Shown here: positions 1 through 64,000 of the stretch, one piece after another
How positions within the stretch are numbered: position 1 is the stretch's first letter
Layout of the letters: each line of letters opens with the position of its first letter
DNA from: Leucoraja ocellata
Taxonomy: Eukaryota
Direction: 5' to 3'
DNA: 64,000 bases
Assembly (NCBI GenBank): GCA_036785375.1
Contig: JAWMAR010000478.1
Span: 186,001-250,000, forward strand
Notes under the pieces: model-generated
What the model was told of the DNA's origin: nothing
The model's database searches: none
What the model saw: the letters and a program-made list of their open reading frames with translations, nothing else
Made by a program: the position numbers and the translations under genes

Positions 1-2293
1 TAGTTCCCGGGATGGCGGGACTGTCATATGTTGATAAAATGAAGTGGCTGGGCATGAAAACAGGCCCATATCCGTGTAAACATCCTCTCACAGAGTTATA
101 GTGATACATTGTGGAAACAGGCCCTTTGGCCCAACTTGTCCACACCAGCCAACATGCCCCAGCTACACTAGTCCCACCTGCCTGTGCTTGGTCCATATCC
201 CTGCAAACCAGTCCTATCCATGCACCTGTATAACTGTTTTGTAAATGTCGGGATAGTCACCGCCTCAATGACCTCTAATCCTCTCATGATTTATGCACTA
301 CTATAAGACTACGTTACAGTTTAGTTTATTGTCATGTTTACCGAGCTACAGTGAAAAGCTTTTGTTGTGTGCTAACCAGTCAGTGTACAGACCACACATG
401 ATTACAATCAAGCTGTTTACAGCGTTTAGATACACGATAAGGGAATAATGTTTAGTGCAAGGTAAAGGCAGCAAAGTTCGATCAAGGATAGACCGAGGGT
501 CAACAATGAGGTAGATAGTAGTTCAACGCTGCTCTCTGGTTGTGGTGGGATGGTTCAAGGTGTATCTGTGGTGCGTTTAGTTCAGTTTAGCTTATTGTCC
601 CGTGTACCGAGGTACAGTGAAAAGCTTTAGTTGTGTGCTAACCGTAAAAAAACTGCATAAAGTTGTGGACACAGCCCAGACCATCGCACAATCCAACCTC
701 CCTACCATCGACTCCATCTACACCTCACGCTGCCTCGACAAGGTCAGCAGCATTATCAAGGGCCAGTCTCACCCCGGCCACTCCTCTTCTCAAGGGCGGA
801 AATCTCTTTTAATACATGGGGGGGGGGACACAATTTCCTGGCGGCCCAAAGACAACACAATGTCTACGACAAGCTGCACCTAGTCGACGATTAATATGGT
901 TTAATCTACAATTTGAGTGGGAGAAGGGAAAATCAGAAATGTCAGCAGCATTTAGAAGGATGAGAGGCAATCTTATTGAAACATGTAAGATTGTGAAGGG
1001 ATTGGACACTAGGGGCAGGAACCATGTTCCCGATGTTGGGGGAGTCCAGAACCAGGGTCAACAATTTAAGAATAAGGGGTCGGCTGGTTAGCACACAACA
1101 AAAGCTTTTCACTGTAGCTCGGTAAACATGACAATAAACTAAACTGTAATGTAGTCTTATAGTAGAGTATAAATCATGAGAGGACACTGCTCTAGGAAGG
1201 AAGCTGAAAGGGTGCAGAGAAGATTCAAGACAATAGACAATAGGTGCAGGAGTAGGGCATTCGGCCCTTCAAGCCAGCACCGCCATTCAATGTGATCATG
1301 GCTGATCATCCACATGCAGTACCCCGTTCATGTCTTCTCACCATATCCCTTGACTCCGCTATCTTTAAGAGCTGTATCTAACTGTCTCTTGAAAGCATCC
1401 ATTGAATTGGCCTCCACTGCTTTCTGAGGCAGAGAATTCCACAGATTCACAATTCTCTGGGTAAAAACGTTTCTCCTCATCTCCGTTTTAAATGGCCGAC
1501 CCCTTATTCTTAAACTGTTGACCCTTGTGACACTAGTCCCACCTGCCTGTGCTTGGTCCATATCCCTGCAAACCAGTCCTATCCATGTACCTGTATAACT
1601 GTTTTGTAAATGTTGGGATAGTCTCTGCCTCAACGACCTCCTCTGGCAGCACATTCCATACACCCACCACCCACTGTGTGGAAAAGTTTCCCCTTAGATT
1701 CCTATTAAATCTTTTCCCCCTCACCTTAAACCTATGCTTTCTGATGTTCGATTCCCCTACTCTGGACAAGAGACTCTGTGCATCTACCCGATCTAATCCT
1801 CTCATGATTTATACACTACTATACGACTATGTTACAGTTTAGTTTATTGTCATGTTTACCGAGCTACAGTGAAAAGCTTTTGTTGTGTGCTAACCAGTCA
1901 GTGTACAGACCATACATGATTACAATCAAGCTGTTTACAGTATTTAGATACATGATAAGGGAACTGGTGTGAAAACGCACATCTCCAGATTCAGGGACAG
2001 TTTCTTCCCAGCTGTTATCAGGCCATTCTACCACAATTAGGGAGCAGTCCTGAACTACTATCTACCTCATTGGTGACCCTCGGACTATCTTTGATCGGAC
2101 TTTACTGGCTTTACCTTGCAGTAAACGTTATTCCCTTTGTTCTGTATCTGTACACTGTGGACGGCTCGATTGTAATCATGTATTGCCTTTCCGCTGACTG
2201 GATAGTACGACACAAAAGCTTTTCACTGTACCTCGTTACACGTGACAATAAATTAAACTGTAAAAACTGAAAACACACCTCTTGTTTTTACAG

Positions 2294-2390
2294 ATAAAGG
2301 CTTCAGTATTTGGAAGGCAGTTTTGCTTACAGCAGGGATAATACTGATGGCTGTGCTAGCTGGATTCATCATCTACAAGTATATACTGCG
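2294..2390 (+). CDS. Paralog B (plus strand, 5' exons outside window): TM exon DKGFSIWKAVLLTAGIILMAVLAGFIIYKYILR
   Basis: Inverted copy of 28935-29031 with intact tttttacag/gtaagt sites and 3 nt differences. Confidence 0.82.
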
Positions 2391-3311
2391 GTAAGTTTAA
2401 ATAAATCCACATTTTTACTTCCAAATCCATCTCTTTGTCATCTGCTTATGACTGCTTCTGCCAGGCTAACTCCTGTTCACAGACACAAAGTGCTGGAGTA
2501 ACTCAGCAGGTCAGGCAGCATCTCTGGAGAACATGGACAGGTACAAAGTGCTGGAGTAACTCAGAAGGTCAGGCAGCATCTCTGGGGATTCAGGAATAGG
2601 TGACATTTCGGGTCGGGACCTTCTTCAGACTAAAAGGTTGAGAAAGTTAGACCAAATCAGAGCCAGCGACAGATGGCCTTTAGACTGTTGTGAGCCATTT
2701 TGGGCCCCATATCTGAGGGAGGATGTGGCTCTGGAGAGGGTCCAAAGGATGTTTACGAGAATTATTAACATATGATGAGTGTTTGACACTTACTGGGCCT
2801 GTAGTAGCTGGAGTTCAGAAGGATGAGGGGTAAACCTCATTGATATTTAATGAATAGTGAATGGCCTGGATAGAGTGGATGTGGAGAGGATGTTTCCACT
2901 AGTGGGAGAGTGAGTTTAGGACCAGAGGCCACAGCCTTAGAATTAAAGGACTACCTTTAGGAAGCAGAGTAGGTGTTTCTTCAGTCAGAGGGTGGTGAAT
3001 CTGTGTAATTCTTTGCCACAGAAGGCTGTGGAGGCCAAGCCAATCAATATGTTTAAGGCAGAGATAGATAGGTTATTGATCAGTACGGGTGTCAGGGGTT
3101 ATGGGGAAAAAGGCAGGAGAATGGGATTAGGAGGAAGAGTTAGATCAGCCATGATTGAATGGCAGAGTAGACTTGATGGGCCGAATGACTTCATTCTGCT
3201 CCTATCATTAATGACCTCACGACTTTATGACCAACGTCTAATACAACTGCAACTTTGTACTTGGACTTTGCTGATGTGCTGTAAACTTGGTGTGATCTTC
3301 TGTTGCTGCAG

Positions 3312-3378
3312 GAGGGAAGATGCTTCAGGAAACCAAGACATCAATGTGATCTACTGCCCACAATCTGCCACCAATCAG
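3312..3378 (+). CDS. Paralog B: cytoplasmic exon 1 (REDASGNQDINVIYCPQSATNQ)
   Basis: Inverted copy of 27944-28010 with intact splice sites and 1 nt difference. Confidence 0.78.
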
Positions 3379-4670
3379 GTAGTGGAACTTTGTATTTAAT
3401 CTCAACTACAGATGATACAAACGTGGGTACAAAAAGCTGGAGTAACTCAGTGGAACAGGCAGAATCTCTGGAGAGAAGGAACAGGTGACGTTTCGGTCGA
3501 GACTCGAGGGGCCTGAGCTACAGGGAGAGGTTGAGCAGGCTGGGACTTTATTCCTTGGAGCGCAGGGGGATGAGGGGTGATCTTATAGATGTGTATAAAA
3601 TCATGAGAGGAATAGATCGGGTAGATGCACAGAGACTCTTGCCCAGAGTAGGGGAATCGAGGACCAGAGGACATAGGTTCAAGGTGAAGAGGGGAAAAAA
3701 TTTAAGGGGTTACTTTTTCACACAAAGGGTGGTGCGTGTATGGAACGAGCTGCTGGAGGAGGTAGTTGAGGCTGGGACTATCCCAACGTTTAAGAAACAG
3801 TTAGAAAGGTACATGGACCAAGCGCAGGCAGGTGGGACCAGTGTAGCTGGGCCATGTTGGCCGGTGTGGGCAAGTTGGGCAGAAGGGCCTGTTTCCACAA
3901 TGTGTGACTCTATATAGATGATGATGTACAGAGAGATAAAGAACAATGAATGAAAGATAGATGTAAACAAAGTAACGATGATAAAGGAAACAGGCCACTG
4001 TTAGTGGTTTGTTGGGTGAAAACGAGAAGCTGGTGAGACTTGGGTGGGGGAGGGATGGAGAGAGAGGGAATACAGGGCTACCTCAAGTGAGGGAAATCAA
4101 TGTTCATATCACTGGGCTGTAAGCCGCCCAAACGGAATATGTGACGCTGGTCCTCCAATTTGTGTTTAGCCTCACTCTGTCAATGGAGGCGACCGAGGAC
4201 AGAAAGGTCAGTGTGGGAAGGGGAATTAAAGTATTTAGCAACCGGGGGTATGAATATTGATTTATCTAACTATGTGAGAGTGTGTGGGTGTGAGAGTGGG
4301 TGTGAGAGAGAGAGAAAGTTGGAGAGAGGGGGAGACGGGGCGAGAGAGGGAGAGAGAGAGAGTGGGTGAAACTGCGAGTGTGAGAGACACAGTGCCTGAG
4401 TGTGAGCAAGTGAGAGAAAGAGGAGAGGGAGAAAGGGGGAGAGAGAAAGTGTGAAACTGCGAGGGAGAGGGAGAGGGAGGGAGAGAGAAAGTGAGAGGGG
4501 GAGAGAGAAGGAGAGCGAGAGTGTGTGAGAGGAGAACATCAACAACATGGCTGAACCTGGGTCTGTGGGAGTACAGGAGTTGTGAACCTTCTCACTGATG
4601 GTATTAAATGCCGGGCCACACTGCTCTGTACTAAACCCAGAACTGCCCGTCTGCTTCCCTTTCCTTCCAG

Positions 4671-4862
4671 AGCACGGGGAGTGGAGAGAACGGGCCGGCC
4701 CCAGTGGAGCGGAAAGAAGGAGGGGAATCAGGAGAGGGGGAAGAGCAAGCGGTCGTGTACGCCAACATGCAGGAGGTGCTGAGCAGCGGAGCCACCGGGC
4801 ACAGTGGCGAGGGGGTGGAATACGCGGAGCTCTGGTTCCAGTCCAAGAAGGGGAAGGGGTAG
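4671..4862 (+). CDS. Paralog B: terminal ITIM exon (STGSG...VVYANM...VEYAELWFQSKKGKG*)
   Basis: Inverted copy of 26467-26658, with acceptor ttccttccag and TAG at 4860-4862. It differs by 4 nt. Confidence 0.82.
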   Translation, partial: STGSGENGPAPVERKEGGESGEGEEQAVVYANMQEVLSSGATGHSGEGVEYAELWFQSKKGKG

Positions 4863-6902
4863 GTGGGAGGATGGAGGGAGGGGTGGTGAGGAGGGAGAGG
4901 CGATGGGGAGAGAGCGCTGCACCAGCCTTAACTACCTTGGGTTTCATAGATTAATTAACCCTCTGTAGATGAAATAGTGGGATAACATAGAACTATTGTG
5001 TGAACGGATGACCGATGGTCGGTGCGGACTCGGTGGGCTGAAGGGCCTGTTTCCCCGCTGTATCTCTTTAAAAAAGCCTTTGTTCTTTAGAACCCAGACT
5101 GTTCCGCAGGTAAATATTGATTTTTTTTTTTTCTTTTTAAAGAATAGAATAAGAAAAAAAAGTTAGATAGTAAAGGATAGAAAGATGTGAAATATATAGC
5201 GTGTGAAGAAAGAAAACGAGTAAATGAAGAAAGTTGAGAGAGAAAATAGAGAAAAGAAAATAAAATAAAAAAGAAAAGGAGATCATTATTTATAATCTTG
5301 ACCAACCCTCGTCCAGTCCTGAAACAGTTATTTTTTACAATTGTGTTGCACCATATGATTAAAAAAAAACAACGAATGGAGACCAACTCGTTATGAATTG
5401 GTCTGATTTATCCATTAGGAGGAATCGCATTTCCTCAAGATGAGCGGTGTCCAACATACTTGCAATCCACATTTTAAGCGTTGGTATTGATGTACCCTTC
5501 CAAAATTTAAGTATTAATTTTTTTGCTATTATTTAACCATAGTTAAGGAATAGATTTTGAGATGTGTTCAATTTATTCCCATCTTCCATTACACCAAATA
5601 TAACCATTTCAGTATTAGGTTCCATTCTTGTCTTGAATAATTTTGTAAATATTTCAAAAATATAATTCCAAAATCTATAAAGTTTTATGCAGGAAACTAA
5701 GGAGTGTGTTATAGTTGCCTTTTGGGCTAGACATTTATCACAAGTGGCGGATATATTTGGATAAAATTTGTTCAATCTTGTTTTTGAATAATATAATCTA
5801 TTTACAATTTTAAATTGAATTAGATTATTTGAATTCTATATCCAGAAAATGACCCAAATTCCTCTATTAAGTTTAATAAATTTGGTATGCTCGTTTGTGA
5901 CTTTGTAATGTATAAAAGTATATCGTCTGCATATAATGAGATTTTATTCTTTGAGTCCCTGGTATTATAGCCCTGAATATTCGGATGAATTCTTCTACTT
6001 TCAGCCAGGGGTTCTAACATAAGGGCAAATAGCAGGGGTGATAGTGAACATCCTTGCCTATTACCCTTTGATAGTTGAAATTTTTGAGATAACATGTTAT
6101 TAGTTAAAATTCTTGCCATCGGTTTATCATATAATAATTTTACCCATGTTATAAAATTCCCAAATTAAATTTTTGTAGTACTTTATATAAGTATTGCCAC
6201 TGTACCTGATCAAATGCTTTCTCTGCATCCAAAGAAATAATTGATATATCTTCTTCCTCTACTTTATGCGAGTACATTATATTAAACAGGCGTCTCAGAT
6301 TATTAAATGAGTATCTTTTAGGTATAAACCCTGTTTGATCAGGGTTTATCAATTTACTAATATATTTGCTTAATCTTCTTGCTAAAATATTTGTTAAAAT
6401 TTTCTGATCTGTATTTAAAAGTGATATAGCTCTGTACGAGCCCGGATCTTCTAAATCTTTATCTTTTTTTTTGGAATAAGCGTAATAGTTGATTCTGTTA
6501 GTGTTTCAGGTAGTTTGTTTTCTTTAAAAGCATGGGAGTATAAATTAAATAAATAAGGGGTCGTTATCTCCTGAAATTTTTTATAAAATTCATTATTAAA
6601 ACCATCTGGTCCCGGTGTCTTACCATTTTTCAGCGATTTTATTGGGGTAACTATTAACATTGACAATAATTGCTTCTATCAAATGATAGTCTGTTAAACA
6701 GTCTTTACCTGCAGTTACAAAATCCACTCGTAGCTATTAAAGATATATTTTGAGAATCCTGTGGGATTGTTGCTAATGCTATTCTGAAGCTCTTGCTCTT
6801 GTAGCACCATGTTCTATAACAAGTTTCATAGCAAGCAGCTCTCTGTGTGGCATTGGTGAGTAATAATAATAATGAAATGCAGACGCTGGAAATCTGACAA
6901 AG

Positions 6903-7590
6903 GGCGGCACGGTGGCGCAGCGGTAGAGTTGCTGCCTCGCAGCGCCAGAGACCCGGATTCGATCCTGACTACAGGTGCTGTCTGTGCGGATTTTGTACGT
7001 TCTCCCCGTGACCTGTGTGGGTTTTCTCCGGGATCTTCGGTTTCCTCCCACACCCCACAGATGGGCTGGTTTGTAGGTTAATTGGCTTGCTGTAAATGTA
7101 CATTGTCCCTGCTTACCCACCACACCACCTCCAGGTCCCACAGATCGGCAGACTTGGGGTTACTGAACATCCTGCGGTCTAGGCATAAGCTCAGGGGCCA
7201 CCGTGCCTTTGCGGTTGCAGCTCCGTGACTGTGGAACAGCATCCCTCTTCCCATCAGAACTGCCCCCTCCATCGACTCTTTTAAGTCGAGAGTTAAAACG
7301 CATCTTTACTCTCAAGCCTTTCTTGTCATCCCCTGAGGGCGGGCTATATGTATGAATTTATGTATGTACTTAATCTATGAACCACTGTTGTATAACGTTA
7401 GTACCTCCACCAATGTAAAGCACTTTGGTCAACGAGAGTTGTTTGTTAAATGTGCTATAGAAATAAAAGTGACTTGGCTTGACTTGACTTTGTGTGTGTA
7501 GTGTGCGGGGATCGCTGGTCGGCGCTGACTCGATGGGCCGAAGGTCCTGTTTCCGCGCTGTGTCTCTAAACTACACTAAACTAAACTAAT
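6903..7590 (+). mobile_element. HE1-type tRNA-derived SINE interrupted by an L2 3' fragment (7115-7489); representative of many copies (e.g. 18050-18290, 37360-37665, 40865, 47297, 57550-57845, 62680-62940)
   Basis: Pol III A box TGGCGCAGCGG, B-box-like GGATTCGATCC and a (CTAAA)n tail. The L2 piece encodes RAFAVAAP.LWNSIP and ends in (GACTT)n. Confidence 0.8.
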
Positions 7591-8874
7591 CAGTCATGGT
7601 CATCTAATAGTGGAGCAGGTGCAAGATTAATCCTGATACTATTTTTATATCATTACATGTTTTCTGCAGAGGATTTGGATTTGTTGCATTTGCAAACAAA
7701 GAGATTAAAATGCTGAACCATTACAGTCACATGTCTCAGAATTATGTTTTACACATCTCTTTTATTTGATTTTTGTCTCCTAATTTGAGGAAGGACATTC
7801 TTGCTATTGAGGCAGTGCAGCGTAGGTTCACCAGGTTAATTCCCGTGATGGTGGGACTGACATATGATGAAAGAATGTATCGACTGGGCTTGTATTCACT
7901 GGAATTTAGAAGGATGAGTGGGGACCTTATAGAAACATATACATCCTTAAGGGATTGGACAGTAATGCAGGGAAAATGTTCCCGATATTGGGGGGAGTCC
8001 AGAACTAGGGGTCACAGTTTAAGAATATGGGGTCAGCCATTTAGGACTGAGATGAGGAAAATCGTTTTCACCCAGAGAGTTGTGAATCTGGGAATTCTCT
8101 GCCACAGAAGGCAGTGGAGGCCAATTCACCTGATGTTTTCAAGAGTTAGATTTAGCTCTTTGGGCTAACGGAATGAAGGGATATGGGGAGAAAACAGGAA
8201 CGGGGTACTGATTTTGGATGGTCAGCCATGATCATATTGAGTGGCGGTGCTGGCACGAATGGCCGAATGACCTACTCCTGCACGTATGTTCTGTTTCCTC
8301 GCTGTGTCTCTAAACTAAACTAAAGCCTTCCGATTCCATTCCCATCTGAATATCTTGTAAAAGTCGCGATTGTGTCCTTTCAAAAGATTCAATTTTTTAA
8401 ATTTCAAAATATACTTTATTTGAGAAATAAATATATCCAATAGATGATCCTTACAACACTCCATCCAACATTCTTGGAGCCTATACATACTTTCAATAAT
8501 GTTTACACAAATTACACAAATTTATCCCCCACCCTTGCCACTCATGTGGCCCACTGGCATGGAATCCCTTCCCATATTTTTGAGGGGCGTCTCCACCACA
8601 CCCTGCCCCCCATGTCCAGCAGCGGAAGGAACCTAGACTGTGGTCCTCCCTCACTAAGAAATTTTTTTATATCAAAAAATGTAATCAATTATTAAAAATA
8701 ATATTTACAATACAATGAAACAAACCAGATCCCACCCCCATAATACAAGAGCAACAAATATACTAAATAAGCGACTATACAACTATGTTACAATCCTTGT
8801 CAAGGATGCATTCCACCCCCCGCCGTGCCCAACGGAGCGGCAAATCCCCCTGGTTGCCCGTGGACAGTGTGTAG

Positions 8875-9265
8875 CAAAGATCCTATAGCGAGTAAGATCG
8901 TCCACTCGACCAAAAGACATAGTACGGTCATGGGCATATTCATGGGTAATTTAAGGCCCCATTCCCGTAACCGGCTTCCGTCTCCGCACCACAGATCCCA
9001 TAGGTTAATAGTGCGATGACGGAAGCCGGTTACGGAAACATCCTCGTAAAAATAAAAGTTAGTTGGTAAAAATCTTCTTATTTTGAGAATTTTAATATAT
9101 TAACACAAACTGATCCCCCGCAGCGTTGATTACACTGCGAGTCGGGTCGGGTCCGGTTACGGAAATGGATGAAAAAAAGGCCCACGTTCCGTTCCGTTGC
9201 GGACTACACGTCAGCCCATTGTATTTAGCAGGAGTGGTCTATCTTGCTCCGCTATAGGATCTTTG
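8875..9265. mobile_element. hAT-like MITE (mirror copy 20967-21355)
   Basis: Imperfect TIRs of about 30 bp beginning CAAAGATCCTATAGCG. The 8-bp TSD is GTGTGTAG (8867-8874) / GTGCGTAG (9266-9273). Confidence 0.82.
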
Positions 9266-10309
9266 GTGCGTAGTCCCTCTCTAACACCACCCGGGCACGG
9301 ACGTAACCCCGGAAAAGGGGCAGGCAGCTGGCTCGGGCAGAGCCCTCTTCTGCCTGACCCAGTGACTCGAGGATGGCCAGCTTGGCCAGGCCCAGGAGCA
9401 ACCCAACCAGGACATCTTCAGCCCTACTCTCTCCCCCATGCACAGGGTGTCCAAAGATGATGATGGTGGGTGAGAAATGCAGCCAGAAGGCAAGTAGCAG
9501 CAGCTTTAGATATTGGAACAGGGGATGCAGTCTCACACACACACACACGTGGCTCACAGATTCTTCCAGCCCACAAAAGTGGCAGGCGGCTGGTGAGTCT
9601 GTGAACCGCGAGAGAAACAGGTTGCAGGGGACTCCGGTGCAATACCCAGCACCCCAGGTCCCCGATGTACAGGGGGAGAATCCCTGCGTAGAGGGACCCC
9701 CCCCCCCCACCGAGCCTTGGCGTTGGCTACACCAAGCTTCAGTGTGTACCTCAGCACGTACTCCTGCAGTCTGCAGCGGGCCAGTCAGCAACATTCTCCG
9801 ACAGACATCCCGCTCCGCTGGGTGGTCAACAAAGCTCGTGCAGACCAAAGGGCGTCTTTCACCGAGTTGATGACCTTCCAGCAGCACTCGATGTCAGTCT
9901 CTGAATGTGTCCCTGGGAACAGTCTGTAAATCACAGAGTCCTCTGTGACGGAGCTGTTCAGAATAAATCGTGACAGGGACCCTTGCAAACCTCTCCAGAC
10001 TCTCTTTGCAAATCCACACTCTGCAACGAGGTGGGCAACCGTCTCCTCTCCATAGCAGCCGTCCCAAGGGCAGCGTGCGCTGGTAGTGAGGTTCCGACGG
10101 TGCAGGAAGGATCTGACTGGGAGGGGTCCCCTCACTGCCAGCCAAGCCAGGTCTTGGTGCTTGTTGTTGAGTTCTGGCGATGAAGCATTTCGCCAGACAA
10201 GCTGGGCAGTCTGCTCTGGGAACCACGCCACAAGATCCATGGAGTCATTTTTCTGCAGTGCCTGCAGATCGTTCCGTGCTGACCACTGCGATGGACTTGT
10301 GGTCAATGG

Positions 10310-10880
10310 CAATAGTGAATAATCCTTCATTTAAACCATCTCTTACCAATAAAACATAACCAATGGGAAAGAATGGGAATTAAAAGGATCGGCGATATGT
10401 ATGAAATGGGAACTCTGTTATCATTCCAACAATTGCAATTAAAATTTGTTGAAAAATAGCCAATATTTTAAATATCTTCAGATCTGCGATTTCATGAAGA
10501 AATATATACAAAGACATCAAACTATAATTTTAGACCCACTGGAAGAAGCAATGAATATTAAGGCTGACTCACAGAAATTAATATCATATTTATATAATTG
10601 TATTTTAAGTATAGAACTACCATCGACAGAGAGAAGATTGAGAACGAGAATTATTGATAAAAATCACGAAAAAAACAGTATTTGATATATATACACATGA
10701 ATTTTCGATGAATGTAAGACATAACTTAATTCAATTCAAAATTTTACATAGATTATATTATTCAAAAACTAGACTGAATACATTTAATCCAAATACTTCT
10801 CCCATTTGTGACAAATGTTTATCTCAAAATGCCACTATAACACATTATTTTGTTTCCTGCATAAATCTCCATAAATTCTG
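10310..10880 (+). mobile_element. Internal L1 ORF2 fragment without poly-A
   Basis: Diverged homolog of 25060-25650 (YFKYLQICDF, NVRHNLIQFKILHRLY, CDKC). Confidence 0.85.
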
Positions 10881-12353
10881 ATGACCAAGTTCTTTCCCGT
10901 TATAGAGAGTGAGCGTTGCTTCCACAGCTCCAGTTTCTTCCCAACCTTGGCTATCACTCCAGCATAATCTTGTCACATGCCTCAGCCCCCTCGAACCAGA
11001 TCCCCAGCACCTTCAGGCTTGATGGTGAAGGGGACGGAAGATCGGTCGGGCCAGTTGCCAAAGAGCAAGGCCTCGCTCTCCCTGCGGTTCACCCTGGCTC
11101 CCGTGGCCGACTCAAACTGGTCGCAGATGCTGATCAATCTGCGGACCGACCTTGGATCCGAGCAGAAGACGGCGACATCGTCCATGTACAGGGAGGTTTT
11201 GACCCGAGTGCCCCCACTGCCTGGCAATGTCACTCCTCTTATGCTCGCATCCTGCCTGATGGACTCGGCAAAACCTTCAATACAACAGACGAACAAGACA
11301 GGGGAGAGAGGGCAACCTTGCCTGACTCCAGACCTGACGGGGAAACTGTCTGATTCCCACCCATTGATTTGGACTGCACTACAGATATCGGTGTAGAGCA
11401 GTTAGATCCAATTCCTGATTCTCTTCCCAAAGCCCATTTTGGAGAGCACGTCCCTCATGTGCATGTGCGATGTCCTGTCGAAGGCCTTCTCCTGGTCCAA
11501 GCTGACTAGGCAGGCATCCACCTGTCTGTCCTGCATGTAGGCGATGGTATCCCTCAGCAGCGCCAGGCTGTCTGAGATTTTCCTGCCAGGTACAGCACAG
11601 GTTTGGTCCGGGTGGATCACCCATCCCAGGGCAGTCTTGACCCGGTTGGCGATGGCCTTAGACAGGATCTTGTAATCAACATTCAATAATGTGATGGGTC
11701 TCCAATTCCTTATATCATTCATCTCCTCCTTCTGCTGTAGATTAGGGTGATGCTGCCCTTCCTCATAGAGTCTGACATGCTGCCGGCTAGAAGCATGTGG
11801 TTGTACACTTCCAGCAGGTCCGGGCCCACCCAGTCCCACAGAGCCCAATACAACTCGGCCGGTAAGCCATCGCTTCTGGGAGTTTTATTCGAGTCAATGG
11901 AACGGATGGATCCAGTCAGCTCCTCTATGGTCAATGGTTGGTCCAGATTCTCCCGCTTGCTGTCCTCCAAGACCTCCGTGATGGAGGACAGGAAGTTCTG
12001 GGAGGCGGTGCTGTCTGTGGCCTTTCTGTAGCACAAATCCGTGTAAAAGGATGTGCAGATCCTCAGCATGTCCGTCTGTGAGGATGTTACCGAGCCGTCC
12101 TCCTCCCTAAGGCTGTTGATCACAGAGCTCCCCCTGTGAACCTTACGGAAGAAGAAACGTGAGCACGTCTCATCCTGCTCCACATGGCGGACCCTGGATC
12201 AGAAGATGATCTTGGAGGATTCGCAGGTAAAGAGACAAGTTTGCCGGACCTTCTACTTTCTAAGTTCCTCCCTCACATCCCCCCTCTCGACTGCAGAAGG
12301 AGCAGTTGCTACAAATCTGTCTGGAGTTGTCACAATTCCCTCTGACTCTGTCT

Positions 12354-13296
12354 AGAATATAGAATACATTTATTGTCATTACACAATACTGTGCAACAAA
12401 ATCCATTGCATCTCCTTCAGTTTAAAAATAACAAAACACAACAGCCATTGACTCACATATACACAAACCAGTAAATAAATAGGTATTAAAAATATTTTAA
12501 AGGTTATTTCGCATTATCTTGCACCACAAATTATATTGTGCTTTCCCCAGTGTTCTCTGTTAGAGTTAAGTTCTTTTATCACACATGGGTAGAAACTATT
12601 TTTTAGTCTCCAGAGACCTGTATCACCTCCCAGAGGGTAGCAGAGTGAAAAGGTGATTGGCAGGGTGTGATGTGCCCTGTTTGATGTTTGTGGCCTGGCG
12701 CAAGCATCGGGCCGTGTATATGTCATCCAGGGAGGGTAGTTGAGCGTTTGTGCTGCTCTGTGCAGTTTTTATAACTCTCTGCAGCGCCCTCCTCTCAGCC
12801 ACAGTGCAGCTAGCAAACCACACCAGGATGCCATAGGAGAGGATACTTTCCACTGCCCACAGGTAGAAGGACAGCAGCAGCGACTGTGAAACGTTTGCTC
12901 TCCGCAGAGACCTCAGGAAATACAGCCGCTGCTGTGACTTCTTCACCAGAGTGACGGTGTTCATTTGCCATTTGAGGTCCTGGGAGATGTATATTCCCAG
13001 AAACTTAAAGTCAGTGACTCTCTCCACCATGTCTCCTTTGATGCAGAGAGGAGCAGGTTCCACTCTCCTCCTGCTGAAGTCAACAACCAGTTCTTTTGTT
13101 TTGGTTGGATTGAGTACCAGGTTATGTTTAGTGCACCAGACAGTCAGTTTTTGGACTTCATCTCTGTAGGCAGACTCGTCGTTGTAATTTATCAGCCCCA
13201 CCACAGTCGTGTCATCCGCAAACTTGATGATCCGGTTTGTGCTGTGTGTTGGTGTGCAGTCATAGGTGTATCATGTGTATAAGATGGGAATCAGCA
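12354..13296 (-). mobile_element. Rex1/Babar-like LINE 3' fragment nested in Tx1
   Basis: KFADDT, LNPTKTKELVVDF and QQRLYFLRSL motifs; flanked by CTGTCT at 12348-12353 and 13297-13302. Confidence 0.82.
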
Positions 13297-16200
13297 CTGT
13301 CTTGCTCTCTGAACCCCTTTAAATATGAAGAACCTCTTGATGTTTTCCTGGTTTGCTTCCCACCAGTGTGTCGGGGAGTCAAAGAGGGGCCTCACCGTTC
13401 TCCAACATGCATAGTCCCTCTTTAGCTCCTCAATGTACTCTGGGGTTAACAGCTTCACATTTAACTTCCACGTCCCTCTGCCTGCCTTCCGATACACGTT
13501 AGTCAGCTGGAGCGGAGAGCCACGGTACATTACATCCACCACCAGGAGAAGCCCCCTCCCCCCTCCAACCACCTCCATGACCTCAGTGATGGTGCATCTC
13601 CCTCCCCGCAGCAAGATCCTCAGACCGGAAGCGCGGAAATCATTGCCTCCCCCGACCGTACCGACAATCCATGTGGCCCAGATACTGTGAGGCGTTTACA
13701 CATCGCACAGTGTTCTTCACACTGCGCACGTTTAGCGAGGCCAGTTTTAGCTCCATTGCCCTTAAATTGTCACTGACCATGATCTTGTCCTCTCATGCCC
13801 ACCGCTTTGGTGAATTGCAGGGCCGTTTCTGGGCTCAGGTACTGGGTGCTGGCATCCTCAAGGAGGGGGGTCTCCTCTGGCATAGCTGAAGTTATTGGAG
13901 GGACCCTCCTTGTTCCACCCACTTCTGGGCTCAGCGCCCCCTCCGCCTCCTGTAGCTGGCGTATGGTGACTGATTCAGTGTTCCCGGACTCCCGGAGATG
14001 GGGCCCATTGGCTGCTGCACTGTTCCCGGTCTCCCGGAGCTGGAGCCCATTGGCCGCTGCACTGTTCCCGGTCTCCCGGAGTTGGGGCCCATTGGCCGCT
14101 GCACTGTTCCCGGTCCTGCAGGACAACAAGCGAGCCCTTTCCCTTTCCGATCTCCTCTCCCATTTTCTTCCTCTGCCTCCATCGCCGGGTCCACGATGTC
14201 GCCTCCTCCTCCTCCGAGGGGAGGTTTCTGCCTACACTGCACTCCCTCAATAGCAAGAATGTCCCTCAAATTAGGAGATAAAACTGCTAGTTAGGAGACC
14301 AAAACTATGTCCCCTGGCCCTCGATTAGAGTCCCAGACTACTTAACCTTTCCCCGTAGCTCAGACCCTCGAGTCCAGGCAACATCCTCGTAAACATTTGG
14401 TATTTTCCCAATGACTCTACTGAACTACTGTATACTTCCTATCGGGATGCATCACAGCTTGGTTTGGGAACAGCTCTGCCCAAGACCGTAAAAAAATACA
14501 CAGAGAGTTGTGGACGTAGCCCTGTCCCTGTCACACAAACCAACCTCGCCCCTCGCCTATCGCCCCATATCTGAGGAAGGATCTGCTGGTTCTTGAGAGG
14601 GTCCAGAGTAGGTTTACAAGAATGATTCCAGAACTTAGTGGGTTAGCGTCTGATGAGCGATTGACGGCACTGGGCCCGTAACTCGCTGGTGTTTAGAAGG
14701 TTGAGGGGGTTCCTCATTTAAATGTACAGAATAGTGAAAGACCTGCATAGAGTGGATGTGGGAAGGATGTTTCCATTGGTGGGAGAGTCTAGGACCAGAG
14801 ATAACCTCAGAATTAAAGGGCGCTCTTTTAGAAAGGAGGTAAGGAGCAATTTCATTAGTCAGTTGTGGAGAAAATTGAATTATTTGCCGCTGAGGGCAAG
14901 TCAATGGATATTTTTAAGGCAGATATAGACAAATTCCTGATTAGAACGGATGTCAAGGGTTATGGGGAGAAGGCAGGAAAATGGGATTGGGAGGCCGAGA
15001 TCAGGCATGATTGAATGGGGGAATAGGCTTGATGGGCCGAATGGCCTAATTCTACTCCGATAACTTGTGAACTTGCAACTCCATCTACACTTCACGCTGC
15101 CTCGGGAAAACTACCAACATAATCAAGGGCCACTCACACCGCAGCCATTCCCTCTTCTCCCCTCTCCCATCGGGAGGCACGGTGGCACAGCGGTAGAGCT
15201 GCTGCCTTACAGCGAATGCTGCACTGAAGACCCAGGTTCGATCCCTTCTCATTCCTCCACATATAAAATTATAAAAGGGCTGGACAAGCTAGATGCACCA
15301 ATAATGTTCCCAATGTTGGGCGAGTCCAGAAGCAGAAGGCAGTGGAGGCCAAGTCACTGGATGGATTTAAGAGAGAGTTAGATAGAGCTCTAGGGGCTAG
15401 TGGAATCAAGGGATGTAGGGAGAAGGCAGGCACGGGTTATTGATTGGGGACGATCAGCCATGATCACAATGAATGGCGATGCTGGCTCAAAGGGCCGAAT
15501 GGCCTCCTCCTGCGTCTATTTTCTATGTTTCTCCCTCTTTCCCTCCTTGTTTCTCTCCCTGCTTCCCTCCCCCTCCATCCTCTCCCTCCCATCCTCTCAC
15601 CTCCCCTCCTTTCCCCGGTCCCTCTCCTCTTCCTCTCACCCTCATCCCTCTCCCTATCCGTGTTCTCCAGAAGGGTTTCGGCCCGAAACCTCGCCTATTT
15701 CCTTCGCTCCATAGATGCTGCTGCACCCGCCGAGTTTCTCCAGCAATTTTGTGTACCTTCGATCTTCCAGCATCTGCAGTTCCTTCTTGAAAACCATAGT
15801 CTCTGTTTAGGCTAATGGAAGGGAGGAAGAGAGAGAGAGAGAGACAATGCTGATAAAGACGGGAGCCGTGAGCTTATCTGAATACAATTAGCTGCTTCCT
15901 CACTAAAGCCAAACACGTCCACTCTCTCCAACACATCCTGACTATTCCCAGGTACAATTGTCTGTTTAATAACCCGATGCTCCCCTCCTCCATCGCCCCT
16001 CCAGAGGAGTAGGCGACGTCACATATTCTTTCGTTCCATAGTCGCTGCCTCACCCGCTGAGTTTCTCCAGCATTTTTGTTTATCTTCGATTTTTCCAGCA
16101 TCTGCAGTTGTCCCGTCACAGAGACCAACCCAGGCCCCGACACAGACATTGGACACACAGAGTGTTGGAGTAACTCAGCGGGACAGGCAGCATCTCTGGA

Positions 16201-19200
16201 GAACACGGATAGGGAGAGGGATGAGGAAGGGAGGGAGGAAAGGAGGGGAGAGGTGAGACGGAGGGTGGTAAGAGGGAGGGAGGGAGGGAGTGAAGGAGGG
16301 GGAGGGAAGCAGGGAGAGAAAGAAGGAGGGGGGAGGGAGAGAGGTAGGAGGGAGGGGGGGTGGGACAGATTAATAAAGATATGGTGAGTGGGAGGATGGG
16401 AGAGGGGGAAGGAAGGGAGTGAGTGAGAGAAGAAGGGAGGAACCGAGGGAAGGAGGGGAGGGAGGGTGGGATGGAGGGAGAGGAAGAGAGGTATGGTGAG
16501 TGGGAGGTTAGGTCAGGAAGGGGAGGGAGAGAGGGAGTGAGAGAGGGAGCAGGGAAGGAGGGTGGTGAGGAGTGGGAGAATCGGGTTATTAAACAGACAA
16601 TTGTACCCTGGGAAGAGTAAGGATGTGCTGGAGAGATTGGACATGTTTGGGTTTAGTGGGGAAGAAGCTAATTGTGTTCACATGACCCCACGGCTCCCGT
16701 CCTTATCAGCATTGACTCTGTCTCTCTCTCTCTCTCTTCCTCTCTTCCATATACAGAGACTATGGTTTATACCTTTCAGAAGCTCATGATTTGATTTTCC
16801 CCTTCATGTTTTCACTTGGTAAGGACATACAAGCCTTCACTGCATTCAATAGGTACAAGGTCCTGGAGTAACTCAGCGGGACAGGCAGCATCTCTGGAAG
16901 AATAGGTGCTGTTACAGAAGGGTCTCAACTCGAAATTTGGGGAATGAAGAACCTGAGGACATAGGTATAATGTGAGGGGGGAAAGATTTAATAGGAACCT
17001 TTGGGAAAGGTTTTCATTCAGAGGGTGGTGGGTGTATGGAACAAGCTGCAGGTGGAGGTGATTGAGGCAGCAACTACAACATTTAAAAGACATTGGGCGG
17101 GTACATAGAAACATAGAAATTAGGTGCAGGAGTAGGCCATTTGGCCCTTCGAGCCTGCACCACCATTCAATATGATCATGGCTGATCATCCAACTCAGTA
17201 TCCCGTACCTGCCTTCTCTCCATACCCTCTGATCCCCTTGGCCACAATGGCCACATCTAACTCCCTCTTAAATAAAGCCAATGAACTGGCCTCAACCACC
17301 CTCTGTGGCAGAGAGTTCCAGAGATTCACCACTCTCTGTGTGAAAAAAGTTCTCCTCATCTCGGTTTTAAAGCTTTCCCCTTATCCTTAAGCTGTGACCC
17401 CTTGTCCTGGACTTCCCCAACATCGGGTACATGGATAGGACAGGTTTGGGGGGCTTTTGGGCCAAACACAGGCAGGTGGGACTGGTGTAACTGGGACATG
17501 TTGGTCGGTGTGGGCTAGTTGGGCCGAAGGGCCTGTTTCCAAGCTGTGTGACTCTAAAACAAAAGGGACTACAATGAGGTAGATTGGAAGGTTGGGAAAT
17601 TCATTTCTAACTTATGAAAGGAACATAGACTGATACGGTGTAGGAACAGGCCCTTTGGCCCAACTTGCCCACACCGGCCAACATGTACCATCTGCACTAG
17701 TCCCACCTGCCTGCATTTGGTCCATATCCCTCCAAATGTGTCCTATCCATGTTCCTGTCTAACTGTTTCTTAAACGTAGGGACAGTCCCTGCCTCAAGTA
17801 CCTCCTCCGCCAGCTCGTTGCGTACACCCACCACCCTTTGTGTGAAAGAGTTACCCCTCAGACTACTATTGAATCTTTTCACCTATATCCTCTGGTGCCC
17901 CTACGCTGGCCAAGAGATTCAGCGTGTCTACCCAATCTATTCTTCTCATTATTCCCCCACCCCCTCATCCTCCTGCACTCCAGTAATCTGATAACTAAGG
18001 GGATGAATCCTTTCCTGAATCTGGGGGTACGCTCTTTCAAGCTTTTCTATTTAGTTTAGTTTAGAGATACAGTGCAGAAGCAGTCCCTTCGGCCCACCGG
18101 ATCAGCGCCGACCAGCGATCCCCGCACACTAACACTATCCTACACACACTAGGGACAATTTTTAAAAACATTTACACCAAGTCAATTTACCTACATACCT
18201 GTACGTCTTTGAAGTGTGGGAGGAAACCGAAGATCTCGGAGAAAACCCATGCAGGTCACGGGGAGAACGTACAAGCTCCGTAGTCGGGATCATAGAAACA
18301 TAGAAATTAGGTGCAGGAGGAGGCCATTCGGCCCTTCGAGCCAGCACCGCCATTCATTGTGATGATGGCTGATCGTCCCCAATCAATAACCCGTGCCTGC
18401 CTTCTCCCCATATCCCTTGATACCATTTGCCCCGGGAGCTCTATCTAACTCTCTCTTAAATCCATCCAGTGACTTGGCCTCCACATCCCTCTGTGGCAGG
18501 GAATTACACAAATTCACAACTCTCTGGGTGAAAACGTTTTTTCTCACCTCAGTCTTAAATGGCTTCCCCTTTATTCTAAGACTGTGGCCCCTGGTTCTGG
18601 ACTCGCCCAACATTGGGAACATTATTCCTGCATCTAGCTTGTCCAGTCCTTTTATAATTTTATATGTTGAGGGATGAGAAGGGATCGAACCTGGGTCTTC
18701 AGTGCAGCATTCGCTGTAAGGCAGCAGCTCTAACGCTGTGCCACCGTGCCTCCCGATGGGAGAGGGGAGAAGAGGGAATGGCTGTAGTGTGAACAGCCCT
18801 TGATTATGTTGGTAGTTTTCCCGAGGCAGCGTGAAGTGTAGATGGAGTTGCAAGTTCACAAGTTATTGGAGTAGAATTAGGCCATTCGTCCCATCGAGCC
18901 TATTCCCCCATTCAATCATGCCTGATCCCAGCCTCCCAATCCCATTTTCCTGCCTTCTCCCCATAACACTTGACATCCGTTCTAATCAAGAATTTGTCTA
19001 TCTCTGCATTAAAAATATCCAGTGACTTGCCCTCAGCGGCAAATAATTCAATTTTCACATCTGACTAAAGAAATTACTCCTCACCTCCTTTCTAAAAGAG
19101 CGCCCTTTAATTCTGAGGCTATCTCTAAGTCCTAGACTCTCCCACCAATGGAAACATCCTTACCACATGCACCCTATGCAGGTCTTTCACTAATCTGTAC

Positions 19201-20529
19201 ATTTAAATGAGGTCCCCCCTCATCCTTCTAAATGCCAGCGAGTACAGGCCCAGTGCCGTCAATCGCTCATCAGACGCTAACCCACTAAGTCCTGGAATCA
19301 TTCTTGTAAACCTACTCTGGACCCTCACAAGAACCAGCACCTCCTTCCTCAGATATGGGGCAATAGGCGAGGGGCGAGGTTGGTTTGTGTGACAGGGACC
19401 GGGCTACGTCCACAACTCTCTGTGTATTTTATTTACGCTGGAGCGGATAGCCAAGGTTGGGAAGAAACTGGAGCTGTGGAAGCAACGCTCACTCTCTATA
19501 ATGGGAAAGAACTTGGTCATCAGGTGCGAGGTGCTCTCGGGGCTGCTGTACTTGGCGCACGTGTGGCCTGTCCCTCCCCCCTACGCCACAGGGAGCGCCC
19601 GGGCCGTCTTCCAGTTCATCATCCGGGGGTCGAGGATTGACCGGGTGAGACGGGCCACAATACACAAGTTGGCAGACAAAGGGGGTAAAAGCGTGCCCAA
19701 CGTCACCCTCACCCTGATGGCCACCTTCGTGTGTGGCTGCATCAGGCGGAGTGTAGAGCCAAGGCACGTGGGCACCAAGGGTCACTACCTGCGGAGGTTC
19801 TACCTGTCCCCGGTGTTGGGAAGGATGGGCCTGGCGTAGATGCCATGAAATATGCCAGTCAGCTGGACATTGTGCACCATCTGTCATTTGTGGAAAGGTT
19901 CTTCCAGACCAACACCATTGACCACAAGTCCATCGGGCAGTGGTCAGCACGGAACGACCTGCAGGCTCTACAGTGAAATGACTCCATGGATCCTGTGGCG
20001 TGGTTCCCAGAGCAGACTGCCCAGCTTGTCTGGTGAAATGCCTCATCGCCACAACTCACCAACAAGCACCAAGACCTGGCTTGGCTGGCAGTGAGGGGAG
20101 CCCTCCCAGTCAGCTCCTTCCTGCACCGTCGGAACCTCACTAACAGCGCACACTGCCCTTGGGACGGCTGCTATGGAGAGGAGACAGTTGCCCACCTCGT
20201 TGCAGAGTGTGGATTTGTAAAGACAGTCTGGAGAGGTTTGCAAGGGTCCCTGTCACGATTTATTCTGAACAGCTCTGTCACAGAGGGCTCTGTGATTTAC
20301 GGACTGTTCCCAGGGACACATTCAGAGACTGACATCGAGTGCTGCTGGAAGGTCATCAACTCGGTGAAAGACGCCCTTTGGTCTGCCTGAGCTTTGTTGA
20401 CAGCCCAGCGGAGCGGGATGTCTGTCGGAGAATGTTGCCGACTGGCCCGCTGCAGACTGCAGGAGTACATGCTGAGGGACCTACTGAAGCTTAGTGCAGC
20501 TAACGCCAAGGCTCGGTTGGGGGGGGGGG

Positions 20530-21570
20530 GGGGGGGGGAATTCGCAGGGATTCTCCTCCTCTACATCGGGGACCTGGGGTGCAGGGTATTGCACCGGAGT
20601 CCCCTGCAACCTGTTTCTCTCGCGGTTAAGACTCACCAGCCGCCTGCCACTTTTGTGGGCTGGAAGAATATGTAAACCACGTGTATATGGAGTGCGTGAG
20701 GCTGCATCCCCTGTTCCAATGTCTAAAGCTGCTGCTACTTGCCTTCTGGCTGCATTTCTCACCCACCATCCTCATCTTTGGACACCCTGTGCATGGGGGA
20801 GAGGGTAGGACTGAAGATGTCCTGGTTGGGTTGCTCCTGGGCCTGGCCAAGCTGGCCATCCTCAAGTCACTGGGTCAGGCAGAAGAGGGCTCTGCCCGAG
20901 CCGGCTGCCTGCCCCTTTTCCAGGGTTACGTCCATGCCCCGGTGGTGTTAGAGAGGGACTACGCACCAAAGATCCTATAGCGGAGCAAGATAGACCACTC
21001 CTGCTAAATGGAATGGGCTGACGTGTAGTACGCAACGGAACGGAACGTGGGCCTTTTTTACATCCATTTCCATAACCGGACCCGACCCGACTCGCAGTGT
21101 AATCAACGCTGCGGGGGATCAGTTTGTGTTAATAAATTAAAATTCTGAAAATGAGATTTTTACCAACTAACTTTTATTTTTACGAGGATGTTTCCGTAAC
21201 CGGCTTCCGTCTCCGCACTTTTATCCTATGGGATCTGTGGTGCGGAGACGGAAGCCGGTTACGGGAATGGGGCCTTAAATTACCCATGAATATGCCCATG
21301 ACCGTACTATGTCTTTTTGGTCGAGTGGACGATCTTTCTCGCTGTAGGATCTTTGCTACACATTGTCCACGGGCAACCTGGGGGATTTGCCGCACCGTTG
21401 GGCACGGCGGGGGGTGGAATGCATCCTTGACAAGGATTGTAACATAGTTGTATAGTCGTTTATTTAGTATATTTGTTGGTCTTGTGTTATGGGGGTGGGA
21501 TCTGGTTTGTTTCATTGTATTGTAAATATTATTTTTAATAATTGATTACATTTTTTGATATAAAAAAAAT
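20530..21570 (+). mobile_element. Second Tx1-family 3' fragment inserted in the last codons of the first Tx1 ORF2 (mirror about 8657-9700)
   Basis: It has a separate CHFC...H...C finger and its own A-tail at 21561-21569. The host ORF breaks at AKARW/LG and resumes GRITV* at about 21580. Confidence 0.7.
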
Positions 21571-23569
21571 TCTTAGTGAGGGAGGATCACAGTCTAGGTT
21601 CCTTCCGCTGCTGGACATGGGGGGCAGGGTGTGGTGGAGACGCCCCTCAAAAATATGGGAAGGGATTCCATGCTAGTGGGCCACATGAGTGGCAAGGGTG
21701 GGGGATAAATTTGTTTAATTTGTGTAAACATTATTGAAAGTATATATAGCTTCCAAGAATGTTGGATGGAGTCTTGTAAGGATCAACTATCGGATATATT
21801 TATTTCTCAAATAAAGTATATTTTGAAATTTTAAAAATTGAATCTTTCGAAAGGACACAATCGCGACTTTAACAAGATATTCAGACGGGAATGTAATTGG
21901 AAGGCTTTAGTTTAGTTTAGAGACACAGCGAGGACACAGAACATACATGCAGGAGTAGGCCATTTGGCCATTCGTGCCAGCACCGCCACTCAATATGATC
22001 ATGGCTGACCATCCAAAATTAGTACCCCGTTCCTGCTTTCTCCCCATATCCCTTCATTCCGTTATCCCAAAGAGCTAAATCTAACTCTTGAAAACATCAG
22101 GTGAATTAGCCTCCACTGCCTTCTGTGGCAGAGAATTCCCAGATTCACAACTCTCTGGGTGAAAATAATTTTCCTCATCTCAGTCCTATATGGCTGACCC
22201 CATATTCTTAAACTGTGACCCCTGGTTCTGGACTCCTCCCCGATATCGGGATCATTTTCCCTGCATCCCTGTCCAAACCCTTAAGGATTTATATGTTACT
22301 ATAAGGACCCTCTCATCCTTCTAAATTCCAGTGAATACAAGTCGATCCATTCTTTCATCATATGTCAGTCCCGCCATCACGGGAATTAACCTGGTGAACC
22401 TACGCTGCACTCCCTCAATAGCAAGAATGTCCTTCCTCAAATTAGGAGACAAAAATCAAATAAAAGAGATGTGTAAAACATAATTCTGAGACATGTGACT
22501 GTAATGGTTCAGCATTTTAATCTCTTTGTTTACAAATGCAACAAATCCAAATCCTCTGCAGAAAACATGTAATGATATAAAAATAGTATCAGGATTAATC
22601 TTGCACCTGCTCCAGTATTAGATGACCATGACTGATTAGATTTAGTTTAGTGTAGTTTAGAGACACAGCGTGGAAACAGGACCTTCGGCCCATCGAGTCA
22701 GCACCGACCAGTGATCCCCGCACACTACACACACCCAGTCAAGTCAAGTCAAGTCACTTTTATTTCTATAGCACATTTAAAAAACATCTCTTGTTGACCA
22801 AAGTGCTTTACATTGGTGGAGGTACTAATGTTATACAACAGTGGTTCATAGATTAAGTACATACATAAATACATACATATAGCCCTCCCTCAGAGGATGA
22901 CAAGAAAGGCTTGAGAGTAAAGATGCGTTTTAACTCTCGACTCAAAGGAGTCGATGGAGGGGGCAGTTCGGATGGGAAGAGGGATGCTGTTCCACAGTCA
23001 CGGAGCTGCATCCGCAAAGGCACGGTGGCCCCTGAGCTTATGCCTAGACCGCAGGATGTTCAGTAACCCCAAGTCTGCTGATCTGTGGGACCTGGAGGTG
23101 GTGTGGTGGGTAAGCAGGGACAATGTACATTTACAGCAAGCCAATTAACCTACAAACCAGCCCATCTGTGGGGTGTGGGAGGAAACCGAAGATCCCGGAG
23201 AAAACCCACACAGGTCACGGGGAGAACGTACAAACTCCGCACAGACAGCACCTGTAGTCAGGATCAAACCCGGGTCTCTGGCGCTGTGAGGCAGCAACTC
23301 TACTGCTGCGCCACCGTGCTGCCCTTTGTTAGATTTCCAGCGTCTGCATTTCATTATTATTATTACTCAACAATGCCACACAGAGAGCTGCTTGCTATGA
23401 AACTTGTTATAGAACATGGTGCTACAAGAGCAAGAGCTTCAGAATAGCATTAGCAACAATCCCACAGGATTCTCAAAATATATATTTAATAGCTACGAGC
23501 GGATTTTGTAACTGCAGGTAAAGACTGTGTTTAACAGACTATCATTTGATAGAAGCAATTATTGTCAAT

Positions 23570-26210
23570 GTTAATAGTTACCCCAATAAAATCGCTGAAA
23601 AATGGTAAGACACCGGGACCAGATGGTTTTAATAATGAATGTTATAAAAAATTTCAGGAGATAACGACCCCTTATTTATTTAATTTATACTCCCATGCTT
23701 TTAAAGAAAACAAACTACCTGAAACACTAACAGAATCAACTATTACGCTTATTCCAAAAAAAAGATAAATATTTAGAAGATCCGGGCTCGTACAGAGCTA
23801 TATCACTTTTAAATACAGATCAGAACATTTTAGCAAAGATTTTAGCAAGAAGATTAAGCAAATATATTAGTAAATTGATAAACCCTGATCAAACGGGGTT
23901 TATACCTAAAAGATACTCATTTAATAATCTGAGACGCCTGTTTAATATAATGCACTCGCATAAAGTAGAGGAAGAAGATATATCAATTATTTCTTTGGAT
24001 GCAGAGAAAGCATTTGATCAGATAGAGTGGCAATACTTATATAAAGTACTACAAAAATTTAATATGGGAATTTTATAACATGGGTAAAATTATTATATGA
24101 TAAACCGATGGCAAGAATTTTAACTAATAACATGTTATCTCAAAAATTTCAACTATCAAGGGGTAATAGGCAGGGATGTGCACTATCACCCCTGCTATTT
24201 GCCCTTATGATAGAACCCCTGGCTGAAAGTATAAGAATTCATCCGAATATTCAGGGCTATAATACCAGGGACTCAAAGAATAAAATCTCATTATATGCAG
24301 ACGATATACTTTTATACATTACAAAGTCACAAACAAGCATACCAAATTTATTAAACTTAATAGAGGAAATTGGATCTTTTTCTGGATATAGAATAAACTG
24401 GAACAAAAGTGAAATCATGACATTAAAACCTCAAGAACCTACACACTTATTGAAGTTCCCCTTTAAAATCGCAACAGAAAAATTTAAATATTTGGGTATT
24501 CAGACTACTGGAAAATATAAAGCATTATTCAACGCTAATTTCATACCTTTATTAAATAAACTTAATACGCTGATTAAATTTTGGAAAACACTTCCCTTAT
24601 CATTATTAGGTAGAATAAATGCAATAAAAATGATCTTCCTACCACAATTACTACATCTATTTCAGTCTATACCGGTATATATACCAAAATTTTTTAAATT
24701 AGACTCTAACATTACAAATTCTATTTGGGACTATAGATCACATAGAATCACAAAAAAACACTTATGTAAACCAAAAGAGGTCGGGGGACTTTCACTTCCG
24801 AAATTCACTTCCGAATTTTATGTATTATTACTGGGCAGTGCATATTAAGAATATGATTTATTGGTTGGATAGTTCTACCCAACAGACAGAATGGATAAAA
24901 ATGGAGAAGGAGGATTGCCATCCTTGTAATATAGGAACGATCCTCTTTTCCCCAAAAAAACTGAATAACACAATATATAAGAAGAATCCAATTATATATG
25001 GTACAATAAGAATTTGGAAACAAATAAAATTATCTTTGAAATTAAGAAATCTATCACTGTTAATGCCAATAGCGAATAACCCTTTATTTAAACTATCTCT
25101 TATTGATAAGACATATAACCAATGGGAAAGACTCGGAATTAGAGGGATCAGGGATATGTACGAAATGGGAAACCTACTATCATTCTAACAACTACAATTA
25201 AAATTTAAATTGAAAAACAACCAATATTTTAAATATCTTTAGATTTGCGACTTTGTGAAAAAATATATACAAGGATATCAAAAAGTAACCCCTGACTTAT
25301 TGGAAGAAGCAATGGATATTGAAGCTGGCCCACAAAAATTAATATCATATTTATATAATAGTATTCTAAATATAGACCTACCATCGACAGAGGTACTTCT
25401 GAGAAGAGTGGGAACGGGATCTAATGATAAAAATTACTAAGGTTAAATGGGAAAAATACCTGATATATATTCACAAATGTTCAATTAATGTAAGACATAA
25501 TCTAATACAATTTAAAATTGTACATAGATTATATTATTCAAAAACAAGATTGAACAGATTTTATCCAAATATATCCGCCACTTGTGATAAATGTCTAGCC
25601 CAAAAGGCAAATATAACACACTCCTTAGTTTCCTGCATAAAACTTTATAGATTTTGGAATGATATTTTTGAAATATTTACAAAATTATTCAAGACAAGAA
25701 TGGAACCTAATACTGAAATGATTATATTTGGTGTAATGGAAGATGGGAATAAATTGAACACATCTCAAAATCTATTCCTTAACTATGGTTTAATAATAGC
25801 AAAAAAATTAATACTTAAATTTTGGAAGGGTACATCAATACCAACGCTTAAAATGTGGATTGCAAGTATGTTGGACCACGCTCATCTTGAGGAAATGCGA
25901 TTCCTCCTAATGGATAAATCAGACCAATTCATAACGAGTTGGTCTCCATTCGTTGTTTTTTTGGAATCATATGGTGCAACACAATTGTAAAAAATAACTG
26001 TTTCAGGACTGGAAGAGGGTTGGTCAAGATTATAAATAATGATCTCCTTTTCTTTTTTATTTTATTTTCTTTTCTCTATTTTCTCTCTCAACTTTCTTCA
26101 TTTACTCGTTTTCTTTCTTCACACGCTATATATTTCACATCTTTCTATCCTTTACTATCTAACTTCTTTTTCTTATTCTATTCTTTTAAAAAAAAAATCA
26201 AAAAAAAATC
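23570..26210 (+). mobile_element. 5'-truncated L1-clade LINE (RT, C-terminal Cys/His finger, poly-A); the mirror copy at 5120-6660(-) has a deletion of about 1.1 kb
   Basis: PGPDGF, LDAEKAFD, RQGCALSPLLF, LYADD and CDKC...H...C motifs; A-tail at about 26188-26208. Confidence 0.92.
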
Positions 26211-26466
26211 AATATTTAGCCGCGGAACAGTCTGGGTTCTAAAGAACAAAGGCTTTTTTAAAGAGATACAGCGGGGAAACAGGCCCTTCAGCCCACCGAG
26301 TCCGCACCGACCATCGGTCATCCGTTCACACACTAGTTCTATGTTATCCCACTATGTCATCTACAGAGGGTTAATTAATCTATGAAACCCAAGGTAGTTA
26401 AGGCTGGTGCAGCGCTCTCTCCCCATCGCCTCTCTCTCCTCACCACCCTTCCCTCCATCCTCCCAC

Positions 26467-26658
26467 CTACCCCTTCCCCTGCTTGGACTGGAACCAGAGC
26501 TCCGCGTATTCCACCCCCTCGCCACTGTGCCCGGTCTCTCCGCTGCTCAGCACCTCCTGCATGTTGGCGTACACGACCGCTTGCTCTTCCCCCTCTCCTG
26601 ATTCCCCTCCTTCTTTCCGCTCCACTGGGGCCGGCCCGTTCTCTCCACTCCCCGCGCT
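26467..26658 (-). CDS. Siglec-like gene A: terminal coding exon with VVYANM and VEYAEL tyrosine motifs and stop
   Basis: ctttccttccag|AGC GCG GGG ... GTC GTG TAC GCC AAC ATG ... GTG GAA TAC GCG GAG CTC ... GGG TAG, 192 nt. VEYAEL fits the ITIM consensus (I/V/L/S)xYxx(L/V). Confidence 0.85.
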   Translation of the reverse strand, partial: SAGSGENGPAPVERKEGGESGEGEEQAVVYANMQEVLSSGETGHSGEGVEYAELWFQSKQGKG

Positions 26659-27943
26659 CTGGAAGGAAAGGGAAGCAGACGGGCAGTTATGGGTTTAGTA
26701 CAGAGCAGTGTGGCCCGGCATTTAATACCATCAGTGAGAAGGTTCACAACTCCTGAACTCCCACAGAACCTGGTTCAGCCATGTTGTTGATGTTCTCCTC
26801 TCACACACTCTCGCTCTCCTTCTCTCTCCCCCTCTCTCACTTTCTCTCCCTCTCCCTCTCCTCTCACTTGCAGTTTCACACTTTCTCTCTCCCCCTTTCT
26901 CCCTCTCCTCTTTCTCTCACTCGCTCACACTCAGGCACCGTGTCTCTCACACTCGCAGTTTCACCCACTCTCTCTCTCTCCCTCTCTCGCCCCGTCTCCC
27001 CCTCTCTCCAACTTTCTCTCTCTCTCACACCCACTCTCACACCCACACACTCTCACATAGTTAGATAAATCAATATTCATACCCCCGGTTGCTAAATACT
27101 TTAATTCCCCTTCCCACACTGACCTTTCTGTCCTCGGTCGCCTCCATTGACAGAGTGAGGCTAAACACAAATTGGAGGGCCAGCATCACATATTCCGTTT
27201 GGGCAGCTTACAGCCCAGTGATATGAACATTGATTTCCCTCAGTTGAGGTAGCCCTGTGTTCCCTCTCTCTCCATCCCTCCCCCACCCAAGTCGCACCAG
27301 TTTCTCGTTTTCACCCAACAAACCACTAACCTGTTTCCTTTATCATCGTTACTTTGTTTACATCTATCTTTCATTCATTGTTCTTTATCTCTCTCTACAT
27401 CATCATCTATATAGAGTCATTCATTGTGGAAACAGGCCCTTCTGCCCAACTTGCCCACACCGGCCAACATGGCCCAGCTACACTAGTCCCACCTGCCTGC
27501 GCTTGGTCCATGTACCTTTCTAACTGTTTCTTAAACATTGGGATAGTCCCAGCCTCAACTACCTCCTCCAGCAGCTCGTTCCATACACGCACCACCCTTT
27601 GTGTCAAAAAGTTACCCCTCAGATTTTTTCCCCTTCACCTTGAACCCATGTCCTCTGGTCCTCGATTCCCCTACTCTGGGCAAGAGACTCTGTGCATCTA
27701 ACCGATCTATTCCTCTCATGATTTTATACACCTCTATAAGATCACCCCTCATCCCCCTGCGCTCCAAGGAATAGAGTCCCAGCCTCCTCAACCTCTCCCT
27801 GTGGCTCAGGCCCCTCAAGTCTCGACCGAAATATCACCTGTTCCTTCTCTCCAGAGATTCTGCCTGTTTCACTGAGTTACTCCAGCTTTTTGTACCCACG
27901 TTTGTATCATCTGTATTTGAGATTAAATACAAAGTTCCACTAC

Positions 27944-28010
27944 CTGATTGGTGGCAGATTGTGGGCAGTAGATCACATTGGTGTCTTGGTTTCCTGAAGC
28001 ATCTTCCCTC
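27944..28010 (-). CDS. Siglec-like gene A: cytoplasmic exon 1 (REDASGNQDTNVIYCPQSATNQ)
   Basis: 67 nt, gttgctgcag|G...CAG|gtagtg, phase 2 to 0. It bridges the TM and terminal exons exactly in frame. Confidence 0.8.
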
Positions 28011-28934
28011 CTGCAGCAACAGAAGATCACACCAAGTTTACAGCACATCAGTAAAGTCCAAGTACAAAGTTGCAGTTGTATTAGACGTTGGTCATAAAGT
28101 CATGAGGTCATTAATGATAGGAGCAGAATGAAGTCATTCGGCCCATCAAGTCTACTCTGCCATTCAATCATGGCTGATCTAACTCTTCCTCCTAATCCCA
28201 TTCTCCTGCCTTTCTCCCCATAACCCCTGACACCCGTACTGATCAATAACCTATCTATCTCTGCCTTAAACATATTGATTGGCTTGGCCTCCACAGCCTT
28301 CTGTGGCAAAGAATTACACAGATTCACCACTCTATGACTGAAGAAACTCCTACTCTGCTTCCTAAAGGTAGTCCTTTAATTCTAAGGCTGTGGCCTCTGG
28401 TCCTAAACTCACTCTCCCACTAGTGGAAACATCCTCTCCACATCCATTCTATCCAGGCCATTCACTATTCATTAAATATCAATGAGGTTCCCCCCTCATC
28501 CTTCTAAACTCCAGCTAGTACAGGCCCAGTAAGTGTCAAACACTCATCATATGTTAATCATTCTCGTAAACATCCTTTGGACCCTCTCCCGAGCCAGCAC
28601 ATTCTCCTTCAGATATGGGGCCCAAAACGGCTCACAACAGTCTAAAGACCATCTGTTGCTGGCTCTGATTTGGTCTAACTTTCTCAACCTTTCAGTCTGA
28701 AGAAGGTCCCGACCCGAAATGTCACCTATTCCTGAATCCCCAGATATGCTGCCTGACCTGCTGAGTTACTCCAGCACTTTGTACCTGTCCATGTTCTCCA
28801 GAGATGCTGCCTGACCCGCTGAGTTACTCCAGCACTTTGTGTCTGTGAACAGGAGTTAGCCTGGCAGAAGCAGTCATAAGCAGATGACAAAGAGATGGAT
28901 TTGGAAGTAAAAATGTGGATTTATTTAAACTTAC

Positions 28935-29031
28935 CGCAGTATATACTTGTAGATGATGAATCCAGCTAGCACAGCCATCAGTATTATCCCTGCTGTAAGC
29001 AAAACTGGCTTCCAAATACCGAAGCTTTTAT
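28935..29031 (-). CDS. Siglec-like gene A: transmembrane exon (DKSFGIWKPVLLTAGIILMAVLAGFIIYKYILR)
   Basis: 97 nt, tttttacag|AT...CG|gtaagt, phase 1 to 2. It contains a 19-residue uncharged span followed by basic residues, and is in frame with the 35764 exon. Confidence 0.88.
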
Positions 29032-32000
29032 CTGTAAAAACAAGAGGTGTGTTTTCAGTTTAATTTATTGTCTGGTGTAACGAGGTACAGTGAAAAGCTT
29101 TTGTGTCGTGCTATCCAGTCAGCGGAAAGGCAATACATGATTACAATCGAGCCGTCCACAGTGTACAGTTACAGGACAAAGGGAATAACGTTTAGTGCAA
29201 GGTAAAGCCAGCAAAGTCCGATCAAAGATAGTCCGAGGGTCACCAATGAGGTAGATAGTAGTTCAGGACTGCTCCCTAATTGTGGTAGAATGGCCTAATA
29301 ACACCTGGGAAGAAACTGTCCCTGAATCTGGAGATGTGCGTTTTCACGCCAGTTCCCTTATCATGTATCTAAATACTGTAAACAGCTTGATTGTAATCGT
29401 GTATGGTCTGTACACTGACTGGTTAGCACACAACAAAAGATTTTCACTGTGGCTGGGTAAACATGACAATAAACTAAACTGTAACGTAGTCTTATAGTAG
29501 AGTATAAATCATGAGAGGATTAGATCGGGTAGATGCACAGAGTCTCTTGCCCAGAGTAGGGGAATCGAACATCAGAAAACATAGGTTTAAGGTGAGGGGG
29601 AAAAGATTTAATACAAATCTAAGGGGAAACTTTTCCACACAGTGGGTGGTGGGTGTATGGATTGTGCTGCCAGAGGCCGTTGAGGCAGAGACTATCCCAA
29701 CATTTACAAAACAGTTATACAGGTACATGGATAGGACTGGTTTGCAGGGATATGAACCAAGCACAGGCAGGTGGGACTAGTGTCACTGGGGCATGTTGGC
29801 TGGTGTGGACAAGTTGGGCCAAAGGACCTGTTTCCACAATGTATCACTATAACTCTGTGAGAGGATGTTCACACGGATATGGGCCTGTTTTCATGCGATG
29901 TCACTATGACTCAATGATATCTTGCCTGCCGCAGATGTTAGTTTGTAGTTGTTGTGCAAGACATTGGTGAGACCGCATTTGAGGTATTGCGTCCAGTTTT
30001 AGTCACACTGCTCTAGGAAGGAAGCTGGAAAGAGTGCAGAGAAGATTCAAGACAATAGACAATAGGTGCAGGAGTAGGCCATTCGGCCCTTCGAGCCAGC
30101 ACCGCCATTCAATGTGATCATGGCTGATCATCCACATTCAGTACCCCGTTCCTGTCTTCTCACCATATCCCTTGACTCCGCTATCTTTAAGAGCGCTATC
30201 TAACTGTCTCTTGAAAGCATCCATTGAATTGGCCTCCACTGCTTTCTGAGGCAGAGAATTCCACAGATTCACAATTCTCTGGGTAAAAACGTTTCTCCTC
30301 ATCTCCGTTTTAAATGTCCCACCCCTTATTCTTAAACTGTGGCCCCTGGTTCTGAACTCCCCCAACATCGGGAACATGTTTCCTGCCCCTAGTGTCCAAT
30401 CCCTTCACAATCTTACATGTTTCAATAAGATTCCCTCTCATCTTTCTAAATGCCAGAGTATACAAGCCCAGCCCCTCCATTCTATCAAGATATGACAGTC
30501 CCGCTATCCCGGGAATTAACCTTGTGAACCTACGCTGCACTCCCTCAATAGCAAGAATGTTCTTCCTCAAATATGGAGATCAAAACTGCACACAATACTG
30601 AAGACTGATCGGATACTTTCAAGAGAGCTAGATAGACCCCTTAAAGATAGTGGAGTCAAGGCATACGGTGAAAAAGCAGGAACGGGTGTCTGAATGTGGA
30701 TGATCAGCCCTGATCAAATTGAATGGCGGTGCTGGCTCCAAGGGCCAAATGGCCTACTCTGCTCCCATTGTCTATTGTCAAAGTACCCGTTCAACTCGTC
30801 TGCCATTTCCTTGTTCCCCATAATAAATTCACCTGTTGTCGTCTTCAAGATTCCAACTTCGGTCTGAACTAATTTTTTCCTCTTCACATACCTAAAGAAG
30901 CTTTTACTATCCTCCTTTATATTCTTGGCTGGCTTACCTTCGTACCTCATCTTTTATACCCCGCATCACCTTCTTAGTTATCTTCTGTTGCTCTTTAAAA
31001 GTTACCCAATCCTGTGGCTTCCCACTCATCTTGCAATGTTATACTTCTCTTTAATTTTATACTGTCCTTGACTTCCCTTGTCAGCCACGGTCGCCCCTTA
31101 CTCCCCTTGGAATCTTTCTCCCTCTTTGGAATGAACTGACCCTGCACCTTCTGTATTATTCCCAGATATACCTGCCATTGTTGTTCCAATGTCATCCCTG
31201 CCAGGGAATTTTTCCAGTCAACTTTGGCCAGCTCCTCCCTCATGGCTCCATAGTCCCCTTTGTTCAACTGTAATATTGACATTTCTGATTTTCCCTTCTC
31301 CCTCTCAAATTGTAGATTACAACATATTAATCGTCGACTAGGTGCAGCTTGTCGTAGACATTGTGTTGTCTTTGGGCCGCCAGGAAATTGTGTTCCCCCC
31401 CATGTATTAAAAGTGATTTCCGCCCTTGAGAAGAGGGAGTGGCCGGGGTGAGACTGGCCCTTGATAATGCTGCTGGCCTTGTCGAGGCAGCGTGAGGTGT
31501 AGATGGAGTCGTTGGTAGGGAGGTTGGATTGTGCGATGGTCTGGGATGTGTCCACAACTTTATGCAATTTTTTACGGTTAGCACACAACTAAAGCTTTTC
31601 ACTGTACCTCGGTACACGGGACAATAGGCTAAACTGTACTAAACAAACCACAGATGTACCTTGAACCATCCCACCACAACCAGAGAGCAGTGCTGAACTA
31701 CTATCTACCTTATTGGTGACCCTCGGTCTATCCTTGATCGGACTTTACTGCATTTACCTTGCACTAAACATTATTCCCTTATCATATATGTAAACACTGT
31801 AAACAGCTTGATTGTAATCATGTATTGTCTGTACACTGACTGGTTAGCACACAACAAAAGCTTTTCACCGTAGCTCGGCGCACACATGACAATAAACTAA
31901 ACTGTAACGTAGTCTTATAGTAGTGTATAAATCATGAGAGGATTAGATCGGGTAGATGCGCAGAGTCTCTTGCCCAGAGTAGGGGAATCGAACATCAGAA

Positions 32001-32329
32001 AACATAGGTTTGAGGTGAGGGGAAAAAGGTTTAATAGGAATCTAATGGGTAACTTTTTCACACAGATGGGTGTATGGACTCAGCTGCCAGAGGCCGTTGA
32101 GGCAGAGACTATCCCAACATTTACAAAACAGTTATACAGGTACATGGATAGGACTGGTTTGCAGGGATATGGACCAAGCACAGGCAGGTGGGACTAGTGT
32201 AGCTGGGGCATGTTTGCTGGTGTGGACAAGTTGGGCCGAAGGGCCTGTTTCCACAATGTATCACTATAACTCTGTGAGAGGATGTTTAGACGGATATGGG
32301 CCTGTTTTCATTCGATGTCACTATGACTC

Positions 32330-35175
32330 AATGATATCTTGCCTGCCGCGGATGTTAGAGTCTAGTTGTGCAAGACGTTGGTGAGACCGCATTTGAGGTA
32401 TTGCGTTCAGTTTTAGTCACACTGCTCTAGGACGGAAGCTGGAAAGAGTGCAGAGAAGATTCATGACTATAGACAATAGGTACAGGAGTAGGCCATTCGG
32501 CCCTTCGAGCCAGCACTGCCATTCAATGTGATCATGGCAGATCATCCACATGCAGTACCCCGTTCCTGCCTTCTCACCATATCCCTTGACTCCGCTATCT
32601 CTAAGAGCTCCATCTAACTCTCTCTTGAAAGCCTCCAGAGATTCACAATTCTCTGGGTAAAACGTTTTTCCTCATCTCCATTTTAAATGGCCTACCCCTT
32701 ATTCTTAAACTGTGGCCCCTTGTTCTGGACTCCTGCAACAGGAACATGTTTCCTGCTACTAGCGTGTTCAATCCCTTCGTAATCTTACATGTTTCAATAA
32801 GATCCCTTCTCATCCTTCTAAATTCCAGTGTATACAAGCCCAGCCGCTTCATTCTATCAACATATGACAGTCCCGCCATCCCGGGAATTAACCTCATGAA
32901 CCTACGCTGCACTCCCTCAATAGCAAGAATATCTTTCCTCAAATTTGGAGACCAAAACTGCACACAATACACCAGGTGTGGTCTCACCAGGGCCCTGTAC
33001 ATCTGCAGAAGGACCTATTTGCTCCTATATTCAACTCCTGCTGTAATGAAGACCAGCATGCCATTGCCGTTCTTCGCTGCATGTTGTACCTGCATGCTTA
33101 CTTTCAGTGACTGATGAACAAGATCTCTTTGTACTTCCCCTTTTCCCAACTTGACACCATTCAGATAATAATCTGCCTTCCTGTTTTTGCCACCAAAGAG
33201 GATAACCTCATATTTATCCACATTAAATTGCATCTGCCATGCACCCGCCCACTCACCCAACCTGCTGAGGTCCCTCAGCATCCTCATAGCATCCTCCTCA
33301 CAGTTCACACTGCCACCCAGCTTTGTGTCATCTGCATATTTGCTGATGGTTCTTTGAATCCCTTCATCTAAATAATTGATGTATATTGTAAATTGCTGCA
33401 TTCCCAGCACTGAGCCTTGCGGTACCCCACTAGTCACTGCCTGCCATTCTGAAAGGGACCCGTTAATCCCTAGTCTTTGTTTCCTGTCTGCCAACCAATT
33501 TTATATCCATGTCAGTAGCCTACCCCCAATACCATGTGCTCTAATTTTGCCACTAATCTCCTATGTGGGACCTTATCAAATCTATCAACACCATTACTAA
33601 AACTCTCATCTTGTCCTCTTCCCGTTTGCGTTGTTTTTAAATTTGAGCAAAAACGGTACCCAATATCGCTAGGATATATCGCCACCTTACTCACCGTCCT
33701 CTGCTCCAAGTGCACCAAATTTTGTTCTGATTACAAAAGTTATGAAGGTTTACAAAATCATGAGATCAGTAGATCGGTCTTCTCGCCTGTTAGTCACCAT
33801 GAAGGTTACGCCCCTTCTGGCACCCGCTGTTAATCATCGGGCGGGGCGAGGAGAATAAAGCCCCGGAGGCGGAACTGAGTCCTCAAGTCGTGCTGATTGA
33901 GTCCTCGAGCCTTGCGGAGGAGGGAGACCAGCGAAGTGACCAGCGCCCGCTGTGAGTCCCCATCGCACCCTTAACCCCTTCCCCTCTGGTCCGCCTCGCT
34001 GGCTCCCGCACCCCCTCTCCGTAATACTGCACACTTCCCCATGGCTCTTCCCCCGTCTTTTCTCTGAGCTCTCTCTCCACCCTGCCCACACCCCTCCCCC
34101 CACACCCTCACCGCCCCACACACCCCTCACCACCCCACAACCATTCTCCCCACACACCCTTACCTCCCACACACCCCTCACAACCTCCCTGCCCACACCC
34201 CCCCACAATGCACCCCCACACCACACCCCCAGCCCACACACCCCTCTCCCCCACAACTGCCCCTCTCCCCCACAATCCCCCTCCTCCCCACACAATCCCC
34301 CCTCCCCCACACAATCCCCCCTCCCCCACACAATCCCCCCTCCTCCCACAACCCCCGCCTCTCTCCACACACACACACACACAAACTCCCCCCCCCACAC
34401 AACCCCCACCCCACACACACCCTCCCCCACCTGAAAACCCCTCATCCACAACACCCCCTGCCCACACACAACCCTCCCCCAAACCACTCCCTCCCCCTCC
34501 CACATCCTCCCTCCCTCCCACAGCCCACCCACACAACCCCACCCCCCTCCTCCCCCACATCCCTCCTCCTCCCCCCTTGGAAATCCCTCCAGCCCACATA
34601 CACACGTTCTCACCCACCCCTCCCCAACACACACTCCCCGTGGTGTTTAGGACCCAATGGGTCCCACTTAGTCTAGTACTTATTGAAAGTCTAGGTACAC
34701 TACATCCACTGGCTCTCCCTTGTCCATTTTCCCAGTTACATCCTCAAAAAATTCCAGAAGATTAATCAAGCATGATTTCCCCTTCATAAATCAATGTGAC
34801 TCCGACTGATCCTGTTACTGCTATCCAAATGTGCCGCTATTTCATCTTTTACAATTGACTCCAGCACCTTCCCCACCACCTATGTCACACTAACTGGTCT
34901 ATAATTCCTTGTTTTCTCTCTCAAACCATGCTTAAAAAGTGGAAAAACATTATCTACCTTCCAATCCACAGGAACTGATCCTGAATCTATAGAACATTGG
35001 AAAATGATCACCAATGTGTCCACAATTTCTTGAGCCACTTCCATAAGTACCCTGGGATGCAGGTCATCAGGCCCTGGGGATTTATCAGCTTCAGTCCCAT
35101 CTGTCTACCCAACACCATTTCCTGCCTAATGTGAATTTCCTTCAGTACCTCCGTCATCCAAGATCCTCTGGCCAT
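32330..35175 (-). mobile_element. Degenerate CR1/HER1 LINE (RT region) interrupted by the Helitron; related pieces at 29900-31320
   Basis: GVPQGSVLG, YADDTK and LVRPHL.YCVQFWSP motifs; (TCTATTG)n-type tail. Confidence 0.85.
33581..34676 (+). mobile_element. Non-autonomous Helitron
   Basis: Begins A|TC and ends with the hairpin GGACCC-aat-GGGTCC (34650-34664) followed by CTAG|T. It has no TSD, and the interrupted CR1 rejoins as ccttatcaaa|tacttattgaaagtc. Confidence 0.82.
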
Positions 35176-35324
35176 GTTGCCATCACTCGAGAATTTGGCA
35201 GGAACACGATGAGGTCAGGTTTGCAGGGGTATGGGCCAAATGCAGGCAGGTGGGACTGGTGTAGGTGTGACATGTTGGTTGGTGTGGGCAAGTTGAGCTG
35301 AAGGGCCTGTTTCCACACGGTATG

Positions 35325-35654
35325 TGTAGGAGTAATTTATGTTTCAGCCAGCTACTGTTGGCGTATTATATTAGTTTGTCTAGATATTTCTAGCGCTATT
35401 ATTTTGGACACTTGGTGGCGGTCATTTGATGAATGGAGGGGTGTAACACATGGGCTTAGTGGACAGGGAGTGATTCAGACCAGCTACAGGAGGTGGAGGG
35501 TACACAGTTCACACAGATCGGGAGGACAGGAAGTTACAACTTGTATGAGAATAAAGAGAACCTGGTACATTCATCACTTTGTTTGTACAACTACTTCAAT
35601 AAAGAATGACTGGAAGATCTGTTCTGTTTTGGTCTGTGTAAGATCACTCCTACT
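35325..35654 (+). mobile_element. Probable solo LTR of about 330 bp
   Basis: Terminal inverted motif TGTAGGAGT...ACTCCTAC(T) with an internal AATAAA near 35598. A TSD is not evident. Confidence 0.45.
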
Positions 35655-35763
35655 TACCTGTGTAGTAATGGCAATGGAAAGTTGGACATTGTAAAAGTTA
35701 GAGATGGCCATTACAGTATGACTCTCTGGCTCTCTGACTTCCCTCGCCCATAAATGTCCTCAC

Positions 35764-36048
35764 CTTCCGTCCACAGATACAGCGTGAACATGGCTTCCCC
35801 GTGCCGGTTTCGGACTGAGCACACGTTCTCCCCTCCCTCACCCCATCTCAGAGTGAGGGAGCCATTCACCAGATGCCCGCTTGCCACCTGCCAGATGTGG
35901 AGACGTCCGTGGGTTTGATTTCCGCTGAGGTTGGCGAGGGGGAGGTGACGGGTGAGCTCTCCGGGTGGGTTGCACCTGGCCGCACACACACAGGTGACAC
36001 TCTCAGGTGTGTGAGTGCATCCCGAATCTCGGGAAATCTTTGGCGCAT
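35764..36048 (-). CDS. Siglec-like gene A: membrane-proximal Ig domain 4 (MAG domain-5 type)
   Basis: 285-nt phase 1-1 exon (cctccag|ATGCGCC...GAAG|gtgagg): YAPKISRDSGCTHTPESVTCVCAARCNPPG...VNGSLTL...VCSVRNRHG. The SxC...CxC...NP pattern resembles the last Ig domain of MAG. The acceptor has a short pyrimidine tract. Confidence 0.8.
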
Positions 36049-38474
36049 CTGGAGGATCTGTCCTATCTGCCTCCATCACTGCCCTTGGCAGTGTGTTGTG
36101 GATGCTCTCCATGGTTAAACAGTTTACCAGGGAGTACAAGTACCTTATACAAATAACACCAGTCTGAAAAAGGGTCTCACCCCAAAATGTCACCTATTGC
36201 TTCCCTCCAGAGATGCTGCCTGTCCCGTTGAGTTACTCCAGCATTGTAATAACCAACCTGATCTCCCAGTGGCTCAGCACTTCAACTCTTCCTCACATTC
36301 CGAATCTGACCTTTCTGTCCTGGGCCTCCTCCATGGCCAGAGTGAGGCCCACCGTAAATTGGAGGAGCAGCACCTCATATTTCGCTTGGGCAGTTTACAC
36401 CCCAGCGGTATGAACATTGACTTCTCTAATATCAGGTAGTCCTGGCTTTCTCCTCTCCTTCCCAGCTCGCCCTCAGCCCACTGTCTCCTCCTCTTCCTTT
36501 CTTCCCGCCCCCACCCTCACATCAGTCTGAAGGGTCTCGACCCGAAACGTTGACTATTTCCTTCGCTCCATAGATGCTGCCTCACCCGCTGAGTTTCTCC
36601 AGCATTGTCTGCTCCAGCATTTTGTGTCTATCTTCAGTAGCTGCAGATGTTCTACTAATCGGTGGTGGCCAGTGCCATCAGCACAGAACGCCACAGGAGA
36701 TCCTTCTTCCCTGTGGCTAACAAACTGTACAACTCCTCCCCCTTCTGTCATAGTGTAGACTGAGACTGACTTGCCTCCCCACCACTCCCCTCCCACGTAA
36801 TCTTTGCACAGCCCCCAAGCCTTTCCACTCGTCACTTTAATTCATATTTCAAGTATTTTGTGTTTGTGTATTTTGTGTATTTAGTTCTCTTCAGGGATAT
36901 ATAAAGTTCTATTGTGTCGTATCGTATTGTAAAAGTTGCCCTGCACATCTCCTTTACAATTTTCCCCTCTCACCTTAATGCTCTGCCCTCTCAACCTTGA
37001 CATTTGCACCATGTGAAAAAGATTCTGACTGTCTACCTTCTCAATGCAACTCATAGTTTTATATATTTCTATCAGGTCTCCCGTCAGCCTTTCAACTGGG
37101 TGGTGAATCTGTGGAATTCTTTGCCACAGACGGCAGTGGAGGCCAAGTCAGCGGTTATATTTAAGGCAGAGACAGATAGATTCTTGATTAGTACGGGTGT
37201 CAGAGGCTATGGGGTGAAGGCAGGGGAATGGGGCACGGGAGGGAGAAATAGATCAGCCATGATCGAATGGCAGTGTAGACTTGATGGGCCGAATGGCCTT
37301 ATTGTGCTCCCATCACTTGTGAACATGAACTCAGAGAAAGTCTATCCAACCTCTTCTTTAGTTTAGTTTAGAGATACAGCACGGAAACAGGCCCTTCGGC
37401 CCACCATGTCCACGCCTGCCAGCGATCCCAACACATATACTATCCTGCACACACTAGGGACAATTTACAAATATACCAAGCCAATTAACCTGCACACCAG
37501 TATATCTTTGGAGTTTGGGAGGAAACCGGAGCACACGCCGCAAACCCACGTAGGTTATGGGATGAACTTGCCAACTCCGTACCGACAAGCACCCGTAGTG
37601 AGGATTCAACCTGGCTCTCTGGTGCTGTGAGGCAGCAACTCTACCGTTGAACCACTGTGTGCCCCCCTTTAAAACTCCTTATTGGTAATACACTCTAAAC
37701 TAGGCAGCGTTGTGCACCCTGACCACATCCTTCCTGTAATGGGGTGACCAGAACTGCACACAATGCTTCAAATAATTTTATCTAAACTTCCTTATCTTAG
37801 AAGAGGAGAGAGGAAATATAGGAAGTATGTTGTCAAGCAGGAAAGGGTGCAGCGAGGATGTGGCCAGGACTAGAGGGCCTGAGCTATAGGGAAAGGTTGA
37901 GCAGGCTGGGACTCTATTCCTTGGAGCGCAGGAGGGTGAGGGGTGATCTTATAGAGGTGTTTATAATCATGAGAGGAATAGATCGGGTAGATTCACCAAG
38001 TCTCTTGCCCAGAGTAGGTGAATCAACGACCAGAGGACATAGGTTCAAGGTGAAGGGGAAATTATTTAAACGGAACCTGGGGGGTGACTTTTTCATACAA
38101 AGGCTGGTTGTTGTATGGAATGAGCTGCCAGAGGAGGTCGTTGAGGCTGGGACTATCCCAGCGTTTAAGAAACAGACAAGTACATGGTTAGGACAAGTTT
38201 GGAGGGATATGGGCCAAACATGGGCAGGTTGGACTAGTGTATCTGGAACTTGTAGGCTGTTGAAAGCAAGTTGAGCAGTTCCCACGCTGTATCACTCTAT
38301 GAATCTATGGCTCTATAACTCTATGGCTCTATGAGAAGGCAGGAGAATGGGGTTAGGAGGGAGAGATAGATCAGCCATGATTGAATGGTGGAGTAGACTT
38401 GGCCATTCAACATTCTAATTGTGCCCCTATCATTGATGACGTTTCGAGGGATGTGTTAGTGTGTGTCTACTCAC

Positions 38475-38756
38475 ATTCTACAGTGAGGGTCACATCCCTC
38501 TCTGCTGTCCCGTGTTCATTCACCGCCACACACTGATAGACCCCAGCGTCCTGCCATGCCAGCTGAGGGAACTGCATCCACAGCTCGTTGCTGGAACATG
38601 TTGTGTTCAGAGTGACACCGAGATGTACCCACGTCAGGTTAGATGCTGGGAAACTCTGGACGGAGCAGAGGATCGCTGCAAAGTTTCCTTCCTTTACAAT
38701 CACCCGGGAACTGTTCGCATCATCGTGGGAAGTGATTGAGAGATTTTGTGGAGCAT
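38475..38756 (-). CDS. Siglec-like gene A: intact C2-set Ig domain 3
   Basis: 282-nt phase 1-1 exon (ttgtctctag|ATGCTCC...GAAT|gtgagt): YAPQNLSIT...KEGNFAAILCSVQSFPASNLTW...DAGVYQCVAVNEHG. Confidence 0.9.
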
Positions 38757-41092
38757 CTAGAGACAAACGAAGGTTTAAACGCGAGTTAACATGGCAGAAT
38801 TCAACGCGCCAACCAGGACAGTACGGAGAGAAAAGATGAAGTACGAATGCAACTAGTCTGAAGAAGGGTCTCGACCCGAAACGTCACCAATTCCTACTCT
38901 CCAGAGATGCTGCCTGACCCGCTGAGTTACTCCATCTTTTTGTATCTATCTTTGGTTTAAACCAGCATCTACAGTTCCTTCCTACACATTTCGTCTGCTC
39001 CACTGTGAAATCTCCTCAAGATATGTCTACTTTGAAGAAGTTCTCCTCTCTCGGACAAGAGTTAGAGTCATAGGGTGATCGTGTGGAAACAGGCCTTCAG
39101 CCCAACTTGCCCACACCGGCCAACATGTCCCAGATACACTAGTCCCACCTGCCCATAACCCTCCAAATTTGTCGTATCCATGTACCTGTCTAACTGTTTG
39201 TTAAACGTTGGGATAGACCCTGCCTCAACTACCTCCTCTGGCACCTTGTTCCATACACCAACTACCCTTTGTGTAAAAAGTTCCTCAGGTTCCTATTAAA
39301 TCATTTCTCCTTCACCTTGAACCTATGTCCTCTAGTCCTCGATTCCCCTATTCTATACAAGATACTCTGTGCATCCACTCAATCTATTCCCCTCATGATC
39401 TTTTCACTATAAGATCACCCCACATCCATCTGCGCTCCAAGGAATAGAGACCCAGCCTGCACAACGTCTCCCTGTAGCTCGGGCCCTCTAGTCCTTGGCA
39501 ACATTCTCATAAATCTTCACTGAACCCTTTCAAGCTTGATAATATCTTTCCTGTAACATGGTGCCCAGAACTGAACACAATATTCTAAACGCGGTCTCAC
39601 CAACGTCTTATACAACTGCAACATGACCTCCCAACTTGTATACTCAATACGCTGACTGATGAAGGCCAGTATGCCAAAAGGCTTTTTGACCACCTGTGAC
39701 TTGATCTTCAAGGAACCTTGCACCTGCACTCCTTGATCCCTCTGCTCTACAACACTCCCCACAGGCCTACCATTAACTGTGTTGGTGCTGCTCTTGTTAG
39801 ACGTTCCAAAATGCAACATCTCACATTTCTCTGATTTAAATTCAATTAACCATTCATCAGCTCATCTGGCCAATGATCAAGTTCCTGCTGCAATCTTTCA
39901 CAACATTGCAGTTCTGCCACACCCCCTCTCACTGCTCCCCTCTGTGATGCCTCCTGCTCTCCGATCTACATTCATTGTTCTTTATCTCTCTACATAGAAA
40001 CATAGAAAATAGGTGCAGGAGGAGGCCATTCGGCCCTTCGAGCCAGTACCAACATTCATTGTGATCATGGCTGATCGTCCCCAATCAATAACCCGTGCCT
40101 GCCTTCTTCCCATATCCCTTGATTCCATTAGAGCTAGAGCTCTATCTAACTCTCTCTTAAATCCATCCAGTGATTTGGCCTCCACTGCGCTCTGTGGCAG
40201 GAATTCCACAAATTCACAACTCTCTGGGTGAAAAAGTTCTTTCTCACCTCAGTCTTAAATGGCCTCCCCTTTATTCTAAGACTGTGGCCCTGGTTCTGGA
40301 CTCGCCCAACATTGGGAACATTTTTCCTGCAACTAGCTTGTCCAGTCCTTTTATAAGGAACGAGCTGCCGGAGGAGGTAGTTGAGGCTGGGACCATTCCA
40401 ACGTTTAAAAAAACAGTTGGACAGGTAACATGGATAGGAGGTAGACAAATGTGCTGGAGAAACTGAGCGGGTGCAGCAGCATTGATGGAGCGAAGGAAAT
40501 AGGCAATGTTTCGGGCCAAAACCCTTCTTCAGACTGATGGACGTCAAACATGGATAGGACTTGTTTGGAGGGATATGGGCCGAAGTAGGGCAGGTGGGCA
40601 GAGTATAGATGGGACTCGTTGGCCGGTGTGGGCAAGTTGGGCCAAAGGACCTGTAACCATGCTGTAAGACTCTATGACTCTAAAGACACTGCCTGACCCA
40701 CTGAGTTGCTCCACTACTTTGTGTTTAAGCAACGTGAGGAGTGACGATACATAGAGGGAGGCATTGAAGGTTTCTGGGTGGAAAGACCAATATAATCCAA
40801 CAACGTCAGGCAGAGGTGAGACAGGTTACATACAGGTGGGGAACAAACAAGGCTGTAGATGTGGGTGGCACGGTGGCGCAGTGGATAGAGCTCCTGCCTC
40901 ACAGCACCAGAGACCCGGGTTCAATCCTGACCACCCGTGCCTTTCTGTACGGAGTTTGCACGTTCTCCCCGTGACCTGCCTGGGTTTTCTCCGAGAACTT
41001 GAGGATGTGTGGCTGTGTGTGTTTGAGTGAATGAGTGCGTGTGTGTGTGTGAGAGAGAGGGAGCGTGTGTGTGGCGATTGTTTGTGAGAGAA

Positions 41093-41126
<34 letters not shown>

Positions 41127-41272
41127 CTTTGTGTGCGTGCGTGTGTGTGAGAGCGAGTGCGAGTGCGAGTGAGAGTGAAAGTGAGAGTGTGTGTGTTAGT
41201 GAATTCCAGCATCTCTCATGGGCCAATAAACCATCTGTCTTTACATAGACATGACAGTGTGTTTCTACACAC

Positions 41273-41372
41273 ATTCTACAGTGAGGGTCACATCCCTCTC
41301 TGCTGTCCCATGGTCATTCTCCACTACACACTGATAGACCCCAGCATCCTTCCCTGTCAGCTGAGGGAATTG
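41273..41372 (-). pseudogene. Second copy of the 3' half of the dead C2 exon
   Basis: Near-identical to 47794-47893, with the same flanks and the same adjacent LINE junction. It has no 5' half. Confidence 0.85.
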
Positions 41373-41424
41373 TAAAGAATAGGCTTGTATTCACTGATGT
41401 TTAGAAGGATGAGGGGATGTCTTA

Positions 41425-44400
41425 ACCATATAACCATATAACAATTACAACACGGAAACAGGCCATCTCGGCCCTACAAGTCCATGCCGAACAAAATTTT
41501 TTTCCCCTTAGTCCCACCTGCCTGCACTCGTACCGTAACCCTCCATTCCCTTCTCATCCATATGCCTATTCAATTTATTTTTAAATGATACCAATGAACC
41601 TGCCTCCACCACTTCCACTGGGAGCTCATTCCACACCGCCACCACTCTCTGCGTAAAGAAGTTCCCCTCATATTACCCCTAAACTTCTGTCCCTTAATTC
41701 TGAAGTCATGTCCTCTTGTTTGAATCTTCCCTATTCTCAAAGGGAAAAGCTTGTCCACATCAACTCTGTCTATCCCTCTCATCATTTTAAAGACCTCTAT
41801 CAGGTCCCCCCTTAACCTTCTGCGCTCCAGAGAATAAAGACCTAACTTATTCAACCTATCTCTGTAACTTAGTTGTTGAAACCCAGGCAACATTCTAGTA
41901 AATCTCCTCTGTACTCTCTATTTTGTTGACATCCTTCCTATAATTTGGCGACCAAAATTGTACCCCATACTCCAGATTTGGTCTCACCAATGCCTTGTAC
42001 AATTTTAACATTACATCCCAGCTTCTATACTCAATGCTCTGATTTATAAAGGCTAGCATACCAAAAGCTTTCTTTACCACCCTATCTATATGAGATTCCA
42101 CCTTCAAGGAACTATGCACGGTTATACCCAGATCCCTCTGTCCAACTGTATTCTTCAATTCCCTACAATTTACCATGTACGTCCTATTTTGATTTGTCCT
42201 GCCAAGGTGTAGCACCTCACATTTATCAGCATTAAACTCCATCTGCCATCTTTCAGCCCATTTTTCCAAATGGCCTAAATCACTCTGTAGACTTTGGAAA
42301 TCCTCTTCATTATCCACAACACCCCCTATCTTGGTATCATCTGCATACTTACTAATCCAATTTACCACACCTTCATCCAGATCATTGATGTACATGACAA
42401 ACAACAAAGGACCCAACACAGATCCCTGAGGCACCCCACTAGTCACCTGCCTCCAACCCGATAAACAGCCATCCACCATTACCCTCTGGCTTCTCCCATT
42501 CAGCCACTGTTGAATCCATCTTGCTATTCCTGCATTTATACCCAACAGTTGAACCTTCTTAACCAACCTTCCATGAGGAACCTTGTCAAAGGCCTTACTA
42601 AAGTCCATATAGACAACATCCACTGCTTTACCCTCGTCAATTTCCCTAGTAACCTCTTCAAAAAATTCAAGAAGATTAGTCAAACATGACCTTCCAGGCA
42701 CAAATCCATGTTGACTGTTCCTAATCAGACCCTGTTTATCTAGATGCTTATATATATTGTCTCTAAGTATCTTTTCCATTAATTTGCCCACCACTGAAGT
42801 CAAACTAACAGGTCTATAATTGCTAGGTTTACTCTTAGAACCCTTTTTAAACAATGGAACAACATGCGCAGTACGCCAATCCTCGGGGACTATTCCCGTT
42901 TCTAATGACATTTGAAATATTTCTGTCATATCCCCGGCTATTTCTACACCAACTTCCTTCAATGACCTAGGGAATATCCTGTCAGGACCTGGAGACTTAT
43001 CCACTTTTATATTTTTCAAAAGTGTCAGTAATTCTTTTACTTTGAACCTCATAGTATCCATAGCTACTCTACTAGTTTCCCTTCCCTCACATAATTCAAT
43101 ATCCTTCTCCTTGGTGAATACCGAAGAAAAAAAATTGTTCAATATCTCCCCCATCTCTTTTGGCTCTGCAGATAGCTGTCCACTCTGTCTCTCCAATGGA
43201 CCAATTTTATCCCTCGTTATCCTTTTGCTATTAATATAGCTGTAGAAACACTTTGGATTGACTTTCACCTTACTTGCCAAAGCAACCTCATATCTTCTTT
43301 TAGCTTTTCTAATTTCTTTCTTAAGATTCTTTTTACATTCCTTATACTCCTCAAGCACCTCATTTACTTCATGCTGCCTATAATTATTGTAGATCTCCCT
43401 CTTTTTCCGAACAAGATGTCCAATTTCCCTTGAAAACCAGGGCTCTTTCCAATTTTTACTGTTTCCTTTCAACCGAACAGGAACATAAAGATTCTGTACT
43501 CTTAAAATTTCCCCTTTAAATGTCCTCCATTTCTCTTCTACATCTTTCCCATAAAACAAAATGTCCCAGTTCACTCCTTTTAAATCATCTCGCATCGCAT
43601 CAAAGTTAGCCTTTCTCCAATCAAAAATCTCAACCCTAGGTCCAGTTCTGACCCTCTCCATAATTATCTTGAAACTAATGGCATTGTGATCACTGGACCC
43701 GAAGTGCTCCCCAACGCATACCTCCGCCACCTGTCCCATCTCATTTCCTAACAGGAGGTCCAGCACTGCCCCTCCTCTAGTAGGTACCTCTATGTATTGC
43801 TGCAAAAAACTATCCTGCACACATTTTACAAACTCCACCCCATCCAGCCCATTTACAGAATGTGTTTACCAGTCTATGTGTGGAAAGTTGAAATCTCCCA
43901 CAATCACTACCTTGTGCTTACTACTAATATCTGCTACCTCCTTACATATTTGCTCTTCCAATTCTCGTTCCCCGTTTGGCGGTCTATAATACACCCCTAT
44001 AAGAGTTGCTACACCTTTCCCACTTCTCAATTCCATCCAAATAGCCTCCCTAGATGAGCCCTCCAATCTATCCTGCCAAAGCACTGCTGTGATATCTTCC
44101 CTGACTAGCAATGCAACACCTCCACCTCTTGCCCCTCCAATTCTATCACACCTGCAGCAGCGAAATCCTGGAATATTTAGTTTCCAATCACAGCCCTCCT
44201 GCAACCACGTTTCACTGATCGCCACAACATCATACTTCCAGGTGTCTATCCAGACTCTAAGCTCATCAACCTTTCTTACAATGCTCCTAGCATTAAAATA
44301 TGCACATTTAAGAAAACCCCTGTCACTTATTCTCTGTTTATTTCCTTTTTTTTCTTTCTCCTCTTGTGTCCGAGTGCTTCCCATTTCTGCTTCCTGCCTC

Positions 44401-45686
44401 CCATTCTGTCTACTACCTTTCGCTATTTGAGTCCCTCGCCCCAACCATTCTAGTTTAAAGTCTCCCCAGCTGCCTTTGCAAATTTCCCCACTAGGATATT
44501 GGTCCCCCTCGGGTTCAAGTGCAACCCATCCTTTCTGTACAGGTCCCACCTTCCCCAAAAGAAGTCCCAATGATCCAGGAACTTGAATCCCTGCCCTCTG
44601 CACCAGTCTTTCAGCCACGCATTTATCCTCCACCTCGCTCCATTCCTACTCTCACTGTCGCATGGCACAGGCAGTAATCCTGATATGGTTACCTTTTTGG
44701 TCCTTTTTCTTAACTCTCCTCCCAACTCCCTAAATCCTCCCTTCAGGACCTCTTCCCTTTTTTTTCCTATGTCATTGGTACCTATATGTACCACGACCTC
44801 AGGCTCCTCTCCCTCTGATTTAAGGATATCTTGGATGCGTTGAGACACGTCCGAGACCTTGGCACCAGGGAGGCAGACCACCATCCTGGTCTCCCGACTG
44901 CGTCCACAGAATCGCCTATCCGACCCCCTAACAATAGAGTCCCCAATTACTATGGCCCTCTTTTTTTCCCTAGCTTTTGGAGCAACAGGGCCGGTCTCTG
45001 TGCTGGAGGCCCGTCCGCTGTCACTACCCCCGGGTAGGCTGTCACCCCCATCCGTACTCAAACAGGAGTACTTATTTGCGAGGTGTACCGACATTGGAGT
45101 ACTCACTCGTTCCTGCCTCTGCCCCTTGCCCTTCCTTAACGTGACCCACATGTCTCTCTCCCATGGTTTTGGAGTGACCACCTCTCTATAACTCCCCTCT
45201 ATGACCTCCTCACTCTCCCTGATCAGAGCGAGGTCATCTAGCTGCTGCTCCAGGATCCTAATACGGTCCCTTAGGAGCCCCATCTCGCTGCACCTGGTGC
45301 AGAAGTGGATGTCTGGAGGGCCATCCGACACCATGACCTCCCACATCTGACATCCAGAATAGTATACTGCTCTGAATGTCATTCTCCCGCCTTACCCTGG
45401 ATCTGATACCAGTATAATACAATAGAAACTGCTGGGAGAAATCAGCAGGTATCTGACTCACAACAGCTGCTCCCTCGTGACCTTTAAACTGCACCTTTAT
45501 TATATAAACAAAAAGCACTGTACCTTTAGCCCACTGTACCCTTGGCTCACTGTACCTTTACTAAAGAACTGCACCTTTAACCCACTGTACCTTAACTAAA
45601 GCACTGCCCCTTTAACCAGAAAGCACAAATGCTAACCTGATGTTGCACCCAATCAGCTGCTTCCTCTAGTCTGCTTCCACCAATCA
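41425..45686 (-). mobile_element. Near-full-length CR1-clade LINE: ORF1 esterase, ORF2 APE endonuclease-RT
   Basis: ORF1 at 44450-45382 has the SGNH motif IVIGDSIVR and VVHIGTND. ORF2 has AISETWL, VGDFN, YRPVSLTS, GVPQGSVLGP and YADD. The 3' tail is (TTATATGG)n, and a GTCTTA TSD sits at 41419-41424 and 45687-45692. Confidence 0.95.
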
Positions 45687-47793
45687 GTCTTATTGAAACA
45701 TATAAAATTATAAAAGAACTGGACAAGGTAGATGCACGAATGTTCCCAATGTTGGGTGAGACCAGAACCAGGGGCTATAGTCTTAGAATAAAGGGGAAGC
45801 CATTTAAGGCTGAGGTAAGAAAAAACGTTTTCACCCAGAGAGTTGTGAATTTGTGGAATTTCCTACATCCATCTGCGCTCCAAGGAATAGAGACCCAGCC
45901 TGCACAACCTCTCCCTGTAGCTCGGGCCCTCTAGTCCTTGGCAACATTCTCATAAATCTTCTCTGAACCCTTTCAAGCTTGATAATATCTTTCCTGTAAC
46001 ATGGAGCCCAGAACGGAACAAAATATTCTAAATGCGGTCTCACCGACATCTTATACAACTGCAACATGACCTCCCAACTTCTATACTCAATACACTGACT
46101 GATGAAGGCCAGTATGCCAAAAGGCTTTTTGACCACCTGTGACTTGATCTTCAAGGAACCTTGCACCTGCACTCCTTGATCCCTCTGCTCTACAACACTC
46201 CCCACAGGCCTACCATTAACTGTGTTGGTGCTGCTTTTGTTAGACGTCCCAAAATGCAACATCTCACATTTCTCTGATTTAAATTCAATTAACCAATCAT
46301 CAGCTCATCTGGCCAATGATCAAGTTCCTGCTGCAATCTTTCACAACATTGCAGTTCTGCCACACCCCCTCTCACTGCTCCCCCTCTGTGATGCCTCCTG
46401 ATCTCCGATCTTACATTCATTGTTCTTTATCTCTCTACATAGAAACATAGAAAATAGGTGCAGGAGGAGGCCATTCGGCCCTTCAAGCCAGTACCACCAT
46501 TCATCGTGATCATGGCTGATCGTCCCCAATCAATAACCCGTGCCTGCCTTCTCCCCATATCCCTTGACTCCACTAACCCCTAGAGCTCTATCTAACTCTC
46601 TCTTAAATCCATCCAGTGATTTGGCCTCCACTGCGCTCTGTGGCAGGGAATTCCACAAATTCACAACTCTCTGGGTGAAAAAGTTATTTCTCATCTCAGT
46701 CTTAAATGGCCTCCACTTTATTCTAAGACTGTGGCCCCTGGTTCTGGACTCGCCCAACATTGGGAACAATTTTCCTGCATCTAGCTTGTCCAGTCCTTTT
46801 ATAAGGAATGAGCTGCCGGAGGAGGTAGTTGAGGCTGGGACCATTGCAACATTTAAAAAACAGTTGGACTGTTTACATGGATAGGAGGTAGACAAAAGTG
46901 CTGGAGAAACTGAGCGGGTGCAGCAGCATATATGAAGCGAAGGAAATAGGCAATGTTTCGGGCCAAAACCCTTCTTCAGACTGATGGACGTCAAATATGG
47001 ATAGGACTTGTTTGGAGGGATATGGGCCGAAGTAGGGCAGGTGGGCAGAGTATAGATGGGGCTTGTTGTCCGGGGTGAGCAAGTTGGTACCATGCTGTAA
47101 GACTCTATGACTCTAAAGACACTGCCTGACCCACTGAGTTGCTCCACTACGTTGTGTTTAAGTAACGTGAGGAGTGACGATACATAGAGGGGGGCATTGA
47201 AGGTTTCTGGGTGGAAAGACCAATATAATCCAACAACGTCAGGCAGAGGTGAGACAGGCTACATACAGGTGGGGAACAAACAAGGCTGTAGATGTGGGCG
47301 GCACGGTGGCGCAGTGGGTAGAGTCACGGCGCCAGAGACCCGGGTTCAATCCTGACCACCGGTGCCTTTCTGTACGGAGTTTGCACGTTCTCCCCGTGTC
47401 CTGCGTGGGTTTTCTCCGAGATCTTGGGGATGTGTGTCTGTATGTGTGTTTGAGTGAATGAGTGCGTGTGTGTGTGAGAGAGAGAGAGAGAGGGGATAGA
47501 GGGAGCTAGAGACCGCGTGTGTGTGTGGCGATTGTGAGAGAATGTGTGTGTGTTTGAGTGAGTGTGTATGTATGAACGACAGAGTGTGTGTGTGTGAGGG
47601 ATGATGTTCATGTGTGGGACAGAGAGAATGTGTGTGTTTGTGCGAAAGAGAGAGGGAGACTGCATGTGTGAGTGCATGTGTGAGTGAGTGTGTGTGTGAG
47701 AGTGTGTGTGTTTGTGTTAGTGAATTCCAGCATCTCTCATGGGCCAATAAACCATCTGCCTATACATAGACATGACAGTGTGTGTCTACACAC

Positions 47794-48502
47794 ATTCTAC
47801 AGTGAGGGTCACATCCCTCTCTGGTGTCCCATGTTCATTCTCTGCCACACACTGATAGACCCCAGCATCCTTCCCTGTCGGTTGAGGGAATTGAAAAGAC
47901 TAGGCTTGTATTCACTGGAGTTTAGAAGGATGAGGGGATATTTTATAGAAACATATAAAATCGTAAAAGGACTGGACAAGGTAGATGTACGAAAAATGTT
48001 CCCAATGTTGGGCGAGTCCAGAACCAGGACTATAGTCTTCGAATAAAGGGAAAGCAACTTAAGGCTGAGGTGAGAAAAAACTTTTCCACCCAGAGAGTTG
48101 TGAATTTGTGGAATTCCCTGCCACAGAGGGAAGTGGAGGCCAAGTTACTCGATGGATTTAAGAGAGAGTTAGATAGAGCTCTAGGGGCTAGTGGAGTCAA
48201 GGAATATGGGGGAGAAGACAGGCACGGGTTATTGATTGGGGACAATCAGCCATGATCACAATGAATGGTGGTGCTGGCTCGAAGGGCCGAATGGCCACCT
48301 CCTGCACCTATTTTCTATGTCTATGTCTATGTCCATCCACAGCTCGTTGTGTGTTCAGCGTGACACTGATGTCTCCACGTCAGGTTAGACGCTGGGAAAC
48401 TCTGGAGGGAGCAGAGGATCGCTGCAGAGTTTCCTTCCTTTATACTGACCCAGGAATTGTTCACATTGTCGGGGGAAGTGATTGAGAGATTCTGGGGGGC
48501 GT
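47794..48502 (-). pseudogene. Dead C2-set exon (paralog of 38475-38756), split into 48334-48502 and 47794-47893 by a LINE 3' fragment
   Basis: The acceptor gtttgcag|ACGCCCCCCAGAATCTC is intact (YAPQNLSITSPDNVNNSWVSIKEGNSAAILCSLQSFPASNLTW). A 2-nt and an 11-nt deletion follow relative to the intact paralog, then a 440-bp LINE tail between ...TGGATG and CAATTCCCT.... The 3' half reads QFPQPTGKDAGVYQCVAENEHG, with donor gtgtgt instead of gtgagt. Confidence 0.85.
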
Positions 48503-49380
48503 CTGCAAACAGATAACATTCAGCAACCAGTTTTGCGGCTCTTTCGTTGATCCTTGTAAAAGACTTTAGTCTTCAGACTGTAGAGATCCACTGCGGAAAT
48601 AGGCACTTCAGCACACGGAGTCCGCGCCAACCATCGATCACATATTCACACACTAGTTCTATGTTTAGGGAAATGAGAGATATAGACGATGGTGTAGAGA
48701 CATATAGAACAAAGAATGAAAGATATGCAAAAAGTTAACGATGATAAAGGAAACAGGCCGTTGTTAGCTGTTTGTTGGGTGAGAACGAGAAGCTGATGAG
48801 ACTTGGGTGGGGGAGGGATGGAGAGAGAGGGAATGCCGGGGCTACCTGAAGTTAGAGAAATCAATATACATACCACTGGGCTGTAAACTGCCCAAGCAAA
48901 ATATGAGATGCTGATCCTCCAATTTGCATTTAACCTCACTCTGACAATGGTGGTGTCCGAGGACAGAAAGTTCAGTGAGGGAATGGGAAAGAGAATTAAT
49001 GTGTTTAGCAACCAGGAGATCAGGTAGGTCATACATCTCTCTACATCATCGTCTATATCTCTCGTTTCCCTTTCCAGTAACTTTCAGTCTGAAGAAGGTT
49101 CTCGATCTGAAACGTCACCCATTCCTTCTCTCCAGAGATGCTGCCTGTCCTGCTGAGTTTCTCCAGCTTTTGGTGTTGATTTGATTAGTACAGGTGTCAG
49201 AGGATATGGGGAGAAGGCAGAAGGGGTTAGGAGAGAGAGATTGTTCAGCCATAATTGAATGGCAGAGTAGACTTGATGGGCTGAATGGCCTAATTCTGTA
49301 CCTATCGTCTATGACCTTATATACCAGCACTGCTAATAGATTATTGATGTTCCTGCACAATAAACGATCTCCGTACTTAC

Positions 49381-49674
49381 ATTCCACAGTCAGTGTGAGG
49401 GTCTGCTCCAATGACACAGTTGGGTATGTGACTCTGCAGGTGAGGCTTTGTCCATGATGTTTGAGCGCTGGGGTCAGGGACAGAACAGAAGTATATGTCA
49501 GAGTGTCACCCTGCTGAGTTACGCTGTGTGAGGCTGACGGGGGTACATCAGCGGGGGTGACCCAGGTTAAGGTGGGTGCCGTTCCATTACACGTGGTGCT
49601 GAAGGAGCAGGTCATGTCCACAGGCTTTCCCGCCACCAATTCAGCAGGGAATATCGTGGGTTTATCCGTGAAAT
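49381..49674 (-). CDS. Siglec-like gene A: C2-set Ig domain 2
   Basis: 294-nt phase 1-1 exon (tgtgttag|ATTTC...GAAT|gtaagt): DFTDKPTIFPAELVAGKPVDMTCSFSTTCNGTAPTLTW...SVLSLTPALKHHGQSLTCRV. The extra Cys (TTC) matches the Siglec D1-D2 inter-domain disulfide pattern. Confidence 0.92.
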
Positions 49675-50130
49675 CTAACACACAGAGAAACAAATACTGT
49701 TAGTTAAATATCACTGGATACATCGGTTCACATTGAAATCCCAGTCCCACACGAGCAAGGATGTTTTTACAAGGTATAGAAGTGTGAAAACGCACACCTC
49801 CAGATTCAGGGACAGTTTCTTCCCAGCTGTTATCAGGCAACTGAATCATTCTACCACAACCAGGGAGCGGTCCTGAACTACTATCTGCCTCAGCAGAAAG
49901 ACTATACATGATTGCAATCGAGCCATTTGCAGTGTATGGATACGTGATAAGGGAATAACGTTTAATGCAAGGTAAAGCCAGCAAAGTCCAATCAAGGATA
50001 GTCCGATGGGTCACCAGTGATGTCGACAGTAGTTCAACACTGCTCTCTGGTTGTGGTAGGATGGTTCAGTTGCCTGATAACAGCTGGGAGAAACTGTTGA
50101 GTGAATGAGTGAATTAAACAGAGCACTTAC

Positions 50131-50493
50131 CACTAACAGTGAGCTTTGTTACAGGGTGGTAGTTGTACGTATTTTCCCCTCCGAAATCAACTCTGAAAAA
50201 ATAACGACCTTCATCTTGCGGCGTGATGTTGTCTATAACCAGGGAACAGTCGTTGTCTTTCAGGATTCCTGACAGCCGGGTCCGATGCTGAAACTTTGTT
50301 GATACTAGACTGGGATCCCCGGAGTGGAAGGCTACAGGATCTTTGTGCGATCCACTGTTATACCAGATTCCAGTCCGTGGTTGACTGTTCAGATTCGACG
50401 GGTACCAGTATTTACACGGAATCCGTGCACACAAACCATTCTGCGCTGTCACAGCTCTGGGATTCCACGCTCTCCACTCTCCCGACATCACGG
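50131..50493 (-). CDS. Siglec-like gene A: N-terminal V-set Ig domain
   Basis: 363-nt phase 1-1 exon (ctctcctcag|CCGTG...AGTG|gtaagt). It encodes GEWRAWNPRAVTAQNGLCARIPC...WY...DNDCSLVIDNITPQDEGRYFFRVDFGGENTYNY. It has the Siglec-type Cys pattern (CxxIPC, DCSL) and the F-strand YFFR Arg (codon 50192-50194). Confidence 0.93.
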
Positions 50494-50630
50494 CTGAGGA
50501 GAGAAGGAACAATCTTTAGCAGTGAACACCCTGTCAGTTCACTGGACTTTCCACACCGTTTATCCTGCGCTGTGGACCCGGTGTGAACAGAGCGTAGAAG
50601 AGCAGCATGGTGGCGTAGTGGTAGAGTCTT

Positions 50631-51192
50631 CCTCCTCACCGCCCCTCCCCCAGTGCATCACTCCCTCCTCACCGCCCCTCCCCCAGTGCATCACTCCCTC
50701 CTCACGGCCCCTCCCCCAGTGCATCACTCCCTCCTCACCGCCCCTCCCCCAGTGCATCACTCCCTCCTCACCGCCCCTCCCCCAGTGCATCACCGCCTCC
50801 TCACCGCCCCTCCCCCAGTGCATCACTCCCTCCTCACCGCCCCTCCCCCAGTGCATCACTCCCTCCGCACCGCCCCTCCCCCAGTGCATCACTCCCTCCT
50901 CACCGCCCCTCCCCCAGTGCATCACCGCCTCCTCACCACCCCTCCCCCAATGCATCACTCCCTCCTCACCGCCCCTCCCCCAGTGCATCACTCCCTCCTC
51001 ACCGCCCCTCCCCCAGTGCATCAATCCCTCCTCACCGCCCCTCCCCCAATGCATCACTCCCTCCTCACCGCCCCTCCCCCAGTGCATCACTCCCTCCTCA
51101 CCACCCCTCCCCCAATGCATCACTCCCTCCTCACCGCCCCTCCCCCAGTGCATCACTGCCTCCGCACCGCCCCTCTCCCAGTGCATCACTCC
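50631..51192. repeat. 33-bp minisatellite, 17 units (CCTCCTCACCGCCCCTCCCCCAGTGCATCACTC)
   Basis: Directly visible tandem array with few variant units. Confidence 0.97.
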
Positions 51193-51225
51193 CCGTAAAC
51201 ACTTCTGAGTTGCTGCTGATGGTAC

Positions 51226-51265
51226 CTTGGAGAAGGGAGAGGAGGAAGAACGATTTCCCGATCAT
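51226..51265 (-). CDS. Siglec-like gene A: signal-peptide coding exon (MIGKSFFLLSLLQ+G); the full exon with 5'UTR is 51226-51307
   Basis: Minus strand reads ctttctcttccag|ACCGGG...ACA ATG ATC GGG AAA TCG TTC TTC CTC CTC TCC CTT CTC CAA G|gtacca. The phase-1 join to the V-set exon gives the hydrophobic leader MIGKSFFLLSLLQAVMS-GEW. Confidence 0.8.
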
Positions 51266-52489
51266 TGTCCGATCCCAGATATCCCGTCAGATACCCGATC
51301 TCCCGGTCTGGAAGAGAAAGTTATTGCAGTAAAACTCCAGCGACCAATATACATTAAGCAACATGGATGCAATGCTGAGGCTCTATGAGGAGCTGGTGAG
51401 GCCACATTTGGAATATTGTGAGGAATTTTGAGCCCCGCATCTGATGAAGGATGTGCTGGCTCTGGAGAGGGTCCAGAGGTGGTTTACAGGAATGGTCCCA
51501 GTAATTAGTGTGTTTACATATGAGAGTGTTTGTCTGCACTGGGTCTGTACTAGCTGGAGTTTAGAAGAATGAGGGAGGACCGCATTGAAACTTACCGAAT
51601 AGTGAAAGGCTTGGCTCGAGTGGATGTGGAAAGGACTTTTCCACTACTGGGAGGGTCATAGCCTCAGAATTCAACGTTCTTCTAGGAAGGAGATGAGGAG
51701 GAATTTCTTTAGTGAGAGGGTGGTGAATCTGTGGAATTCTTTGCCACAGAAGGCTGTGGCAGCCCAGTCAGTGGATATTGTTGAGGCAGAGAAAGATAGA
51801 TTGTGAATTTGTCCGGGTGTCACGGGTTATAGGGAGAAGGCAGGAGAATGGGATTAGTAGGGAGAGATGGATCAGCCATGATTAAAAGGCGGAGTAGATT
51901 TGATGGGCTGAATGGCCTAATTCTGCTCCTATCACATGTCTGTAAATATCACCAACAGCATACGCTGCACCAACTACATTGAAGCTGTGGTCAATAAAGC
52001 AACTGATGTCTCATCTTGCTCAAAAGATGAAGGAAGTTCAGCATTTCTCCAGTGACTCACACCAACTTCTCCACATGAACTGTGAAAGAACACTGTTAGG
52101 TTGCGTTACGCTTTGGTTTGGGACCAGCTCTGCCCAAGACCACAAGAAATTGCTCAGCTTAGTTTAGTTTAGAGATACAGCACAGAAACAGGCTCCCACG
52201 GCCCACAGACCATGCCAACCACTTCACACACTAGTTCTATGTTTACTTTTTGAGATACAACACGGAAACTGGACCTTTACCCCACCGTGCCCGCATCAAC
52301 CAGCGATCACCCGTTCACACACTAGTTCTGTGTTTAGTCTAGAGATACAACATGAAAACAGGCCCTTCGACCCATCGAGTCTGTGCCGACCAGCGATCTC
52401 CCGCACACTAACACTATCCTACACACGCTAGGGACAATTTACAATGTTGCCAAGCCAATTAGCCTACAAACCTGCACGTCATTGGAATG

Positions 52490-52992
52490 AAGGGGGAAGG
52501 GGTGTGTGGGGAGGGGGTTTGTGGGGTTGCATGACTAGGGGGTGTCGTGTGGGTAGGGGAGGGAGTGTGTGTGAGTGTGGGGGTGTGTGGGGGGGGGGGG
52601 TGTGGGGGATGAGGGTGGGGGGTGAGGGTGGGGGGTGAGTGTGGGGGGTGAGTGCGGTGGGGAAGGGGTGTGGGGAAGGGGGGGTGTGTGGGAGTGTTGG
52701 GGCGGGGAAGGGTGTGTGTGGTGTGTGGTGGAGGGAGTTGGGGAAGGTGGGGTGGGGAGGGGGGGTGTAGGGGAGGGGAGGTGTAGGGGAGGGGGGCTGT
52801 AGGGGAGGGGGGTGTGGGGGAGGGGGAGTGTGGGAGGGGGAGTGTTTGAGTGCGGTCAACAGCCCACACTCTGCTGCTTCAGCTTTATTCTCGGCAGCTT
52901 CTGGACGGGCGACATCTGAACCGTTTTTGAGCAAATTTAAAAACAACACAGAGGGGAAGTGGTCAAGATGAGAGTTTTAGTAATAGTGTAGA
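52490..52992 (-). mobile_element. Second, 3'-truncated copy of a related Helitron
   Basis: The reverse complement begins TCTACACTATTACTAAAACTCTCATCTTG...TTGTTTTTAAATTTG, matching the 5' end at 33581. A similar CCCCACA low-complexity tract follows. Confidence 0.7.
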
Positions 52993-54024
52993 CAGAAGAT
53001 AGATTGTATCAGGATGCATCGCAGCTTGCTTTGGGAACAGCTCCATCCAACATCGCAACAGGTCCTTCGGCCCACCATGTCCATGCCAGCCCTTTTTTCA
53101 GCCCATCTATTGGTCTGATTGTATAATTGCCACGTGTACCAGAATTCAGTGTTTGCATGCAACCCAGGCTGGTCGTACTGTATAAGGTCATAAGAGATAG
53201 GAGCAGAATTAAGCCATTCGGCCCATCAAGTCTGCTCCACCATTCAACCATGGCCGATATATCTCTATCTCCTAACCCCATTCTCCTGCCTTCTCCCCAT
53301 AACCTCTGACACCAGTACAAATCAAGAATCTATCCGTCTCAGCCTTAAATAATCCACTGACAGCCTCTACAGTCTACTGTGGCAAAGAATTCCACAGATT
53401 CACCACCCTCTGACTGAAGATGTCCTTCCTCATCTCCTTCCTAAAAGAACATCCTTTAATTCTGAGGCTGTAATCTCTAGTCCTAGACTCTCCCACTAGT
53501 GGAAACATCCTCTCCACGTTCACTCTATCCAAGCCATTCATTATTCTGTCTGCCCCCCCCCCCCCCCCCCCTCCCCCCCTCGCCCCTCATTCTTCTAAAC
53601 TCCAGCTAGTACAGGCCCAGTGCTATCAAACACTCGTCATATGTTAACCCACTCATTCCTGGGATCATTCATGTAAACCTCCTCTGGACCCTCTCCAGAG
53701 CCAGCACATCCTTCCTCAGATATGGGGCCCAAAATTGCTCACAATATTGAGTACAATATATAGTGAGAGTCATGGGAGAGGGAGACACAGAAATACCTTT
53801 CTGTCCTGGGCCACCTTCACGGTTAGAGTCAGGCCCAACGCAAATTGGGGAACAGCACCTCATATTACGCTTGGGCAGCTTACATCGGTACGATTATCGA
53901 CTTCTCTAACTTCGTAGCCTTGCTTTCCCTCTGTCTCCATCCCTCCTCTTTCCTATTCTACAACCAGTCTGACCGTCCCCTTGACGGTCTTGTGGGAACG
54001 AGCGACAGACACGGAATTACGTAC

Positions 54025-54185
54025 CTGGGTTCTGTCCGCTGGTCGAGTATCGACTGACAAACACTCAGGGAGCCAGTGTCCTGATCCTCAGCGGCCGTCA
54101 CTGTGTGGAGAACACAAATGTGTAGAGGGGTAGATTAGCATCTGGAAATGGAAGTAAAATAAGGAAGTATTCTTTTATCAGCAAA
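54025..54185 (-). promoter_or_regulatory. Candidate non-coding first exon and TATA-less promoter of gene A
   Basis: The signal exon has a splice acceptor, so an upstream exon is required. This non-repeat island ends in the strong donor CCCAG|gtacgt (54025). It carries ETS cores GGAAGT (54150-54155, 54163-54168) and a GATA site TTATCA (54175-54180). Confidence 0.5.
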
Positions 54186-54188
54186 CGG

Positions 54189-56495
54189 GTAAGTAAATTA
54201 GTAAGTAAGTAAGTTTATTGGCCAAGTATTTACATACAAGGAATTTGCCTTGGTGCTCCGCCCACATGTAACAACATGACATACAGTGACAGTTACGAAT
54301 AACTCAGAAAACACTAAACATTAATAATAATAACACATTAATGATAAAACTCCATTGATCAAGCATGTGAACCAACCAAATACCAGATCAAAGGGAGGCT
54401 ACAGATTTTTGGCTGTTGAGTAGAGCAACTACTCATGGATAAAAACTGTTTTTATGTCTGGCTGTGGCAGCTTTGACAGTCCGGAGTCGCCTTCCAGAGG
54501 GAAGTAATTTAAAGAGTATGTGGCCAGGGTGAGAGGGGTCAGAGATGATCTTGCCCGCTCGCTTCCTGGCCTTGCAGTGTATAGTTCATCAATGGAGGGA
54601 AGGTTGCAGCCAATAACCTTCTCTGCTGATCGGACGATTCGCTGCAGCCTCCAGGTGTCGTGCTTGGTGGCTGAGCCAAACCAGACCATGATGGAGAAGG
54701 TGAGAACAGACTCTACGATGGCCGTGTAGAATTGGACCATCATTGCCAGTGGCAGATTGTGCTTCCTCAGCTGCCATAGGAAGTACATCATCTGTTGTGC
54801 CTTTTTGTCTGTGAAGTCGATGGTAGTCCCCCACTTAAGGTCCTTGGAGATGATGGTTCCCAGGAACTTAAAAGACTCCACTGATGTGACTGTGGTGTTG
54901 TTGATGGTGAGTGGGGAACGGGAGGGAGAAGATCTCCTAAAGACTACAATCAATTCCACTGTCTAAAGAGCATTGAGCTCTAGGTTGTTGCGATGGCACC
55001 AGGACGCCAGCTGTGACAACTCCAGGCCAACTCCTGTCTGTAGGCAGATTCCTCCCCATCCTGGATCAGTCCAATCAGGCTTGTGCCATACACAAACTTT
55101 AGAAGCTTGACAGAGGTGTCTGTGGAGGTGCAGTCGTTGATGTAGAGAGAGTAGAGGAGAGGAGAGCGCTTTGCGGTGCTCCTATGCTGAGCGTTTGCGG
55201 GTCCAAGATGTGCTTTCCCAGCCTCACATGCTACTTCCAGTCTGTCAGGAAGCTGGCGATCCACCGACAGAGAGGTTCAGGCACAGTCAACTCTGAAAGT
55301 TTGGAGTGTAATAGCACTGGCACAATGGTGTCGATTGCAGAGCTAAAATCAACAAACAGGATCCTTGAATAGGTCCCCTGGCGGTCTAGGTGCTGTAGGA
55401 TGAAGTGCAGGCCCAGGTAGACTGCTTCATCCACAGATCTATTGGCCCGATATGCAAACTTCACAGGGTCCAGCAGGGGGATTGTGATATTTTTCAGCTT
55501 GGCCAGCACAAGCGTTTCAAGTGTCTTCACGACTACAGAGGTCAGTGCAACAGGCCAGGGTAATCCTTGCCTTTTTGGGTACAGGGACAATAGTGGAGAC
55601 TTTGAAGCAGGCAGGGACAGTACATGTTTGCAGGGACTGGTTCAAAATGTCTGTATAGACCGTTGTTTGGCACAGAGCTTAAGAGTAGAGGGGGAAACAT
55701 TGTCAGGTCCTAGAGATTTACGGCTTTTTTGTCTTCTGAAAAGCCACTCCGCCTCCTGATGAAGTGATGTTGCTCAGCAAGGAGGGTGTGGGTAATTGGG
55801 TGTGAAGTGGTGATTGCAGGGGGGTGGGTGTAAAAGGGCCCAGTCTTTGCAGACTATCAGGCTGTGAATGGGTGTGAAGTGTTGGTTGGGGTGGGAAATG
55901 GTTCTGTCGTTTCATAGTGTAGTCTTGCCTTAAATAGATGTAAAGTGATGAATGGGAAGGAGAGGGTGCAGGGTCGATTCTTTGCAGACTGGGGTCTGGC
56001 TGTGTTAGTTGGGGAGGGCGGGAGGGGGAGTGGGGGAGAGGGTACCAGGGTTACGTTAATGATTTTCAAACCTGTAGTAAACTCATTCAGGTGGTTGGTC
56101 AGTTGACGATTGTCCAAAGAGCGGGGGGCTTTCATCTTGTAGCTGGTAATTTCTTGCAAGCCCTTCCAAACTGAAGACGAGTCACTAGCTGAGAACTTGC
56201 TCTGCAATTTCTCAGAGTACCTTTCCTTGGCAGCTCTGATTCCTCTTCTCAGCTTGTACTTGGCCTGCCAGTAGAGGCCTGCATCCCCGCTCCTGTAGGC
56301 CTCCTCTTTAGACTGTCGAAGCTGTCTGAGTTCTGCAGTGAACCAGGGCTTGTTGTTGTTGAACCATGTCCGGGTCTTAGTGGGAATGCAACTGTCCTCG
56401 CAAAAGCTGACATATGATGATACAGTGTCCGTATACTCATCGAGGCTTGTGGTGGCTTCCCTGAACACATTCCAATCCGTGCAGTCAAAGCAGGA
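54189..56495 (-). mobile_element. Rex1/Babar-like LINE, 5'-truncated and degenerate
   Basis: NNKPWF, FAYRANRSVDEA, ILFVDFSSA and FKFLGTIIS motifs; (TTAC)n 3' tail at about 54189-54214. Confidence 0.85.
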
Positions 56496-59403
56496 TTCAC
56501 CAGACTGATTCCTGGGATGTCAGGACTTTTATGTGAAGAAAGATTGGATAAACTTGGATTGTACTCGCTAGATTTTAGAACATTGAGGGGGGGATCTCAT
56601 TGAAACTTAAGGGGTTGGACAGGCTAGATGCAGGAAGAATGTTCTCGATGTTGGGGAAGTCCAGAACGAGGGGTCACACAGTTTAAGGATAAGGGGGAAA
56701 TCTTTTAGGACCGAGATGAGAAAAACATTTTTCACACAGAGTGGTGAATCTGTGGAATTCTCTGCCACAGAAGATAGTTGATGCCACAGTTCATTGGCTA
56801 TATTTAAGAGGGGGTTCGATGTGGCCCTTGTGGCTAAAGGGATCAGGGGGTATGGAGAGAAGGCAGGTACGGAATACTGAGTTGGATGATGGTCTCTAGT
56901 CTCTACACCCTCCCTGTCAAATTGGAGGTATTTAATCTAACGGTGTGCCAGCTTCCTGTTCCACAATGCCATGGTTAGGTTGCTGATTTGGATAAGACTG
57001 CACTGATTCAAGAATTGTTTAGGAAAGAACTGCAGATACTGGTTTGGACAGGCAGCATCTCTGGATAGAAGAAGGTCTCCACCCGAAACATTACCCATAC
57101 CTTCTCTCCAGAGATGCTGCCTGACCCGCTGAGTTAATGATTCAAGAATGTGTGGAATTGTGCAAGGCAAGTTTGCTCAACTAATTATGCAAAGTTTTAT
57201 AATAAATTAGCAGAGGGTCAGAATCAAGAACAGAGAACAGCACAGGAACAGCCCCTTCGAACTAAAATGTCCGTGCTGAACATAATGCCAAATAAATCTC
57301 CTTTGCCTGTGCATAATCTGGAATTCTGCATTCCCTGCATGTCCATGTGCCTATCTCAAGGCCACCAAAACTCCACTATCACCGCTGCATCGACCATCAC
57401 CCCTAGGCACCACCACTTTCTGGGTAAAAAACAATCCCCACACATTTTAGATCTCGTTAACTTTGAGATACAGCGTGGAAACAGGCCCCTCGGCCCATTG
57501 AGTCCGCGCCGACCATCGATCACCCGTTCACACACTAGTTCTATGTTTAGTTTTGAGATACAGCGCGGAAACAGGTCCTTCGGCCCATCAAGTCCGTGCC
57601 AGCCAGCTATCCCTGCACAGTAACACCATTCGATACACACGAGGGACAATTTTACATTGAAACCAAGCCAATTAACCTACAAACCCGTACGTCTTTGGAG
57701 TGTGGGAGGAACTGAAGGTCTCGGAGAAAATCCACGCAGGTCATGGGAAGAACGTGCAAACTCCGTACAGACAGCACACGTAGTCGGGATTCAACCCAGG
57801 TCTCTGAAGCTGTGAGGCAGCAACTATACCGCTGTGCCACCATGCCACCTCTTTCAGCTTCCCCCCCCTCTGACTTTAATTAGCCCCGTAAGTTATTCCT
57901 GGTGTATGAGTACGAGTCATGGAATCAGTGAAGTGGCAGAGACTTGAGAGGCCCAACAACCTCTTGCTTCACGAGGAAGTGGACAGAAGTAGTAACAGGA
58001 AACGTTCTGTGAAAAATGAAAATGTCCTTTTTGCAGAAGGGAAAATGTATCAAACAGCTCCCAAAGCTGAGATGCAGAACAGTCCCTTTATTAATCAAGA
58101 AAGCAAAGTGCTGGAGAAACTCAGCGGATCTGCGGAGGGAGTGGACTAGTATGGCCAGTTCCTTCTTTCCACAAATGACATTTCAGATTGAGTCCAGACT
58201 GAAGGAGTAGAGTAGAAAACTGGAAAAGCAAGGTCATAGTCAGAGTGATACCACGTGGAAACGGGCCATTCGGCCCAACTTGACCACACCGGCCAACATG
58301 TCCCAGCTACACTAGTCCCATCTGCCCACGTTTGGTCCACATCCCTCCAAACCTGTCCTACCCATGTACCAGCCTGTTTCTTAAACATTGGGATAGCCAA
58401 TGCCTCAACTACCTCCTCTGGCAGCTTGTTCCATGCACCAAACACCCTTTGTGAAAAAGTTACCCCTCAGATTCCAATGAACCTTTTTCCCCCTCTCACC
58501 TTAAATCAATGTCCTTTGGTCCTCGATTCACCTACTCTGGTCAAGAGACTGTGTGTGTCTACCCGATCTATTCCTCTGCATCTGCATAAGATCACCCCTC
58601 ATCCTCCTGCGTGCAAGGAATAGCATCCCAGCCTACCCATTCCTGGCAACATCCTCATAAATCTTCTCCAGACCCATTCCAGGTGAAAACATCTTTCCGA
58701 TCACATGGTGCCCAGAACTGAATGCACATATTCTGAATGCGGCTTCACCAACGGCTTACACAACTGCAACATAACCTCCCAATTTCTGAACTGTGCAAAC
58801 TGTGTGAGCAGGTGTGAATGGGTCCAAAGCCTGGCAAGTGATAGTGGATACAGGTGAGGGGGGCAGATGATTAGACTAGGTGGAGAATCTAAGTACAGAG
58901 GTCACAGCCACAGAATTGAAGGACGTTCTTTTGGGAAAGCGATAAGAAGGAATTTCTTCGGTCAGAGGATGGCGAGTGTGGAATTATTTGCCACACAAGG
59001 CTGTGGAGGCCGTCAATTAATATTTTTTAAGGTACAAAATACACCAGATAGATTCTTGATTAGTACGGGTGTCAGGGGTTATGGGGAGAAGGCAGGAGAA
59101 TAGGTTGAGAGGGGAAGATAGACCAGCCATGATTGAATGATTGCTGTAGACTTGATGGGCCGAATGGCTTAATTCGGCTCCTATCATAAGGTCATCAGGA
59201 ATAGGAGTAGAAGAATGTATTTTAATTCTGAGGCTGTGACCTCTACGCCTAGACTCACCCAATGGTGGAAATATTCTCTTAACATCCACTCTATCCAAGC
59301 CTTTCACTATTCTGTATTTTTCAATGAGGTCTCCTCTCATTCTTCTCAACTCCAGCGAGAACAGGCCCAGTGCCACAAGCGCTAATCAGCTTAACCTCCA
59401 GAT

Positions 59404-59990
59404 TACCATATAACCATATAACAATTATAGCACGGAAACAGGCCATCTCGGCCCTTCTAGTCCGTGCCGAACACTTATTCTCCCCTAGTCCCATCTATCT
59501 GCGCTCAGACCATAACCCTCCATTCCTTTCCCATCCATCTACCTATCCAATTTATTTTTAAATGCTAAAATTGAACCTGCCTTCACCACTTCCACTGGAA
59601 GCTCATTCCACACCGCTACCACTCTGAGTAAAGAGGTTCCCCCTCATGTTACCCCCAAACATCTGTCCCTTAATTCTCAAATTATGTCCTCTTGTTTGAA
59701 TCTTCCCTACTCTCAATGGAAAAAGCTTATCCACGTCAACTCTGTCTATCCCTCTTATCATTTTAAAGACCTCTATCAAGTCCCCCCTTAACCTTCTGCA
59801 CTCCAAAGAATAAAGACCTAACCTGTTCAACCTTTCTCTGTAACTTAGTTGCTGAATCCCAGGCAACATTCTAGTAAATCTCCTCTGTACTCTCTCCATT
59901 TTGTTGACATCCTACCTATAATTTGGCGACCAAAATTGTACACCATACTCCAGAATTGGCCTCACCAATGCCTTTTACAATTTTAACATT
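59404..59990 (-). mobile_element. CR1 3' fragment of the same family as 41425-45686
   Basis: Same accatataaccatataacaatta tail and ERVQRRFTRMLPG motif. Confidence 0.85.
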
Positions 59991-60934
59991 CCTGGGATCA
60001 TTCTTGTAAACCTCCTCTGGACCCTCTCCAGAGCCAGCACATCCTTCCTCAGATACGGTGCCCAAAATCGCTCACAATATTCCAAATGCGGCCTCACCAG
60101 CACCTTATGGAGCCTCAACATTATACCCCTGTTTTTGTATAAAAGCCCTCTTGAAATAAATGCTAGCGTTGACTTTGCTCTCTTTACTACTGTCATCACT
60201 ATAACTTATGAAGTGGCAGAGACTCGAGAGGCCCAACGACTTCTTGATATATGAGGAAGTAACAGGAAATTTAGTGCTAAAAATGAAAATGTTCCTTCAC
60301 AGAATGAAGGGAAATGTATTCATTTGCATCCTCACGTCTGAGTTCCCCAGAGGTGAGGGTGCAAAACACTCCCTTTATTCATTGAGGAAACAAAGTTCTG
60401 GAGGAACTCAGCGGGTCTGTGGGTGTTAGACACAAAGTGCTGGAGAGCTCAGCGGGACGGGCAGCATCTCTGTAGAGAAGGAATGGGTGACGTTTCGGGT
60501 CGAGGCCCTTCTTCAGACTGAGAGTCAGGGGAGAGGGAAACGAGAGATATAGTCGGTGAAAAAAATGAGAAAATAATTTTTTACAGAGAGAGTGGCGATT
60601 CTGTGGAATTCTATGCCACAGAAGGTAGTTGAGGCCACAGTTCATTGGCTATATTTAAGAGGGAGTTAGATGTGCCCTTTGTGGCTAAAGGGATCAGGGG
60701 GAGTGGAGAGAAGGCAGGTATGGGATACTGAGTTGGATGATCAGTCATGATCATATTGAATGGCGGTGCAGGCTTGAAGGGCCGAATGGCCTACTCCTGC
60801 ACCTATTTTCTATGTTTCTATGTGATATAGAGAGAGATAAAACAAATGAATGAAAGATATCCTAAAACAGTAACAATGGTAAAGGAACCAAGCCATTCTT
60901 CTTTCGTGTGGCGTACACGGCCTAAATTGCCGTC

Positions 60935-62060
60935 GCGACATCAACCGCTTCAACTTCTCCACTTCCCTGTCTCACTCCAATCTCTCCCCCCCCCCCCCCC
61001 CCCCCCATGAACGTACAGCCATCGACTCACACCTGGACAATGTCCCCACTAACGAGCAGCAGGCCACTATCTCTAGCACCATCGCCGACTTCATCAACGC
61101 CCTTCCCCCCCCCCACCAGCCACCAACCTCATCGTTCCCCAGCCCCGCATGGCCCGATTTTACCTTCTCCCCAAAATCCACAAACTTGACTGTCCTGGCA
61201 GACCCATTGTCTCTGCCTGTTCGTGCCCCACCAAACTCATTTCCACATACCTTGACTCCATCCTATCCCCCTTGGTTAAATCCCTCCCGACCTATGATCA
61301 AGACACCTCAGACACTCTCCGTCGTCTCCGCACATTCCATCCTCTAGGCCCCCATCCTCTCATCTTCACCATGGACGTCCAGTCACTCTACACCTCCACC
61401 CCCCACCAGGATGGTCTCAAAGCCCTCCGGTTCTTCCTCGACCGGTGGAGCAACCTATACCCGGCCACTGATACTCTCCTCCGCCTAACGGAGTTGGTCA
61501 TTACCCTCAATAACTTCTCGTTTGACTCCTCCCATTTCCTCCAAATACAAGGCGTAGCTATGGGCACACGCATGGGGCCCAGCTACACCTGCCTCTTTGT
61601 TCGAGGCGTATCATGGCCCCATCCCCGACCTCTACCTCCGCTACATCGACGACTGCTTTGGTGCCACCTCCTGCACCTGCACACAACTGACTGACTTCAT
61701 CCGCTTCACCACTAACTTTGATCCGCACTCAAATAAACCTGGACCATTTTCGACACTTCCCTACCATTCCTTGACCTTACTATCTCCATTTCAGACTTCT
61801 GACCGACATCCACTATAAACCCACTGACTCATATGGCTATCTTGACAACTCTTCCTCCCACCCTGCTTCCTGTAAGGACTCCATCCCCTATTCCCAATTC
61901 CTCCGTCTACGCCGCATCTGCTCCCAGGATGAGGTTTTCCACACCAAGGCTTCACAAATGTCCTCATTCTTCAGGGAACGGGGGTTCCCCTCCCCCACTA
62001 TAGATGAGGCTCGCACCAGGGTCTCTGCTCTCTCTCCCCATCCCCCCACTCGCAACAAGG
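60935..62060 (+). mobile_element. Penelope-like element RT fragment; further pieces at about 63670-64000, and GIY-YIG/3' pieces at 36250-36560, 48690-49030 and 3930-4270
   Basis: ARFYLLPKIHK...GRPIVS, FTMDVQSLYT, GVAMGTRMGPSY and YLRYIDD motifs; VAQHFN...H...LEEQHLIFRLG...GMN in the 3' pieces. Confidence 0.9.
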
Positions 62061-64000
62061 GCAGGAGCCTGAAGACTGCAACAACCAGGTTCAGGAATAG
62101 CTACTTCCCCTCAGCCATCAGGCTATTAAACCTGGCTCGGACAAAACTCTGATTATTAACAACCACTTTCTGTTATTTGCACTTTACCAGTTATTTATTC
62201 ATGTGTGTATATATTTAGATCAGGGTATATGGACATATTTATCTGTTTTGTAGTCAATGCCTACTATTTTCTGTGTGCTTAAGCAAAGCAAGAATTTCAT
62301 TGTCCTATACAGGGACACATGACAATAAACTTACTTGAACTTGAACTTGAACTTGGAACTCATCCACTCCTCACTGACACCAGTTCCTGGGGGTTGTGAT
62401 GGTCTGAGAAGGAGCAGCAGCATTTTCCCCATTCCCAGGCCCACGAGAGGTCATTTATCCAGCATCTTAGAAACATAGAAAATAGGTGCAGGAGGAGGCC
62501 ATTCGGCCCTTCGAGCCAGCACCGCCATTCATTGTGAGCATGGCTGATCGCCCCCTATCAATAACACGTGCCTGCCTTCTCCCCATATCCCTTGACTCCA
62601 CGAGCCACTAGAGCTCTCGCTTAAATCCATGAATCCTTTTACTGAATCTGGTGGTACGCTCTTTCAAGCTTTTGGATTTAATTTAGTTTAGTTTAGAGAT
62701 ACAGAGCGGTTACAGGCCCTGCAGCCAACCGGATCGGCACCAACCAGCGATGCCCACACACTAACACTATCCTACACACATTAGGGAACATTTTTAAAAA
62801 CATTTACACCAAGTCAATTTACCTACATACCTGTACATCTTTGGAGTGTGGGAGGAAACCGAAGATCTTGGAGAAAACCCATGCAGGTCACGGGGAGAAC
62901 GTACAAAGTCCGTATTGTCAGCACCCGTAGTCGGGATCAGAGAAACATAGAAAACAGGTGCAGGAGGAGGCCCTTCGAACCAGCACCGCCATTCATTGTG
63001 ATAATGGCTGATCGTCCACTATCAATAACCCGTGCCTGCCTTCTCCCCATATTCCTTGACTCAACTAGCCCCTGGAGCTCTATCTAACTCTCTCTTAAAT
63101 CCATCCAGTGACTTGGCCTCCAATGCCCTCTGTGGCAGGGAATTCCACAAATTCACAACTCTCTGGGTGAAAAAGTTTTTTCTCACCTCAGTCTTAAATG
63201 GCCGACCCCTTTATTCTAAGACGGTGGCCCCTGGTTACGGACTCGGCCAACATTGGGAACATTTTTCCTGCATCTAGCTTGTCCAGTCCTTTTATGTTTT
63301 ATATGTTTCTATGAGATATCCCCTCATCCTTCCAAACTCCAGTGAATTCTGCCTGCTCTCCATGTCAAAGTTTCCTGGAGTCTCAGCTATGAGCCCCGTG
63401 TCCCAGACATGGTCTTGCCTCTTTCAGCAGCACTCCGGTCTCCCTTCCTGAGCTCAGACACCCACTTCGCCTCACATCACCTACTCTCACTTCTCCTTAC
63501 TTACACATCTACACCTCGACTAAACCCCCTGCCTCAACCAATTCAATTTCAATTACAGTAGCAATAGTCTTTATGGAGAAGATCAGTTGCTACCTGATAC
63601 ATTGGCATATCATAATCAGTAGCATCATCATACTCCATAGATTGTAACCAATAAGCAACTCTGTACACCAATCTGGACTACACTTCTCCCCACCCTGCTT
63701 CCTGTAAGGACTCCATCCCCTGCTCCCAATTCCTCACTCTACGCCGCCTCTGCTCCCAGGATGAGGTGTTCCACACCACGGCATCTAATTCTTCAGGGAA
63801 CGGGGGTTCCCCTCTTCCACCATAGATGAGGCTCGCACCAAGGTCTCTTCCATACCCCGCAACACTGCTCTCTCTCCCCATCTCTCCACTGGCAACAAGG
63901 GGAGAGTCCCCCTAGTCCTCACCTTTCACCCCACCAGCCGTCACATACAACAAGTAATCCTCCATCAGTTTTGCCACCTCCAATGTGACCCCACCACTCG

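What the first reader, a model, noticed from the sequence alone, without database searches (positions are those of the whole stretch)
1..32890. Giant palindrome creates a tail-to-tail pair of Siglec paralogs
Seen in sequence: arms of about 15 kb each face one another across a centre of about 2.8 kb. Each carries intact TM, cyto1 and ITIM exons, and homology continues beyond the window start. Established knowledge: mammalian CD33-related Siglec clusters evolve by inverted duplication and gene conversion between paired genes. Inference: an independent, recent instance of the same cluster-building mechanism, with the arms available for conversion and recurrent inversion.
Basis: partly seen in the sequence, partly recalled or inferred. 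Interest (0 to 1): 0.8.

Follow-up and report, generated by a model that had tools for sequence, protein, structure and literature searches.

The report
Decayed inverted duplication of skate Siglec
In a skate, the back half of a sugar-sensing immune receptor gene (a Siglec) is present twice, facing tail to tail, about 96% alike and interrupted by large deletions; this is likely an ageing flip inside a large gene cluster rather than a fresh palindrome, an ordinary event for such gene families.

Summary
The inverted repeat is real but overstated. About 11.0 kb aligns, in nine blocks, at 3.6% substitution divergence, broken by four arm-specific segments of 0.4-3.5 kb. Both arms carry open TM, cytoplasmic and ITIM exons. 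The right arm belongs to a complete 542-aa Siglec with V-set Arg114. The animal is a skate, not a mammal. The gene sits in a shark-and-ray Siglec clade; grouping it with MAG or inside mammal-type CD33r is rejected. Divergence steps from 2.6% around the gene tail to 4.9% inwards and about 9% at the centre, which suggests an older inversion whose outer part was later partly re-homogenised. No recent conversion tract was found. Unlike SIGLEC11/16 (head-to-head, shared ectodomain, opposite signalling), these copies share inhibitory tails. No public contig spans the centre, and little-skate heterozygosity is 1.6%, so a mis-join is not excluded (about 17%). Paralog B's Ig exons lie outside the window and are untested. 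This scan has already noted the skate Siglec family on other DNA of this genome. Verdict: ordinary cluster dynamics in an under-described family.

The parts
1..15532 (+). Left arm of the inverted duplication (10,995 bp mirrored)
18294..32890 (-). Right arm of the inverted duplication
15533..18293 (.). Centre, 2761 bp, mostly LINE/SINE pieces and simple repeats
15791..15990 (+). Inner inverted repeat U, 8.8% diverged from U', no other copy in the window
16567..16768 (-). Inner inverted repeat U'
2294..2390 (+). Paralog B transmembrane exon, no charged residue
3312..3378 (+). Paralog B cytoplasmic exon 1
4671..4862 (+). Paralog B last exon with VVYANM and VEYAEL motifs and stop
26467..26658 (-). 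Gene A last exon with VVYANM and VEYAEL motifs and stop
27944..28010 (-). Gene A cytoplasmic exon 1
28935..29031 (-). Gene A transmembrane exon
35764..36057 (-). Gene A fourth Ig-like exon; weak acceptor (alternative start 36048); Arg where relatives have Trp; no Pfam hit
38475..38756 (-). Gene A third Ig exon, intact copy (I-set, E 3e-10)
41273..41372 (-). 3' half-copy of the third Ig exon
47794..48500 (-). Broken copy of the third Ig exon, split by a LINE fragment
49381..49674 (-). Gene A C2-set exon (E 1e-9)
50131..50493 (-). Gene A V-set exon with YFFR (Arg114)
51226..51265 (-). Gene A signal-peptide exon
   Evidence: matches the N-termini of relatives
10968..14486 (.). Left-only 3.5 kb: continuation of a LINE with RT and zf-RVT hits plus another LINE piece; likely deleted from the right arm
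10310..10877 (.). Left-only 568-bp LINE fragment standing in place of 391 bp kept in the right arm (19524-19914)
24395..25496 (.). Right-only 1.1 kb inside a LINE ORF2; likely deleted from the left arm
62629..63307 (+). Direct-orientation paralog of 18003-18668 (7.3% diverged), a likely flank of the next array unit

Best explanation
This is an inverted segmental duplication of the 3' half of a skate Siglec gene, likely an old orientation switch inside a multi-copy Siglec array whose gene-tail part was probably re-homogenised later by gene conversion or unequal exchange. Shown: two collinear inverted arms, open TM and ITIM exons in both, a complete gene A on the minus strand, kb-size segments specific to each arm, and a divergence step. 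Inferred step 1: one unit of the array was copied or flipped so that two 3' flanks met; the inner repeat U/U' (8.8%) may mark the original fold point. Inferred step 2: each arm then lost or gained LINE pieces independently. Inferred step 3: about 6.4 kb from the TM intron to 3 kb past the stop was exchanged with the partner or another family copy, resetting divergence to 2.6%. Predicted function: gene A is an inhibitory sialic-acid receptor recruiting SHP-type phosphatases through its tyrosine motifs (by analogy, untested). B would be the same if its Ig exons exist upstream. A crossover between the arms would flip only repeat-filled DNA and swap tails that differ at 7 of 117 residues, so little functional effect is expected.
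For: Collinear blocks and arm-specific segments on both sides. Differences look biological, not read error: 73 of 537 CpG-site columns differ against 249 of 9054 others. Change-point at left position about 7918 (interval 7201-9510), 2.6% against 4.9%, 0 of 1000 permutations reach it; it holds without CpG sites (Fisher p 2e-7) and for transversions alone (p 0.002). The inner flank has a direct paralog at 62.6 kb. An intron duplication 6.7% diverged is present in both arms in register, so it predates the exchange. Thorny skate has five such models on one 13.4-Mb sequence and five on a 23.5-Mb one. In public runs, contig X1 record 6 bridges the right-arm deletion junction (19374-19472, 0 other letters, 1 gap), while X2 record 14 and X6 record 30 stop matching at 19430, as the undeleted form would. 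Centre and inner-arm contigs are deeper than the thinnest listed contigs of the same run, for example 386-568 against 12-65 in X3 (suggestive only, the tool says depth is no copy number, and 32 of 437,365 pieces were shown).
Against: No contig spans the centre, so adjacency is not independently shown. Little-skate heterozygosity is 1.6% (PMC10115646, passages), so 2.6-3.6% is within reach of two divergent alleles at an immune locus. No identical run exceeds chance (239 bp, p 0.25; 111 bp, p 0.45), so conversion rests on the step alone, and local mutation-rate differences could mimic it. The centre is rearranged: a second small inverted match (15530-15671 with 16195-16340) is off the U/U' diagonal, so U/U' may be a separate event. 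The 200-bp block 15333-15532 is a LINE tail no closer to its mirror than to other copies. Tails A and B differ at 7 codons, none synonymous (P 0.17): no sign of purifying selection. X1 could be the source animal.
Confidence: 0.6

Rival explanations
1. Assembly artefact: two haplotypes, or two paralogous units from elsewhere in the array, were joined in inverted orientation.
For: Skate heterozygosity can be 1.6% (PMC10115646, passages); a thorny skate primary assembly had 21% duplicated BUSCOs (PMC7788845, passages); the region is repeat-dense; no contig spans the centre.
Against: No gap in the window. A fold-back read would give near-identical arms without CpG bias or kb-size differences. A 200-bp inverted repeat at 8.8% lies only 576 bp apart inside the centre. 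Four kb-scale differences within 15 kb is a lot for two alleles (inference).
Confidence: 0.17
2. A real inverted duplication of one age, decaying without exchange; the divergence step reflects faster mutation in the GC-richer inner LINE.
For: No excess identical tract; the inner block is a GC-richer retroelement.
Against: The step persists without CpG sites and in transversions alone. The outer block is also largely retroelement DNA, and divergence rises again to 4-5% outward at 54-944.
Confidence: 0.16
3. One reading: a recent palindrome kept alike by ongoing arm-to-arm conversion, building a paired receptor as in mammalian CD33-related clusters.
For: Inverted arms of several kb at 96-97% with open exons in both; lowest divergence over the gene tail.
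Against: 3.6% divergence, 29% of the left arm unmirrored, no long identical run. Both tails carry the same tyrosine motifs and an uncharged TM, unlike SIGLEC11/16.
Confidence: 0.07

Closest known systems
Amblyraja radiata RefSeq models XP_032870526.1 (P0007, 'CD33-like') and XP_032870542.1 (P0067)
   Same: Nearest rows in the tree (100/99); V exon 79% identical to P0007; tail B 89% and 87% identical; the same broken third-Ig-exon reading appears in P0008.
   Different: Their orientation and flanks could not be read here, so it is unknown whether the tail-to-tail pair is shared.
Primate SIGLEC11/SIGLEC16 pair (PMC5701461, passages read)
   Same: Neighbouring Siglec paralogs in inverted orientation with fragmented conversion tracts.
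   Different: Head-to-head, 9 kb apart, about 3 kb of ectodomain exons shared, inhibitory against activating. Here tail-to-tail, stops 21.6 kb apart, the shared part is TM plus tail plus 3' flank, and both tails are inhibitory in type.
Mammalian CD33rSiglec locus, ancient large-scale inverse duplication (Cao et al. 2009, PMID 19337729; only the title seen in a reference list)
   Same: Inverse duplication as a way to enlarge a Siglec cluster.
   Different: That event concerns a whole mammalian cluster. This one covers at least part of one gene in a separate shark-and-ray clade (nesting rejected, p-AU 2e-6).
MAG / Siglec-4
   Same: Best solved-structure match for the V exon (E 1e-23); many relatives carry 'MAG-like' names.
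   Different: True MAG rows form their own clade (98/97); joining them with the skate clade is rejected (p-AU 0.009).
Conversion-maintained palindromes such as those of the human Y (recalled, no call)
   Same: Inverted arms with a spacer and genes on both arms.
   Different: Those arms are above 99.9% identical (recalled); these are 96.4% alike with large indels.

Membership tests
Siglec family (gene A) | N-terminal V-set domain followed by C2-set domains, type I TM | tested here: met
   Pfam V-set E 2e-11, C2-set_2 E 1e-9, I-set E 3e-10; open 542-aa model
Siglec family (gene A) | Essential Arg on the V-set F strand | tested here: met
   YFFR Arg114 aligns with the YYFR of MAG and the YNFR of sialoadhesin
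Siglec family (gene A) | Extra cysteines for intrasheet and V-to-C2 disulfides | tested here: met
   Cys 35, 40, 96, 157, 163, 214; the first three align with MAG; bond pattern recalled, not modelled
Siglec family (gene A) | Binds sialic acid | not testable with these tools
   needs a binding assay
Siglec family (paralog B) | Has V-set and C2-set exons | not testable with these tools
   they would lie about 3-18 kb before the window start; no genome held
Inhibitory Siglec tail | Membrane-proximal ITIM and distal ITIM-like motif, uncharged TM | tested here: met
   VVYANM (ends in Met, looser than the L/V signature quoted in PMC7226832) and VEYAEL in both A and B; signalling untested
CD33-related Siglecs, broad sense | One clade with bony-vertebrate CD33r Siglecs | tested here: inconclusive
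   Shark-and-ray clade (98/98) is sister to char plus tetrapod CD33-like rows at 85/85, unstarred
Mammalian CD33rSiglec radiation | Nested with mammal-type rows | tested here: not met
   p-AU 2e-6; the group held 2 named and 3 unnamed rows and was chosen after seeing a first tree
MAG / Siglec-4 orthologues | One clade with MAG | tested here: not met
   p-AU 0.009; group chosen after seeing a first tree; no shark MAG row identified
Paired Siglec receptors | Near-identical ectodomains with opposite signalling tails | tested here: not met
   tails identical at 110 of 117 residues, both with tyrosine motifs, no TM Lys or Arg; ectodomain of B unseen
Conversion-maintained palindrome | Near-identical arms with long identical tracts | tested here: not met
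   3.6% divergence; longest identical run 239 bp, p 0.25
Inverted segmental duplication | Collinear inverted copies over 1 kb and over 90% identical | tested here: met
Inverted segmental duplication | Both copies adjacent on one real chromosome | tested here: inconclusive
   no contig spans the centre

The most novel reading that the evidence does not exclude
Sharks and rays independently built a large inhibitory Siglec cluster, and in skates concerted evolution acts on the signalling half: tail-to-tail and tandem copies exchange their TM-ITIM ends while ligand domains diversify, the mirror image of SIGLEC11/16. This locus would be a captured exchange tract and a polymorphic inversion that shuffles tails among ectodomains.
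Probability: 0.2. Interest if true: 0.5.

Novelty: new member of a known kind. Interest (0 to 1): 0.27.

Why it matters
As a structure it is ordinary: inverted, partly homogenised paralogs are expected in fast-evolving immune clusters. Its value is as one more view of an under-described family. 64 of 66 homologues found carry shark, ray or skate names (2 unnamed), and 31 of the 44 with a detectable TM carry a loose ITIM-like motif (71 proteins scanned). A teleost study states that fish genomes lack inhibitory CD33-related Siglecs and does not mention sharks (PMC7226832, passages). My searches listed no paper on the elasmobranch expansion, but subscription papers are mostly missing and RefSeq already names these genes. 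If tail-side exchange proves general, it would show a second way to run concerted evolution in Siglec clusters.

Tried and rejected
Whole-genome look-up for paralog B's Ig exons: no genome is held. Sequencing runs: of 24 listed, the best held 0.53 of the words, and no RNA holder was listed; small-share rows were not used. One lay gave data (16770-20500, four contig runs): the stretch is almost all repeat, depth bins are swamped and no piece spans it, so the read-depth and centre-spanning tests remain open. The left arm, the exons and the RNA runs have no lay, so expression and left-arm junctions are untested. Read-error or fold-back chimera: rejected on CpG bias and kb-size differences. Breakpoint by recombination between two LINE tails at 18294-18668: considered, but the seven-copy alignment gave no diagnostic switch. 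Recent conversion tract: none beyond chance. Positive selection on the tails: 0 of 7 changed codons synonymous, not significant (P 0.17). Dating in years: not attempted; the only rate seen is per generation for a shark (7e-10, PMC10587355, passages). Look-ups of earlier scan notes by sequence and by words found nothing. Angata et al. 2004 (PMC516556) is not held. PMC6288428 and PMC8455134 passages said nothing on shark Siglec clusters. No supplements were read; the whale shark paper's gene-family supplement may bear on the novelty claim.
Full report
Observation. A self-comparison shows a collinear inverted duplication between 1-15532 and 18294-32890. Its main blocks are 1527-5828 with 25497-29786 (96.7%), 5833-10309 with 19915-24394 (95.7%), 14487-15335 with 18591-19437 (94.1%) and 274-944 with 31277-31947 (94.4%). 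Over nine blocks, 396 of 10,970 aligned sites differ, 3.6%. Only 10,995 of 15,532 left-arm bases are mirrored. Arm-specific segments are 10310-10877 and 10968-14486 on the left, 19524-19914 and 24395-25496 on the right. Two of them continue LINE reading frames that are cut in the other arm, so I read them as one deletion on each arm (inference). The centre is 2761 bp and the window has no N. The largest inverted match off the diagonal is 569 bp at 76%. Collinearity reaches base 1; what lies beyond could not be read because no genome is held.

Genes. The right arm is the 3' end of a complete minus-strand gene A: eight exons with GT-AG sites give an open 542-residue protein with signal peptide, V-set, C2-set, two further Ig-like domains, TM and a tail with VVYANM and VEYAEL. 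The V domain has Arg114 in YFFR and the Siglec cysteine pattern; its best solved matches are MAG, sialoadhesin, CD33 and Siglec-5. Signs of wear: two broken extra copies of the third Ig exon, and a fourth Ig exon with a weak acceptor and Arg in place of the Trp seen in relatives. The left arm carries TM, cyto1 and last exons of paralog B on the plus strand, all open. The tails differ at 8 of 356 bases and 7 of 117 residues, with no synonymous codon; this is compatible with chance (P 0.17) and with the flanking rate.

Organism and family. All 64 named hits among 66 homologues of the V exon are from sharks, rays and skates; the best named is Amblyraja radiata at 79%. Thorny skate models cluster on a 13.4-Mb and a 23.5-Mb sequence. 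For a tree I took V plus C2 domains: 182 rows in a quick tree (181 of 214 proteins passed the length filter, plus gene A), then 36 chosen rows, 4 of them unnamed, in IQ-TREE (names). Gene A sits with two Amblyraja rows (100/99) inside a 14-row shark-and-ray clade (98/98). That clade is sister to char plus tetrapod CD33-like rows at 85/85, not starred. Holding it with MAG is rejected (p-AU 0.009); holding it with mammal-type rows alone is rejected (2e-6). Both groups were defined after seeing a first tree, and three outgroup rows are long branches. So the gene is a Siglec of a separate elasmobranch radiation, CD33-related only in a broad and weakly supported sense.

History of the arms. The differences look like real mutations: 13.6% at CpG-site columns against 2.75% elsewhere. 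Divergence is uneven: 2.6% from 1527 to about 7918, 4.9% inwards (0 of 1000 permutations reach this), 8.0% in the last 200 bp, and 8.8% in a 200-bp inverted repeat inside the centre (15791-15990 with 16567-16768). Outwards it rises to 4-5%. The step holds without CpG sites and for transversions. The simplest reading is an older inversion with a later exchange over the gene tail. Against this: no identical run exceeds chance (239 bp, p 0.25), the last 200-bp block is a common LINE tail, and the centre holds a second, off-diagonal inverted match, so the 8-9% figures may not date the same event. The inner flank 18003-18668 has a direct paralog at 62629-63307 (7.3%), which points to a tandem array on the minus strand; an earlier scan note places another Siglec copy 43 kb past the window end (e1-9501494, not checked here).

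Is the join real? No listed run holds more than 0.53 of the words of 10000-19990. The one lay with data (16770-20500, four contig runs) is swamped by repeats and no piece spans the stretch. Of 32 pieces shown out of 437,365, one in X1 bridges the right-arm deletion junction with no other letter, and one each in X2 and X6 stops matching at 19430, as the undeleted form would; their further letters were not shown. Several centre and inner-arm pieces are deeper than the thinnest pieces of their run, a hint that this flank is multi-copy in other skates; the tool warns that depth is no copy number. Little-skate heterozygosity is 1.6% (PMC10115646, passages), so divergence alone does not separate paralogs from alleles. 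A gapless inverted join, kb-scale differences on both arms and an inverted repeat 576 bp apart in the centre favour a real structure. I put that at about 83%.

Comparison. SIGLEC11 and SIGLEC16 lie head-to-head 9 kb apart and share about 3 kb of ectodomain exons by repeated conversion, one inhibitory and one activating (PMC5701461, passages). The mammalian cluster is reported to come from an ancient large inverse duplication (Cao et al. 2009; title only). The skate locus works like these in that inversion and exchange shape a Siglec cluster. It differs in geometry and consequence: the shared half is the inhibitory tail, so it is not a paired receptor, and an inversion between the arms would move only repeat DNA and near-equivalent tails. 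Recurrent inversion is possible in principle, but perfect homology is short.

Novelty. The structure is a new member of a known kind. The family behind it is named in RefSeq, has been noted several times by this scan on other pieces of the same genome, and was not the subject of any paper listed in my searches, which miss most subscription journals. PMC7226832 (passages) says fish lack inhibitory CD33-related Siglecs, speaking of teleosts; 31 of 44 TM-bearing elasmobranch relatives have ITIM-like motifs. That contrast is the most interesting thing here, and it does not depend on the palindrome. Interest 0.27.

Noticed in passing
window 41273-41372, 47794-48500, 38475-38756 (minus): The third Ig exon of gene A is present three times: one intact, one split by a LINE fragment, one as a 3' half inside a 2-kb direct duplication (39419-41441 with 45862-47958, 4.4% diverged). 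A thorny skate model (P0008) reads into the same broken copy.
   Followed up: partly
window 35764-36057 (minus): Fourth Ig exon has a purine-rich acceptor, Arg for a conserved Trp and is four residues shorter than relatives; the nearest thorny skate model P0007 skips the third and fourth Ig exons.
   Followed up: partly
window 50628-51193: 33-bp minisatellite, 17 copies, 94% matches, fills the intron between the signal-peptide and V exons; P0080 ends in a translation of a similar unit.
   Followed up: no
window 41898-44645 (minus): Long LINE with a 656-codon open RT frame (Pfam RVT_1 E 8e-35) inside an intron of gene A, probably a young insertion.
   Followed up: partly
window 15530-16768: Small rearranged knot in the centre: a 200-bp non-repetitive inverted repeat 576 bp apart plus an off-diagonal inverted CT-rich match and a short direct repeat.
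   Followed up: partly
window 29353-30598 and 31774-32970: 1.2-kb direct duplication (6.7% diverged) in the intron before the TM exon, also present in reduced form in the left arm.
   Followed up: yes
window 53991-54130 (minus): Short non-repetitive stretch with an acceptor-like and a donor-like end, 2.7 kb upstream of gene A's start; possibly a non-coding first exon.
   Followed up: no
proteins P0001-P0071: The elasmobranch family has several tail classes: two-tyrosine tails, one-tyrosine tails and tails of 5-11 residues.
   Followed up: partly
window 13979-14115: 42-bp tandem repeat (3.3 copies) inside the 5' part of the left-only retroelement.
   Followed up: no

What the first reader, a model, noticed from the sequence alone, without database searches (positions are those of the whole stretch)
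26467..54185. Complete hidden Siglec gene: MAG-like ectodomain joined to a CD33-like double tyrosine-motif tail
Seen in sequence: eight exons with canonical AG/GT ends and consistent phases sum to 40+363+294+282+285+97+67+192 = 1620 nt, giving an open 539-aa protein. The signal, TM and terminal exons are not shown in the correct frame by the ORF track. Established knowledge: the V-set YFFR Arg, the CxxIPC/DCSL cysteines and the extra D2 Cys are Siglec hallmarks. GEWRAWNP resembles the MAG N-terminus, and the last domain resembles MAG domain 5. Two C-terminal tyrosine motifs are typical of inhibitory CD33-related Siglecs, not MAG. Inference: a lineage-specific inhibitory sialic-acid receptor in a cartilaginous fish, informative about the common origin of MAG and CD33-related Siglecs.
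Basis: partly seen in the sequence, partly recalled or inferred. Interest (0 to 1): 0.85.

Follow-up and report, generated by a model that had tools for sequence, protein, structure and literature searches.

The report
Siglec receptor gene in a skate-like genome
This is a real eight-exon gene for a sialic-acid-binding immune-type receptor, one ordinary member of a large family that sharks and rays carry and that annotation pipelines already name MAG-like or Siglec-like.

Summary
The eight-exon model holds. On the minus strand, exons of 40, 363, 294, 282, 285, 97, 67 and 192 nt all have AG/GT ends and compatible phases, and each is open in its frame. They sum to 1620 nt, or 539 codons plus a stop. 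The first exon lies at 51226-51265, not 54185. By rule I did not build or search the joined protein.

The V-set exon matches MAG structures best (E 1.4e-23) and keeps the sialic-acid arginine. The last Ig exon matches MAG domain 5.

The "MAG head on a CD33 tail" reading is not supported. Gecko, frog and paddlefish MAG carry the same two C-terminal tyrosine motifs at the same spacing, so the tail is shared ancestry.

The gene nests (100/99 support) in a multi-copy elasmobranch Siglec family. Of 120 listed relatives, 103 are elasmobranch, from 21 species, all auto-named. Single-domain trees cannot say whether the family is closer to MAG or to CD33-related Siglecs.

Stranded RNA reads cover exon 1, V and D2, but no exon joints were displayed. 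All D2 reads differ from the window at four sites in D2.

The scan's own notes report many Siglec genes elsewhere in this genome.

The parts
51226..51265 (-). Exon 1: start codon and most of the signal peptide (MIGKSFFLLSLLQ plus 1 nt), 40 nt, donor GTACCA
   Evidence: One search lists it as one of 200 ATG...GT candidates. Its peptide matches the N-termini of Rhinoraja P0257, Pristis P0012 and Pristis P0010. RNA depth is 9.5 in bin 51172-51295 of run X24, and 16 of 16 reads span 51255.
50631..51193 (.). 33-bp minisatellite, 17.1 copies, inside intron 1
   Evidence: RNA depth is 0 in bins 50676-51047 and at most 0.34 in 51048-51171.
50131..50493 (-). Exon 2: V-set sialic-acid-binding domain, 363 nt, phase 1/1
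   Evidence: Pfam V-set E 2.4e-11. PDB matches: MAG 1.4e-23, sialoadhesin 1.5e-18, CD33 1.4e-13. The arginine in YFFR aligns with the arginine at chain position 101 of MAG 5lf5.
49381..49674 (-). Exon 3: C2-set domain 2 with three cysteines, 294 nt, phase 1/1
   Evidence: Pfam C2-set_2 E 9.5e-10. PDB matches: CD33 domain 2 at 3.6e-7, MAG at 1.5e-5.
47794..48502 (-). Broken D3-like exon. The 5' half is 48369-48502, with an intact acceptor and 13 nt of deletions. A repeat element of about 475 bp sits at 47894-48368. The 3' half is 47794-47893.
   Evidence: Stranded RNA reads lie on both halves.
41274..41375 (-). Second remnant of a D3-like exon (3' half only). It lies in a 1.65-kb direct duplication (39419-41063 and 45862-47490) next to a LINE at about 41.4-45.4 kb.
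38475..38756 (-). Exon 4: I-set/C2 domain 3, 282 nt, phase 1/1
   Evidence: Pfam I-set E 3.3e-10. It matches MAG domains 3 and 4, whole-sequence E 7.2e-16.
35764..36048 (-). Exon 5: membrane-proximal Ig domain 4, 285 nt, phase 1/1
   Evidence: No Pfam hit. The only significant PDB match is MAG residues 395-480 of chain 5lf5, E 1.9e-6. It is 81% identical by BLAST, or 84% over 94 aligned columns, to the same domain of Amblyraja P0267.
28935..29031 (-). Exon 6: transmembrane segment with no charged residue in its core, 97 nt, phase 1/2
   Evidence: it is the only hydrophobic one of 16 candidates. It matches the TM segment of relatives.
27944..28010 (-). Exon 7: juxtamembrane piece, 67 nt, phase 2/0. 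An in-frame alternative lies at 27941-28007.
   Evidence: It is homologous to the same stretch of Amblyraja P0267 and Rhinoraja P0257, which is 5 residues longer there.
26467..26658 (-). Exon 8: cytoplasmic tail with VVYANM and VEYAEL, plus the stop codon, 192 nt
   Evidence: It is 78% identical to the tail of Amblyraja P0267. Motif scan.
25497..29786 (.). Right arm of an inverted duplication. It is 96.7% identical over 4311 bp to 1527-5828 and carries exons 6-8.
1527..5828 (+). Left arm of the inverted duplication. It holds the tail exons of a paralogous gene on the plus strand: TM 2294-2390, small exon 3312-3378, last exon 4671-4862.
   Evidence: 348 of 356 exon bases are identical and the splice dinucleotides are kept.

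Best explanation
This is a protein-coding Siglec gene on the minus strand, spanning 26467-51265. It encodes a type I membrane protein with these parts:
- a signal peptide
- a V-set domain that keeps the sialic-acid arginine
- three further Ig domains
- an uncharged transmembrane helix
- a cytoplasmic tail with one consensus ITIM (VEYAEL) and one near-ITIM (VVYANM)

It is one paralogue of a multi-copy, fast-evolving Siglec family found across sharks and rays.

Inferred mechanism: the V-set domain binds sialylated glycans. After tyrosine phosphorylation, the tail recruits SH2 phosphatases and dampens signalling in the cell that carries the receptor.

Shown here: the exon structure, domain identities, family membership and transcription of the 5' exons.

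Inferred only: sialic-acid binding, inhibitory signalling and the cell type.
For: - Exon structure and phases.
- Domain identities.
- The arginine, the WxxW tryptophan, and the residues equivalent to N125 and Y127 align with MAG (residue list from PMC7226832 passages).
- Relatives with the same layout and the same tail exist: Rhinoraja P0257 (552 aa) and Amblyraja P0267 (507 aa).
- The family clade has 100/99 support in the V tree and 97/97 in the D2 tree.
- 103 of 120 listed hits to P0017 are elasmobranch.
- Stranded RNA reads in run X24 cover exon 1, V and D2 at depth 6-19. The first mate lies on the plus strand, which fits a minus-strand RNA. Depth is 0 to about 1 in bins 50552-51171 of intron 1.
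- The tail motifs are conserved in relatives.
Against: - No exon-exon joint was displayed. Only 15 of 257 joints were shown, and all of those were repeat-derived.
- No reads were laid on D3, D4, TM or the tail.
- All RNA reads covering D2 differ from the window at 49454, 49541, 49545 and 49631. They may therefore come from another individual, a sister species or a near-identical paralogue.
- Reads also cover both halves of the broken D3-like exon, so the sampled transcripts may carry a fifth Ig exon that this allele cannot encode.
- Run X17 showed no reads on the exons.
- The proximal motif is not a consensus ITIM.
- Y65 and T128 of the MAG binding site are replaced (S and N).
- All 8 base differences between the two tail copies change an amino acid.
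Confidence: 0.7

Rival explanations
1. It is the orthologue of myelin-associated glycoprotein (MAG, Siglec-4) and works as a glial adhesion molecule, not as an immune receptor.
For: - MAG is the best solved-structure match for V, D3 and D4.
- The tail layout equals that of non-mammalian MAG.
- No separate, well-conserved MAG orthologue of elasmobranchs turned up. The best elasmobranch hits to gecko or paddlefish MAG are 29-31% identical and are family members.
- An exclusive family+MAG clade is not rejected (p 0.088 for V; p 0.35 for D2).
Against: - It is multi-copy. A paralogue lies tail to tail in the same window, and relatives have many copies per genome.
- It has four intact Ig domains, not five.
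- Bony-vertebrate MAGs are at least 40% identical to each other, but at most 31% identical to any elasmobranch protein collected.
- In the V tree the family sits beside tetrapod CD33-related Siglecs, not beside MAG, though weakly (88/76).
Confidence: 0.1
2. In this assembly the gene is a decaying copy. The intact-looking 539-codon frame exists, but transcripts still splice in the broken D3-like exon, or the copy is silent, so no working receptor is made.
For: - The broken D3-like exon keeps its acceptor and donor.
- It carries stranded RNA reads at depths like the neighbouring exons.
- No read matches the window at four D2 sites.
- All 8 of 8 differences between the duplicated tail exons are non-synonymous.
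- The locus is riddled with LINE and SINE insertions.
Against: - All eight exons are open with good splice sites.
- The hallmark residues are kept.
- Eight of eight non-synonymous changes is not significant (roughly 0.1 by chance, my estimate).
- The reads may come from an animal whose allele lacks the insertion.
Confidence: 0.15
3. V-D2 and the downstream exons belong to different transcription units. The tail in the inverted duplication would then not be joined to this ectodomain.
For: - There are 10.6 kb of repeat-filled intron between D2 and D3, and 6.7 kb between D4 and TM.
- The tail lies in a duplicated arm.
- No joint evidence was obtained.
Against: - Order, strand and phases are all consistent.
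- No other V exon, TM exon or stop-bearing exon of the family lies between them.
- Relatives P0257, P0267 and P0017 have exactly this order of domains in one protein.
Confidence: 0.05

Closest known systems
Elasmobranch Siglec family, auto-annotated as 'myelin-associated glycoprotein-like' or 'sialic acid-binding Ig-like lectin N' (for example Amblyraja XP_032870539 = P0007, Amblyraja P0267, Rhinoraja P0257)
   Same: Per-domain identities to the best relatives are V 73%, D2 82%, D3 85%, D4 81% and tail 78%. The signal peptide, domain order, TM segment and two-tyrosine tail are the same. The clade support is 100/99.
   Different: No listed protein is identical or near-identical. The best match differs from exon to exon (P0007, P0257, P0265, P0267), so no clear one-to-one orthologue was found. 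The juxtamembrane exon is 5 residues shorter than in the skates. One Ig exon is broken.
Myelin-associated glycoprotein (Siglec-4), structures 5lf5 and 5lfr
   Same: MAG gives the best structural-database match for V (1.4e-23). The WxxW N-terminus, the arginine and the domain-5-like last Ig domain match. The two C-terminal tyrosine motifs are as in gecko, frog and paddlefish MAG.
   Different: It has four rather than five intact Ig domains and is multi-copy. The bony-vertebrate MAG clade (98/90) lies outside the family clade. Y65 and T128 equivalents are changed.
CD33-related Siglecs of tetrapods (CD33, Siglec-5, -7, -8, -10)
   Same: The layout is V-set plus C2 domains, an uncharged TM and a proximal plus distal tyrosine motif. 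D2 matches CD33 best (3.6e-7). It sits in a clustered, rapidly duplicating gene family. A family+CD33r clade is not rejected (p 0.31).
   Different: The sister placement is weak (88/76). The proximal motif ends in M, not L/V/I. The distal motif is a consensus ITIM here, where many of the CD33-related and shark relatives carry T or S at that position (the naming of a T-x-Y-x-x-I/V motif as 'ITSM' is recalled).

Membership tests
Siglec (I-type sialic-acid lectins) | N-terminal V-set Ig domain followed by C2-set domains | tested here: met
   Pfam V-set 2.4e-11, C2-set_2 9.5e-10, I-set 3.3e-10.
Siglec (I-type sialic-acid lectins) | Conserved arginine that binds the sialic-acid carboxylate (R118 of MAG) | tested here: met
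   The R of YFFR aligns with R at chain position 101 of 5lf5, which is R118 when anchored on W22. Residue names are from PMC7226832 passages.
Siglec (I-type sialic-acid lectins) | Cysteine pattern for the intrasheet V-set disulfide and the V-D2 interdomain disulfide | tested here: met
   CxxIPC and DCSL in V align with MAG cysteines. Three cysteines in D2 align with CD33 domain 2. The bonds themselves cannot be tested here.
Siglec (I-type sialic-acid lectins) | Binding of sialylated glycans | not testable with these tools
   This needs a glycan array with an arginine mutant as control.
MAG / Siglec-4 orthologue | Five Ig domains | tested here: not met
   There are four intact Ig exons plus remnants of a D3-like exon.
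MAG / Siglec-4 orthologue | Groups with bony-vertebrate MAG in trees | tested here: inconclusive
   In the V tree MAG lies outside. AU p was 0.020 with a mis-set group and 0.088 when corrected. For D2 the corrected p is 0.35.
MAG / Siglec-4 orthologue | Single-copy gene in conserved synteny (next to CD22) | tested here: not met
   A paralogue lies tail to tail in the window. The window holds no other non-repeat gene. Synteny beyond 64 kb could not be tested.
MAG / Siglec-4 orthologue | Glial expression | not tested
   The tissues of the RNA runs are coded and unknown.
CD33-related Siglecs | Cytoplasmic membrane-proximal ITIM plus distal ITIM-like motif | tested here: inconclusive
   VEYAEL fits [ILVS]xYxx[ILV]. 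VVYANM does not, because of M at +3. Consensus is from PMC7226832.
CD33-related Siglecs | Phylogenetic grouping with tetrapod CD33-related Siglecs | tested here: inconclusive
   Sister placement has 88/76 support. A joint clade is not rejected, p 0.31. The D2 and D4 trees are polytomies.
Elasmobranch MAG-like/Siglec family | Nests inside the clade of shark and ray proteins for each domain | tested here: met
   V 100/99. D2 97/97. D4 sits within an 84/92 group and is nearest to Amblyraja P0267.
Inhibitory (not DAP12-coupled) immunoreceptor | No charged residue in the transmembrane core | tested here: met
   The TM exon translation has a core with no K, R, D or E.

The most novel reading that the evidence does not exclude
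The shark-and-ray family to which this gene belongs is the cartilaginous-fish counterpart of tetrapod CD33-related Siglecs. If so, clustered, fast-duplicating inhibitory Siglecs with a two-tyrosine tail already existed in the common ancestor of jawed vertebrates, and MAG is a neural offshoot of that ancestral immune receptor. This would qualify the published statement that fish genomes lack CD33-related Siglecs (PMC7226832), which rested on bony fishes.
Probability: 0.3. Interest if true: 0.6.

Novelty: new member of a known kind. Interest (0 to 1): 0.35.

Why it matters
On its own the gene is one more paralogue of a family that annotation pipelines already find in at least 21 elasmobranch species.

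The family as a whole is more interesting. I found no paper that describes it. A published view holds that fish have only Siglec-1, CD22, MAG and Siglec-15 and lack CD33-related Siglecs (PMC7226832).

The family combines MAG-like domains, a two-tyrosine tail shared with both MAG and CD33-related Siglecs, and cluster-style duplication. It could therefore help place the split between MAG and the CD33-related group.

The locus also shows, in one place, how such receptors change length through exon duplication, transposon hits and inverted gene duplication.

Tried and rejected
54146-54185 has no ATG and no GT donor, so I rejected it.

**Alternative first exon.** 50578-50608 (MLLFYALFTP) resembles the start of the Amblyraja model P0007. 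In X24 its bin has depth 0.69, against 9.5 for the exon-1 bin. It is not favoured, but it is not excluded.

**Alternative 67-nt exon.** 27941-28007 keeps the frame. I prefer 27944-28010 for its CAG|GTA donor and first-AG acceptor. The choice is unresolved without RNA.

**Other length-matched candidates.** D2 49331-49624 and D4 35715-35999 were dropped for wrong phase and truncated domains.

**Read laying for splice joints.** Repeats in the stretch swamped the output. Only 15 of 257 joints were shown and none was exon to exon.

**Run X1 as RNA.** Its contigs cross exon-intron borders at 49381 and 50493, so it behaves like DNA of a relative about 5% diverged.

**Mis-specified AU tests.** The V test forced in a long-branched teleost MAG (p 0.020). 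The first D2 test left out a row nested in the family (p 0.0029), and its second test did not finish. Both were replaced. The groups were named after I had seen the trees.

**Heptranchias P0115 as a conserved elasmobranch MAG.** Its shark relatives are only 41-44% identical, and no ray counterpart was listed, so I rejected this.

**Window-encoded protein in the database.** No row carried the '-' flag among the 120 listed or the 41. This is only weak evidence that the model is unannotated.

**Not done:**
- structure prediction and fold search
- ESM Atlas search
- the third homologue search
- Rfam search
- the joined 539-aa protein, which was neither built nor searched, by rule

**Supplements.** I did not ask for any. 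Supplementary file 9 of PMC8455134 lists Ig-domain families of sharks and may mention Siglecs.

Full report
**What is there**

The region is repeat-rich. Its minus strand carries long open frames with Ig-domain features.

This gave:
- V 50131-50493
- D2 49381-49674
- D3 38475-38756
- D4 35764-36048
- a 97-nt exon at 28935-29031, the only hydrophobic one among 16 candidates
- a terminal 192-nt exon at 26467-26658, open in frame 0 and ending in TAG

54146-54185 has no ATG and is followed by CC.

Among 200 ATG-to-GT candidates upstream of the V exon, 51226-51265 (40 nt) encodes MIGKSFFLLSLLQ. This is nearly the N-terminus of Rhinoraja P0257 and close to Pristis P0012 and P0010.

The 67-nt exon is 27944-28010. 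Its peptide is homologous to the juxtamembrane stretch of Amblyraja P0267 and Rhinoraja P0257, which is five residues longer there. An in-frame alternative lies 3 nt away at 27941-28007.

Splice contexts are ordinary. The weakest is the exon-1 donor, GTACCA.

The lengths sum to 1620 nt. Phases fit throughout. The six split junction codons, read from the end bases, are GCC, GAT, TAT, TAT, GAT and CGG, and the last junction falls between codons. I did not build or search the joined protein. All searches were exon by exon.

**What the parts are**

Pfam calls the exons V-set (2.4e-11), C2-set_2 (9.5e-10) and I-set (3.3e-10). The fourth Ig exon, the TM exon and the tail get no significant Pfam family.

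Matches against solved structures:

| Exon | Best matches |
|---|---|
| V | MAG 1.4e-23, sialoadhesin 1.5e-18, CD33 1.4e-13 |
| D2 | CD33 3.6e-7, MAG 1.5e-5 |
| D3 | MAG domains 3 and 4, whole-sequence E 7.2e-16 |
| D4 | MAG domain 5 only, 1.9e-6 |

I compared the V exon with the MAG alignment. PMC7226832 (passages) names W22, Y65, R118, N125, Y127 and T128 as MAG residues, the last five as sialic-acid contacts.
- The arginine (R118), W22, N125 and Y127 are kept.
- Y65 is replaced by S.
- T128 is replaced by N.

The TM core has no charged residue.

The tail has two tyrosines. VEYAEL fits the ITIM consensus. VVYANM does not, because of the M at +3.

**Relatives**

A full HMMER scan with the V exon found 1019 proteins at E up to 0.001, and 22 at E up to 1e-30. 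The best hits are ray and shark proteins. NCBI names them inconsistently: 'myelin-associated glycoprotein-like', 'sialic acid-binding Ig-like lectin 5/6/7/8/10/12/13/15', 'CD22-like' and 'hemicentin-like'.

With Mobula P0017 as query, 103 of the 120 listed hits are elasmobranch, from 21 species. No row was flagged as encoded by the window.

Best per-exon identities:

| Exon | Identity | Best match |
|---|---|---|
| V | 73% | Amblyraja P0007 |
| D2 | 82% | Rhinoraja P0257 |
| D3 | 85% | Rhinoraja P0265 |
| D4 | 81% | Amblyraja P0267 |
| Tail | 78% | Amblyraja P0267 |

The nearest kin are skates, but there is no single clear orthologue.

**Trees**

- In a 46-row V-domain tree, the window sits in a family clade of 18 rows (100/99) and a skate subclade of 6 rows (99/94). 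The family is weakly sister (88/76) to tetrapod CD33-related Siglecs plus other shark 'MAG-like' proteins. Bony-vertebrate MAG (98/90) lies outside.
- The D2 tree (family 97/97) and the D4 tree are polytomies.
- In the AU tests, family+CD33r is not rejected (p 0.31).
- Family+MAG gave p 0.020 with a badly set group and p 0.088 when two long rows were left free.
- For D2, a flawed first test gave p 0.0029 and the corrected one gave p 0.35.

The position of the family relative to MAG and to CD33-related Siglecs is therefore open.

I found no well-conserved elasmobranch MAG. Bony-vertebrate MAGs are at least 40% identical to each other, and the best elasmobranch proteins are 29-31% identical to them. 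The Heptranchias 629-aa candidate has shark relatives at only 41-44%. These searches were seeded from the family and rely on shared words, so a true MAG may have been missed.

**The tail is not a CD33 graft**

In the last 70 residues, gecko, frog and paddlefish MAG carry two tyrosine motifs at the same positions (39 and 62) as mole and lizard CD33-related Siglecs and as shark family members. In the window the two tyrosines are 21 residues apart, against 23 in those proteins. PMC7226832 says teleost MAG has an ITIM and regards it as ancestral.

**Expression**

No listed holder of the stretch is on record as RNA. I laid three raw-read RNA runs of 'organism B' and one contig run on 47700-51400.

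- In X24, depth is 6-19 on V and D2 and 9.5 in the exon-1 bin. Depth is 0 in bins 50676-51047 and at most 0.34 in 51048-51171 of intron 1. It is 0.9 just upstream of exon 1, so the 5' end lies near 51.3 kb.
- In X24 the first mate lies on the plus strand, which fits a minus-strand RNA.
- X21 shows a little coverage, without that strand bias, and X17 shows none.

Results against my reading:
- No exon joint was among the 15 of 257 displayed.
- All reads covering D2 differ from the window at four sites in D2, and two more sites are mixed. The reads may come from another animal, a sister species or a close paralogue.
- Reads also lie on both halves of the broken D3-like exon.
- Run X1 crosses exon borders and looks like DNA.

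**Surroundings**

- The tail exons lie in the right arm of a large inverted duplication: 1527-5828 against 25497-29786, 96.7% over 4311 bp. Further matching blocks run from 274 to 15335 against 31947 to 18591.
- The left arm carries the tail exons of a plus-strand paralogue with splice sites kept. 348 of 356 exon bases are identical, and all 8 differences change an amino acid.
- The 10.6-kb intron between D2 and D3 holds a D3-like exon. It is split by a repeat of about 475 bp and has 13 nt of deletions. The intron also holds a second 3' remnant in a 1.65-kb direct duplication, and a LINE.
- Intron 1 holds a 33-bp minisatellite.
- The rest of the window holds only repeat-derived frames.
- Earlier notes of this scan describe the broken exon (s1-885651), the upstream paralogue (s1-885650) and many other Siglec-like loci in this genome. 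I used them as leads only.

**Literature**

For PMC7226832 I saw the listing, the start of the abstract and 12 passages. It states that fish regularly have Siglec-1, CD22, MAG and Siglec-15 and lack CD33-related Siglecs.

For PMC8455134 I saw one passage. It lists Siglecs among Ig families gained in jawed vertebrates.

The 2018 review and the 2004 fish MAG paper that PMC7226832 cites were not seen.

Four searches found no paper on an elasmobranch Siglec family. Subscription journals are outside the library.

**Verdict**

This is a real and correctly modelled Siglec gene. It is an ordinary member of a large, already auto-annotated elasmobranch family. The claimed chimeric nature is not supported. 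The family's position between MAG and CD33-related Siglecs is an open question of moderate interest.

Noticed in passing
window 274-15335 and 18591-31947: A large inverted duplication (palindrome) with arms 94-96.7% identical, centred near 16-17 kb. It places two Siglec paralogues tail to tail. The right arm has an extra low-GC LINE piece at about 24.4-25.5 kb.
   Followed up: partly
window 2294-2390, 3312-3378, 4671-4862 (+): These are the tail exons of the plus-strand paralogue. They differ from this gene's tail exons at 8 of 356 bases, and all 8 differences change an amino acid. Both tyrosine motifs are unchanged.
   Followed up: yes
window 47794-48502 and 41274-41375 (-): A D3-like Ig exon is split by a repeat of about 475 bp and has 13 nt of deletions, but both its splice sites are kept. 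A second 3' remnant lies in a 1.65-kb direct duplication beside a LINE. Stranded RNA reads lie on both halves of the split exon at depths like the real exons.
   Followed up: partly
window 50631-51193: A 33-bp minisatellite with 17.1 copies and 94% matches fills most of intron 1. It creates long artefactual ORFs on both strands.
   Followed up: yes
window 50578-50608 (-): A short ATG-to-GT stretch (MLLFYALFTP) just upstream of the V exon resembles the start of the Amblyraja gene model P0007. It may be an alternative first exon or a shared annotation artefact.
   Followed up: partly
window 41895-45382 (-): A LINE with a 647-aa reverse-transcriptase-type ORF and upstream ORFs of 255 and 310 aa sits inside the D2-D3 intron.
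   Followed up: no
relatives P0001, P0002, P0014: Several shark, ray and frog models have three or four tandem V-set domains that each match this V exon. They are either true multi-V Siglecs or fused gene models.
   Followed up: no
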